32,000 nucleotides of DNA, from contig BAAFHK010000002.1 in the NCBI GenBank assembly GCA_042852035.1, positions 210,001 to 242,000 on the forward strand, given 5' to 3'. Under the pieces are notes generated by a model. It did no database searches. It was not told the origin of the DNA and was given only the letters and a program-made list of their open reading frames with translations. This document shows, in pieces, positions 1 through 32,000 of the stretch. The DNA is from Candidatus Saccharimonadota bacterium. Lineage in GTDB: Bacteria > Patescibacteriota > Gracilibacteria > BD1-5 > UBA2023. The position numbers were made by a program, and so were the translations under genes. Positions within the stretch are counted from its first letter, which is position 1. Every line of letters starts with the position of its first letter.

Positions 1-65
1 ATATTGAAGACTATTCAACCGAAGAAAAAGTGCTAAGAGTTATTCAGAAACTTCGTAACCTCTAA
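1..65 (+). CDS. 3' end of an unidentified CDS (partial, runs off the window)
   Basis: The frame is open from the window edge to TAA at 63-65 (...IEDYSTEEKVLRVIQKLRNL*). It is too short to name. Confidence 0.35.
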   Translation, partial: IEDYSTEEKVLRVIQKLRNL

Positions 66-69
66 TCTT

Positions 70-540
70 ATGAAGAATATTACTACAAGAGCTCAATATG
101 ATGCCCTCACGAGAGATAGAATCCTTGGAAAGTCTGAATGCCCATTTTGTGATATATCCTGACAAACATGACATACTATTTGGAAAGGGAAGTATTGGTA
201 TATTTTAAAAAATCTTTTTCCATATTCTTGAAATGAGGATCATATTATGGCCGTACCATATGAGCATAAATGCTTCTCCTATGAGTTAAATCAATCTGAA
301 ATCTTAGAGCTGAGTTGAATATATGAGTTTGTGAAAAATTATTACGGTGAGAAAGACTATTTTTCTTGTACCAGGGAGACTTTTTCGAATCGCAGCATAG
401 AACATTTCCATATGCATTTTATACCAGGAAAGCTCCAGTGAAAATGGCTCAGAAAGATGCTTGAATGACAAGGATTCCCCATTCATGAGGATCTAAAAAT
501 AGAAGAAAACTTGGAAGGAAGGAATTCTTCATTACTATAG
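70..540 (+). CDS. HIT (histidine triad) family hydrolase
   Basis: Code-25 ORF from ATG 70 to TAG 538-540 (156 aa, several in-frame TGA). It has the histidine-triad motif H-F-H-M-H-F-I-P-G near the C-terminus and C-P-F-C near the N-terminus. Confidence 0.8.
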
Positions 541-544
541 TAAT

Positions 545-1765
545 ATGAAAAATCTCTACGTCATTGATGCTTATAACCTTATCTATCGGATGTTTTATGC
601 TATCCCAGAAATGCATACCCGAGATGGCCAAGTGGTTAATGCTGTCTTTGGAGTAGTAAAGTTTATAAAATCCCTTACTGAAATGAGTCCTGATGATGCT
701 ATTATTATTGCATCAGAGAGTGGATCAAATTTTCGGGAAGCCCTGTTTGCTGATTATAAGGGTACTCGAGACCGTATGCCCGATAATCTTCGATCCCAAA
801 TAGACCCAATCTTTCAATTCTTTAAAAGCGCGGGGATTCCTATTCTTGTGAAAGAAGGATATGAAGCTGATGATATTATTGGATCAATTACCCATGACCC
901 TGATGGGTATAATGAGATTATTATCATCTCATCGGATAAAGATTTATGTCAATTTGTAAAAGATGGAAGAGTTCGAATATTTGATGCAATGAAGCAAAAA
1001 AATATGCGACGAGCAGATGTAATAGAGAAATTTGGCGTTCCTCCAGAACAAGTAAAAGATTATCTCGCTATCGTAGGAGATAGCTCTGATAATATTCCCG
1101 GTATGAGTTGATTTGGTCCAAAAAAGGCTGTGGAACTTCTTACAAAATATAATACTCTACGGGGTATATATGAGGCCATAGGATTAATGAACTATGAGCT
1201 CTGAAAAGAATCTCCTCTCGATCAGGAGAAATATACATGAAATGAGCTTACAGAAAAGACAAAACAATGACTTCTTGAAAATATTGAGAATGCTATTCTT
1301 TCAGAGAAGCTTGCAAATATCGTAACAGATCTCGATATCCCTCTTGAAGCAATCCATGGAAGTGATTCTCGTAGTATTTTTACAAATTCTCTTGTGATTG
1401 ATTTCCTCAAGAAATATGAGTTTAAGTCACTTATTCCTCCCGAGTATCGGGAGGCTCGAAAAGAGATTCAGAAGCCCAAACCTATAAGAATTCAGAGCTC
1501 TACTGAACTTGAGGAGTTAGGGAGGAGAGTAGATGAAAACAAAAAGGTCTACCTTGCTACAAGCCCTGAAGGAAATGTTATGATATCGATAGATGAAGAT
1601 GTATATATCATATCTATGGATTATATTGATGGAATTGATTTTTTTGAGAGACTCTTTTCGTCAGATTGTACGATTGTTGGTTATGACCTTAAGGAAGATA
1701 TAAAACGGATTATGAAGCAAAAAAATACCCTCGATGGAATCGAGGGGCAGGGGAGGTTGTTTTAG
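545..1765 (+). CDS. Pol I-type 5'-3' exonuclease (FEN-like) with a vestigial 3'-5' exonuclease-like tail and no polymerase domain
   Basis: With TGA=Gly, track ORFs 545..1111 and 1394..1765 (same frame) join into 406 aa. Motifs seen are LYVIDAYNLIYR, EADDIIGS, IISSDKDL and GDSSDNIPGMS-G(TGA)-FGPKKA (H3TH). It ends in TAG. Confidence 0.85.
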
Positions 1766-3411
1766 GCTGATTGGATTCGGAGTACTTTTCCATTTTTTGC
1801 TCGTCATTCTCCAAGAAGATCATATTTTTCAATTCTTGGTGGTATTCCGCCATTTGGATAGCTTACTACTTCGACGATTCAATTAATTGGTCTTGAGAGG
1901 GCAATCACGCTATGAGTTCTTCCACGACCAAACTCTCATCCTTCCATGTGATCTACCATGATGTGATTACCTGGTTGTATTACGCTGATTTGATCTAGAG
2001 TTGCATGAGTTCCATGTATTCCCGTTCATAACCCGATTTTTGTCTGAGAAACGCCATTAAATATATTTTTTTGAACTCGACCGATTGACTCGAGACATAC
2101 TCGATCGACCCAATCCGTACAATGTATGGCCCCAAGTATGTTTCAACGTTGCTGTGCTTCAAGAGCGAACTCCACAATACGTCTGTTTGCTTCTCATTCA
2201 GGAAGATTTGCAAGTTCAGGGTTATTAATATATCGGAACTGGCGAATTATATTCTGAGCATATTCTGCACGAATTTTCTGTTCCCCATCTTTATCTCAAG
2301 GCCTGAGATATTCACGAGAAATAATTGCAGCTGCCTCTCATGCATCTGTAGCAGATTTGAGCTCAGAAAATACTTTCTTCTCGAAATCATCTTCGGTCAT
2401 TTCCCACCAGGCCGCCTTGAGTTGATCAATATGAGATGCTGTACTTATATCAATTCAGGTTCCTTTTAAGATTTTAACTCTTCTTTCAGGATGCCATTGA
2501 AATATTCAGTGAGCACTACCATTATCGCCAATAGCACGAGGATTGCAACGACTTTCACGAGCTTCATTTGCAAGGAGTCATGCAATTTGCTCTTCTGAGA
2601 GTCATTTGGATTTCCAGAAATCATAAGATTCTCTCATAAGTATGGAAATCTCCACATTAGAACTCTCTGGCATTCTTTCAAGGCGTTCGATGCGCATATC
2701 AGTAGCGTCATCGCTTTGTTTTTGATCAATATTTCTCACTAATAGTGGATTCTTTTTTGATTCAAAATCCCCGATTTCAGATGCTTGAGGTATCTTCACA
2801 ATGCTTCAAGTAAAGACTGGAATATATCAGTCAGGACTTGGTTTTGTATAGTACCCTACTCGCCCATTAATGATAGATCGAACACCGATAACTCCATTCA
2901 CAATTACATATCAAACCGTTGCTGGAAGCATATCTCAAAGACCTATATTCCAATATGCACTTTTTCTTCAGGTATTCTTCCCAAGATCTACGTATATTTC
3001 ATCTCAAGGATTTATATTTTTGGTATCAATAGGGCTTTCAGTTATTGTTCCATCAGTATCTGTCTGTCTTTTAAATAAAAATGAGCTTGATAAAAACTCT
3101 CAGCGAGCTTCTTTCGAGAGTTCTCTATCGATTCGCATAAGATTGTTTGCATCGATAGAATCGAGGGAATTTTTTCATTCTGCAAGCTTATGATTTGCTA
3201 CTTCAGTATATTTTTTATTTCTTTGAAATTCACGTTGAAGAGCAAGAAGCTCCTCTCGTGTTTTCCGAATTTCTTCAAGTTTTTGAGGGTTATTTGGTTG
3301 AGATTGTATGTCTTTTTTTAATTCTTGGAGCTTTTTTGTAAGCTCTGAAATCCTCAATGGAGTTGATTCGGATATTGACGGTGAATTTACATTAATTTTA
3401 CGATCAGTCAT
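1762..3411 (-). CDS. Two-domain cell-wall hydrolase-like protein (phage-tail-lysozyme-like domain plus NlpC/CHAP-like Cys peptidase)
   Basis: I translated it by hand codon by codon: 549 aa with no TAA/TAG and many TGA. It joins track ORFs 3175..3411 and 2602..2799. The centre reads ARESRCNPRAIGDNGSAHGIFQWHPERR. The C-terminus has a Cys...His pair (HCTDWVDRV ... GNHIMVDH). The N-terminus is a coiled coil with no signal peptide. The TAA stop at 1762-1764 overlaps the converging exonuclease stop. Confidence 0.6.
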
Positions 3412-3432
3412 GAAATGAATTTTACACTAAAT

Positions 3433-3460
3433 TAAAAAAAAGCAAGTAGAATTACTTGCT
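3433..3460 (-). terminator. Rho-independent terminator after the STAS gene
   Basis: An 8-bp stem, agcaagta (3441-3448) / tacttgct (3453-3460), with loop gaat, is followed on the minus strand by a run of eight U (plus-strand aaaaaaaa, 3433-3440). Confidence 0.5.
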
Positions 3461-3808
3461 CAATTCGACGAGGGCAGTTTGTTCAGTCTCGTATACGGGG
3501 ATGATATTTGTTATCCCTACGAGATCGAGTGTATCATGTACTTCGCTTGTGAGTGAACAAAGAGCGAATTTCCCACCTCCATCTTCCGTTCTTTGGGCCA
3601 CATCAGCAATATAACCTATAGATTTACTATTAAGGTAGGTGAGCTCCTTGAGGTCAAAGAGCGTTCGTGCTCATGAGAAATTACCAATATCTGAGATGAT
3701 ATTTGGGAATGTAGAGTCTACATTTGTTTCATCGAGTTCTCCATGGAATGAAAATACTTTAATTCCGGTATTTGTGCTCGATTTTTTTACTTCAAGTTGC
3801 GTAAGCAT
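3452..3808 (-). CDS. STAS-domain protein (anti-sigma-factor antagonist, SpoIIAA-like)
   Basis: 118 aa with TGA=Gly: MLTQLEVKK...FSFHGELDETNV...LKELTYLNSKSIGYI...LCSLTSEVHDTLDLVGI, ending in TAA. The ATG at 3808 is preceded by the ACTAACC motif. An alternative upstream ATG lies at 3886. Confidence 0.7.
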
Positions 3809-3927
3809 AATGAAAGGGGAGGTTAGTGAGGATAGATTAATCCTATAGTTCTGAGTAAGTATACCATGTTTTATCTTTCGATGCAAATTTTGCTTTGCAT
3901 TTCATTATTTTTTCATAGACTTATTTT

Positions 3928-4881
3928 ATGATTACCGAAAGAATATCATCTTCACCCTCATTCTGGCAAAGTAATATTTGGGAAGCAATACTTCATGATT
4001 CATGACAAACAAGAGATGTGGAGGTTATTACCTATGGACAATACGGTATAATGGTTGAATATCGCAGTATTGGACTCTGATTCGAGTGAGCATTCTCACT
4101 TGGGGTTGACATGGGTCAGTATACAGAGGAATTTCTTCAGAGAGTACGAGATGAACTAGCCTCTAAGTGAGTGATATTCTGGCAAATCGAAGAATATTAC
4201 CCAGATTGAGTCGATCCTACTCAAGCACATCAAGTGGTTTATGGGAGAAATTTTATCGAGCCATGGACTCGAGTCCTCGATCTCAGAAAAACAGAAGAAG
4301 AACTTATGGCAGAAATGCATGAAAAGGGAAGATATAATATTCGACTCGCATGGAAACGTGGAGTCTTAATAGAATGGGTGCGTCCGATTGCTGAGAACAT
4401 AGACATATGGATGAAGCTCCTTTCTGAAACAACAGAAAGAGATGATTTTGCTCATAATTCTCATGAGTACTATATTTCATTTCTCAGAAATATAACTGAT
4501 GCGAATGCATGATGAATGGTATTCGCATCATATGAATGAAAAATTATTGCCGCATGAGTCTTTATCTTTCATCATGGGACAGCTTTATATTACTATGGGG
4601 CATCTACATCAGACCCTGAAATGCGTAAGCACATGGCACCATATCTTATACAGTGGGAAGGCATAAGGGAGGGGAAGCTCAGGGGGTGTCATACCTATGA
4701 TTTTCTTTGAGTCTGTCTCCCCGAAGATGCCGAGCACCATCTTGCAGGAGTATCGAGTTTTAAAGAAAAATTTGGCTGAAAAATAATTATGGTAGGAGGT
4801 AAATCCCTCTATGTGCTCTCTAGTTTAAAATTTCTCTTCTTTAAAATAATTCGCAAAATGAAAAAGGGTCTTCACAAATAA
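3928..4881 (+). CDS. FemAB-family peptidoglycan interpeptide-bridge aminoacyltransferase
   Basis: 317 aa with TGA=Gly; track ORF 4234..4512 is a fragment of it. Motifs are GRYNIRLAWKRG, FIFHHGTALYYYGAS and YDFLG(TGA)V. It ends in TAA. Confidence 0.8.
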
Positions 4882-4905
4882 AAATCCCAGAGTTCCTGGG
4901 ATTTT
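4881..4905. terminator. Bidirectional hairpin terminator between converging genes
   Basis: A perfect 10-bp stem, aaaatcccag (4881-4890) / ctgggatttt (4896-4905), with loop agttc. A/T runs flank it on both sides. Confidence 0.65.
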
Positions 4906-4906
4906 T

Positions 4907-5269
4907 CTATGAATGACTATATGTAGCCATAATGATTTCTTCCCTGAGAACCGGGCCGAGGTCGATTAGGGTATTTTCGATGGGGCGTATATCATCAGGA
5001 TCCAGAGGGTCGATATAGTTTTTAAAGGTTCTTTCAAAATTTCCTATCGAAATAGAGTATTTTTTTTCTTCGTATAGAATTGTGGTTGCTAGATTTTTAA
5101 AAATAACCTCTACAGCATCATCAAGTGCAACAATCTCAATAGTGAATTCAAGCGGTGAAGTAAACTTAATATCATCAAGTGCGCCATCAAAAACCTCTCC
5201 AGAAAAAGAGAAGCTTCTCGAATCTCCCGAATAACTCGATAAGAGATCTCCGACAGGAATGATAAACAT
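4907..5269 (-). CDS. DUF177 / YceD-like protein
   Basis: The ORF ends in TAG at 4907-4909. The C-terminal segment ENTLIDLGPVLREEIIMA is typical of DUF177. I prefer the ATG at 5269 because the upstream TPR gene stops at 5274. The GTG at 5311 (the track start) is an alternative. Confidence 0.55.
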   Translation of the reverse strand: MFIIPVGDLLSSYSGDSRSFSFSGEVFDGALDDIKFTSPLEFTIEIVALDDAVEVIFKNLATTILYEEKKYSISIGNFERTFKNYIDPLDPDDIRPIENTLIDLGPVLREEIIMATYSHS

Positions 5270-5273
5270 TGAA

Positions 5274-5906
5274 TTAGATTTCACTATTTTTGAGGGTGTC
5301 AACAAGGTCACTTTGTCAAAGGCGTGCGAGCACTAGACGTGCTTCACTTTCTTGACCAGCTGCGATAAGCGCAACAGAAAGGTCATTTATTACCATTGGT
5401 TCATCTGGAGCAAGAATATGTGCTCTACGAAGGAGTGAGAGTCATTTCATAAGATCTCACTTCATGACATGAGCCCAGCCGAGATTTCGTAAAATTTCTG
5501 CATTATTTGGCATGAGTCAATTTGCTTTCGAGAGTATCTCAATAGCTTTTTCAAACTCTCATCGGGCAGTTGCAAGATATCCATCAAGATACATGCCAGT
5601 TCCACTATCAGGATGAAGTTCTCGAGCTACACTGAGTACTTCAGATGCTTTTTCTATATTTCCTTCAAATAGGTAGATATCCGCAAGTTCCTCATAAAGC
5701 CGATAATCATCTGTGTGGATTTTTAGTGCTTCGAGCGAGATTTCTTTTGCCTTCGGATAATCATTTTCTGACTTTGATGTCTCGATTTTTTCGATTATTT
5801 TTTGTATATCCATGTCGGGATTATATTTTCTTTTTTCTACATTGCAAGGGAAGTAGAAATTTTGACAAATTATTTCCAATACTTTTCTGCTAGTTTTTTC
5901 ATTCAT
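5274..5906 (-). CDS. TPR-repeat protein
   Basis: 210 aa with TGA=Gly, with repeated A/Y/L helical hairpins ([24 protein letters not shown]...; [18 protein letters not shown]). A purine-rich tract (agaaggaaa) lies upstream of ATG 5906. An alternative ATG at 5813 would avoid overlapping the rlmN tail. Confidence 0.65.
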
Positions 5907-6970
5907 TTTCCTTCTTCTTTCGCGAGGGATTTTCCTTCTTCCTTAAGGGCAAGTTGACCACATGCGGCATCTATATCATCCCCCATTGTATGTCGAACTG
6001 TAGAAGGGATTCCTGCATCTTCAAGAGTACTTTGAAATTTCTTTATCATAATCTTCGAAGTTGGTTGGAATCCATTTCCCATAATTCCTTCTCAGGGATT
6101 ATAAGGAATAAAGTTTACATGGGCAAGCTTTCCCTTAAGAAGGTTTGCGAGTTCATGAGCATATTCTGGTCGGTCAGTAACTCATGCTATCATGATATAT
6201 TCATAAAAAATTCTTTTATTTGTCTTTCATACATATTCATCAAGAGCCTTCATAAGTTCATCTATAGGATAAGTATTTTCAACTGGCATAATACGCTTTC
6301 GAGCTTCATCATTCGGGGCATGAAGAGAGATAGCGAGGGAAATCTGAGGAAAATCTTCTGCAAGACGAAGAATTCCAGGAACAATTCCACAAGTCGAAAT
6401 AGTTATACGACGATTTGAGAGGTCAATTTTTTTCTGAGCGCTCGCGATATAAATAGATTCTTTGACATTTTCGTAGTTTAGCATTGGCTCCCCCATTCCC
6501 ATATAGACAACATTTCGAATTTTTTTATCTTCTTTTGCGAGTAAAAGATTTGCAATCATGATCTGATCAATAATCTCATAAAATTCAAGATTTCTTATGA
6601 GTCCAAGTTTTCCTGTAGCGCAAAATGAACAAGCCATAGGGCATCCTGCTTGAGAGCTAACACAGAGGGTGTTGCGCCCAGAAAGATGACGCATGATTAC
6701 GGCTTCTATCATCTTTTCATCACTTGTTCGAAGAAGAAGTTTTGTTGTTTGTCCATCGTCACTCGTAACTTCTGAGTGAATCTGAAGAGAGTTGTAAAAA
6801 CAATTTTCTAAAAGAATCTCTCGTATTTCTTTTGGGAGAGTATCGATTTTCTCGAAATCAGTTATAAGATTCTTATAGATAGCATTTTCTATTTGTGCAT
6901 ACCTAAATTTTTTATGACCATTTTTTTCGAGGATTGCTATGATGTTTTTTTCGTCGTGAATAGAGAACAT
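5870..6970 (-). CDS. rlmN: 23S rRNA/tRNA m2A methyltransferase RlmN (radical SAM)
   Basis: Motifs are [18 protein letters not shown] (radical-SAM CxxxCxxC), MGMGEP and TISTCG. With TGA=Gly the frame passes TGA at 6227 and at 5903 and ends at TAA 5870-5872. An alternative TTG start lies at 7003. Confidence 0.9.
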
Positions 6971-7093
6971 AGTTTTGAGAAGTATCTTTCTTTTTATGGA
7001 CAAAAAAATATCAAAAAGGATTTTTACCCCATGTTATAAGGAAACAATCGAGTACGGAAAATGAGTGGAACTATCCCAGAAGGGAATAAGACT

Positions 7094-7525
7094 CTAAAAT
7101 CAAAGAAGAAGTACTGCTGTCATGAATCCAACAATTCCTCAAGCAAGTGCCTCAATAGGGGTATGACCGAGCATTTCATTGAGTTCTTCTCCATCATGTG
7201 GAGTAAGCTCATTAATAGCTTTTGCATGAAGTCAAGCTTGGTAGCGTACATTCATTGCATCGTATATAATGATAATAGAAAAAACAAGACACATCAAAAA
7301 TTCATCACTCATTGGACCGTACTTGAGTCACATTGCAGTTGCAAGAGCAATAACAAATGTTGAGTGTGCAGATGGCATTCAACCACTTCCAAACATTCTA
7401 TGGACTGTAAATTTTCCTTTCAGAGCATGAATGCTTCATTTCATAAAGATGGCAAAAAGGAGTGCAAAAAATGGCACTACAATGGTGTATTCTCTGAAGA
7501 AGATATGAAGCAGGTCAAGATCCAT
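7094..7525 (-). CDS. Divergent PAP2 / acid-phosphatase-vanadium-haloperoxidase-related membrane protein (DUF212, YuiD-like)
   Basis: 143 aa, hand-translated, with motif SGGMPSAHS where a Gly is encoded by TGA. The protein is hydrophobic and ends in TAG at 7094-7096. Plus-strand track ORFs 7061..7363 and 7364..7573 are antisense shadows. Confidence 0.8.
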
Positions 7526-7528
7526 AAC

Positions 7529-8011
7529 TTAAGCAACGCTTATAATTTGAAATTCTTTTTTCCCAGATGGTGAGCTATAAGATGATTTATCTCATGCATT
7601 CTTTCCTATAAGAGATTTTCCAAGAGGTGATTCGTTTGAAATCTTATTCTCGAAGATATTGGCTTCCTGTGATCAAACGAGGGTATAAGTAATTTTTTCC
7701 CCATCGAATTCTAGAACAACGGTATTTCCTACATTAATTCCCGATTTCTTTCTTTTTATTCCTTTTTCATCGTCGATTAGGTCATAGTTTCCAGGCTTGA
7801 GAAGCTCTTCAAGTTCAGCAATTCGGAGCTCTACTTGAGCCTGCTCATCACGAGCTTCTTGGTATTCTGCGTTTTCCGAAAGGTCACCATATGAGATTGC
7901 TTCTTTGAGCTTGTCTGCGATTTCAACTCGCTTTTCTTCTTTAAGATGGCGGAGCTCCTCTCAGAGTTCGAGAAGTCATTCGCGAGTAAGGAGAACTTTT
8001 TTATTTGACAT
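7529..8011 (-). CDS. greA: Transcription elongation factor GreA
   Basis: 160 aa: MSNKKVLLTREG(TGA)LLELG(TGA)EELRHLK...ISYGDLSENAEYQEARDEQ...ESPLGKSLIGK. It ends in TAA at 7529-7531. Confidence 0.9.
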
Positions 8012-8046
8012 AAGGGAGGGGGTTAGTAAAGAGTATAAATGAAGTA

Positions 8047-8841
8047 TTAACGAGATGATCCAGATTTTGTTATGTTTGGGCTTGGTGGAACAATTATAGT
8101 TGGCTTTTTATTGGCTGAGACTGTTCCAGAGTTTCCAACCGAGACTGAAGCTGGTTGCTTTCAGAGGAGTAAGGATTTGAGTGTATCGAATTTTGATTTT
8201 GGAATTTCGATGGCAATTGCTTGATTTTCAATTTCGATAACCATTCGAACGAGAGTATCAGAGATTTCGGGATTCAGGAAGAAGCTTCTATATGAGAAAT
8301 TCTGAGTCTCATTTACGGTGTAAGGTTTTCCAGAAAGTGCTTTTACATTCTTTAGAAAAGTATCATAAGGGAGATCTGTTGGAATAATCGTGAGTGCCAG
8401 GTTATTATCTTTATAGGTGGAGTACCTGACATTAAGGTCAAAGATATAAAGGCCAAAAATTCAGGCATTTTTATCCAAAACTGGAGTAACTGTCGGCATA
8501 ATAAGAGCGAGGAATTTGCCAGAAGGTTTTATAGCTGGCATTTCTCTTGGTCCTGATTCTTGATTTTCAATTTGAGATGTTTCTTCTTGGTAAGCCCCAT
8601 TTTTTTTGGCAATTTCTTCGACAATTGAGGTGAGTTTTTCAAGTTTTTCATCTGTCTTCATTTGACTCTTCCAAGTTTCAAGAGCAAGTGAATCTGCATT
8701 TGCTCAAGGAGTGTTTGATTGGTTTGATGTTGAGATTGCTGGGATGCGCACCTTCCATCATTCTTGATTTACAAGAGACCAAGAAATACTACCTATAAAG
8801 ATAAGAGCTAGAATGGAGAGTAAAATGAGTGCGATACGCAT
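8047..8841 (-). CDS. Membrane-anchored hypothetical protein
   Basis: 264 aa with TGA=Gly, extending track ORF 8461..8661 in both directions. It has an N-terminal TM/signal anchor (MRIALILLSILALIFIGSISW). I recognise no family. Confidence 0.6.
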
Positions 8842-8868
8842 TCGAAAAGAGAAAGAGAGTTTCTTAAA

Positions 8869-9420
8869 TTATTTTTTTGTTTTTACGCTGGCGAATTCAA
8901 TCTCAACTGGAGTATCACGACCAAGGAGATTAATCATAATTTTTACCATACCCTTTGCAGAATTTACTTCAATAATCTTTCCTTCACTGCCTTCAAAAGG
9001 ACCATTTTTTACCGTTACATAATCACCAACTTGCATATCAGTTTTGTATTCTTCGCTTTTTTCAGTGAGGATACCTTTGAGCTTATCAAGTTCTTCTCCA
9101 CTTACAGGTACTGGGACTGTACCCGCACCAAGAAATCCTGTTACATTCGGTGTATTTCTTACGATATACCAAGATTCATTGGTTACAATCATGTTAACAA
9201 GGATATAACCAGGGAAGATATTCTTTTTTCGAGAAATCTTTTTACCACCCGCTCGAACAGAAACTGAGTCATGGGTTGGAACAAATACATCGAGAATATA
9301 ATTTTCGAGACCAAAAGCCTCTCTTCGTTGCATAAGTGATTGCCGTACATTTTCTTCGGTTCCAGAAATAACACGGATAACGTACCACTCACCAAGAGGT
9401 TTTGTTGAGAATTCAAACAT
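8869..9420 (-). CDS. nusG: Transcription termination/antitermination factor NusG
   Basis: An intact 183-aa ORF with an NGN domain (WYVIRVISGTEENV) and a KOW domain (GDYVTVKNGPFEGSEGKIIEV). It ends in TAA. Confidence 0.95.
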   Translation of the reverse strand: MFEFSTKPLGEWYVIRVISGTEENVRQSLMQRREAFGLENYILDVFVPTHDSVSVRAGGKKISRKKNIFPGYILVNMIVTNESWYIVRNTPNVTGFLGAGTVPVPVSGEELDKLKGILTEKSEEYKTDMQVGDYVTVKNGPFEGSEGKIIEVNSAKGMVKIMINLLGRDTPVEIEFASVKTKK

Positions 9421-9444
9421 AAAATTGAAAAATGATGTGATTAA

Positions 9445-9807
9445 TTATTTGTTAGCTCCACTCACTGAAAGTTCAGTTTTTTCTGGACTTGAAGAAGAGA
9501 CAGGATTTACTTCTACTTTTGCCCCAGAGAGAGCATTTTTTCTTCTTTCGATTTCATTCTTCAGATTTTCCATATCTTGTTCATTTACAGTACTTTCTCC
9601 TGACACTGTTGATGAAACAACTGCATCATGAGGAAATATATCTCGAACGCCCTTAAGTCAAAATCGAATCCCATATCCTACAAGGGATAGAAGTGTCGCC
9701 ATAATGATAATGGTTCCTACCGTATAGAGCATATATTTTTTGCTTTCAGCATTTGTTGGCCAGACTACATGATCGAGCTCTTCAAGAGATTTTTTAATAA
9801 ATGACAT
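9445..9807 (-). CDS. secE: Preprotein translocase subunit SecE with a C-terminal extension of about 70 aa
   Basis: It starts MSFIKKSLEELDHVVWPT and has a single TM (YTVGTIIIMATLLSLVGYGI). The frame reads through TGA 9658-9660 to TAA 9445-9447. Confidence 0.8.
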
Positions 9808-9837
9808 AAATTTTGAATACAAAAATGAAACGCGAGA

Positions 9838-9865
9838 ATTATATAGAAATAGCACTAAGAGTCAA
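9838..9865 (-). promoter_or_regulatory. Candidate sigma70-type promoter of secE-nusG
   Basis: On the minus strand, TTGACT (plus 9860-9865), a 16-nt spacer, then TATAAT (plus 9838-9843). It lies 31 nt upstream of the secE ATG. Confidence 0.5.
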
Positions 9866-9871
9866 TTTCCA

Positions 9872-9894
9872 TATTAAAATCCCCTCTCGGGGAT
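9872..9894 (-). terminator. Rho-independent terminator upstream of the secE promoter
   Basis: The stem is atcccc (9879-9884) / ggggat (9889-9894) with loop tctc. On the minus strand it is followed by UUUUAAUAU. Confidence 0.5.
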
Positions 9895-10150
9895 GTCAAC
9901 GTGGTGATAATAGTAATTTTTTTAGAAAAAACAAGGGAATTTTCTGGAGCTCCTTGGTGGGAGCAATCTTCGAACTTTTATAGAGAATTTCGATAGGGTA
10001 ACAAAAGAATATTGAGAGAATTTTTAGTATATAGATCTATCTGAGTTTAGGAGAATTTGAAAATTACTAGAGTTATTGTGTATTTTAAGGGAAAGTTTGT
10101 TTGATTCTTTATTTATAATAATCCCATGAAGTAACTCTAACTTCTTAAAT

Positions 10151-13100
10151 CTATAAGCCTAATTTATCTTCTATAAATTTGAATATAGGTATAAATCAGT
10201 CAAATAAATCATTTCATAATTCTTTAGTATTTCCTAGCATTCATTTTCAAAGCTCTTCTATAAGTGTCGCAAAATTACATTTTAACTTATCTCATCAGAT
10301 TTCAAGGTAGCTAGAAGAGTTTGGTAAATTAATCTTTCTAAATAATGGACTTTCACAAAATTTATAATCTTTATCAAAGACTTTATTTAATGAATCCTTT
10401 TTTCAATAAAATAAATGCTCTATTGTTAACTGAGCCTTCTCTTGTAGATGAATGAATCAGCTACTATCATCTTGGATTTGAGGATTAATTTTTACTTGGT
10501 ATTGAATCTCATGATGTAAATCTTCAAAAGGTAAGGTTAATATATAGAAATCTAAACTTGTATGCTTTTTATAAATTCATTCATAACTTAATTCTTTTCA
10601 CCATTCCTTCTCTTTAAATCAGATTTTATATCTATTTGGATTATCTATTGAACTAAAACCCTCAAAATCGAAATCAAAAAGTCAGAACCTTATATTGACT
10701 CTTTGATACTCTTGAATATCAGTATACATTTGCTTAAGTATTCAGCTTGCTCATCATCAAATAAGGATACGTAATCAAAATTTCTTTATTTTTCACTGAA
10801 ATTCTAAAACCTCTTTCGCAATTTTAACTATTTGATAATCTGTCTTTCATTCTACATATAGAATAGTATTTAAAGAGGTATTTTCAATATATGACTCTAA
10901 AGAGCTAATCTTTGTAATAAGTTCATTTCTGACTTCTTTTTCCTTAACAAGACTCTCATTTATTTTATTAAATTTATCTTTCCAAGATAATGCCTCGGTT
11001 ATTAACTCATCTTTTAATTTTACCTTAAATTTCTCCTTTATTTTAGGCAGATATTTATATTCGAAGTTCTCGGTTGAGCGTCATTTATTTATGCTGACGA
11101 GATTTATAATAACCCGATACAGTCATTTATTTCATATTGATAAAAAATATCTTGTACAAGCATCTTGTATGTAATCGTAATAGTGGTAGTTTCGTTTTGT
11201 AAATGAATCTTTAAGAAGCTCTAGAAATGCTTTCTTAAATGATTTATCTTTTAAGTATCAGAATGGATCTATAAAGTTCCTTTCACTTGTTATTTCGTTT
11301 TCAAAGTCTGAAGGGGAATATACCACTAATTCTGGGTGATCAAATTTCATCTCAACTCAATGAAGATTCATAATCTTACTTATTCTCCATTGAGTAGCCT
11401 CATTATCTTGAAAATGCTTCACTAATATCTTATTAGATATATCTGATAGTGGATTTTCTGTAATTATTCAATCATTTCTATCTTTAAAATAAGAAAATAA
11501 ATCCTTTATATCTTCATAGGTAAAAAATGGAATTTTTCCAGATTTCTTTCGAGGTTGTCTATATATAAAATTTAGTAACTCCTCTTTATTATACTGAGAT
11601 ATCTCCTCATCTAGAAGTATCGATTTCAGAGTTTTTGTAACATCATTAACGTATGTTTTTGTCTTGAATTGTGCAATTTGTTTTTCTAACAAGTGAATAA
11701 AATTACCAGTCATATGGTACTTTAATCCATCAGTTCTTGATCAGTCATAAACAGAAATAATATATCTTATTGTTTTAGGGTTTAGCTTATATCATTTATC
11801 TAAAAGCTCCATTATAATGCTTAGTCACTCGCTATAAGCGAAAGGCAGATAAGAGTATATTTTATCTTTAAACTTTCATAGATCAATTCACAATGATTTT
11901 CATACAATCAAGGTGGTCTCAAAGTAGTGTTGTACATACCAATCACTTGTGTATTGTGAGGATCAATTAATTTCTCTTTTTTCAAAAATTAATTCAGCTT
12001 TTTTAGGATCTAAAGTTTTATCTTCAAGAAATTCAATTATCTTATCTTTTAATAATTTTGTTTGTTTTGTATTAAATAATTCTTTTTCAGTGTGATACTT
12101 ATAGACTAAAAAATAAAAGTTATTATATCATTTTAAATATTTAAATCCAAGTTCTATTTCTTCAAATCTTTTCTTATTTCTTTCTTCTAGCTCTTTATCA
12201 TTCTTTTCTTTGTAATGCTTTCTTGTTTCCTCAATATTAGCGATTTCATCTTTTAGATTTTTTTCAAATTCTATTAGTAATCCATCTTTTATATCAGAGG
12301 AAATGCTACTTTGATATTTAATATATTCATATAATGGAAAGTCAATTCTCCATTGATTTTTTTGTTTTTCATTTTCACAGAAACTTACTATTTCCTCCTT
12401 GGTTAAAAGCTTAGAAAGAATAAACTGCAAATGAGTGTCGTAAGAAAGTAAAATTTCTGCTCTATCTTCGTTTTCTGGTATTATATCTGAAAGATTGAGT
12501 CATAAGATTTGTGTAAAATAATTACTACCACTACTTTGTAGGTCTTGTAACATATAATCAACAATTGATGCTTCTTTTAATAGGCTACTAAAGCCATCAT
12601 ATGGTCTAGATAGTAAGCAAAGCTTCTTGAAGATTCCTTTAATGATTTCAAATATTACCTCAAGATAAGCATCATTACCCTTTATTCGGTCCAGAAATAA
12701 TCGAGCACTTTCTTTTTCTATAGACAATACAGCATCAATTTGCGTTTTTCAAATTATCCCATTAGTGTTTATGCTAATTTCTTTAGAAATTTCTCGAAGT
12801 AGCCCTAATAATAAATTTTCTGGAATTTTAGAAAAATACTTATTAAAATCCCTATGCATAGAATAAGGATAAATAGTTTTTTCGTAGGTTAATTTGAAAG
12901 CTTTTAGTAGTTCGCTATAGTTCTCATTTTCTCAAAATATCTTTATAAAAAAATATCACCATATATGTTCATATGATTCTTCTATCGCTCTATTGAACCA
13001 TTCTGTAAAGTAATCAATATTTTTTTGTCGAGTAGCGTATATTATCTCTAGGGCATCAATTCTAACATTATCAGAAGAATGACTATCTAATATTCATTCC

Positions 13101-13411
13101 ATTCTTGAGCATATTAAACTTAGTGTCTCTTGATTTAAGATTTTATTATTTTCAATCAACTTACATAGTAGATTTAAAAGATTATACGTATCAATATAAG
13201 TTTCTTTACTTATCGAATCAGTAAGCGTTTCTAAAATAAAGTTAGTATCTTCATTTTCATTGAACCTTAAAATTAATATTTTAACTTCATTTTCTTTATC
13301 AGAGAAAGGTCAAAAAAGTTCTATTTTATCTTTTTGTATAAGAATGAATTCTTGTTGAAATTTAGAGGGCATATATATGATTTTATCGTTTAATACATTG
13401 TAGATTTTCAT
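10151..13411 (-). CDS. Orphan 1,086-aa protein with a C-terminal TOPRIM/DUF4435-like motif triad
   Basis: I checked every codon of this frame by hand from ATG 13409-13411 to TAG 10151-10153. There is no TAA/TAG, and there are about 39 in-frame TGA. An in-frame TAA lies just upstream at 13418-13420. Track fragments 11468..11713, 12128..12430 and 12500..12727 all share the frame. The motifs are LYVEG(TGA)KTD (10838-10855), IGGGASG (10742-10762) and FDFDFEG (10658-10675). Confidence 0.8.
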
Positions 13412-13547
13412 ACAATATTACAAGTCTAATTATTGCAATATTCAAATAGTCTATATAATAAAATTCTTCTGAAAGTCTTAGTTTCACTCCTGGTTTTAAT
13501 GGCGCCATTCTATCAAATTTATTTTGCTTATAATGATACTATTAACT

Positions 13548-13745
13548 CTATGAAAACAATTCAATCATTTTCATCTGATACTTGCTATATGCAAGATACA
13601 GACTGTCGAGATATTCTTGTACCAAGTGCTGGTCGTTCTGCTGGTTGCCCTTGAGGGCTAAAAGCACAAAGTCATTAGTATATCTAGGAGAATTATGATA
13701 TAAGGAGAGACCATAGTGTGGCTCATAACCACAGACCAGCACCAT
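13548..13745 (-). CDS. Doubtful small ORF (65 aa) in the GC-richer intergenic patch
   Basis: It runs from ATG 13745 to TAG 13548-13550 (MVLVCGYEPHYGLSLYHNSPRYTNDFVLLALKG...). It overlaps an equally plausible 59-codon plus-strand ORF (13499..13678). The patch may be RNA rather than coding. Confidence 0.2.
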   Translation of the reverse strand: MVLVCGYEPHYGLSLYHNSPRYTNDFVLLALKGNQQNDQHLVQEYLDSLYLAYSKYQMKMIELFS

Positions 13746-13801
13746 AAAGCTTAAAATATTTATCAACTATAAATGATAGATATTTTGTTATTAACTTTTA
13801 T

Positions 13802-14371
13802 TTACTTCTTACAAGAATGAGTAGATATGATATATTTATATCATTTTCAATATGTTTTTTCGCAATATATATTTGCTTTAGTGAGATCATATGTGATAAA
13901 TTTTGTACTTTTTATTGAATAAGAAATTTGGTTATCTATGAAAAAGTCCCCCTTTTCTAATTCATTATTATACATAAGATTCACTACAAATTTCTTTCAC
14001 TTATAGTTTTTTGGTAAGGTAAATTTATCAACTGTAATTTCAGCAATAGTAGGAATTGAATAGCGATCATTGTATTGAATTTTCATTATTCATTTTTTTA
14101 CAGATAGGATATTAATATAAGTTGAATAGGCTTTATTTGTAAACATTCAATTTTCCCACTGATGCCCCATCATTGATAGTCTACACCATTGCTCTGGAGT
14201 ATACCATTTACTTCATCAGAATTCGGCATATATCATCTTTTGTATTTTGATACAATTAGGATAAACCTCTGTCTGATCAAATATTCATTCTCAATTTTTA
14301 GCATATGAATCAGTATGAATCATCGCAGACGATAAAGAAATAATCAGAAAGTATATAATTCTTTTAAACAT
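13802..14371 (-). CDS. Small secreted hypothetical protein (189 aa, 4 Cys)
   Basis: Code-25 ORF from ATG 14369-14371 to TAA 13802-13804, absent from the track because of about 10 TGA. It has a signal-peptide-like N-terminus (MFKRIIYFLIISLSSAMIHTDSYA). I recognise no family. Confidence 0.6.
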
Positions 14372-14376
14372 AGAAA

Positions 14377-14400
14377 TAGCGTTATAAAAGTATAACGCTA
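14377..14400. repeat. Perfect 10-bp inverted repeat (palindrome) with a 4-nt spacer
   Basis: The sequence is tagcgttata aaag tataacgcta. It lies 6 nt from the start codon of the secreted-protein gene. Confidence 0.7.
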
Positions 14401-14416
14401 AAAAGTATTTTGTGAT

Positions 14417-14558
14417 GTTTTAGCAAACAAAAGGGCAACCTAAGTGTCCAATGTTCGCTAAAACGTATCTTTTCTAACCTTCAAAAGGAATGAAAAGGGG
14501 GACAACAATAAGTTGCCCTTCTCTTTCTTGAAAGTTAGAAAACACAGATACATTTTAG
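14417..14558 (+). other. Nested and mutually exclusive helices; candidate ncRNA, leader or recombination-site region
   Basis: Helices are gttttagc (14417-14424) / gctaaaac (14457-14464); ttttctaac (14470-14478) / gttagaaaa (14534-14542); and ttcaa (14480-14484) / ttgaa (14528-14532). In addition, gttgccctt (14512-14520) can pair perfectly with aagggcaac (14431-14439) or imperfectly with aagggggacaac (14495-14506). A 22-codon mini-ORF lies at 14490..14558. Confidence 0.35.
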
Positions 14559-14656
14559 CTGAAATATTGTACTCAAAACTTGAATTTTTGCAATCCACGA
14601 CCATTGTCTTTTTCCTAATAAAAGTATAATTCTACTTATGTGTTCCTTATATTTTG

Positions 14657-14756
14657 CTTTTCTCTTTTCTTTTTAATGTGGTGTTGAAAGGAAGGAGAAA
14701 AGGAAGAAGTAAAAACATATTAAATTTCGTCTATACGGACGACTAACCAACACCAC
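14657..14756 (+). promoter_or_regulatory. Structured 5' leader of the recombinase gene (pyrimidine/purine hairpin plus possible pseudoknot)
   Basis: A 16-bp stem pairs 14657-14672 (cttttctcttttcttt) with 14687-14702, including two G-U pairs that exist only in the plus-strand RNA. Loop segment gtggtgttg (14678-14686) is perfectly complementary to caacaccac (14748-14756), 3 nt before the ATG. A candidate -10 TATAAT lies at 14625-14630. Confidence 0.4.
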
Positions 14757-14759
14757 AGT

Positions 14760-16880
14760 ATGACTACACCACAAGTCAAAACCTCTAAGCTTAAAACGCC
14801 AATATTCGCCTATCTAAGACGAAGTACCAAAGATAAACAAGAGGTATCATTAGAAAATCAAGCTGATAACATCGATTTGATAATAAAGGATAATTGATTT
14901 TCAAAGGATGATGTAGTATTTTTTGAGGAGTCTCGTTCTGCTTATGACTGAATTAAACAGAGATGAACAAGTGCTATTGTTCGAAAAAGAATTGAGTTTG
15001 ATAAAATGCTAAAAGCAATAGATCAGTCAAATATTCCTTGTATTATTCTGGTAAGAGACTCTTCTCGTTTATCAAGAAATCAAATAGATAATATTGAAAT
15101 TCAAAAAAGACTTTTTGGTATATATGGTAATCAAAATAAAATTCAAAAGATAATATTCTACTGATGAGAATTTTGGACAAAAGATAGTGACAGAATTATT
15201 GTTGATAACTGTTTAGCAAAGAATTATCACGAAAGTATTACTACTTGAGCAAGGTCGCAAAATGGCGTTATCGCACAGTTGAGACGAGGATATTTTGTTT
15301 ATAATCCACCATTCTGACTGAATAAGATAAAAAAATGAACAGCAGTATACTTAGAGAGAAATGACAAAATATCCTTTGTTAAAAGAGCTTTCGAAATGAA
15401 GATTGAATGATATAACCATAAAAAGATTTGTGAATACCTACAAAAAGAAGGTTGATATAAGATTGACGATAAGCATTTAACAGAAAGAATCTTCAATAAT
15501 ACTATCTATATCTGAACATATACTCATCCAACTGTCTGAGAGATTTTTGAGTGACTTCAATTTCTTGAATGAGAACCTCCAATTAGTAAGGAATTATGGA
15601 ACAAAACGCAAAATGTTTTATGAAAAAAGAAGTCTCGATATGGGGAACTTCAAGAATGAGATATTTTGTGAGATAAATTGAGGACGCCAAATGGTAGAAG
15701 AATGAGCCGATATTTTGCTAAAGATATATATATCCAATACACAAATGCTATAGAGAAAATATATATTGCGGAGAGAGCTATATTGGAATGATTTATAGAT
15801 CAAATCAAAATTATACTTGAATCAATAATGTTTCAGCATTTTTTGATATATGCGAACGATGTAAGAAAAGCTAAGATTGATACCAAAATTAGAAAAGAAG
15901 ATGCTATAAAACGATGAAAGAAAGCATTAAAAGAAATGTGAAAATCCATTTCGGATTTTCACAAGCCAGTTATTGATAATGAACTAGGGTATTCTTGAGA
16001 AGAAAAAGAAAAACTGAAAGCAGAATTGGAAGAAAGTTTTCTAAAAGAATTATGAGAATGATTGATACTCGATGAGATGATTGCCAAGGAGGATGGCAAG
16101 GGGGATGATTGGTTTTTAGAGGCTTATGATATGTGGAAGTCTGCATCTTATAAGACGTTTGCTGAGTGAGTTGAGCAGAAAGAGTCAATTAATTTGCACT
16201 CACTTTATGATGTCCAAAAAGAAGAGATCCGTAAACTGCAAAAAGCAAAACTTCATTTAGAAGAAGTCAATAATAACGCAACTAGCTTAGTAGCAGACGG
16301 AACTATTTCGAAAGAAAATTATACAAAACTTATAGAAAAGAATGCAATGGAAGTATCTTTGATTGATGAAAGAATAGCTGATGCAGAAAAAACTTGAGAA
16401 TTACAACAATATTTGGACCGATTGCCAGAGGTTCTTCAAAAAACTTTTGAACTAGCTAGTAGAGTAGACCAGAAAAAGGAAATCAAGGATATGAGGGATG
16501 AAATAATCAAGCTTATACAAATTACTACTTTCGAACTCGAAATTAATAACAAAAAAGAGCTTAAAATAAAGCTCTATGATGTGCTTACATCACTTTTTTT
16601 TTGAAATAAGTCCCTAATGGAGCCACTGGCGGGAATCGAACCCGCGACCGCGCCCTTACCATGGGCGTGCTCTACCACTGAGCCACAGTGGCAAAAAATA
16701 TTTAAATTGCGCTGAATTTGAATAAAAACAAGTGTTTCCTCTTCAAACTTCATATTTTCAATATTTTCACCGACTCATAAATTATATGAGCTCACTGAGT
16801 ATAAAGTTTTCTCGAAAAATTCAAGCTTCAGTAGGAAGAATTTTATCTTCAGAAATTCTTATAAGTCATCAGGCCTGTAG
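14760..16880 (+). CDS. Large serine recombinase (integrase); the recognisable protein ends near 16601 and the literal code-25 frame continues to TAG 16878-16880
   Basis: The resolvase catalytic domain reads FAYLRRS(14823-14825)TKDKQ ... ILVRDSSRLSRN. The recombinase domain reads RRGYFVYNPPFG(TGA)LNK and AFEMKIEGYNHKKICEYLQKEG. A long C-terminal coiled coil follows. There are about 25 in-frame TGA. Track ORFs 16194..16397 and 16413..16604 are in the same frame. Confidence 0.85.
16618..16692 (-). tRNA. tRNA-Thr (anticodon GGU), CCA encoded
   Basis: It folds as a cloverleaf by hand. The acceptor stem is GCCACTG/CAGTGGC, the D stem GCTC/GAGC, the anticodon stem CGCCC/GGGCG with loop A-T-GGT-A-A, and the T arm GCGGG-TTCGATT-CCCGC. 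The discriminator is T, followed by CCA. Confidence 0.9.
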
Positions 16881-17897
16881 TGAATTCAATTTCTCTTTAT
16901 TGAATCAGTCATTTTTGAGTGAAAAGGTACGGAAGTCATGTATTACTTTTTCGAGTCGTATTTGTTCTGGACTGAGTGTGTCATCATAGGATATGCCTCA
17001 TTTATAGTAGGCTTGAAAGCTTGATTCATTTTCCCAGCGTCTTCCATCATGATAACTGGATGCCGACAGCCCAAATCCAATAGAATTCTCATGTTTCCAG
17101 TAACCCTGATTATGAGTACATTCAAATCAAGGTTTTGCCCAATTTGAGATTTCATAGTGATTCCATCAAATACCTTCAAGATAGTTGCAAATCTGACGAT
17201 ATTCTTCTTCCATTTCTTCTTCGGTTATGGAAATATTTTTCCAGTCTTTCGGGTAGAGTCAATTTTCAAGCATATAAACACTTGTATGGGTAATGCATGA
17301 ATACGATTGATGGAGAAACTTTAGGGACTTAAGTATTTCTCCCTTTTTTCAAAAGGGGAGTCATAGTATAAGGTCTATATTTAATGATATTTTCTTATCC
17401 CCAAATGACTCTATTGCTTCTTTAATATGGGAAAGTGCTGAAATAATCGTTCATGAGCTACTGCGATGAATCTTTTTGAGAGACGTATCACTAAGGCTTT
17501 GTACCCCTATAGAAATTCTATTAATTCAAAGACTTATAAGTCAACTTATATAATCTCCTGATACATCTTCAGGATTGCATTCAATGGTAATTTCAGGATT
17601 CTCAGAAGTATTTTTCCGTCAAGGAAAGCACTGAAGTATTTCTGCTACTTCATCAATCGTGAGAATAGAGGGAGTTCATCAGCCAAAATAAAGAGTATTC
17701 CATATGAAAGATTCTTGAGGATCGTAGGTCCTGAAGTGCTCATGAATCTCATTTTTAAGAAAAGCAATATACCTCCGTTTTTTAGCAGTGTCAAATATGG
17801 GGGTAAGTGCAAATTTACAATAAGGACACTTTTGTCGACAAAATGGAATATGAATATAAAAGTTCCGAACTATAGGAGAATAAATTATGGCTATATA
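16782..17897 (-). CDS. hemW: Radical SAM heme chaperone HemW / oxygen-independent coproporphyrinogen oxidase-like protein
   Basis: Motifs are YIHIPFCRQKCPYC (CxxxCxxC), YFGG(TGA,TGA)GTPS and the HemN-family ISNWAKPG(TGA)FECTHNQGYW. It ends in TAA at 16782-16784. No ATG/GTG/TTG lies upstream of the Fe-S motif. Track ORF 16943..17179 is an off-frame shadow. Confidence 0.8.
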
Positions 17898-17900
17898 TTA

Positions 17901-17921
17901 TAAAAACGCCCAATGAGGGCG
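17901..17921 (-). terminator. Rho-independent terminator after adk
   Basis: The stem is cgccc (17907-17911) / gggcg (17917-17921) with loop aatga. A U-run follows on the minus strand (plus aaaaa, 17902-17906). Confidence 0.55.
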
Positions 17922-17929
17922 AGTGTTTT

Positions 17930-18553
17930 TTAGAGGGCTTTTGCTTCGATATCTTGAAAAATTTCTTCTTCTCATTGGTTGGCATTTATAACGTGAACAG
18001 TGTGCCCATGTTCCCTCCAAACATCCAAAAGGGGAAGTGTGTCAGATATGGACCAAGAGATACGTTTTCGTATTGCATCTTCCTTATCGTCATCACGAGT
18101 GACGAGTTTATTGCCAGTTTTTGGATTAATATCTCAAGTAAAACTTGCTGGGAATGTCTCCTGAGTGACAGGATCAATACGACGACCACAGAGACGTTTT
18201 ACAGCAGTTTCTTCATCCAATTCTAGATAAATAACATCAAAATTTCCCCATACCTTCTCCATTGCATCATTTTGTTCTTTTGATCGAATAGCTCAATCTA
18301 TAAGGATGTGTTTATCTTTATTTTCATCTATAAATTTCTTTGAAAGTCGTACGATATATTCTGTTGGAACTTTTAGTCCTTGATCCATAAACGATTTTGC
18401 ATGAATTCCATCTGGTGTACCACTTTGGATGAGTTTTCTGAGTTCACCACCCATCTCAAAGAGAATATAATTATTTTGATATTTCTCGAGGATCTTTCTT
18501 GCTTGAGTTCCTTTTCCTGATCATTGTATCCCGACAAGCATGATATTTTTCAT
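17930..18553 (-). CDS. adk: Adenylate kinase
   Basis: 207 aa with TGA=Gly. The P-loop is MLVGIQG(TGA)SGKGTQA. Other motifs are ILIDG(TGA)AIRS and the LID-region CGRRIDPVT. It ends in TAA at 17930-17932. Confidence 0.95.
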
Positions 18554-18612
18554 AAATATTTGGTTAGTTATTTCTTATTCTCTATCCCTGAGAGTCGGGA
18601 TAGAGAATACGG

Positions 18613-19021
18613 TACTCTCGAAAAGGGATAATAAGCCGGATTCTGTACCTCGATGCATATCTATCTAGGCTATGGATTACTCCATAACTCAAGCGGAGTA
18701 TATCAAGATTGGCTGCTCTAGGGCATTATCAATTCTGATACCATTCTCCTTGCATCAGAGAGGGTTTTCCACCCCTTACGGGTTCATCTGTAGCCCTTCC
18801 TTTTTACTTATGAATATTCATAAAATCAAAAGTGAGACACCAAATGACTTTTCACCTTTTACTAGAAAAAATTCTAGTGAGTATAGTCTCTGTGGCACTT
18901 TCCGTACTCTACATTTCATTTATATTGTAGAGCCAAAGCCGTTAGCTTTTCTCCTCCTAGAGTGATGTCCAGACTTTCCTCTCATAGAGTATGAGCATGC
19001 ATCTGTCCCTTTTTGAGAGTA
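18613..19021 (-). ncRNA. rnpB: RNase P RNA (bacterial)
   Basis: Both universally conserved P4 strands are present on the minus strand: GAGGAAAGUCUGGAC (plus 18967-18981) and ACAGAAUCCGGCUUAU (plus 18631-18646). The terminal P1 helix pairs UACUCUCAAAAAGGGA with UCCCUUUUCGAGAGUA (plus 19006-19021 / 18613-18628). The 550-nt gap has no ORF. Confidence 0.8.
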
Positions 19022-19103
19022 TAGAGAGTATAGGACGAAAGATGATTTAGTAAAGATAATTTTGTGTCTCTATACTTTTTATATAAAGTGAGTTTAGTTT
19101 TTC

Positions 19104-19733
19104 ATGATGGATAGAGTTTTTCTCATAGGTGTTGATGAGGCTGGAAGATGAGCTTGGGCCTGACCAGTATGTGCCTGAGCATTTTGTGTTCCAATTGATT
19201 TTGATTTTTCCCTCCTTGTCTGATTAACTGATTCCAAGAAGCTTTCTCCCATTATTCGCGAAAGACTCTTTTGAGATATAGAAAAGTTATCTCGAGAAGG
19301 GAAGTGTCGATATGCTTTCGGAGAATCAGATGCTCAATGCATAGATGAAGTTGGTATACGCGAAGCAAATAGAAGAGCTATGAAGAATGCACTAATTCAG
19401 GTACTTCAAAATATGGAATCCGATTCAAAATACAGTATCCTCATTGATGGGAGGGATAACTATAAATTTGAATGAATTTCAATGAATCTTGTAAAATACA
19501 TCATTCACTGAGATCTAATAGAGCCAGTAATTTCTGCGGCTTCGATTATTGCAAAGGTTGGAAGAGATAGAATTATGTGTGATTTTTCGAAGGATTGCCC
19601 TGAGTATCAGTTCTCCCTTCATAAGGGCTATGGAACAAAGAAACATCAGGATGCACTTCTATACTATGGCATACATCCTCTTCATCGCAAGTCCTATGCC
19701 CCAGTGAAAGCCTTGATTTCGGAGAAAGCATAG
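19104..19733 (+). CDS. rnhB: Ribonuclease HII
   Basis: 209 aa. The motif is GVDEAGRG(TGA)AWAG(TGA)PV, followed by DSKKLS and HKGYGTKKH. It ends in TAG at 19731-19733. Confidence 0.9.
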
Positions 19734-19760
19734 GTAGAATTTAGTAAATAACTTTTTTTT

Positions 19761-20846
19761 ATGCGCTTTCGAATACTTATCCTCCTCTCGATTATGGTTC
19801 CTTTTGTTGGGGCAAATGCCGCAACAACACTCGATCCTTCAACAGCTGTTAATACCCTGAATCTTCTTATTTCTCAATACGAGACTCGTATAAAGCAACT
19901 AGAGGCAGAAAATGCCGTTCTTCGAAACGAGATGATGAAGGCTGGTATCAAAATCCCTCTTTCTGATTACTCTGGAGTTGTTGTATCTCAGGTTGTGGTG
20001 GTTCCTTCAAATCCTATTGTTATTCCGGTAACAGTTACCTGAAGTCAGATTGATGCAGGGACAGGATTGGTGAATCAGGCAATAGCCTCCAGCTCTGAAA
20101 GTGAACTTATTTCTACTTATGGAAAAGATGTAGCAGAGTTTATTAAAAAAGTGAATACTGATTGGAAATCAATCAAGGAGTATTATAAATTTCATTCTTG
20201 ATCGAGAATTGCTGGATATGAGTTTGTCCAGTCTTGAGCGAATGACCATGTTTTTGTTGATATAGTAATCGGGACTTGAACAACATGAGTATATGATATG
20301 AAAGTCCTCTATCAGTTTGAAAAAAAGGAATATAAGAGAAAACTCCTTGGTATTTTTGAGTATAATGCAAGTTTAGGTAAATACTCTACTCGTCCAGGTG
20401 GGACAAACCCATTTGCTTGAGTCCCACGAATCTTTGTAAAGGACCCATGATTTACATGAGGGGTTTCTATTCCCGCAACTGTCTCGAGTTCGTGAACTAC
20501 TACAACAACTGTAAATACCCAAGTGACTCCCACTCAGACAACGAGCTCGAGTCAGCAGGCAGAAATAGCTGATATTCTTAAAGCGTATAGTGAAAAGAAA
20601 TACCTATCTACTATATCACTCTCAAACGCCTACCTTGAAAAAAATCCTGCTACTATAGAGATATTGAATGTTCGATATCGAACCTACTTTATCATTGGTA
20701 AATTTAGTGAATCTCTCACAGAGCTTGCGAAAATGGAAAAACTTTGAGGTCTTGATCGTCAGACAGCATGTAATGCTCAAGTCATAGCAACTTATAGTAA
20801 GAATCAGGCACTCATCGATAAATACACAGCTGTTTGCAAGAAGTAA
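19761..20846 (+). CDS. Secreted hypothetical protein (signal peptide, coiled coil, Thr/Ser linker, TPR-like C-terminus)
   Basis: 361 aa with TGA=Gly, joining track ORFs 19761..20042 and 20523..20747 (same frame; I checked the interval for TAA/TAG). The N-terminus is MRFRILILLSIMVPFVGANA. It ends in TAA. Confidence 0.65.
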
Positions 20847-20860
20847 AAATCAGAATAATA

Positions 20861-20885
20861 AAAAAGGCACACTTAGTGCCTTTTT
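20861..20885. terminator. Bidirectional hairpin terminator
   Basis: A perfect 10-bp stem, aaaaaggcac (20861-20870) / gtgccttttt (20876-20885), with loop actta. It lies between converging genes. Confidence 0.65.
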
Positions 20886-21253
20886 TATTTATGAATTCCT
20901 TCTTGTTTTTGTTTCATGGCGATTCGTAATCGTTCGACTTTATCTTTAAGGGGACTATCAGATTTGAGCGAAAAACTCGATCCACATCAACATCGAGTAT
21001 TTATATTTTGGCTTGTAAAAATCCACTTGCTTCATGCTTGGGTAATCCTTGCATTTTCCAAAAGGGCACTTTCATCATCTTTGATATATAGAGTAATATC
21101 ATCTTGGACTATTTCCTTATTACAGAGGCTATTTTTCCCTCTTTCAACTTGTATTTTTGTCCCAGCACAACCGCTTTTATAGAAAAAAACAGAGAGACTA
21201 TTTACGCCTTCTTTTTTCCAGGTTTCTAGGGAGAGTTTATCGAAATAAATCAT
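20885..21253 (-). CDS. HesB/IscA-family iron-sulfur cluster insertion protein
   Basis: About 122 aa. The C-terminal signature is C-G-C-G-S-S-F, with the first Gly encoded by TGA (20987-20989). It ends in TAA at 20885-20887. I chose the ATG at 21253 because the upstream gene stops at 21264; an alternative ATG lies at 21292. Confidence 0.85.
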
Positions 21254-21263
21254 AAAAGTAATT

Positions 21264-22343
21264 TTATTTTTCCTGAAACTGCCATTGACCATCTTTTTTT
21301 CTTACGGTCCAACCATTCTGGTCTTGTATGGTTGGAATAAATTTAAGAAGTCATTTTTCTAGAATCCCGCTTCAGGTAGTAACTTCAGGGTGGTTCTTTG
21401 TTATCTCTGAGATAAACCCGAGATAGAATTGCTTTATAGCTCTTATATTAAATCCATAGCAAGTGTTTCATGATGATGCAATAATGTTGTCGCCTGTTTT
21501 TGGATGCTTCAAATTTTTCTCATAGGTTCAGAGTCAACCAATAAAGTCTTGGAATGAGGTTGTTTTATATTTTTTGAGCAGAAGAGCTGTTTCTTTTTGG
21601 CAAGTATATGGATCTTCATCATAAGCTCAAGCAGCAATCAAAAGAAAGCGCTCTCAAGAACTTTTGTAATCTCCGAGCTTTGCTTGCATGAGCGGTCATA
21701 GGAACTGTGCCGCTTTTGGTCAATCTTCTTCGAGGCTTGCGACTTTGAAGTATTGTTCTGCCTTGGAATACTCTCAAAGCTCATTCGCTGTTATTGCAAC
21801 ATTATATGCAAGCATTGAATCATTGCAGGGGTTTTTTAATTCACTATTATTCCAGAGTTCTCTACCAATTTCACTTGAATATATTTTTTGAAGCTTTTCT
21901 TGGTTGCAGTTTTCTTGGATGCCCTTTTCTCAAATTCGTAGAGCTTCTAGAGTAACTTGTCTTCGCTTCTCATAATCCTCTCGATCAGTATTTACATTTG
22001 GTGAGAGTATCAGGGCAAGATTATATGCTTCAGAAAAATGAGGGTGAAGGATGGTTATTTTTTCTACAATGGCATTTAAAAAATTATTATACCCTTCATT
22101 AAAGATATTGTCTCATATGTATTGGATAAGTTGTATCCAGAGGGTGTCTGCAAAACTGTTCGTGTTGCCAGCTACAGTAAGTTCTATAAGATCGGTATCT
22201 GGGAGTGTTTCGGGGTGAAGTATTCTATAGTCCCAGAGATTACTATATTCATCATAAATCTTCCCTGTATTAAGTTGGAACGAAAAATATCCTCATAAGA
22301 GAATACAAAAGATAAGCATGAGAAAGGAAATCCTTTTTTTCAT
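21264..22343 (-). CDS. Membrane-anchored hypothetical protein
   Basis: 359 aa with TGA=Gly, entirely invisible in the track. It has an N-terminal TM (MKKRISFLMLIFCILLGGYF). It ends in TAA at 21264-21266. I recognise no family. Confidence 0.6.
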
Positions 22344-22345
22344 AA

Positions 22346-22870
22346 TTATATACCAACACCTTCAAGGGAAAGGCTATCAATATCATTTGATGGTGTTCTA
22401 TCTTTTTGAGGTTGATTGTTCGCTATAATGGCTCAAGTGTAGCTCAACATAAGGGCTCTTTCTTCTCATTCTCCCTCACTTCTTGTGCTGAGTCATTCAA
22501 TCTTTTTCTCAGAAATATAGTTATGCGCTTTCTTTCTCTCAAATGCAGAAAGATTCGGTATCCGTATAGATTTACCGGTTGACATAACAAAAGCAATTTT
22601 TGATTCAAGAAATTTGAAAAGTCTCTCATCTTTTGACTTCATGTAGTCATTAACTTCAAGATGAAGGTGAATGAATCTTCCAAGTTTTTTTTCTGCAACT
22701 CGACCGAGGAGGTGCTTAAAAACTTCCATATTTTTTCCATGCTGTCCTATGATGAGTGAGGAATCAGGAGTTTCGATATTTATAGATACATCATCACCCT
22801 CTTCCGTAATGGTAAGGGAGTCAATTTGTATGCCAAGTCCTTCAAAAAATGATTGAGTAAAAGTTTTCAT
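22346..22870 (-). CDS. khpB: Jag/KhpB-like RNA-binding protein (KH plus R3H domains)
   Basis: 174 aa. KH-like segment: IIGQHGKNMEVFKHLL. R3H segment: LSAFERKKAHNYISE...G(TGA)LSTRSEGEGEERALML. The TAA at 22346-22348 is followed 3 nt later by the next ATG. Confidence 0.75.
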
Positions 22871-22950
22871 GTGATGATTATATTGATTTTTTTATATATT
22901 CAATGAATTCATTGACTTTAGAGAATCTCTTATAGAGTTTTTTATAATAC

Positions 22951-23038
22951 TGGCGGAGAGAGGGGGATTCGAACCCCCGGTGCATCACTGCACACACCCC
23001 TTCCAAGGGTGCACGATCGACCACTCTGACATCTCTCC
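22951..23038 (-). tRNA. tRNA-Ser (anticodon GGA), long variable arm, CCA encoded
   Basis: The acceptor stem is GGAGAGA/TCTCTCC. The anticodon stem is CACCC/GGGTG with loop T-T-GGA-A-G. The long variable arm is TGTGCAGTGATGCACC. The T arm is GGGGG-TTCGAAT-CCCCC. Confidence 0.9.
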
Positions 23039-23220
23039 ATGCGAGTGGACTATTTATATAAAAATCAGGGTATAATTCAAGGTAAAATAATCCTACCAGT
23101 TATCAAAATCTTACTTGATTCTTCGTATCTTTTTCATATACTAGTCGGAGTACAAATGTTATCTTTTGGCTTAATGTAGGCTCTACTAGGAGATATTTTA
23201 CTTCCTAATACTAAGAATTT

Positions 23221-23487
23221 ATGAAAATAAAAGATGTAGTTCAGAAAAAGCGAGTTGGCGATAGACTTCGCCGCATCGAATGACAGATTCGATGAGTCAT
23301 TCAGATGATTGAAGACGAAGCAAGTGTTGCAAGTATTGTTCAACAGCTTTCTGCTGTTAGAAGCGCTATGGGGCAGGCAATTAATGAAGAAATTGTCTGT
23401 ACTATTGAAAAAATGTCCGATAAAAAATCATCCCTCGAACAAAAAGATTATGACGAAATCAGAGATCTCATGAAGGTGGCTCGATAA
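23221..23487 (+). CDS. CsoR/RcnR/FrmR-family (DUF156) transcriptional repressor
   Basis: 88 aa. The motif is RLRRIEG(TGA)QIRG(TGA)VIQMIED, followed by IVQQLSAVRSAM. It ends in TAA. Track ORF 23305..23487 is the C-terminal fragment. Confidence 0.75.
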
Positions 23488-24085
23488 TTTCCGTAAGGTT
23501 ACTTCCGTTTGGCTCGCTTTTTGGAGAGGAGTCTGAAAATTTCTTCCAGATTCTTTCAATAAGAAGTGGGTATTTTTTTGGAAGAATATCGGATATGGAC
23601 TTCCTTCATCATCATTTCTTATATCACGAATGCTCCGGTATGTAGAATGGGACTGAGTAAAACAAGTTGTTGAACTTGGTTGATGAACTGGTGTAATGAC
23701 TCGAGCTATTCTTGAAAAAAAGAATGATTCTACACATTTAACTTCTTGTGAAATAGAAAAGGACCGATATGAGTGACTCAGGAAGTACCACAATAATCAT
23801 ACAAGCATAGTTCATCTCGATGCGGAAGCTTGTTTAAATTCATTTCCTCGAGAGGGTGTTGATATTGTTATATCTACTCTGCCACTTGGAAGTATGAATC
23901 CTATACATGCACGAGAAATCTTGGTTGCGATTTCTCGTGCGCTAAAAAACGATGGACTCTATATCCAGTATCAGTATTTTGGAACAAATAAGGAAGATAT
24001 TGAAAAACTGTTTTATATTATAAAAAATGACTGGGAGCCAATAAATTTTCCTCCAGCGTTTATTTATATCTGTAAGAAAAGATAA
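23450..24085 (+). CDS. Class I SAM-dependent methyltransferase (phospholipid N-methyltransferase-like, COG3963-type)
   Basis: About 211 aa. It has PSSSFL, then motif I VVELG-G(TGA)-G(TGA)-TGVMT. Track ORF 23894..24085 is the C-terminal fragment. It ends in TAA. The start at ATG 23450 overlaps the preceding gene by 38 nt and is uncertain. Confidence 0.7.
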
Positions 24086-24360
24086 AAAAAGATTTGCTTA
24101 ATTCGCACCCTCTGATATACTCACTCCTGTTAAAGCTCAGCCTTAAGTTCAATTTTCCTTAATCACTTGGTGGTTCTCGTGAAGCAGGAGTTCACAGCAG
24201 AATGCATATATTTTATACTAGGTATACCTTCAATTCGGAAGTATTTTTTTATTTCCCCTCTTAAATTTGTATAAGCAAGTGATTTTTTCTGTAAAATCTT
24301 TTGACTTTCCCTTGACTCGGGCTACCTTCTAGACCAGTTATCTCTAAAAACTCTAAACAA

Positions 24361-26922
24361 ATGCCCAAGAATCTTGTGATTGTTGAGTCGCCAGCAAAGG
24401 CTAAAAAAATAGGAGAATATCTTGGTAAAGACTACCAAGTTGAGGCTTCTATATGACATATTCGTGATCTGCCAGAGAAATCCATAGGAGTTGATATCGA
24501 AGGAGGGTTTATTCCAAGTTATGAAATTTCTCCCGATAAAAAAAAGCGCGTCACTGAACTCAAGGCATTTGCAAAAAAAGCAGATCATATCATCCTCGCT
24601 ACTGATCCGGATCGTGAATGAGAGGCAATCGCATGGCATCTTGCCCATGTATTTGATATAGACCCAAAAGATGCCACAAGAGTTACCTATAACGAGATTA
24701 CCAAAAATGCTATTGTAGATGCATTTTCGAAACCTGGAAAGATTGATATGGAACTCGTGAATGCTCAGCAATCGCGTAGAATCCTTGATCGTATTGTTTG
24801 ATATGAAGTTTCTCCTGTTCTTTGGAGAAAGGTGAGGTCTGGGCTTTCTGCCTGAAGAGTTCAATCAGTCGCTGTAAAATTATTGGTTGAGCGAGAGAGG
24901 GAAATCCGAGCCTTTATTCCTGATGAATCATGGAATATACGTGCTTTTTCAAAAACGAGCGGGCTGGATTTTCCTCTCGAGTTTACAAAAATCTCAGGAA
25001 AAAATCAAAAGCTTAAAAATGAAGAAGAAGCAAGGGAATTTTTTCTCTCACATGGGATTGATATCTGAGTCATAAAAAAAGAGAAAAATAAGAAGGGGAA
25101 TATTCTTTATACGGTTCCACATGAGGAAAATTTTGTACTTGAAGATATTGAAAAGAAAGAATCAAAACGTTTTCCGGGCGCTCCTTTTACTACCTCAACT
25201 CTTCAACAGGAGGCTTCCCGTAAACTTGGTTACGGCGTAAAGATGACCATGGATATTGCGCAAAGGCTTTACCAAAATGGGCATATTACGTATATGCGAA
25301 CAGATTCAGTAAATCTTTCGGATCAAGCTATCTCGTCAGCAAAGAACTTTATCGATAAAGAGTTTTGAAGTGAATATAGTCTTCCTCAGGGGCGAAAATA
25401 TAAAACAAAACAGGCAAACGCTCAAGAAGCACATGAGGCGATACGACCTACTTACATCGATAAGACGCCAGAAAAAAGCTGACTTGATGCTCAAGAATTC
25501 AAGCTTTATAAGCTTATATGGGAAAGAACGGTTGCTTCTCAGATGGCTGAGGCAATTATTGAAACAACAACATATCGATTTATTCCTGAAAAAAATAGAA
25601 GCGAAGAGTGGATTTCAAAGGGGGAAGTTATTATTTTCCCAGGTTTCATGAAGCTCTATATAGAAGGAACTGATGATGAAGAAAATGAAGAAAGTCGAAA
25701 ACTTCCTCTTCTTGAAAAAGGAAAAATAATAACTTCCCATACTCTTTTTGGGGAGCAGAAATTTACTCTTCCTCCACCCAGATATACAGAAGCTTCTCTT
25801 GTGAAAAAACTTGAAAGTGAAGGAATTGGTCGACCAGCAACTTATGCTGCTACAATTCAGACGATTCAAGATCGAGGATATGTTGTTATAGAGGCGAAAA
25901 AACTCCTTCCGACGGATATTGCCTTTGTGGTAACTGATTATCTTGAAAAGGAATTTACGAATTTCATGCAATATGACTTTACAGCTCGAATTGAAGAAGA
26001 TTTTGATGAAATTTCTCGTTGAGAGCTGAATTGGAAAGATATGCTAAGTGATTTCTATGTTCCATTTCATAAAAATATAGAATCTGCACTTGGAAGTGAG
26101 GGTCGTTTTTCTGGTGAAAGAAATCTCGGTAAAGATCCTGCAACTGGTAGAAGTGTTATTGCTCGTATGAGTCGATTTGGTCCTGTGGTTCAGATAGGGT
26201 CTCCTGATGAGCTTTGAGAAGATGAAAAACCTCGATATGCAAATCTTTCTCCTGGTATGTCAATTGATGATGTCTCACTTGAGGAATCTTTGGCACTTTT
26301 TTCATTTCCAAAAGAAATTGGTAGTTATGAAGATAAACCTCTTATGATTTGACAGGGGCGTTATGGTCCATATGTCAAATGGGGGGAGGCATTTATTTCC
26401 ATCCCAAGAACAGAAGATCCTCATGCGGTTGATCTTAGTAGGGCTATCGAACTTATCGAAGAGAAGAAAAAAGCAGATGCACCTGTTGGTATGTATGAAT
26501 GAGTATGATATACGAAAGGGAAGTGACGTTTTGGTCCATTTCTTAAATGGAAGGACCTCTATATCAATGTTCCTAAATCAATTGATTTCGAAGAAATTAC
26601 AGAAGAAGAAGCTCACAGGCTCATCTCGGCTAAAGTTGAAAAAGAAGCAAATAGATATATCCATAACTGGCCAGAAGAAAAGATTTCTGTGGAACGAGGA
26701 AGATACGGACCTTATATTAAATTTGGAAAAGAGAACCTTTACCTTAAAAAGTGAGGAAAAAAAGTAACAGATGAGACAGAAATAAATAATCTTACACTTG
26801 AAGAAGTGAAAGGAATGATTACAGAACAATTACCAAATGCCTTCGGAAAGGTGAAATCAAAAACTGATCCTAAGAAGGCAAATACAAAAAAGAAGACGGT
26901 AAAAAAGAAGAAAGAGAATTAG
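24361..26922 (+). CDS. topA: DNA topoisomerase I
   Basis: 853 aa with TGA=Gly. Motifs are [16 protein letters not shown](TGA)HIRDLP, TDPDREG(TGA)EAIAWH, LSAG(TGA)RVQS and YITYMRTDS. The C-terminus has RYGPY-type repeats and no Cys4 zinc fingers. It ends in TAG at 26920-26922. Confidence 0.95.
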
Positions 26923-26941
26923 TTCCAGGATATATCAATTT

Positions 26942-26972
26942 AACCGAATTTATATTCGGTTTTTTTGTTTTT
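26942..26972 (+). terminator. Rho-independent terminator after topA
   Basis: The stem is aaccgaat (26942-26949) / attcggtt (26954-26961) with loop ttat, followed by tttttgtttttt. Confidence 0.65.
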
Positions 26973-26998
26973 TCCTGAGTTATTCCTATACTCAGACC

Positions 26999-28840
26999 AT
27001 GAATTTTTTAAATAAAACGAAACGTTTTTTTGAGCCAGTTTTTCTGATGCCAAGAAATTTTTTCTGGAATATCTTTGAGGGTATTGCTATGGGTTGATAT
27101 TATATTTTCTCTTTTGAAATTCTCCGCAATATCTTTGCGAGCCTTATACAAGCAGATCTTCAAGATTTTTATACGCTCATTTATTGGTATTCAGGAGTTT
27201 CAATATTCTTAATGAGTGCCCGATTTCTTCTTTATAAAGAGTGATGGGCAAAAATCCTTTTCGATGGAACAAAAATATATTATGGAATTTATCTCAAGAA
27301 ATTTATTCAGGCAGATGGTAACATGATAGAAAGAATCTGAACTGGTAGATTTATAAATATTATTGATCGTTGAGTACATACTTGGATTGATGGACTTTTT
27401 GAAGTTACATTTAAGGCAACTATGAGCATTGTTATAGCACTCTATGCCGTGTATTTTGTTTTTGGTATCTCCAGTATTTTTTGAGTTATTCTCCTTATGG
27501 TAATTATTATCTCATGAGGTATTGCTACCATGGCGAACTTCTGGATGACAAAAAAAAGATACAAAAGACAGTTTGAAGAAAGAGAAGGTAAACATCAAGC
27601 CACAGTTGCTCTTATGTCTAAAAATGAACTTCTTCAATCAGGTTGAATCGAGAATATTTTAAGAAAAATTGATCACCATTTTACTCTTGCGAAAGTCTAT
27701 CAATATCCAGTTAATGTAGGGTTTCTTGTCATCGAAGAAGCGCCACGTTTTTTATTTCTTGTTATTCGCGTAGCGCTCTATATCTATATTGCACAATCAA
27801 TATTTGAAAAAACATGAGTTACCGTTGCTGACTTTGGTATTTTTATTGCTATAATATCTTTCACTGAGAAGGCACTCAATGAGTTTTTTCATCTCTTGCG
27901 TGATTTGCTGCGGAATTTTGCCTATATAGAGACTCTTTGGAGTACTTTTGACTCGTTACCATCGATAAAGGGATATGATACATGAAAAAAATTTCAAATT
28001 AAAACAGGAGAAAACCTTTCCCTCCACTCCCTCTCCTACACCTATACAGATACTCCTATATTCCAAAACCTCTCTCTTACTATAGAACAAGGAAAGAAAA
28101 CCGCATTAGTTGGTGCGAGTGGAGGAGGAAAAACTACTCTCATGAAACTCATAGCAGGATACCTTCATCCCGATGAAGGATATGTTTCTGTATTTTGAAA
28201 TAGACTCGATGAAACTGCCCTCAAAACCTACTATCCCCATATAGGGTATCTCACTCAAGAACCATGAGTCTTTGATGCAACCATACGAGAAAATCTTATA
28301 AGCGCTCTCCCAACCCTTCAAAGAGAAGACTCCATCTCTCACGAAGAAGACTCAACTCTTCAGACAGAATCATCCGACACAGAAGCAAAGCATACCGAAG
28401 AAATAAAGCATACCAAAGAAGCAAAACATACCGAAGAACAAATCATCAAAGCTCTTCGTCTCGCTCACTGTGATTTTGTCTTTGATCTCGAAAAATGACT
28501 CGATACAGAAATAGGTGAACGATGAGTCAGACTCAGTTGATGACAAAAACAACGACTCGCTATTGCTAAGATATTTCTCAAGAACCCAGAAATCATCCTT
28601 CTTGATGAACCAACAAGTGCTCTCGATTCCTTCTCAGAAGAACAAATCACCAAAGCTCTGGATACTCTTTTTCACTGAAGAACCGTCATCATCATCGCTC
28701 ACCGACTTCAAACCGTAAAGAAGGCTGATGACATCATTGTGATAGAATGATGAACCATCCATGAACGTTGAACCCACGAAGAACTCATTGCTAAATGAGG
28801 CATTTACCATAAGATGTTAGAGTTACAAAGCGGGTTTTAA
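26999..28840 (+). CDS. ABC exporter, fused permease and ATPase (MsbA-like half transporter)
   Basis: 613 aa with TGA=Gly. The N-terminal half is hydrophobic. Walker A is GASGGGKTT. The signature L-S-G-G-Q is encoded ctc agt TGA TGA caa (28532-28546). Walker B is [11 protein letters not shown]. It ends in TAA at 28838-28840. Confidence 0.9.
28385..28438 (+). repeat. Three tandem 18-nt coding repeats (AKHTEE / IKHTKE / AKHTEE) inside the ABC ATPase domain
   Basis: The in-frame units lie at 28385-28402, 28403-28420 and 28421-28438. Confidence 0.8.
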
Positions 28841-28841
28841 T

Positions 28842-29843
28842 ATGCGGATATTTGTATTTTTTACTCTCATACTGGGTCTCTCTTGGTCCCTTCCAATCTT
28901 CGCTGAAAATACGAAGAGTTTTAGTGGGCAGGTTGAAGATAAATTTGAGGGAGCTATTTCAAAAATAGTAAAGCTCAATAGAGAGGTGAAGATGAACCCA
29001 AAGAATATCATCATTGAAGAAATTTATAAAAGGAGAAATACCTATACGAAGTATGCAAAGAGTCTCTATAAATATTTAGAGATACGTAGTAGTCTGAAGC
29101 CCACAGTTGATGTCAGTGATAGATATAAACTTAGCCTCCAAAAATATCTTCTTTCATGCGAAATTGCTGCACTGAGAATGGTTGTTGAGGTTTTATCTTC
29201 TAAGTATATAAGCGAGGAAGATATTATGAGGGAGATTCCTCAGTTTGTGGCTCCATATAAAAATGGTATTTGGTGAGATCCAGAAAAAGAGTTTGTATGA
29301 TCTTATACTTGATCGCAAAAGATTGCTACATGATATGGAGTTTATGGTCTCCCGCTCTCCAGATTTCTCGATAGAAGATGATACAATAATCAATATTCTC
29401 ATACTCTTATGAGTAGTGGTATAACATGAGATATTCAATTGTCAGGAGCACTTGATGCGCTAAAGAAATGAGATCACATTATTTTTTGGGGAGACTGGTG
29501 TACTACACCAGCATTCGATGATTGAGTAGTAGATAAAATAGATATGTATGTCTTTAGAAATTTTACTATTTCATGACGCAATGAATGTGAAAGAGCCTCA
29601 GCAGAGAGAGTAATGACATGGAAGACGAAAGAGGGAACATCAGTTTCTGGAATTTCTTGAGAGCATGCATTTCTTCTTCTTGGTTACGTTTGATCCAAAG
29701 AAAATCCAACACATATAATCGTCTGGGATACCGACACGGGTAAACATATATATCCTATTCTTGAGTGGATGAGAAAATGGAGTACTCTTGATTACCGAAT
29801 GCTTATTGTAGAAAATAATTCTATGTATCGAAACAAAAAATAA
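28842..29843 (+). CDS. Secreted peptidase C39-like (C39_2 / BtrH-like) cysteine peptidase domain protein
   Basis: 333 aa with TGA=Gly, extending track ORF 28842..29276. The signal peptide is MRIFVFFTLILGLSWSLPIFA. The catalytic-type Cys context is LLSCEIAALRMV and the His context is EHAFLLLGYVG. Its ATG lies 1 nt after the ABC stop. It ends in TAA at 29841-29843. Confidence 0.65.
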
Positions 29844-29882
29844 TTTCATCAAGAGAAAAAGATTGATACCCCTTGCTGTATA

Positions 29883-29910
29883 TTGACAGGAGAAGAATTC
29901 TTTATAATAT
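29883..29910 (+). promoter_or_regulatory. Candidate promoter of the histone-like gene
   Basis: TTGACA lies at 29883-29888. A -10 box is either TATAAT at 29903-29908 (14-nt spacer) or TAATAT at 29905-29910 (16-nt spacer). Confidence 0.35.
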
Positions 29911-29936
29911 AGCCCATATATTTAACTTTTCCACAT

Positions 29937-30377
29937 ATGGGAACAAAAGATTCTAGCAAGAAAAAAGTAAAAGAAGTTGATCCAGTGAAGCTTGCAAAAA
30001 AAGCAAAGAAAGCTGAAGAGAAAGCAAAGAAAAAAGCACAAAAAGAAGCTGAAAAAATGGCAAAAAAAGCTGCTAAAAAAGCAAAGAAGGAAGAAAAAAA
30101 AGCAAAGAAAGCTGTAAAAAAGAATCAAGTAAAGGCAGTAGTTCAAAAAAAGGCTCCTACTAAAAGAGCTTCTGTAAAAAAGGCTCCTGCAAAAAAAGCA
30201 GCTCCAGTAAAAAATGTTGCTGTGAAGTCTGAAGTAAAAAAGCCTACTGTTGTAAAAGCTCCTGCTAAACCAACAACCCCTAAGAAAGCTCCAGTTAAGA
30301 AACCAGTTGCAAAAGCTCTTCCAGCTAAGAAGCCTGTAGCAAAAAAAGCAGTAACTCAGACAGCATCAAAAAAATAA
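29937..30377 (+). CDS. Histone H1-like Lys/Ala/Pro-rich nucleoid protein
   Basis: An intact 146-aa ORF with AKKA/KKPV-type low-complexity repeats throughout. It ends in TAA. The minus-strand track ORF 29922..30146 is its antisense shadow. Confidence 0.75.
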   Translation: MGTKDSSKKKVKEVDPVKLAKKAKKAEEKAKKKAQKEAEKMAKKAAKKAKKEEKKAKKAVKKNQVKAVVQKKAPTKRASVKKAPAKKAAPVKNVAVKSEVKKPTVVKAPAKPTTPKKAPVKKPVAKALPAKKPVAKKAVTQTASKK

Positions 30378-30378
30378 T

Positions 30379-30402
30379 CTAGGATTCTTCCTAGGTTTTT
30401 TT
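30379..30402 (+). terminator. Rho-independent terminator
   Basis: The stem is ctagga (30379-30384) / tcctag (30389-30394) with loop ttct, followed by g and a run of seven T. Confidence 0.55.
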
Positions 30403-30559
30403 ATGTGAATCATTTTTTCTAAATGACTCTCTAAAAGGGTCATTTTATTTTCTTCTCTATTTCAGGTGGGGATTATGAATAAATAATTTACTTCATTAAA
30501 ATGCTTTGATATTCGGAAAAAATTACTAGAATCATCGTATATTCATTGTTGATTTTTGT

Positions 30560-31936
30560 ATGAAAAAAAATGTTCTCATTGGTATTAGTGTGCTTCTTTC
30601 TATACTCATTTCTTTCCTCATTTTTCTGAAGAAAGATACTATGAAATCTCAAATTTGGGAAGACGAAAGTACTACAGGATCTCTTAATATAGAGAAGAAA
30701 ATTGATCCTTCAATTCCAGCAGGATGAATCCCGAAGAAATCAACATCAATAGGAAATGTGGATACCAAAATAGATGTTATAAAGCAAGAGAAGATGGATA
30801 AAAATCCACTTCTTATAAATGATATCATGTCCAATCGGCTCTATCTTATGGAAAAGTCTGGTCATGTTCTTTTTGAGTGGCCACTTGGAGATCAATACCT
30901 CTGAAATGATGCATTTTTGCTTCCTGATGGAAAACTCCTTGCTTCAGTAAAATCAAAATCTCCGCATATAATTCTTGGAGGATATTGAGGTATTACTGAA
31001 TATATGGGAACAGGTGCACAGGCCCTTTGGAAGTATGAAATCTCCTCGACAGGCGTAATAGCTCATCATGATACTGAGCTTCTTCCAAACGGAAATATAC
31101 TGACCCTTGTGTGGCGTAAAATAGAGAAAAAGGATGCAAAAAAGATATGATATAAATCTGACATCGATATTTATCCTGAGAGAATAGTAGAAATAAATCC
31201 AACTACGAATTCTATAGTATGGAGGTGGGACTCAATGGATCATATTATCCAAGATGTGAATCCAAATCTTCCAAATTATGGTGTTATAGAGAAACATCCA
31301 GAAAAAATAAATCTCAACTACGCAAATTCAATGAGTGGTATGATAATGCATGGAAATGGACTTTTCTATGATTCCAAGAACGATCTTATCTACATGAGTG
31401 TTTATAATTTTAGTGAAGTATGGGTAATCGATCACAGTACGAGCTCATGAGAAGTTCATACTGGTAAGGGCTGAAATTACTGAAGATGAGGTGATCTTGT
31501 TTATCGATTCGGGAATCCAAGTGCTTACGGTGGAACCTGAACAAGAATCTTCTATAGCAATCACCATCCAAGCTTTACAAAACAATGAACATTTCTTATC
31601 TATTCAAATGGTATAAAGGCAAATCCTGAACAATCAACGGCTTATGAACTTAAGCTTCCAAGTGAGCTTGATGCAAAAAAAGCAACACTTATCTCACCTG
31701 AAATTGTTTGGTCCTATACTCATCCTGATTTGTTCTTCGATAAGGTAGGGGGTATAGTCGAAGCACCAAATGGAAATTTTATCCTTACAGAAGGGGATGG
31801 AAAAATTTGGGAAGTAACAAGAGAAAAAGAACTAGTTTGGACTTACACTGTTAAGCCATGAATGTTTTGGAGGACGTATGTCTATCCATACGGATCTCCA
31901 GAACTTAGTGCTCTAGGAATAGAAGAGAAAAAATAA
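30560..31936 (+). CDS. Arylsulfotransferase (ASST)-family beta-propeller protein, membrane-anchored
   Basis: 458 aa with TGA=Gly; track ORF 31235..31450 is a fragment. The N-terminal TM is MKKNVLIGISVLLSILISFLIF. Motifs are HHDTELLPNGNIL, NGLFYDSKNDLIYMSV, and WVIDHSTSSG...GDLVYRFGNPSAY. It ends in TAA at 31934-31936. Confidence 0.65.
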
Positions 31937-31974
31937 TTCTTGCTTTTTCTTTTATATCGAATATATTCTAAAAC

Positions 31975-32000
31975 ATGTACTCTAATATTGTAAAATCTCT
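31975..32000 (+). CDS. Possible start of the next CDS (partial)
   Basis: From ATG at 31975 the frame stays open to the window end (MYSNIVKS...). Only 8 codons are visible. Confidence 0.15.

Follow-up and report, generated by a model that had tools for sequence, protein, structure and literature searches.

Genes and RNAs of the window

The window, a 32-kb stretch of DNA, carries 29 protein genes and three RNA genes, which together cover 90% of it (Table 1). GC content of this genome segment is 35%. NusG, whose gene has no TGA and thus served as a code-independent probe for relatives, is closest (up to 91% identity) to proteins of Candidatus Gracilibacteria MAGs, in agreement with the original prediction, which had recognized here the known SR1/Gracilibacteria reassignment. 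Judged from sequence, the organism is a Gracilibacterium, a member of the candidate phyla radiation.

Table 1. Protein and RNA features of the window with the matches that identify them (bits are Pfam scores with TGA translated as Gly, neutral X or Trp)
Feature	Position	Strand	Length (aa)	TGA codons	Evidence
HIT-like nucleotide hydrolase/transferase	70..540	+	156	6	weak Pfam/NCBIfam matches, HxHxH motif
5'-3' exonuclease	545..1765	+	406	4	PF02739 1e-44, PF01367 6e-22
Phage-tail-lysozyme-domain protein	1762..3411	-	549	20	PF18013 bits Gly 99.3, X 80.5, Trp 69.9
STAS-domain protein	3452..3886	-	144	1	PF01740 2e-14
FemAB-family peptidyltransferase	3928..4881	+	317	11	PF02388 bits Gly 108.2, X 99.3, Trp 95.5
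TPR-repeat protein	5274..5906	-	210	5	TPR families
RlmN radical-SAM rRNA/tRNA methyltransferase	5870..7003	-	377	4	PDB 6fz6 4e-77
GreA	7529..8011	-	160	4	PF03449, PF01272
NusG	8869..9420	-	183	0	PF02357
SecE	9445..9855	-	136	1	PF00584
Island cargo protein	10151..13411	-	1086	39	TGA 74% of its Gly codons
Island cargo protein	13802..14371	-	189	9	N-terminal hydrophobic stretch
Large serine integrase ORF	14760..16880	+	706	28	PF00239, PF07508, phrog_95 1e-25
tRNA-Thr(GGU), integration target	16618..16692	-			ARAGORN, Rfam
HemW radical-SAM haem chaperone	16782..17873	-	~363	16	TIGR00539 1.5e-54
Adenylate kinase	17930..18553	-	207	4	PDB 3dl0 2e-26
RNase P RNA, bacterial class A	18616..19014	-			RF00010, 167.5 bits
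RNase HII	19104..19733	+	209	7	PDB 3o3g 1e-24; PF01351 bits Gly 117.7, X 102.0, Trp 94.6
IscA/ErpA-like Fe-S protein	20885..21292	-	up to 135	2	TIGR00049 9e-8
Protein without assigned function	21264..22343	-	359	13	kept in 16 related loci
KH/R3H (Jag/KhpB-like) RNA-binding protein	22346..22870	-	174	3	PF01424, PF13083
tRNA-Ser(GGA)	22951..23038	-			ARAGORN
CsoR-family metal-sensing repressor	23221..23487	+	88	2	PF02583 bits Gly 61.0, X 50.8, Trp 51.0
SAM-dependent methyltransferase	23450..24085 (alternative start 23384)	+		6 (incl. motif I)	PF13649
DNA topoisomerase I	24361..26922	+	853	14	PDB 6pcm 2e-148; PF01131 bits Gly 395, X 372, Trp 369
ABC exporter, permease-ATPase fusion	26999..28840	+	613	20	PDB ABCB-type matches 1e-86
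Peptidase C39-like protein	28842..29843	+	333	11	weak PF13529 match
Lys/Ala-rich histone-H1-like basic protein	29937..30377	+	146	0	
Arylsulfotransferase-like beta-propeller protein	30560..31936	+	458	11	PF05935 4e-13

The CsoR and methyltransferase genes overlap in different frames, and the start codon of the HemW gene is probably ATA. A hydrophobic stretch seen by eye at the N terminus of the 359-aa protein makes a membrane or secreted location likely. Two ORFs were rejected as spurious genes: the plus-strand ORF 18672-19097, which overlaps the RNase P RNA (RF00010), and the ORF 29922-30443 opposite the H1-like gene.

Reading of TGA in the window

The longest ORF grows from 258 aa in the standard code to 1086 aa once TGA is read as a sense codon; control reassignments of TAA and TAG give 282 and 258 aa, respectively. 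The number of ORFs of at least 100 aa is 19 under the standard code versus 78 with TGA as sense. In their 9548 codons the 29 genes contain 255 in-frame TGAs (2.7% of codons; 26 of the 29 genes) and no in-frame TAA or TAG, versus 1-3% of codons for TAA and for TAG in the off-frames. With TGA entered as neutral X, 24 of the 29 read-through ORFs match Pfam at E-values up to 0.01. TGA is a sense codon in the window; TAA (22 genes) and TAG (seven genes) terminate every gene and are the only stops. The original prediction that most genes are split by in-frame TGA and read through cleanly to TAA or TAG was borne out, as the standard code fragments almost every gene. Two genes said to be missing from the ORF track, those of the 189-aa and 359-aa proteins, are broken on their own strand into standard-code pieces of at most 45 and 52 aa. 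Standard-code gene calls in the window are wrong.

The amino acid encoded by TGA is glycine; four independent tests agree. In a comparison with PDB homologues, run with TGA masked as X, 23 of the 37 aligned TGA columns are Gly (topoisomerase I 7/10, ABC exporter 8/13, adenylate kinase 2/4, RNase HII 4/7, RlmN 2/3); the residue aligned to TGA had been proposed as the refuting test, and its outcome favours glycine. About one-third of TGA columns align to residues other than Gly, which is likewise seen for GGN codons, and every such PDB case falls at a variable column (in RlmN, a Thr column of 6fz6). In orthologues from 74 Gracilibacteria loci (2180 pairs), TGA codons of the window stand opposite GGN (44.7%) or TGA (18.9%), together 64%, and never opposite TAA or TAG; in the reverse pairing, GGA stands opposite TGA in 14.5% and GGT in 16.8% of cases. 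The Gly translation scores best in all 12 Pfam domains compared (summed bits: Gly 1437, X 1310, Trp 1271). The fourth test is composition: Gly content is 4.21% without TGA and 6.89%, a normal level, with it.

UGA is the most-used single Gly codon in the window and is favoured in this low-GC genome because it is the only AT-rich Gly codon. The remaining codons were also considered: all 62 sense codons agree with table 25, and no other codon is reassigned in the window. CGA, a common Arg codon (99 uses), and CGG exchange with Arg codons, not with TGG (1595 and 237 orthologous pairs, respectively).

Family motifs in which TGA had been placed at glycine were recovered. The ABC signature LSGGQ, both of whose Gly residues are TGA, reads CTC AGT TGA TGA CAA (28532-28546) and methyltransferase motif I reads GAA CTT GGT TGA TGA ACT GGT (23672-23692), each exactly as written in the prediction; IscA C-G-C-G reads TGT TGA TGT GGA, with TGA at 20987-20989 on the minus strand. 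TGA also occupies the expected places in CsoR (23281-23283 and 23293-23295, orthologous codons all GGN or TGA), RNase HII (19149-19151 and 19161-19163) and topoisomerase I (24454-24456). The adenylate kinase P-loop is present as G-I-Q-x-S-G-K-G-T, where x is TGA at 18521-18523 on the minus strand; the Gly of DG(F/Y)PR in this protein is TGA as well. In Gracilibacteria orthologues all 11 cited motif positions hold GGN or TGA, with Ala also allowed at one; the IscA/ErpA-like column at 20987-20989 is GGN in 18 of 19 orthologous loci.

Alternative readings and decoding of UGA

TGA means Trp in translation table 4, which is used by Mycoplasmatales, some insect endosymbionts and some Eggerthellaceae. 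A low GC content and a TGA that is clearly sense are common traits of such organisms, and some JAEDAM01 genomes are reportedly assigned table 4 in error by gTranslate (10.64898/2026.05.24.727570). Still, the alignment, codon-exchange, Pfam and composition tests refute Trp, which we consider extremely unlikely: none of the 37 TGA columns is Trp in PDB homologues; TGA stands opposite TGG in three of 2180 pairs (0.1%), versus 79% for TGG with TGG; Trp gives the lowest Pfam score in all but one of the 12 domains; Trp content would reach 3.76%; and the invariant Gly of LSGGQ, the P-loop, Toprim E-G and RNase HII D-E-A-G-R-G would turn into Trp. UGA is also the selenocysteine codon of the standard bacterial system, so the in-frame TGAs could be Sec codons or programmed read-through sites in a standard-code genome. 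The density of TGA in the genes and its alignment to Gly, not to Cys or Sec, refute this reading and leave it a probability close to zero; TGA exchanges freely with GGN, occurs in tandem within LSGGQ and methyltransferase motif I and terminates no gene, and no SECIS-type element was found in the window by Rfam at the gathering threshold.

The break-up of almost every gene by the standard code would also be expected if TGAs were true stops in decaying pseudogenes or in an error-ridden assembly. Decay, however, predicts all three stops along with frameshifts, and the 9548 codons hold TGA but neither TAA nor TAG and are free of frameshifts; in dozens of independent MAGs these columns are occupied by GGN or TGA, and family matches are full-length, end to end. 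Conservation and the absence of in-frame TAA and TAG refute decay, for which we see practically no chance at all. Finally, UGA could be ambiguous, mainly Gly but a terminator or often misread in some contexts. Rare non-Gly peptides at UGA occur in BD1-5 proteomics (PMC4032931), a U34 tRNA(UCA) could wobble onto UGG (PMC8629427), and the integrase ORF of the island described below, otherwise stop-free inside the island, contains a TGA that lies five codons short of the island boundary. Yet no TGA stop is needed, since all 29 genes run to TAA or TAG and match their homologues in length; the integrase holds 27 other in-frame TGAs and gains a stop of its own in the reconstructed circular form; and NusG orthologues use TGA ordinarily (24% of Gly codons). 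We regard ambiguity of this kind as very unlikely; low-level termination or misreading at UGA may occur.

The window almost certainly comes from the chromosome of a Candidatus Gracilibacteria bacterium (BD1-5 / GTDB JAEDAM01-type) whose genes are read by NCBI translation table 25, with UGA as an ordinary Gly codon. The code of this lineage has been described (PMC8629427, PMC4032931, PMC6851277; Campbell 2013 and Rinke 2013, as cited in PMC8629427), so its biology is not new. Shared with table 25 are the genome-wide UGA = Gly, UAA and UAG as stops, standard meanings of other codons, low GC and placement among Gracilibacteria MAGs; no difference was detected in the window. The sister lineage Absconditabacteria (SR1) has UGA = Gly in common with the window, in an extended code with CGA and CGG as Trp (Shulgina & Eddy 2021, PMC8629427); in the window, by contrast, both stay Arg. 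Table 4 (Mycoplasmatales and others) has in common the capture of the UGA stop by a tRNA with anticodon UCA, RF2 loss and an AT-rich genome, the tRNA and RF2 parts being presumed here; unlike table 4, the amino acid is Gly.

No gene for tRNA-Gly(UCA) or a release factor, prfB included, was found in the window (ARAGORN and Rfam among the searches), and neither tRNA-Gly(UCA) nor a release-factor gene was found in ~1.1 Mb of syntenic Gracilibacteria loci. A metagenome scan yielded one conserved tRNA(UCA) family (50 loci, 17 sequence variants) with compensatory stem changes; the GCG...CGCT ends and the UCA anticodon were imposed by the scan pattern and are not independent evidence. The contigs with this tRNA have 25-41% GC and a TGA-sense signature (91,944 codons in long open stretches when TGA is sense, versus 11,905 for the standard code and 45,031 when TAA is made sense as a control). 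Because they overlap neither the window nor its relatives, we infer the decoding machinery of the window's own genome from the clade and from published work. UGA would be read by a tRNA-Gly dedicated to it, with anticodon UCA, which would keep the GlyRS identity set G1:C72, C2:G71, G3:C70 and U73 (tRNA-UCA-Gly identity rules, PMC8629427); RF2, which otherwise terminates at UGA, would have been lost, leaving RF1 for UAA and UAG. In BD1-5, UGA = Gly has been proven by proteomics (PMC4032931) and prfB is undetected in any genome (PMC6851277).

An integrative element at tRNA-Thr

The 3' CCA end of tRNA-Thr is the insertion site of an integrative element of 6,667 bp (9951..16617). The direct repeat TGGAGC flanks the element (9945-9950 and 16618-16623), and GC content is 28% versus 36.5% in the rest of the window. 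The element is strain-specific; a 98%-identical strain has an empty site. The last 88 codons of the integrase ORF (from 16618) are host DNA, running antisense through tRNA-Thr, and in the reconstructed circular form the integrase would have 646 aa and its own TAA/TAG stop. The 1086-aa cargo protein has no match in Pfam, PADLOC, PHROGs, NCBIfam or PDB; in the 189-aa protein the N-terminal hydrophobic stretch, noted by eye, is suggestive of a putative signal peptide.

As in tRNA-targeting elements with large serine integrases of the phrog_95 type, there are serine recombinase catalytic and recombinase domains, a tRNA gene that is entered at its 3' end and remade by an element-borne mimic, and a sister strain with an empty site. 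Unlike those elements, this one carries cargo proteins without homologues detectable in curated libraries, has its att core within the 3' end of the integrase ORF and is itself written in code 25: TGA makes up 68-82% of its Gly codons and is favoured still more in the 28%-GC element than in the rest of the genome.

Amino acid read at TGA codons

The original prediction, made from sequence alone, held that TGA is a glycine codon throughout the window (translation table 25). Both the observation and its interpretation proved right. With the standard code, 19 ORFs in the window reach 100 aa or more and the longest has 258 aa; with TGA as a sense codon the number is 78 and the longest has 1086 aa. 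In matched controls with TAA or TAG taken as sense the longest ORFs were 282 and 258 aa, respectively. Since only TGA as sense restores ORF lengths, UGA is a sense codon.

The 29 protein genes curated under this reading, together with three RNA genes, cover 90% of the window. In-frame TGA codons (255) are spread over 26 of the 29 genes, and in-frame TAA or TAG codons number zero. The genes end with TAA (22) or TAG (7) and their lengths agree with those of homologues; UAA and UAG are still stop codons. When these genes are read in the off-frames both triplets are frequent (1–3% per codon), hence their in-frame absence is selective. Two genes that had been described as absent from the standard-code ORF track are indeed represented there by same-strand fragments of at most 45 aa (13802–14371) and 52 aa (21264–22343). 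All the codon strings quoted in the prediction were found where it had placed them, and in each one TGA falls on an invariant glycine of a family motif; in the adenylate kinase P-loop this TGA is at 18521–18523 of the minus strand.

Four independent lines of evidence agree that TGA encodes glycine and not tryptophan. We aligned five conserved proteins, with TGA masked as X, to homologues with solved structures (PDB) from standard-code organisms. Gly was found in 23 of the 37 aligned TGA columns: 7 of 10 in topoisomerase I, 8 of 13 in the ABC exporter, 2 of 4 in adenylate kinase, 4 of 7 in RNase HII and 2 of 3 in RlmN. The strongly conserved TGA columns are all Gly (S-x-G-H and D-x-E-G-E of Toprim, LSGGQ, the Walker-B-proximal G, the P-loop, DG(F/Y)PR and D-E-A-G-R-G), and every one of the 14 non-Gly columns is a variable column.

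The codon exchange test, which requires no database translation, was made at orthologous positions of related Gracilibacteria loci. Opposite the TGA codons of the window (n = 2180 positions) we observed GGN at 44.7% and TGA at 18.9%, i.e. GGN or TGA at 64%, and never TAA or TAG. Window GGA and GGT codons are opposite TGA at 14.5% and 16.8% of positions, and window TGG is opposite TGG at 79%. With this exchange pattern TGA acts as a fifth synonymous glycine codon. The motif positions cited in the prediction carry GGN or TGA in orthologues in 11 out of 11 cases; at the first position of methyltransferase motif I Ala is also allowed among orthologues, which is a general property of this motif.

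When TGA was rendered as Gly, as neutral X or as Trp for Pfam scoring, the bit scores summed over 12 domains were 1437, 1310 and 1271, respectively, with the Gly translation scoring highest for each domain. Glycine content rises from 4.2%, if GGN alone is counted, to a normal 6.9% with TGA added; tryptophan content would reach 3.8% if TGA were Trp. TGA is the commonest single glycine codon in the window (247 of 634 in the first gene set). The idea that highly expressed genes avoid TGA was considered and rejected: none of the 17 glycine codons of NusG is TGA, yet TGA accounts for 24% in the NusG orthologues.

The reading of UGA as Trp (table 4) fails every amino-acid test, with Trp in 0 of the 37 structure-aligned columns and TGG as the partner codon at 3 of the 2180 orthologous positions (0.1%); adopting table 4 would place Trp at 255 glycine positions, catalytic motifs among them. 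Local recoding of UGA, either as selenocysteine or by programmed read-through, is excluded by the density of the codon (2.7% of all codons, with tandem TGA TGA inside motifs); moreover, TGA aligns to Gly, and Cys codons are opposite TGA at just 4 of the 2180 positions. Pseudogenisation or assembly error is excluded as well, because frames are broken by TGA only, never by TAA, TAG or a frameshift, and the identical columns hold GGN or TGA across many MAGs. At the sequence level UGA may still be partly ambiguous, a possibility required by nothing in the window. Under the glycine reading, a standard-code annotation gets 26 of the 29 genes wrong, some of which vanish entirely, and the window needs re-translation with table 25.

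Lineage and decoding machinery

In Absconditabacteria CGA and CGG are also read as Trp, and in some Gracilibacteria CGG may have this meaning too (Shulgina & Eddy, PMC8629427). In contrast to the Absconditabacteria variant, CGA (n = 1595) and CGG (n = 237) of the window organism exchange with Arg codons in the orthologue table, and the top partner amino acid of each of the 61 sense codons other than TGA is its standard meaning. The code of this organism is exactly table 25, with no further codon reassigned; the lineage has not made the extra CGA/CGG-to-Trp step.

NusG, which has no TGA and hence reads the same under any code, was taken as a probe for relatives and searched against one genome per GTDB species. 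Out of 80 loci kept, 74 came from Gracilibacteria-type MAGs (‘Peribacteria’ or ‘Patescibacteria group’ being the label of some), with NusG identity of up to 91%, and six from distant Firmicutes. The gene order HemW–tRNA-Thr–secE–nusG is kept in the Gracilibacteria-type relatives. NusG identity and synteny point to a placement within Gracilibacteria/Absconditabacteria (GTDB class JAEDAM01). An exact-protein look-up of NusG returned two short contigs only, one of them being the empty site of the integrative element discussed below. The identical NusG is present on NCBI contig CAYXDQ010000278.1 (GCA_964463675.1), on which genes are called at full read-through length, e.g. a 264-aa product containing four TGA; thus, the lineage and its code are already in public databases. 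Positions 1–270 of this contig (L001) have no match to the window, and its first ∼120 bases read GC-rich, unlike the rest of the contig; this stretch may be a chimeric join in the public MAG or a differing upstream context.

Reassignment of UGA to glycine was described in 2013. It was verified by proteomics in 2014 (PMC4032931). The phenomenon seen in the window is this well-documented Gracilibacteria/SR1 code and is therefore already known rather than novel. The established mechanism combines loss of RF2 with a tRNA-Gly whose anticodon is UCA and which has the GlyRS identity set (PMC8629427, PMC6851277, 10.64898/2026.05.24.727570), and prfB was undetected in all BD1-5 genomes (PMC6851277).

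The tRNAs of the window are Thr(GGU) and Ser(GGA) only. A tRNA(UCA) was absent from the window and from the 74 syntenic Gracilibacteria loci around nusG, in two of which tRNA-Gly(UCC) was the only tRNA-Gly found. The search upstream of secE for a thrU-tyrU-glyT-thrT-like cluster revealed tRNA-Thr(GGU) alone. A single metagenome scan was made with a structural tRNA pattern that itself imposed the GCG...CGCT ends and the UCA anticodon. ARAGORN confirmed a tRNA(UCA) in 55 of 80 metagenome loci, and one family accounts for 50 of the 55. The family comprises 17 sequence variants, whose acceptor and anticodon stems show compensatory changes. Its host contigs have 25–41% GC and a TGA-sense signature: in the 39 loci that reach 3 kb or more, long open stretches comprise 91,944 codons with TGA as sense versus 11,905 with the standard code and 45,031 in the control with TAA as sense. 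Comparison of the tRNA(UCA) contigs with the window by blastn and tblastn gave no overlap. The scan shows that a putative decoder tRNA exists in UGA-sense lineages. By analogy, the genome of the window would be expected to have a tRNA-Gly(UCA) (G1:C72, C2:G71, G3:C70, U73) and to have lost RF2; its tRNA(UCA) would most likely resemble GCGGATATGATGTAGTTGGTGTAGCATAGCAGACTTCAGCTCTGTTTGTACGGGTTCGAGTCCCGTTATCCGCT.

A37 is usual in tRNAs for codons that begin with U. The main tRNA(UCA) family (metagenome loci L083–L162) has G at position 37, in an anticodon loop C/A-U-UCA-G-C, and this G37 may be relevant to avoiding misreading of UGG. Two metagenome contigs, L138 (positions 1–74; contig Ga0209488_10042658, GC 62%) and L136 (172–245), carry a look-alike of Bacillus-type tRNA-Gly(UCC) with the anticodon UCA. 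The L138 contig is high-GC and clearly not from Gracilibacteria; the two tRNAs may represent either glycine-inserting opal suppressors or a separate, independent case of UGA as glycine.

Integrative element at tRNA-Thr

The most novel item in the window is not the code but a 6.7-kb element. This low-GC block (28% GC versus 36.5% elsewhere in the window) is an insertion: tRNA-Thr is 4–40 bp away from the upstream region of secE in relatives, and a strain 98% identical to the window (L001) carries the empty site. Alignment with the empty site delimited the element at base resolution (6,667 bp). The direct repeat TGGAGC on both flanks corresponds to the 3′ CCA end of tRNA-Thr(GGU), at which the element is inserted; this 6-nt core was seen only in the empty-site alignment and was missed by the repeat finder (14-nt minimum). 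At the distal end of the element the 3′ arm of the tRNA is imperfectly mimicked.

The element encodes a phage-type large serine integrase (PF00239, PF07508 and phrog_95 at 1e-25). Its catalytic and recombinase domains, the occupied versus empty site and the short core repeat place it in the large-serine-integrase class of elements. Within the element the integrase ORF meets neither TAA nor TAG, and the att core thus lies within the 3′ end of the integrase gene. In the integrated state the last 88 codons of the ORF are host DNA, read antisense through tRNA-Thr and overlapping hemW at its end; the predicted length is 706 aa when integrated versus 646 aa, with another tail, in the reconstructed circular form. 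With the att core at this location, integration would swap the C-terminal tail of the enzyme. No relatives of the integrase were found in viral contigs.

The cargo consists of a 1086-aa and a 189-aa orphan protein, neither of which has a match in Pfam (with TGA as X or G), PADLOC, PHROGs or NCBIfam; the 1086-aa protein has no match in PDB either. TGA makes up 68–82% of glycine codons in the element versus 0–57% in core genes, which argues for adaptation of the element to hosts that read UGA as Gly; as its native code is code 25, it is presumably confined to them. The element shows horizontal transfer within code-25 lineages via elements that use the code of the host. We offer only tentatively, and regard as rather improbable, the full proposal of a strain-specific, code-25-native element, presumably bound to UGA=Gly hosts, with a tail-swapping integrase and a relative-less cargo that could serve CPR bacteria in an accessory or defence role not described so far.

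Gene content under table 25

Re-translation gives a HIT-like protein, a 5′–3′ exonuclease, a phage-tail-lysozyme-domain protein, a STAS protein, FemAB, a TPR protein, RlmN, GreA, NusG, SecE, HemW, adenylate kinase, RNase HII, an IscA-like protein, a KH/R3H protein, a CsoR-type repressor, a SAM methyltransferase, topoisomerase I, the ABC exporter, a C39-like protein, a Lys/Ala-rich basic protein, an arylsulfotransferase-like protein and several conserved hypothetical proteins, along with tRNA-Ser and RNase P RNA. Several long antisense ORFs open up when TGA ceases to be a stop; ORFs were rejected as spurious for being antisense to, or overlapping, an annotated gene or tRNA.

Coordinates of the element, of selected genes and of rejected ORFs
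Feature	Position	Strand	Remark
Integrative element	9951-16617		
Flanking direct repeat	9945-9950		TGGAGC
Flanking direct repeat	16618-16623		TGGAGC
Cargo protein, 1086 aa	10151-13411	-	
Cargo protein, 189 aa	13802-14371	-	
Integrase ORF	14760-16880	+	
hemW, ATA codon	17871-17873	-	
RNase P RNA	18616-19014	-	bacterial class A, 167.5 bits
CsoR-type repressor gene	23221-23487	+	
SAM-methyltransferase gene	23384/23450-24085	+	
Lys/Ala-rich histone-H1-like basic protein, 146 aa	29937-30377	+	0 TGA; no Pfam match
Rejected ORF	7061-7714	+	long antisense ORF
Rejected ORF, 141 aa	18672-19097	+	opens over RNase P RNA once TGA is sense
Rejected ORF	22406-22921	+	long antisense ORF
Rejected ORF	23050-23808	-	long antisense ORF
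Rejected ORF	29922-30443	-	antisense to the Lys-rich gene; artefact of repetitive composition
Rejected ORF	30488-31723	-	long antisense ORF

The genes of the CsoR-type repressor and the SAM methyltransferase overlap by 38–104 nt in different frames. In the hemW gene (TIGR00539, 1.5e-54) ATG, GTG and TTG are all lacking near the N-terminus; ATA occurs where most relatives have ATG, and the same ATA is found in three relatives (L004, L015 and L019). This suggests that hemW starts at ATA, a codon that table 25 does not list as a start.

What the first reader, a model, noticed from the sequence alone, without database searches (positions are those of the whole stretch)
9895..16617. AT-rich serine-recombinase island of about 6.7 kb between tRNA-Thr and the secE-nusG operon
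On the minus strand the order is tRNA-Thr(GGU) at 16692-16618, then the island, then a terminator hairpin (9879-9894), a near-consensus TTGACT-16-TATAAT promoter (9838-9865), secE and nusG. A tRNA gene directly upstream of secE-nusG is a common bacterial arrangement, so the intervening block looks inserted. Composition changes abruptly: sampled 60-nt lines give about 22% GC inside versus about 43% outside. The cargo is entirely non-housekeeping. It consists of a large serine recombinase, a structured non-coding region, a secreted 189-aa protein, a GC-richer patch and the giant TOPRIM-like ORF. All island genes use TGA heavily as sense, so the element is adapted to code-25 hosts.
Basis: partly seen in the sequence, partly recalled or inferred. 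Interest (0 to 1): 0.7.

Follow-up and report, generated by a model that had tools for sequence, protein, structure and literature searches.

The report
Split-integrase defence island at tRNA-Thr
A 6.7-kb mobile DNA island is inserted into the last six bases of a tRNA gene in a Gracilibacteria-type bacterium, and inserting itself cuts its own serine-integrase gene in two while carrying a swappable slot for probable anti-virus genes.

Summary
The finding holds up and can be sharpened. The window comes from a code-25 (TGA=Gly) "Candidatus Altimarinota" MAG. A nearly identical strain (98% in secE-nusG) has tRNA-Thr joined directly to the secE upstream region. That fixes the island at 9945-16617 (6,673 bp), flanked by a 6-bp core, TGGAGC, which is the tRNA's encoded 3' end. 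GC is 28% inside against 36-37% outside, not 22% against 43%.

The recombinase is a divergent large serine recombinase, and its ORF runs across the crossover point. Its last 25 codons (..NLRTFIENFDRVTKEYGENF*) lie 6.6 kb away at the other island end (9945-10027). Six split copies at tRNA-Thr or tRNA-Cys have the same layout, and five contiguous copies (three on circular contigs) carry the uninterrupted gene.

Sister islands share the chassis: recombinase, a strongly structured intergenic region, a 189-aa protein and the tail exon. They carry different cargo, including a type II R-M system, an AbiL/OLD-like ATPase, a type I R-M system and an unknown 776-aa protein. In this window the cargo is an orphan 1086-aa protein. 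Its homologue sits next to a Hachiman system in another island, which points to defence. Its TOPRIM-like assignment is only weakly supported.

That losing the tail switches recombination direction is inference.

The parts
16618..16692 (-). tRNA-Thr(GGT), the integration target. Its last 6 nt (GCTCCA, including the encoded CCA; 16618-16623) form the crossover core at the tRNA-side junction.
   Evidence: ARAGORN and Rfam; junction comparison with the empty site L001.
9945..9950 (+). Second copy of the 6-bp core TGGAGC, at the secE-side junction. The island is 9945-16617 (equivalently 9951-16623), 6,673 bp.
   Evidence: L001 416-421 aligns to both 9950-9945 and 16623-16618.
14760..16623 (+). Large serine recombinase, codons 1-621, carried by the element up to the core. 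In the integrated state the ORF runs on through the tRNA antisense to 16880 (706 aa).
   Evidence: Pfam Resolvase 1e-7 and Recombinase 1.2e-9. PHROG 95 integrase 1e-25. Catalytic motifs YLRRST..Q and SRLSRN are invariant in alignment A1. Translation.
9945..10027 (+). Detached 3' 'tail exon' of the recombinase: (M)E-LLGGSNLRTFIENFDRVTKEYGENF-stop. It is in frame with codon 620/621 only after excision.
   Evidence: Motif scan. Contiguous tails in L005, L006, L007 and L020. Codon-position pattern and TGA/GGN swap. Homology to L003 and L021 ends at the stop codon.
16594..16602 (+). T9 run that sets the reading frame across the junction. L021 also has T9. L003 has T8 and stops at the core.
16556..16575 (-). 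Conserved palindrome AGAGCTT-N6-AAGCTCT followed by a T-run, inside the recombinase 3' end and always 61 nt from the core. It is a candidate replacement terminator for the tRNA.
   Evidence: Terminator scan; fixed spacing in 7 loci.
14372..14759 (.). Structured intergenic region of the chassis; the conserved core is about 14415-14565.
   Evidence: z = -7.4 on both strands. It is 90-94% identical to L003 and L021, against 82-89% for the flanking CDS. The core recurs in L022, L010/L011 and L007. No Rfam family matches.
13802..14371 (-). p189, a chassis protein with an N-terminal signal-like segment. Function unknown.
   Evidence: Only 4 cluster representatives in 5.8e9 proteins, all beside this recombinase family. 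No hit in Pfam, PADLOC, NCBIfam or PHROGs.
10028..13788 (.). Cargo slot, replaced wholesale between sister islands.
   Evidence: Homology with L003 and L021 breaks at 13789 and 10026.
10151..13411 (-). 1086-aa orphan cargo protein (HHAS10_09000): a helical N-terminal and middle region, a coiled coil, and a C-terminal alpha/beta domain (aa 835-1086, nt 10154-10909) with invariant E854, D858, D913 and E998, and near-invariant D915.
9838..9894 (-). Host features, not part of the island: the native hairpin downstream of the tRNA (9894-9879) and the secE promoter match (9865-9838).
   Evidence: both are present in the empty site L001.

Best explanation
Window 9945-16617 is a small, non-self-transmissible integrative island of a family found in Gracilibacteria and related Patescibacteria.

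Shown:
- It was inserted by its own large serine recombinase (LSR) into the terminal 6 bp of tRNA-Thr(GGU): the last acceptor-stem base, the discriminator and the encoded CCA. The element carries the same 6 bp, so the tRNA stays intact.
- The crossover lies inside the recombinase ORF. The circular (attP) form encodes a 646-aa protein ending in a conserved 25-aa tail (..NLRTF[IV]EN[FY]DR[VI]..YG..F). Integration moves the tail exon to the far end of the island. This leaves a 621-codon gene fused to tRNA-antisense sequence.
- The island has a conserved chassis (recombinase, structured spacer, p189, tail exon) and an exchangeable cargo slot.

Inferred:
- The cargo here, an orphan 1086-aa protein with a C-terminal E...DxD alpha/beta domain, is an anti-phage or abortive-infection effector.
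- Because the recombination reaction rewrites the recombinase's own C-terminus, tail-plus and tail-minus enzymes differ in activity or direction. The tail-plus form would make integration, and the tail-minus form would allow excision or silence the enzyme. This would stand in for a separate directionality factor.
- The conserved palindrome 61 nt inside the recombinase 3' end terminates tRNA transcription after the native terminator has been displaced.
For: Insertion:
- An empty site exists in a 98%-identical strain, with a shared 6-bp core.
- GC is 28.4% inside against 36-37% outside.
- 73% of Gly codons in the island are TGA, against 33% in host genes.
- The chassis is 85-88% identical in L003 and L021, while L003's host genes are 67-76% identical.

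Split gene:
- The in-situ ORF reads ..SLFFGNKSLME|PLAGIEPAT.. into the tRNA.
- The reconstructed junction reads ..NKSLME|LLGGSNLRTFIENFDRVTKEYGENF*.
- Relatives P0006, P0007 and P0008, plus L020, have this tail contiguous with the gene.
- L005 and L019 are circular permutations of one 8,490-bp circle from two datasets. L006 and L007 have k-1 terminal overlaps.
- Six complete split copies (window, L003, L021, L008, L009, L014) each have exactly one tail exon on the recombinase strand at the far end. The core is TGGAGC at tRNA-Thr and TGGAGG at tRNA-Cys. The tail is 25 aa ending in F in the window, L003, L021, L008 and L009, while in L014 its end diverges after KYG and runs on through a TGA.

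The tail is translated:
- Summed entropy by codon position 1/2/3 is 4.57/1.97/6.27 in the 7 loci found independently of the DNA pattern.
- The conserved Gly of 'YG' is TGA in five members and GGN in others.
- Homology between islands stops at the tail's stop codon.

att anatomy:
- TCGAAC lies 12 nt from the core on the tRNA side and 19 nt from it on the element side in every member matched by the scan and, read from the sequence, in the window as well. The palindrome is always 61 nt upstream of the core.

Defence cargo:
- Sister islands carry a type II REase (PADLOC 7e-76) with a methyltransferase (L021), an AbiLi/AriA/Old-like ATPase (3e-21) with PemK (L022), and a type I R-M system (L004).
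- The giant's homologue in L010 sits directly after HamA/HamB (9e-38 and 1e-96). In L009 the homologue is again the sole cargo of a tRNA-Cys island.
- Distant relatives of the giant swap the C-terminal domain for a PD-(D/E)xK-like one and add STAND/NACHT NTPase domains.
Against: - No circular junction of this particular element was found. The 29-nt attP junction pattern had 0 hits in JGI metagenome contigs, so current activity of this copy is unproven.
- Only one empty-site contig was recovered, and its first 266 bp are 47.7% GC and match nothing in the window, so it may be partly chimeric.
- The giant protein has no hit in PADLOC, Pfam, NCBIfam or PHROGs.
- A confident model of its C-terminal domain (pLDDT 83.5) finds nothing in the PDB below E = 0.05. 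TOPRIM support is only sub-threshold: 1t6t at 0.038, OLD-like_TOPRIM at 0.007 in 2 of 15 members, and DUF3226 at 3e-4 in 1 of 15.
- No experiment or structure bears on what the tail does.
- Part of the tail DNA (AATCTTCGAACTTTT) is invariant at the DNA level and could be an att-arm binding site.
- L003 carries a T8 frameshift that would prevent tail restoration.
Confidence: 0.8

Rival explanations
1. The block is a fossil: a decayed prophage or island remnant that is fixed in the chromosome and no longer moves. The ORF reading through the tRNA would then be just an annotation artefact of a code without TGA stops.
For: There are no replication, packaging or transfer genes among the three ORFs. 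No circular junction of this element was found in metagenome contigs. The integrated ORF does run 88 codons into host sequence.
Against: The island is present in one strain and absent in another that is 98% identical. The recombinase has intact catalytic motifs. The tail exon is intact and in frame through T9, as in L021. The chassis is more conserved than the host backbone. Related members exist as circles.
Confidence: 0.12
2. The island is mobile, but the 'tail exon' is conserved only as DNA, as the outer arm of attP or another protein-binding site. The ORF continuity across the junction would be incidental, and the functional recombinase would end near the core in both states.
For: AATCTTCGAACTTTT is nearly invariant at the nucleotide level, and TCGAAC also occurs in the tRNA arm. 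L003's recombinase stops at the core (T8) while its tail sequence is retained.
Against: Third-codon positions vary most and second positions least. There is a TGA/GGN exchange at a conserved Gly. In the five split copies that keep the standard ending the tail is always 25 aa ending in F-stop, and inter-island homology ends at the stop codon, about 80 bp from the core. That is well beyond the 40-50-bp att sites quoted for large serine integrases in the abstract of 10.1101/2025.05.02.651858. The tail is the best-conserved stretch between recombinases that are only 28-41% identical overall.
Confidence: 0.15
3. The element is a phage satellite or a phage-derived module, and the 1086-aa protein serves the element's own life cycle (replication, partition, or interference with a helper phage) rather than host defence.
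For: Contiguous-form relatives sit on small circles with phage-like genes: Bro-N, DUF5681 and a ResIII helicase in L005, and GP3_package in L006. The structured spacer could be an origin or a packaging site.
Against: The giant protein is not part of the chassis. It is replaced by R-M systems or ATPase systems in sister islands, and it also occurs in an island with a different recombinase clade next to Hachiman. It has no PHROG match. No tail-pattern hits were found in IMG/VR.
Confidence: 0.15
4. The low-GC block is native DNA, and the L001 contig reflects a deletion or an assembly artefact rather than an unoccupied site.
For: There is a single empty-site contig, from a MAG, with an unrelated GC-rich 5' end.
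Against: The junction falls exactly at the 6-bp core next to a site-specific recombinase. The same architecture occurs at tRNA-Thr and tRNA-Cys in six split copies. Composition and codon usage differ from the host.
Confidence: 0.03

Closest known systems
Phage and mobile-element large serine integrases (phiC31, Bxb1, A118/LI, TnpX)
   Same: It has an N-terminal resolvase catalytic domain plus a Recombinase domain. It works as a single protein with short att sites and only a few bp of identity at the crossover. The element-side arm is longer than the host-side arm (TCGAAC at 19 nt against 12 nt).
   Different: - Similarity is very distant: the best PDB sequence hit is the TnpX catalytic domain at E = 0.004, and GenBank phages reach at most 27% identity over the N-terminal 46%.
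- There is no Zn_ribbon_recom Pfam hit, and by inspection of A1 the aligned region has no cysteines.
- The target is the 3' CCA end of tRNA genes rather than a protein-coding gene. The large LSR survey PMC10083194 never mentions tRNA.
- attP lies inside the 3' end of the recombinase ORF.
Integrases whose gene contains attP: Myxococcus phage Mx8 IntP/IntX and SSV1-type archaeal integrases (recalled from memory, not re-read here)
   Same: Integration rewrites or splits the integrase gene, so the integrated and free forms encode different proteins. For Mx8 this was interpreted as regulation of integrase activity.
   Different: Those enzymes are tyrosine recombinases with a different chemistry and a different att logic. 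Here a serine recombinase loses a short, conserved 25-aa C-terminal peptide.
Engineered integrase-RDF fusions (Olorunniji et al. 2017, PMC5737554; listed)
   Same: They show that what is appended to the C-terminus of a serine integrase can set the direction of recombination.
   Different: That system is artificial and uses a whole RDF protein. Here the change is natural, is produced by the recombination event itself, and its effect is untested.
Tycheposons of Prochlorococcus (10.1101/2020.12.28.424599)
   Same: They are small cargo-carrying integrative elements at tRNA genes in streamlined genomes. They have an integrase at one end and modular cargo, and some versions are PICI-like.
   Different: 910 of 937 of those elements use tyrosine recombinases, and many carry replication modules. 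The chassis here has no replication gene, uses a serine recombinase and requires code 25.
Defence hotspots of P2/P4-type elements and defence islands (general knowledge); pipolins as defence platforms (PMC11551731, abstract only)
   Same: Conserved flanking modules bracket a slot where unrelated defence systems replace one another.
   Different: The slot here sits between p189 and the detached recombinase tail exon of a 3-12-kb element in CPR bacteria.
OLD-family and DUF4435/DUF3226 TOPRIM nucleases (PARIS AriB, Gabija GajA, Old)
   Same: The giant's C-terminal domain has a beta-alpha-beta-alpha-beta start, with an invariant E at the end of strand 1 and DxD at the end of strand 3. There are sub-threshold OLD-like_TOPRIM, DUF3226 and 1t6t hits.
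   Different: There is no ABC ATPase domain, no hit above any curated threshold, and no Foldseek match to any TOPRIM structure.

Membership tests
Large serine recombinase (serine integrase) | N-terminal resolvase-type catalytic domain with the nucleophilic Ser and the conserved Arg residues | tested here: met
   PF00239 E = 1e-7. Y18, R20, S22, Q27, S102, R103 and R106 are invariant in A1. TnpX catalytic domain alignment.
Large serine recombinase (serine integrase) | Recombinase domain (PF07508) following the catalytic domain | tested here: met
   PF07508 E = 1.2e-9 at residues 202-287. PHROG 95 integrase covers residues 4-424.
Large serine recombinase (serine integrase) | Zinc-ribbon domain with Cys ligands and an embedded coiled coil | tested here: inconclusive
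   No PF13408 hit, and no cysteines seen in the corresponding aligned block. A long, charged helical segment follows, but no structure prediction was run on it.
Large serine recombinase (serine integrase) | Short att sites, identity limited to a few bp around a 2-bp crossover, and distinct attP and attB arm geometry | tested here: met
   6-bp core only. The TCGAAC motif is 19 nt (element arm) against 12 nt (tRNA arm) from the core in every member matched by the scan, and in the window by reading the sequence. The exact dinucleotide was not determined.
tRNA-integrated genomic island | Abuts the tRNA 3' end, regenerates the tRNA, is flanked by a direct repeat of the tRNA end, and has its integrase at the boundary | tested here: met
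tRNA-integrated genomic island | Unoccupied site in a close relative | tested here: met
   L001. It is a single contig with an unexplained 5' 266 bp.
Integrated prophage | Capsid, tail, terminase or lysis genes | tested here: not met
   There are only three ORFs, and none matches structural PHROGs or Pfam families.
Integrases with attP inside their own ORF (Mx8 / SSV1 type) | The crossover lies within the integrase coding sequence, so integration alters the product | tested here: met
Integrases with attP inside their own ORF (Mx8 / SSV1 type) | Tyrosine recombinase fold | tested here: not met
   The protein is a serine recombinase. The resemblance is therefore one of logic, not of family.
OLD-family / TOPRIM nuclease (giant ORF C-terminal domain) | Conserved E and DxD acidic motifs on a beta-alpha-beta-alpha-beta core | tested here: met
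   In the 15-sequence alignment A4, E20 (E854), D24 (D858), D79 (D913) and E164 (E998) are invariant and D81 (D915) is near-invariant. Secondary-structure order comes from the pLDDT-83.5 model.
OLD-family / TOPRIM nuclease (giant ORF C-terminal domain) | Significant profile or fold match to a TOPRIM family | tested here: not met
   The window protein has no Pfam hit. PF20469 reaches 0.007 in 2 of 15 members and PF11536 reaches 3e-4 in 1 of 15. PDB 1t6t scores E = 0.038. The best Foldseek PDB E-value is 0.057, to unrelated flavodoxin-like folds.
STAND / Avs-type defence NTPase | P-loop NACHT/STAND NTPase module | tested here: not met
   Absent from P0009. It is found only in distant relatives that share the central helical region.
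Mobile defence island / defence hotspot | Known defence systems occupy the same slot in sister elements | tested here: met
   Type II REase 7e-76 (L021), AbiLi/AriA/Old-like ATPase 3e-21 (L022), and HamA/HamB beside the giant homologue (L010). Type I R-M system in L004.
Tycheposon | Tycheposon-lineage tyrosine recombinase and replication hallmark genes | tested here: not met
   The element has a serine recombinase and no replication gene.

The most novel reading that the evidence does not exclude
The recombinase is a self-editing switch. Because the crossover lies inside its own ORF, integration removes a conserved 25-aa C-terminal peptide and excision restores it. The two enzyme forms would have opposite or different directional competence. 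That would let a 3-7-kb element with no separate directionality factor control integration against excision, a mode of directionality control not described for serine integrases in the literature I could search. In addition, the same 3' gene segment would double as a replacement terminator for the targeted tRNA.
Probability: 0.3. Interest if true: 0.85.

Novelty: new variant of a known kind. Interest (0 to 1): 0.7.

Why it matters
- Mobile elements of CPR/Patescibacteria, and of code-25 lineages in particular, are barely described. This is a precisely delimited, apparently active family with known att sites, which could become a genetic tool for organisms that have none.
- Serine integrases are major genome-engineering tools, and their unidirectionality normally needs a separate RDF protein. 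An integrase whose C-terminus is rewritten by its own reaction is a directly testable candidate for built-in directionality control.
- The attB is a universal, highly conserved sequence class: the tRNA T-arm, acceptor stem and CCA end.
- The chassis marks a defence-gene slot. It therefore nominates two uncharacterised proteins, the 1086-aa family and L003's 776-aa protein, as candidate new defence systems.
- The 1086-aa family shares a central module with STAND NTPases while swapping effector domains.

Tried and rejected
- A search for long direct repeats of the tRNA at the island ends found only chance matches. The real repeat is 6 bp and was visible only against the empty site.
- Code-11 ORF listing is useless for this window.
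I worked around this by using the database copy, P0009.
- The full-length AF2 model of the giant protein was poor, with pLDDT 47.
- The C-terminal domain model was good, but Foldseek against the PDB returned only generic flavodoxin-like folds. I therefore do not file the protein as a TOPRIM nuclease.
- Rfam at E-value level found nothing real in the island apart from the tRNA.
- The window-specific attP junction had 0 hits in JGI metagenome contigs.
- The tail DNA pattern and the structured-spacer pattern each had 0 hits in IMG/VR.
- The 13412-13801 'GC-richer patch' showed no convincing structure.
- Covariation analysis of the spacer element was limited to about 4 distinct sequences, with only 3 compensatory pairs. 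That is too few to call it an RNA.
- Literature searches found no description of a serine integrase with attP inside its ORF or one targeting tRNA CCA ends. This is absence of evidence in an incomplete library.
- I first took the read-through into the tRNA for a T-run frameshift error, using L003 (T8) as the reference. I rejected that idea because L021 (T9) and the frames of L004, L008 and L009 agree with the window.

Full report
**1. What the window is**

Under the standard code the window breaks into short ORFs. With TGA read as sense it resolves into long genes. TGA falls on invariant glycines of the adenylate kinase P-loop, the ABC-transporter LSGGQ motif and topoisomerase I, so the code is 25. 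The database copy of the recombinase names the source as a "Candidatus Altimarinota bacterium" MAG. That phylum belongs to the Patescibacteria group.

**2. Check of the observation**

- tRNA-Thr(GGT) is at 16618-16692 on the minus strand.
- secE and nusG lie at 9445-9807 and 8869-9420 on the minus strand.
- Three long ORFs lie in between:
  - a 1086-aa ORF at 10151-13411 (minus);
  - a 189-aa ORF at 13802-14371 (minus);
  - a serine recombinase starting at 14760 (plus), with Pfam Resolvase and Recombinase domains and a PHROG 95 integrase match.
- GC is 28.4% inside and 36-37% outside.
- 73% of island Gly codons are TGA, against 33% in 14 flanking genes. The element cannot be expressed outside code-25 hosts.

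**3. Proof of insertion and exact ends**

An exact look-up of the NusG protein returned a 2.5-kb contig of another assembly, L001 from GCA_964463675.1. In that contig, tRNA-Thr and about 80 bp upstream of it (L001 267-421, matching window 16769-16618) are joined directly to the secE upstream region (L001 416-2519, matching window 9950-7848 at 98.2%). The two alignments overlap by 6 bp, TGGAGC on the plus strand. That sequence is the complement of the tRNA's last acceptor base, discriminator and encoded CCA.

The island is therefore 9945-16617, or 6,673 bp. One caveat applies: L001's first 266 bp are 47.7% GC and match nothing in the window, so that end of the contig may be chimeric. The junction itself lies within well-matching sequence.

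**4. Sister islands and the chassis/cargo structure**

- Recombinases that are 87-88% identical sit at tRNA-Thr in two other samples, L003 and L021.
- L003 is a syntenic genome whose housekeeping genes are only 67-76% identical to the window at the nucleotide level. The stretch covering p189, the spacer and the recombinase is 85% identical, and the far-end 83 bp are 88% identical.
- Homology to both L003 and L021 breaks at 13789 and at 10026. This defines a cargo slot at 10028-13788.
- Cargo differs between islands:
  - the window carries the 1086-aa protein;
  - L003 carries an unrelated 776-aa protein with no family hit;
  - L021 carries an HpaII-type restriction enzyme (PADLOC 7e-76), a C5 methyltransferase, an S24 peptidase and DUF1508.
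- More distant chassis sit at tRNA-Cys. L004 carries a type I R-M system. L022 carries PemK plus an AbiLi/AriA/Old-like ATPase.

**5. The recombinase gene is split by integration**

In situ the ORF does not stop at the island edge. It reads ..SLFFGNKSLME-PLAGIEPAT.. through the antisense of the tRNA to 16880, which is how NCBI annotates it (706 aa).

Alignment with relatives shows two kinds of C-terminus. P0004 and P0005 also run into tRNA antisense, in their case tRNA-Cys. P0006, P0007 and P0008 continue into a conserved motif, [LV]RTF[IV]EN[YF]DRI.

Joining the window's two island ends, as excision would, gives ..NKSLME-LLGGSNLRTFIENFDRVTKEYGENF*. This contains the same motif and stops at 10025-10027.

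A motif scan finds exactly one such tail exon, on the recombinase strand at the far end, in each integrated copy. These are the window, L003, L008 (an island of only about 2.95 kb) and L009. Later searches added L014, which lies in a 1.27-Mb chromosome-level MAG, and L021. In the window, L003, L021, L008 and L009 the tail is 25 aa after the core-encoded Glu and ends in Phe-stop. In L014 the end of the tail diverges after KYG and reads on through a TGA.

The contiguous forms sit on circles. L005 and L019 come from different datasets and are circular permutations of one 8,490-bp sequence. L006 (3.6 kb) and L007 (3.9 kb) have k-1 terminal overlaps. L020 is a further contiguous copy, ending ..NIRTFIENYDRVKEKYGKDF*.

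Three observations argue that the tail is translated rather than conserved only as DNA.
- In the seven loci found through protein homology, independently of any DNA pattern, summed entropy by codon position 1/2/3 is 4.57/1.97/6.27.
- The conserved Gly of 'YG' is TGA in five members and GGN in others.
- Inter-island homology ends at the stop codon.

The T9 run at 16594-16602 sets the junction-spanning frame. L021 also has T9. L003 has T8 and so terminates at the core, which is either a frameshift or an assembly error.

**6. att-site anatomy**

- The core is TGGAGC at tRNA-Thr and TGGAGG at tRNA-Cys.
- The T-loop antisense motif TCGAAC lies 12 nt from the core in the tRNA arm and 19 nt from it in the element's tail-side arm. 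This holds in every member matched by the scan, and in the window when its junctions are read directly. The pattern fits the general rule (my knowledge of LSR att sites) that attP half-sites place the outer recognition motif further out than attB half-sites.
- The host-side arm downstream of the tRNA is not conserved between hosts.
- A palindrome, GAGCTT-N6-AAGCTC, lies exactly 61 nt upstream of the core inside the recombinase gene in seven loci.
- On the tRNA strand that palindrome is a hairpin followed by a T-run, about 45 nt past the tRNA end.
- In the window, L003, L008, L009, L014 and L022, hairpin-plus-T-run sequences that look like the native terminators lie on the host side of the far junction. 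Integration therefore displaces them.
- I infer that the element supplies a replacement terminator.

**7. The cargo protein**

- The 1086-aa protein has no hit in Pfam, PADLOC, NCBIfam or PHROGs.
- Only two close homologues exist among 5.8 billion clusters.
  - One is again the sole cargo of a recombinase island, at tRNA-Cys, in L009.
  - The other follows HamA/HamB (Hachiman; PADLOC 9e-38 and 1e-96) in an island bounded by a different LSR clade that reads into tRNA-Trp.
- A profile search of 1.84 billion representatives finds 56 relatives at E < 1e-3.
- Distant relatives share the central helical region but carry NACHT/STAND or AAA modules. From the alignment I read their C-terminal end as PD-(D/E)xK-like. 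This is an effector-swap pattern typical of defence proteins.
- The C-terminal 250 aa have invariant E854, D858, D913 and E998, and near-invariant D915. They model confidently (pLDDT 83.5) as beta-alpha-beta-alpha-beta.
- TOPRIM support is sub-threshold only, and Foldseek finds no TOPRIM structure.
- I therefore call the protein a probable defence effector with an acidic-motif alpha/beta domain. It is TOPRIM-like at most.

**8. Other chassis parts**

- The p189 family has four cluster representatives in the whole database, all next to this recombinase family. Its function is unknown, and the signal peptide is inferred from sequence only.
- The 388-bp spacer is the best-conserved part of the chassis, at 90-94% identity against 82-89% for the flanking CDS.
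- The spacer folds far better than shuffled controls on either strand (z = -7.4).
- Its roughly 150-nt core recurs at 63-86% identity in L022, L010/L011 and the L007 circle, with a few compensatory changes.
- It matches no Rfam family. Whether it is an RNA, an origin or a regulatory site is open.

**9. Mechanism and rivals**

*Shown:* site-specific insertion at the tRNA 3' end, the split of the recombinase gene, the existence of circular contiguous forms in the family, and modular cargo.

*Inferred:* that the tail-plus and tail-minus enzymes differ in direction or activity (my estimate is about 0.3), that the cargo defends against phage (about 0.5-0.6), and that the palindrome terminates the tRNA transcript.

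*Rivals:* a fixed fossil, a tail conserved only as DNA, a satellite life cycle, and an assembly artefact. These are weighed in the rival-explanations section. None fits the presence/absence polymorphism, the codon-level signal and the cargo pattern together.

**10. Comparison with what is known, and novelty**

By domain content the enzyme is a large serine recombinase, but a remote one.

Integrases with attP inside their own gene are known for tyrosine recombinases: Mx8 IntP/IntX and SSV1. I recall these from memory and did not re-read them. An engineered integrase-RDF fusion shows that C-terminal additions can set serine-integrase direction (PMC5737554).

In the searchable library I found no report of a serine integrase split by its own integration or one targeting tRNA CCA ends. 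The large LSR survey analyses protein-coding targets and never mentions tRNA.

In lifestyle the closest analogue is the tycheposon, which differs in recombinase type and in carrying replication modules.

Verdict: a real, precisely delimited mobile island. It is a new variant of a known kind, with one feature that could be of general interest, the self-split integrase.

Noticed in passing
window 16556-16575 (also L003, L004, L005, L007, L008, L009, L014, L020, L021, L022): The palindrome GAGCTT-N6-AAGCTC inside the recombinase 3' end is conserved at the DNA level. Wherever the recombinase-side core is on the same contig (7 loci) it lies exactly 61 nt from that core. On the tRNA strand it looks like an intrinsic terminator, while hairpins that look like the native tRNA terminators lie beyond the far junction.
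   Followed up: partly
window 14415-14565; L003 9668-9759; L021 2128-2218; L022 2054-2145; L010 13349-13438; L011 7647-7736; L007 3652-3747: A roughly 150-nt structured element (AAAGGGCAAYC ... GACAAY-loop-RTTGCCCTT, nested in longer helices) recurs in islands with different recombinase clades and in a 3.9-kb circle. It matches no Rfam family and has no IMG/VR hit. It shows a few compensatory changes, but there are too few sequences to decide.
   Followed up: partly
L003 11793-11800 vs window 16594-16602: L003 has a T8 run where the window and L021 have T9. L003's recombinase therefore stops (..EISP*) exactly at the core and could not regain its tail on excision. This could be a frameshift mutation, slippage or an assembly error.
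   Followed up: partly
L003 3935-6453: An extra 2.5 kb lies between the secE promoter and the island in this relative. It holds an RHS-core-plus-toxin C-terminal fragment, a DUF7674 protein and two small ORFs. It may be an older insertion or a toxin/immunity cassette at the same tRNA.
   Followed up: no
L001 1-266: The empty-site contig starts with 266 bp of 47.7% GC that match nothing in the window. This could be a chimeric contig end or a rearrangement upstream of tRNA-Thr in that strain.
   Followed up: no
L019 (JFJP01042496.1) and L005 (SRR15016858): Two independent assemblies give circular permutations of one 8,490-bp circle carrying a ResIII helicase, the full-length recombinase, DUF5681 and Bro-N. 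The L019 contig breaks exactly at the att core, as would be expected if integrated and circular forms co-existed in that sample.
   Followed up: partly
L010 16806-18620: A recombinase of a different LSR clade, with a Zn_ribbon_recom domain, also reads into the antisense of a tRNA (tRNA-Trp). ORF-spanning att sites at tRNA 3' ends may therefore be common in these lineages.
   Followed up: no
L012 159-179 and 1401-1421 (minus strand): Two tail-exon remnants lie 1.2 kb apart in a Peribacteria MAG contig. This suggests tandem accretion or decay of islands at one site.
   Followed up: no
window 16617-16880: The public annotation (HHAS10_09040, 706 aa) includes 85 residues translated from the tRNA antisense and from the antisense of the neighbouring radical-SAM gene's 3' end. 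This is a predictable artefact for this family in genomes without TGA stops.
   Followed up: yes
P0025-P0039 (relatives of the 1086-aa protein): Distant relatives share the central helical region but carry NACHT/STAND NTPase modules at the N-terminus. At the C-terminus they have a domain that looks PD-(D/E)xK-like (..DGKRTDF..GPIVIEVKL..) in place of the E/DxD domain.
   Followed up: partly
window 18616-19014 and 22951-23038: A bacterial class A RNase P RNA (167 bits) and tRNA-Ser(GGA) lie to the right of the island. No island-like feature was examined at tRNA-Ser.
   Followed up: no
recombinase 3' regions of window, L004, L005, L007, L008: The hexamer TCGAAC, the motif shared by both att arms, recurs two or three more times in the last roughly 250 nt of the recombinase gene, in the codons for ..TFEL.. 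or ..VEL... This could be coincidence from repeated peptide motifs, or these could be accessory binding sites.
   Followed up: no

What the first reader, a model, noticed from the sequence alone, without database searches (positions are those of the whole stretch)
10151..13411. Giant orphan ORF (1,086 codons) with a C-terminal TOPRIM/DUF4435-like triad: candidate undescribed defence-type effector
I walked every codon of this minus-strand frame. It has no TAA or TAG over 3,261 nt of roughly 25%-GC DNA, which is very unlikely by chance. An in-frame TAA lies immediately upstream of the ATG. By hand count it has about 39 TGA codons against about 14 GGN, so TGA is its main glycine codon and it is invisible under the standard code. 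The first 850 or so residues are helical-looking and rich in K/E/I/L/N. I can find no Walker A motif or other motif I can name there. Then comes L-Y-V-E-G-K-T-D (10838-10855), I-G-G-G-A-S-G about 30 residues later (10742-10762), and F-D-F-D-F-E-G about 59 residues after the Glu (10658-10675). An acidic E-G...D, a glycine-rich turn and a DxD, in that order and spacing, is the TOPRIM pattern. It is seen in OLD-family nucleases and in DUF4435 proteins such as the AriB effector of PARIS. Here that pattern is fused to a huge unknown N-terminal region instead of an ABC/AAA ATPase. The gene sits on a recombinase-bearing island, which fits a sensor-plus-nuclease single-gene immunity or abortive-infection module.
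Basis: partly seen in the sequence, partly recalled or inferred. Interest (0 to 1): 0.85.

Follow-up and report, generated by a model that had tools for sequence, protein, structure and literature searches.

The report
HEAT-repeat protein with OLD-type TOPRIM nuclease
A 1,086-residue gene in a bacterium that reads TGA as glycine encodes a long helical-repeat scaffold ending in an OLD-type TOPRIM nuclease domain; it rides on a small integrative island, and its relatives sit beside known anti-phage systems, so it is probably an undescribed single-gene defence nuclease.

Summary
Window 10151-13411 (-) is one 1,086-codon ORF with 39 in-frame TGA codons. TGA means glycine here, not tryptophan.

The C-terminal motifs are real and invariant across distant homologues: E854/D858 and D913/D915. 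Once homologues are translated with table 25, several match Pfam OLD-like_TOPRIM (best 4e-8, above the curated cut-off) and the PADLOC Old, GajA and RT-Toprim models. The family profile aligns to the TOPRIM of an ABC-ATPase/TOPRIM protein at 95% probability (hhalign). DUF4435 itself never matched, and Foldseek gave no significant hit.

The first ~800 residues are a confidently predicted HEAT-like solenoid with no NTPase, followed by a long helix. The gene is not an orphan. About ten full-length homologues exist, all in TGA-recoded genomes. Five of the ten loci lie next to Hachiman, BREX or restriction genes (types I and III, GmrSD), and five next to recombinase or integrase genes. Distant relatives carry a NACHT NTPase at the N-terminus and a PD-(D/E)xK-like C-terminus in place of TOPRIM.

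My best reading is an NTPase-less sensor-plus-nuclease defence protein carried by a serine-recombinase island at tRNA-Thr. No function has been tested. A conserved, structured RNA-like element lies just upstream.

The parts
10151..13411 (-). Complete gene for the 1,086-aa HEAT-solenoid/TOPRIM protein (table 25; stop TAG at 10151-10153)
   Evidence: Searches give the ORF statistics. It is identical to P0001. One search supports TGA = Gly.
11018..13411 (-). Residues 1-798: almost all-alpha HEAT-like solenoid with no NTPase motif
   Evidence: AF2 model with pLDDT 87.5. Foldseek matches SF3B1, CAND1 and importins at E 3e-5 to 1e-3. No Walker A and no Pfam hit.
11102..12214 (-). Residues ~400-770: the most conserved module, shared with ~1,350-aa NACHT-HEAT-PD-(D/E)xK-like relatives
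   Evidence: phmmer hit ranges. In alignment A5, P523, E706, F713 and Y747 are invariant.
10895..11017 (-). Residues 799-839: a single long helix linking the solenoid to the nuclease domain
   Evidence: DSSP on the AF2 model gives helix H799-839. A coiled-coil or oligomerisation role is inferred only.
10154..10870 (-). Residues ~848-1086: OLD-like TOPRIM nuclease domain plus a C-terminal helical part
   Evidence: AF2 model with pLDDT 79.9 and pTM 0.83 shows a beta1-alpha1-beta2-alpha2-beta3-alpha3 core. Homologues hit PF20469 and PADLOC Old, GajA and RT-Toprim. hhalign to P0041 gives 95% probability.
10838..10852 (-). E854-G-K-T-D858: the TOPRIM glutamate and an acidic residue four positions on (BpOLD has E400/E404 at the same spacing)
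   Evidence: Invariant in 10 and 11 sequences. One search gives the codons, with Gly = TGA. BpOLD residues are from PMC6755086.
10667..10675 (-). D913-F-D915: the DxD metal-binding motif just after beta3
   Evidence: Invariant. The strand position comes from the AF2 model.
10418..10420 (-). E998 (in IEHLFY), a near-invariant glutamate in a helix after the core; candidate second-metal ligand
   Evidence: Conserved in at least 90% of sequences. The helix is H162-166 of the domain model. The catalytic role is inferred by analogy with BpOLD E508.
10280..10282 (-). K1044, an invariant or near-invariant lysine in a C-terminal helix; candidate counterpart of BpOLD K562
   Evidence: Invariant in A3 and at least 90% conserved in A2 and A4. 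The role is inferred from PMC6755086.
13625..13743 (-). Conserved structured RNA-like element about 215-330 nt upstream of the start codon (strand assumed to be that of the gene)
   Evidence: The upstream region is 70-76% identical to L001, against 63% for the coding DNA. The consensus fold has 25 pairs, 5 compensatory and none broken, while slid controls give 0-1. No Rfam match.
9879..9894 (-). Terminator-like hairpin downstream of the gene, just before the secE promoter-like site
   Evidence: Consensus scan only.
13802..14371 (-). 189-aa ORF with a hydrophobic N-terminus, on the island between the gene and the recombinase; function unknown
   Evidence: No Pfam hit and no homologue in the related loci.
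14760..16880 (+). Large serine recombinase of the island. Homology ends near residue 637 (about nt 16670). The ORF then runs on through the tRNA gene because no TAA or TAG occurs.
   Evidence: Pfam Resolvase + Recombinase. It is 37% identical over 639 aa to the recombinase beside the homologue in L001.
16618..16692 (-). tRNA-Thr(GGT), the likely integration site at the right end of the island
   Evidence: ARAGORN and Rfam tRNA at 68 bits. Related recombinase genes overlap tRNA-Cys and tRNA-Trp in L001 and L002.
9900..16617 (.). Low-GC island between secE/nusG and tRNA-Thr (the left boundary is approximate)
   Evidence: GC is 26-31% at 10001-16000 and 32-40% in the rest of the window. secE and nusG are identified by Pfam. 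No flanking direct repeats were found.

Best explanation
The gene encodes a single-chain sensor-plus-effector protein of the anti-phage or anti-mobile-element kind.

**Architecture.**
- About 800 residues of HEAT-like alpha-solenoid act as a binding or sensing scaffold.
- A roughly 40-residue helix links the solenoid to the C-terminal domain.
- The C-terminal domain is an OLD-type TOPRIM, which cuts nucleic acid by two-metal catalysis. The proposed catalytic residues are E854, D858, D913 and D915, probably with E998 and K1044.

**Proposed sequence of events.** The nuclease is held inactive. Binding of an invader-derived protein or nucleic acid to the solenoid releases it or drives oligomerisation. 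The TOPRIM domain then nicks or degrades DNA, or cleaves tRNA, as other OLD-type TOPRIM effectors do. This stops the invader or kills the infected cell.

**How it differs and how it travels.** Unlike OLD, Gabija, PARIS or STAND/Avs proteins, it has no NTPase, so activation would not depend on NTP. The gene is cargo of a ~6.7-kb integrative island driven by a large serine recombinase and inserted next to tRNA-Thr.

**Shown here:** the ORF, the genetic code, the homologues, the conserved catalytic residues, the TOPRIM homology, the HEAT-like fold, and the island and defence-rich contexts.

**Inferred only:** nuclease activity, the substrate, the trigger, autoinhibition, and the defence phenotype.
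For: **TOPRIM identity**
- E854, D858, D913 and D915 are invariant in ten homologues that are 19-52% identical. The same holds in 8- and 11-sequence alignments of the domain.
- The AF2 domain model (pLDDT 79.9, pTM 0.83) places the Glu just after beta1 and the DxD just after beta3.
- Table-25 translations of homologue C-termini hit Pfam OLD-like_TOPRIM in 4 of 8 members. The best is 4.1e-8 at 34.1 bits, against a curated cut-off of 23.2.
- The same sequences hit PADLOC RT-Toprim (about 1e-6 to 4e-7), Old (2e-6), GajA (9e-5) and AriAB (1e-3).
- hhalign of the family profile against P0041 gives probability 95.4% and E 2e-8 over the core. P0041 is an AAA_21/AAA_15 ABC ATPase followed by a TOPRIM.

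**Scaffold**
- The AF2 model of residues 1-840 has pLDDT 87.5 and matches HEAT-repeat proteins.

**Modular, defence-like evolution**
- The middle module is shared with ~1,350-aa proteins. These carry an N-terminal NACHT/STAND NTPase and a PD-(D/E)xK-like C-terminus in place of TOPRIM.

**Genomic context of homologues**
- Hachiman HamA and HamB lie immediately upstream, with DUF2726 downstream.
- BREX brxABC lies nearby.
- A type III restriction-modification system and an integrase are adjacent.
- GmrSD lies downstream.
- AAA_13 and type I HsdR lie immediately upstream.
- Serine recombinases are adjacent in the window, L001, L002 and L010.

**Mobility**
- The flanking genes differ in every locus.
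- The island in the window has low GC.
- Recombinase genes overlap three different tRNA genes.

**Precedent**
- OLD-type TOPRIM effectors cleave DNA or tRNA in defence: PMC10568477, PMC11464382, PMC12409363 and PMC12445682.
Against: - The window protein itself gives no Pfam or PADLOC hit.
- Foldseek of the C-terminal model found nothing at E <= 1e-3 in PDB or BFVD. The top PDB hits are generic flavodoxin-like folds, and BpOLD 6nk8 has only E 0.09 and TM 0.31.
- The profile search of PDB sequences gave only a weak hit to 1t6t, at E 0.11.
- Two of the ten contexts (L004, L005) show no known defence gene or recombinase nearby.
- The context evidence covers only ten loci, and no enrichment statistic was computed.
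- No homologue was found on IMG/VR viral contigs.
- No known defence gene sits on the island in this window.
- No experiment exists for any family member.
- In E. coli YbjD, an OLD protein, the TOPRIM domain was reported dispensable for the phenotype (abstract of PMC13261556). Conserved TOPRIM residues therefore do not guarantee that the nuclease is the effector.
Confidence: 0.6

Rival explanations
1. The protein is a maintenance or competition factor of the mobile element, not host immunity. It would act as an addiction toxin or an exclusion nuclease that benefits the serine-recombinase island. Possible modes are killing cells that lose the island or destroying rival elements. The upstream RNA element might act as its regulator or antidote.
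For: - The gene travels with a homologous serine recombinase in the window and in L001. It sits beside recombinases or integrases in L002, L007 and L010.
- The conserved structured RNA-like element lies between the recombinase and the gene only in the two loci that share the recombinase.
- The island carries essentially only this gene as cargo.
Against: - Half of the loci show no adjacent recombinase.
- No conserved protein partner or antitoxin was found across loci.
- The RNA element is absent from the other loci.
- Adjacency to Hachiman, BREX and restriction genes fits host defence islands.
- The two roles are not mutually exclusive.
Confidence: 0.2
2. The TOPRIM domain serves DNA transactions of the island itself, such as priming, nicking for replication or transfer, or help with excision and integration. 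On this view the protein is a replication or recombination accessory and not a toxin.
For: - TOPRIM domains occur in primases and topoisomerases (established knowledge; PMC10568477).
- The gene is adjacent to serine recombinases.
- In L010 it shares an element with a VapE/DUF5906 primase-helicase-like gene.
Against: - Profile matches are to OLD-like_TOPRIM, Old, GajA and RT-Toprim. The general Toprim model matched one member only weakly, at E 0.06.
- There is no zinc-binding domain, primase polymerase domain or helicase-interaction domain. The N-terminus is a HEAT solenoid.
- Many loci lack any recombinase or replication gene.
- Relatives replace TOPRIM with a PD-(D/E)xK-like domain and add a NACHT NTPase. 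That is typical of conflict systems, not of replication proteins.
Confidence: 0.07
3. The protein is a cellular RNA-processing or scaffold protein. Examples would be an RNase M5-like TOPRIM ribonuclease tethered to a HEAT platform for rRNA or tRNA maturation, or a protein whose TOPRIM domain is no longer catalytic.
For: - The only PDB sequence hit of the family profile is 1t6t, at E 0.11. This is probably the A. aeolicus RNase M5 homologue discussed in PMC6755086, though that identification rests on my memory.
- HEAT solenoids are common scaffolds in RNA machinery such as SF3B1 and importins.
Against: - Distribution is patchy and the genomic position differs in every locus.
- The gene lies on a low-GC island beside a recombinase.
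- All four core catalytic residues are invariant, which argues against a dead domain.
- The 1t6t hit is not significant.
Confidence: 0.05

Closest known systems
OLD-family nucleases (P2 Old, Thermus and Burkholderia OLD, Gabija GajA; Pfam OLD-like_TOPRIM PF20469)
   Same: The C-terminal TOPRIM carries a Glu and an acidic residue four positions on, then DxD about 55-59 residues later. A conserved Glu and Lys follow in the helical part. Homologues match PF20469 and the PADLOC Old and GajA models, and hhalign links the family to an ABC-ATPase/TOPRIM protein. Both occur in defence or mobile-element contexts.
   Different: There is no N-terminal ABC ATPase. An ~800-residue HEAT-like solenoid with no Walker A takes its place. 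No UvrD-like, retron or AriA partner gene is adjacent. The window protein itself falls below every model's threshold. The structural match to BpOLD 6nk8 is not significant.
PARIS AriB (DUF4435 TOPRIM tRNA nuclease released from the AriA ATPase scaffold)
   Same: The concept matches: a TOPRIM nuclease kept in check by a large scaffold and released on sensing a phage protein (PMC11464382, PMC10802264). One family member hits the PADLOC AriAB model weakly, at 1e-3.
   Different: Pfam DUF4435 never matched. Scaffold and nuclease are one polypeptide here. The scaffold is a HEAT solenoid, not an ABC ATPase. The substrate is unknown.
RT-Toprim retron effectors (PADLOC RT-Toprim_I-C; Retron-Eco2)
   Same: These give the most frequent PADLOC matches for the C-terminal domain: 3 of 8 members, at about 1e-6 to 4e-7. 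In both, a TOPRIM effector is fused to a large non-ATPase N-terminal module. Retron-Eco2 depends on a non-coding RNA (PMC12405507), and a structured RNA-like element lies upstream here.
   Different: There is no reverse-transcriptase domain. The upstream RNA element occurs in only two loci, and nothing links it to the protein.
STAND/NLR-like antiviral proteins (Avs, bNACHT) and the uncharacterised ~1,350-aa NACHT-HEAT-PD-(D/E)xK-like relatives found here (P0007, P0008, P0024, P0031)
   Same: The logic is shared: a repeat or solenoid sensor plus a nuclease effector in one chain. The middle module (residues ~400-770) is homologous to these relatives at E 1e-14 to 1e-4. Their nuclease effector likewise sits at the C-terminus, directly after the shared module.
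   Different: The window protein has no NACHT or other P-loop NTPase. Its effector is TOPRIM instead of PD-(D/E)xK-like. The family is so far confined to TGA-recoded genomes, whereas the relatives are in standard-code genomes.

Membership tests
TOPRIM superfamily | Conserved glutamate at the C-terminal end of the first strand | tested here: met
   E854 is invariant in 10-, 8- and 11-sequence alignments. In the AF2 model it follows strand 14-18 of the domain directly.
TOPRIM superfamily | DxD motif at the end of the third strand | tested here: met
   D913 and D915 are invariant. They follow strand 72-77 of the domain model.
TOPRIM superfamily | Rossmann-like beta-alpha-beta fold that resembles solved TOPRIM domains | tested here: inconclusive
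   The order of secondary-structure elements fits. Foldseek gave no hit at E <= 1e-3, 6nk8 scored E 0.09 and TM 0.31, and the top hits were generic flavodoxin-like folds.
OLD-like_TOPRIM (Pfam PF20469) | Score above Pfam's gathering threshold (23.2 bits) | tested here: inconclusive
   The window protein has no hit. Among homologues, P0038 scores 34.1 bits (met), P0018 22.2 and P0002 19.1. hhalign of the family profile to the TOPRIM of an OLD-type protein gives 95% probability.
OLD-family nucleases (classes 1-4) | N-terminal ABC ATPase domain with a Walker A lysine, or a separate adjacent ATPase in class 4 | tested here: not met
   There is no Walker A and no AAA or ABC Pfam hit. The N-terminus is a HEAT-like solenoid. 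No ATPase gene lies on the island.
OLD-family nucleases (classes 1-4) | Two-metal catalytic set as in BpOLD (E400, E404, D455, D457, E508, K562) | tested here: inconclusive
   E854, D858, D913 and D915 match in order and spacing. E998 and K1044 are conserved candidates for the last two (PMC6755086). No structural superposition was possible.
DUF4435 (PF14491) / PARIS AriB | Match to the DUF4435 profile | tested here: not met
   PF14491 is absent from all Pfam scans at E <= 10 for the window protein and all eight C-terminal domains. The only related signal is one weak PADLOC AriAB hit at 1e-3.
DUF4435 (PF14491) / PARIS AriB | Adjacent AriA-type ABC ATPase gene | tested here: not met
   No such gene lies on the island.
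STAND / NLR-like defence proteins (Avs, bNACHT) | NACHT or NB-ARC type P-loop NTPase | tested here: not met
   It is absent from the window protein. It is present only in the distant ~1,350-aa relatives, where NACHT scores up to 29.2 bits.
STAND / NLR-like defence proteins (Avs, bNACHT) | Repeat or solenoid sensor region plus an effector domain in the same chain | tested here: met
   A HEAT-like solenoid is joined to a TOPRIM domain. A sensing role is inferred only.
Defence-island gene (guilt by association) | Recurrent proximity to known defence systems in unrelated genomic positions | tested here: inconclusive
   Five of ten loci lie next to Hachiman, BREX, type I or type III restriction-modification genes, or GmrSD. 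No background statistic was computed, and the window's own island carries no known defence gene.
Anti-phage function | Protection from phage, or toxicity dependent on the catalytic residues | not testable with these tools
   This needs expression of a TGA-to-GGN recoded gene.

The most novel reading that the evidence does not exclude
This may be a defence receptor of a kind not yet described. An NTPase-free HEAT solenoid would directly gate an OLD-type TOPRIM nuclease in a single chain. The family would be specific to TGA-recoded candidate-phyla bacteria, and so invisible to standard-code defence finders. It appears related to NACHT-type receptors, differing by loss or gain of the NTPase and by a swapped effector nuclease. 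In some elements it may work with a cis-encoded structured RNA.
Probability: 0.4. Interest if true: 0.72.

Novelty: new variant of a known kind. Interest (0 to 1): 0.6.

Why it matters
- **A new defence architecture.** OLD-type TOPRIM effectors described so far are coupled to an ABC ATPase (OLD classes 1-4) or to a reverse transcriptase (RT-Toprim retrons). A HEAT solenoid would be a third kind of partner. It would also be an example of nuclease gating without NTP hydrolysis.
- **A link to NLR-like receptors.** The family shares a module with NACHT-bearing proteins that carry a different nuclease. That gives a natural pair for asking what the NTPase contributes in such receptors.
- **A blind spot in current surveys.** The immune repertoire of Gracilibacteria and Absconditabacteria is poorly charted. 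Here most database copies were translated with Trp in place of Gly. The TOPRIM signal in profile searches appeared only after retranslation with table 25. Similar families are probably being missed systematically.

Tried and rejected
**Searches that gave nothing useful**
- Direct Pfam and PADLOC scans of the window protein and of its last 250 residues found nothing.
- Searches of PDB sequences found nothing significant, with the family profile or with two single homologue domains. The best was 1t6t at E 0.11.
- Foldseek of the C-terminal model against PDB and BFVD gave no match at E <= 1e-3.
- Word-indexed homologue searches did poorly on this low-complexity, AT-rich protein. They returned 3-4 hits, against 35 from the exhaustive search.
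The multiple alignments used for modelling therefore contain Trp where Gly belongs in most rows.
- No flanking direct repeats (att sites) were found for the island. This is expected for a serine recombinase.
- No conserved protein partner of the gene was found across loci.

**Readings I rejected**
- I considered that the 81-aa plus-strand ORF at 13433-13678 is a gene. It has no ATG start and is only 44% identical at the protein level, while the DNA is ~70% identical and shows compensatory base-pair changes. An RNA or regulatory element fits better.
- TGA as Trp (table 4) is rejected by the codon alignment.

**Hunt for more copies of the RNA element**
- The covariance model found none in the other loci.
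- A 17-mer scan of genome contigs returned only chance matches in GC-rich genomes, so that scan was wasted.
- A two-block pattern found nothing in metagenome contigs.

**C-terminus of the NACHT relatives**
- It could not be confirmed as PD-(D/E)xK by profile. Only 1 of 11 members gave a weak PDDEXK_3 hit, and there was no PDB hit. That assignment rests on the motif alone.


Full report
**1. The observation**

The minus strand of window 10151-13411 is a single ORF of 1,086 sense codons ending in TAG. It contains 39 TGA, 14 GGN and 7 TGG codons, and an in-frame TAA lies two codons before the ATG.

At this strand's composition (26.4% GC) the chance of such a run without TAA or TAG is about 2e-37. 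The other five frames contain 31-98 such stops, and shuffled sequence never exceeded 139 stop-free codons.

TGA encodes glycine. In a codon alignment of eight family members, TGA columns pair with GGN 142 times and with TGG 5 times. The glycines of the E-G and GGG motifs are TGA codons. The protein is identical to a GenBank 'hypothetical protein' of a Candidatus Altimarinota metagenome-assembled genome.

**2. The setting**

The gene lies on a low-GC stretch: 26-31% at 10001-16000, against 32-40% in the rest of the window. This stretch sits between the core genes secE and nusG (8869-9807, minus strand) and tRNA-Thr(GGT) at 16618-16692.

The island also carries two other genes:
- A 189-aa ORF of unknown function (13802-14371, minus strand).
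- A large serine recombinase (14760 onward, plus strand; Pfam Resolvase and Recombinase). Its reading frame runs into and through the tRNA gene.

A terminator-like hairpin and a strong promoter-like site separate the gene from secE. No att-type direct repeats were found, as expected for a serine recombinase.

**3. The gene is not an orphan**

An exhaustive search found 35 relatives. They fall into two groups.

*Group A: about ten full-length proteins of 1,034-1,086 aa, 19-52% identical to the window protein.*
- Every one for which I fetched DNA carries 20-34 in-frame TGA codons, so all come from TGA-recoded genomes.
- Most database copies were translated with table 4 and show Trp where Gly belongs.

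*Group B: proteins of about 1,330-1,370 aa from standard-code genomes.*
- They match only residues ~400-770 of the window protein.
- They start with a NACHT/STAND P-loop NTPase and a HEAT region.
- They end in a domain with invariant E...D...ExK, which resembles PD-(D/E)xK. No profile match confirmed this.
- A metagenome scan recovered 13 more relatives from standard-code genomes, most of them full-length group B proteins, and none from viral contigs.

**4. The C-terminal domain**

*Conserved residues.* Across group A, E854, D858, D913 and D915 are invariant. E998 and K1044 are nearly so.

*Predicted structure.* An AlphaFold model of residues 836-1086 (pLDDT 79.9, pTM 0.83) has a beta1-alpha1-beta2-alpha2-beta3-alpha3 core. 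The Glu lies just after beta1 and the DxD just after beta3. That is the TOPRIM arrangement.

*Profile searches.*
- The window protein gives no direct Pfam or PADLOC hit.
- With correct table-25 translations, 4 of 8 family C-termini match Pfam OLD-like_TOPRIM. The best is 4.1e-8 at 34.1 bits, above the 23.2-bit cut-off.
- Three of 8 match DUF3226.
- PADLOC models RT-Toprim, Old, GajA and AriAB also match.
- A profile search recovered P0041, which is the C-terminal part of an AAA_21/AAA_15 ABC ATPase followed by 'YVEGESD...GGGG...LFDFD'. hhalign gives 95.4% probability and E 2e-8 over 80 core columns.

*Comparison with BpOLD.* The spacing E-x3-D ... 55-59 residues ... DxD mirrors BpOLD E400/E404 and D455/D457, which bind the two catalytic metals (PMC6755086). 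E998 and K1044 are plausible counterparts of E508 and K562, but that is inference.

*What did not work.* Foldseek found no significant structural match; BpOLD 6nk8 ranked 7th at E 0.09. DUF4435 never matched. The domain is therefore an OLD-like TOPRIM by sequence-profile and motif evidence, with fold evidence that is compatible but not decisive.

**5. The N-terminal 800 residues**

An AlphaFold model built from 27 sequences (pLDDT 87.5) is an alpha-solenoid, all helical apart from a short beta-hairpin at 474-489. It ends in one long helix, residues 799-839. Foldseek matches HEAT-repeat proteins such as SF3B1, CAND1 and importins at E 3e-5 to 1e-3. There is no Walker A and no NTPase.

**6. Genomic context of relatives**

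The ten group A loci have ten different neighbourhoods.

| Locus | Neighbours |
|---|---|
| L002 | Hachiman HamA + HamB immediately upstream; DUF2726 downstream; serine recombinase at tRNA-Trp |
| L006 | BREX brxA/B/C nearby |
| L007 | Type III restriction-modification system and an integrase |
| L008 | GmrSD downstream |
| L013 | AAA_13 and type I HsdR immediately upstream |
| L010 | Element with a VapE-like primase and a serine recombinase |
| L001 | Recombinase 37% identical to the window's, overlapping tRNA-Cys |
| L004, L005 | No known defence gene or recombinase nearby |

The tenth locus is the window itself, described in section 2. No protein partner is conserved across loci. Two group B genes that I checked lie at a prophage edge and near EVE and DprA-like genes. 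This is the pattern of a mobile, variable-position gene that keeps company with defence systems, not of a core gene. No formal enrichment test was run.

**7. Mechanism**

My best-supported reading is a one-chain sensor-effector.
- The solenoid binds an invader-derived ligand.
- This frees the TOPRIM nuclease or assembles it, possibly through the long linker helix.
- The nuclease then cuts DNA or tRNA, as OLD, Gabija, PARIS AriB and P2 Old do (PMC10568477, PMC11464382, PMC12409363, PMC12445682).
- No NTPase is involved.

Two observations support a modular conflict-system origin: the alternative nuclease domain in group B, and the presence or absence of a NACHT module around a shared solenoid segment. 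The domain identities and contexts are shown. Activity, substrate, trigger and phenotype are inferred.

The rival readings are weighed separately in this report: an addiction or exclusion factor of the element, a replication or recombination accessory, and a cellular RNA-processing enzyme. The first overlaps with the favoured reading and cannot be excluded.

**8. Comparison with known systems, and novelty**

The protein works like an OLD-type or Avs-type nuclease receptor but is a member of neither family. It fails the defining ATPase/NTPase feature of OLD classes 1-4 and of STAND proteins. It does not match DUF4435/AriB. No PADLOC model covers it. A text search found no paper describing a HEAT-TOPRIM single-gene system. 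I rate it a new variant of a known kind.

**9. Side finding**

The ~340 nt upstream of the gene are better conserved with L001 (70-76% identity) than the coding DNA is (63%). Within it, a ~120-nt segment (window 13625-13743, minus strand) folds into a multi-stem structure. Between the two sequences, all 25 pairs are kept and 5 show compensatory changes. Slid controls give 0-1.

Rfam has no match, and no further copies were found. With only two sequences this is suggestive, not proven. Whether it belongs to the gene or to the recombinase element is unknown.

Noticed in passing
window 13625-13743 (-), within the conserved stretch 13412-13760; counterpart in L001 at about 9623-9743 (+): A structured RNA-like element lies upstream of the gene and has higher GC than its surroundings. 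All 25 consensus pairs are kept between the two copies, and 5 show compensatory changes. There is no Rfam family for it, and it occurs only in the two loci that share the serine recombinase.
   Followed up: partly
window 14760-16880 (+) with tRNA-Thr 16618-16692 (-); L001 6845-8770 (-) with tRNA-Cys 6827-6900 (+); L002 16806-18602 (+) with tRNA-Trp 18546-18620 (-): In three loci the 3' end of a large serine recombinase gene overlaps the 3' end of a convergent tRNA gene, and the tRNA differs each time. In the window the frame continues about 65 codons beyond the homologous end, right through the tRNA, because no TAA or TAG occurs.
   Followed up: partly
P0007, P0008, P0024, P0031; loci L135, L137, L139-L141, L144, L146: An unannotated family of ~1,350-aa proteins occurs in standard-code bacteria. 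Their layout is NACHT/STAND NTPase, HEAT region, the module shared with the window protein, then a C-terminus with invariant E...D...ExK (PD-(D/E)xK-like by motif only). One sits at a prophage edge next to a terminase and a ParB-methylase.
   Followed up: partly
P0002, P0003, P0004, P0006, P0010, P0012, P0018, P0019, P0038 (database copies of homologues): Public protein collections hold these sequences translated with TGA = Trp (2.5-3.8% Trp). Hits to the Pfam OLD-like_TOPRIM and PADLOC Old and GajA models appeared only after I retranslated the DNA with table 25. This shows how recoded lineages escape domain annotation.
   Followed up: yes
window 13802-14371 (-): A 189-aa ORF with a hydrophobic, signal-peptide-like N-terminus lies on the island. 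It has no Pfam hit and no homologue in any related locus.
   Followed up: partly
P0040 (297 aa, JGI metagenome): This short stand-alone protein resembles the C-terminal domain, with 'GLFDFDEEG' and the C-terminal 'FDNFIPLF' tail. It lacks the E-G-x-x-D motif, having 'VFVEDLYVE' there instead. It may be a degenerate or regulatory relative.
   Followed up: no
L013 1194-5384: In one homologue's locus the gene follows directly after an AAA_13 ATPase gene and a type I restriction HsdR gene. As I recall, AAA_13 is the family that includes the anticodon nucleases PrrC and RloC.
   Followed up: no
L002 9461-9949 and L005 13228-13704: Small genes of 162 aa and 158 aa abut the homologue with 3-5 nt gaps, one upstream and one downstream. 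They are unrelated to each other and have no Pfam hit. They may be locus-specific partners.
   Followed up: no
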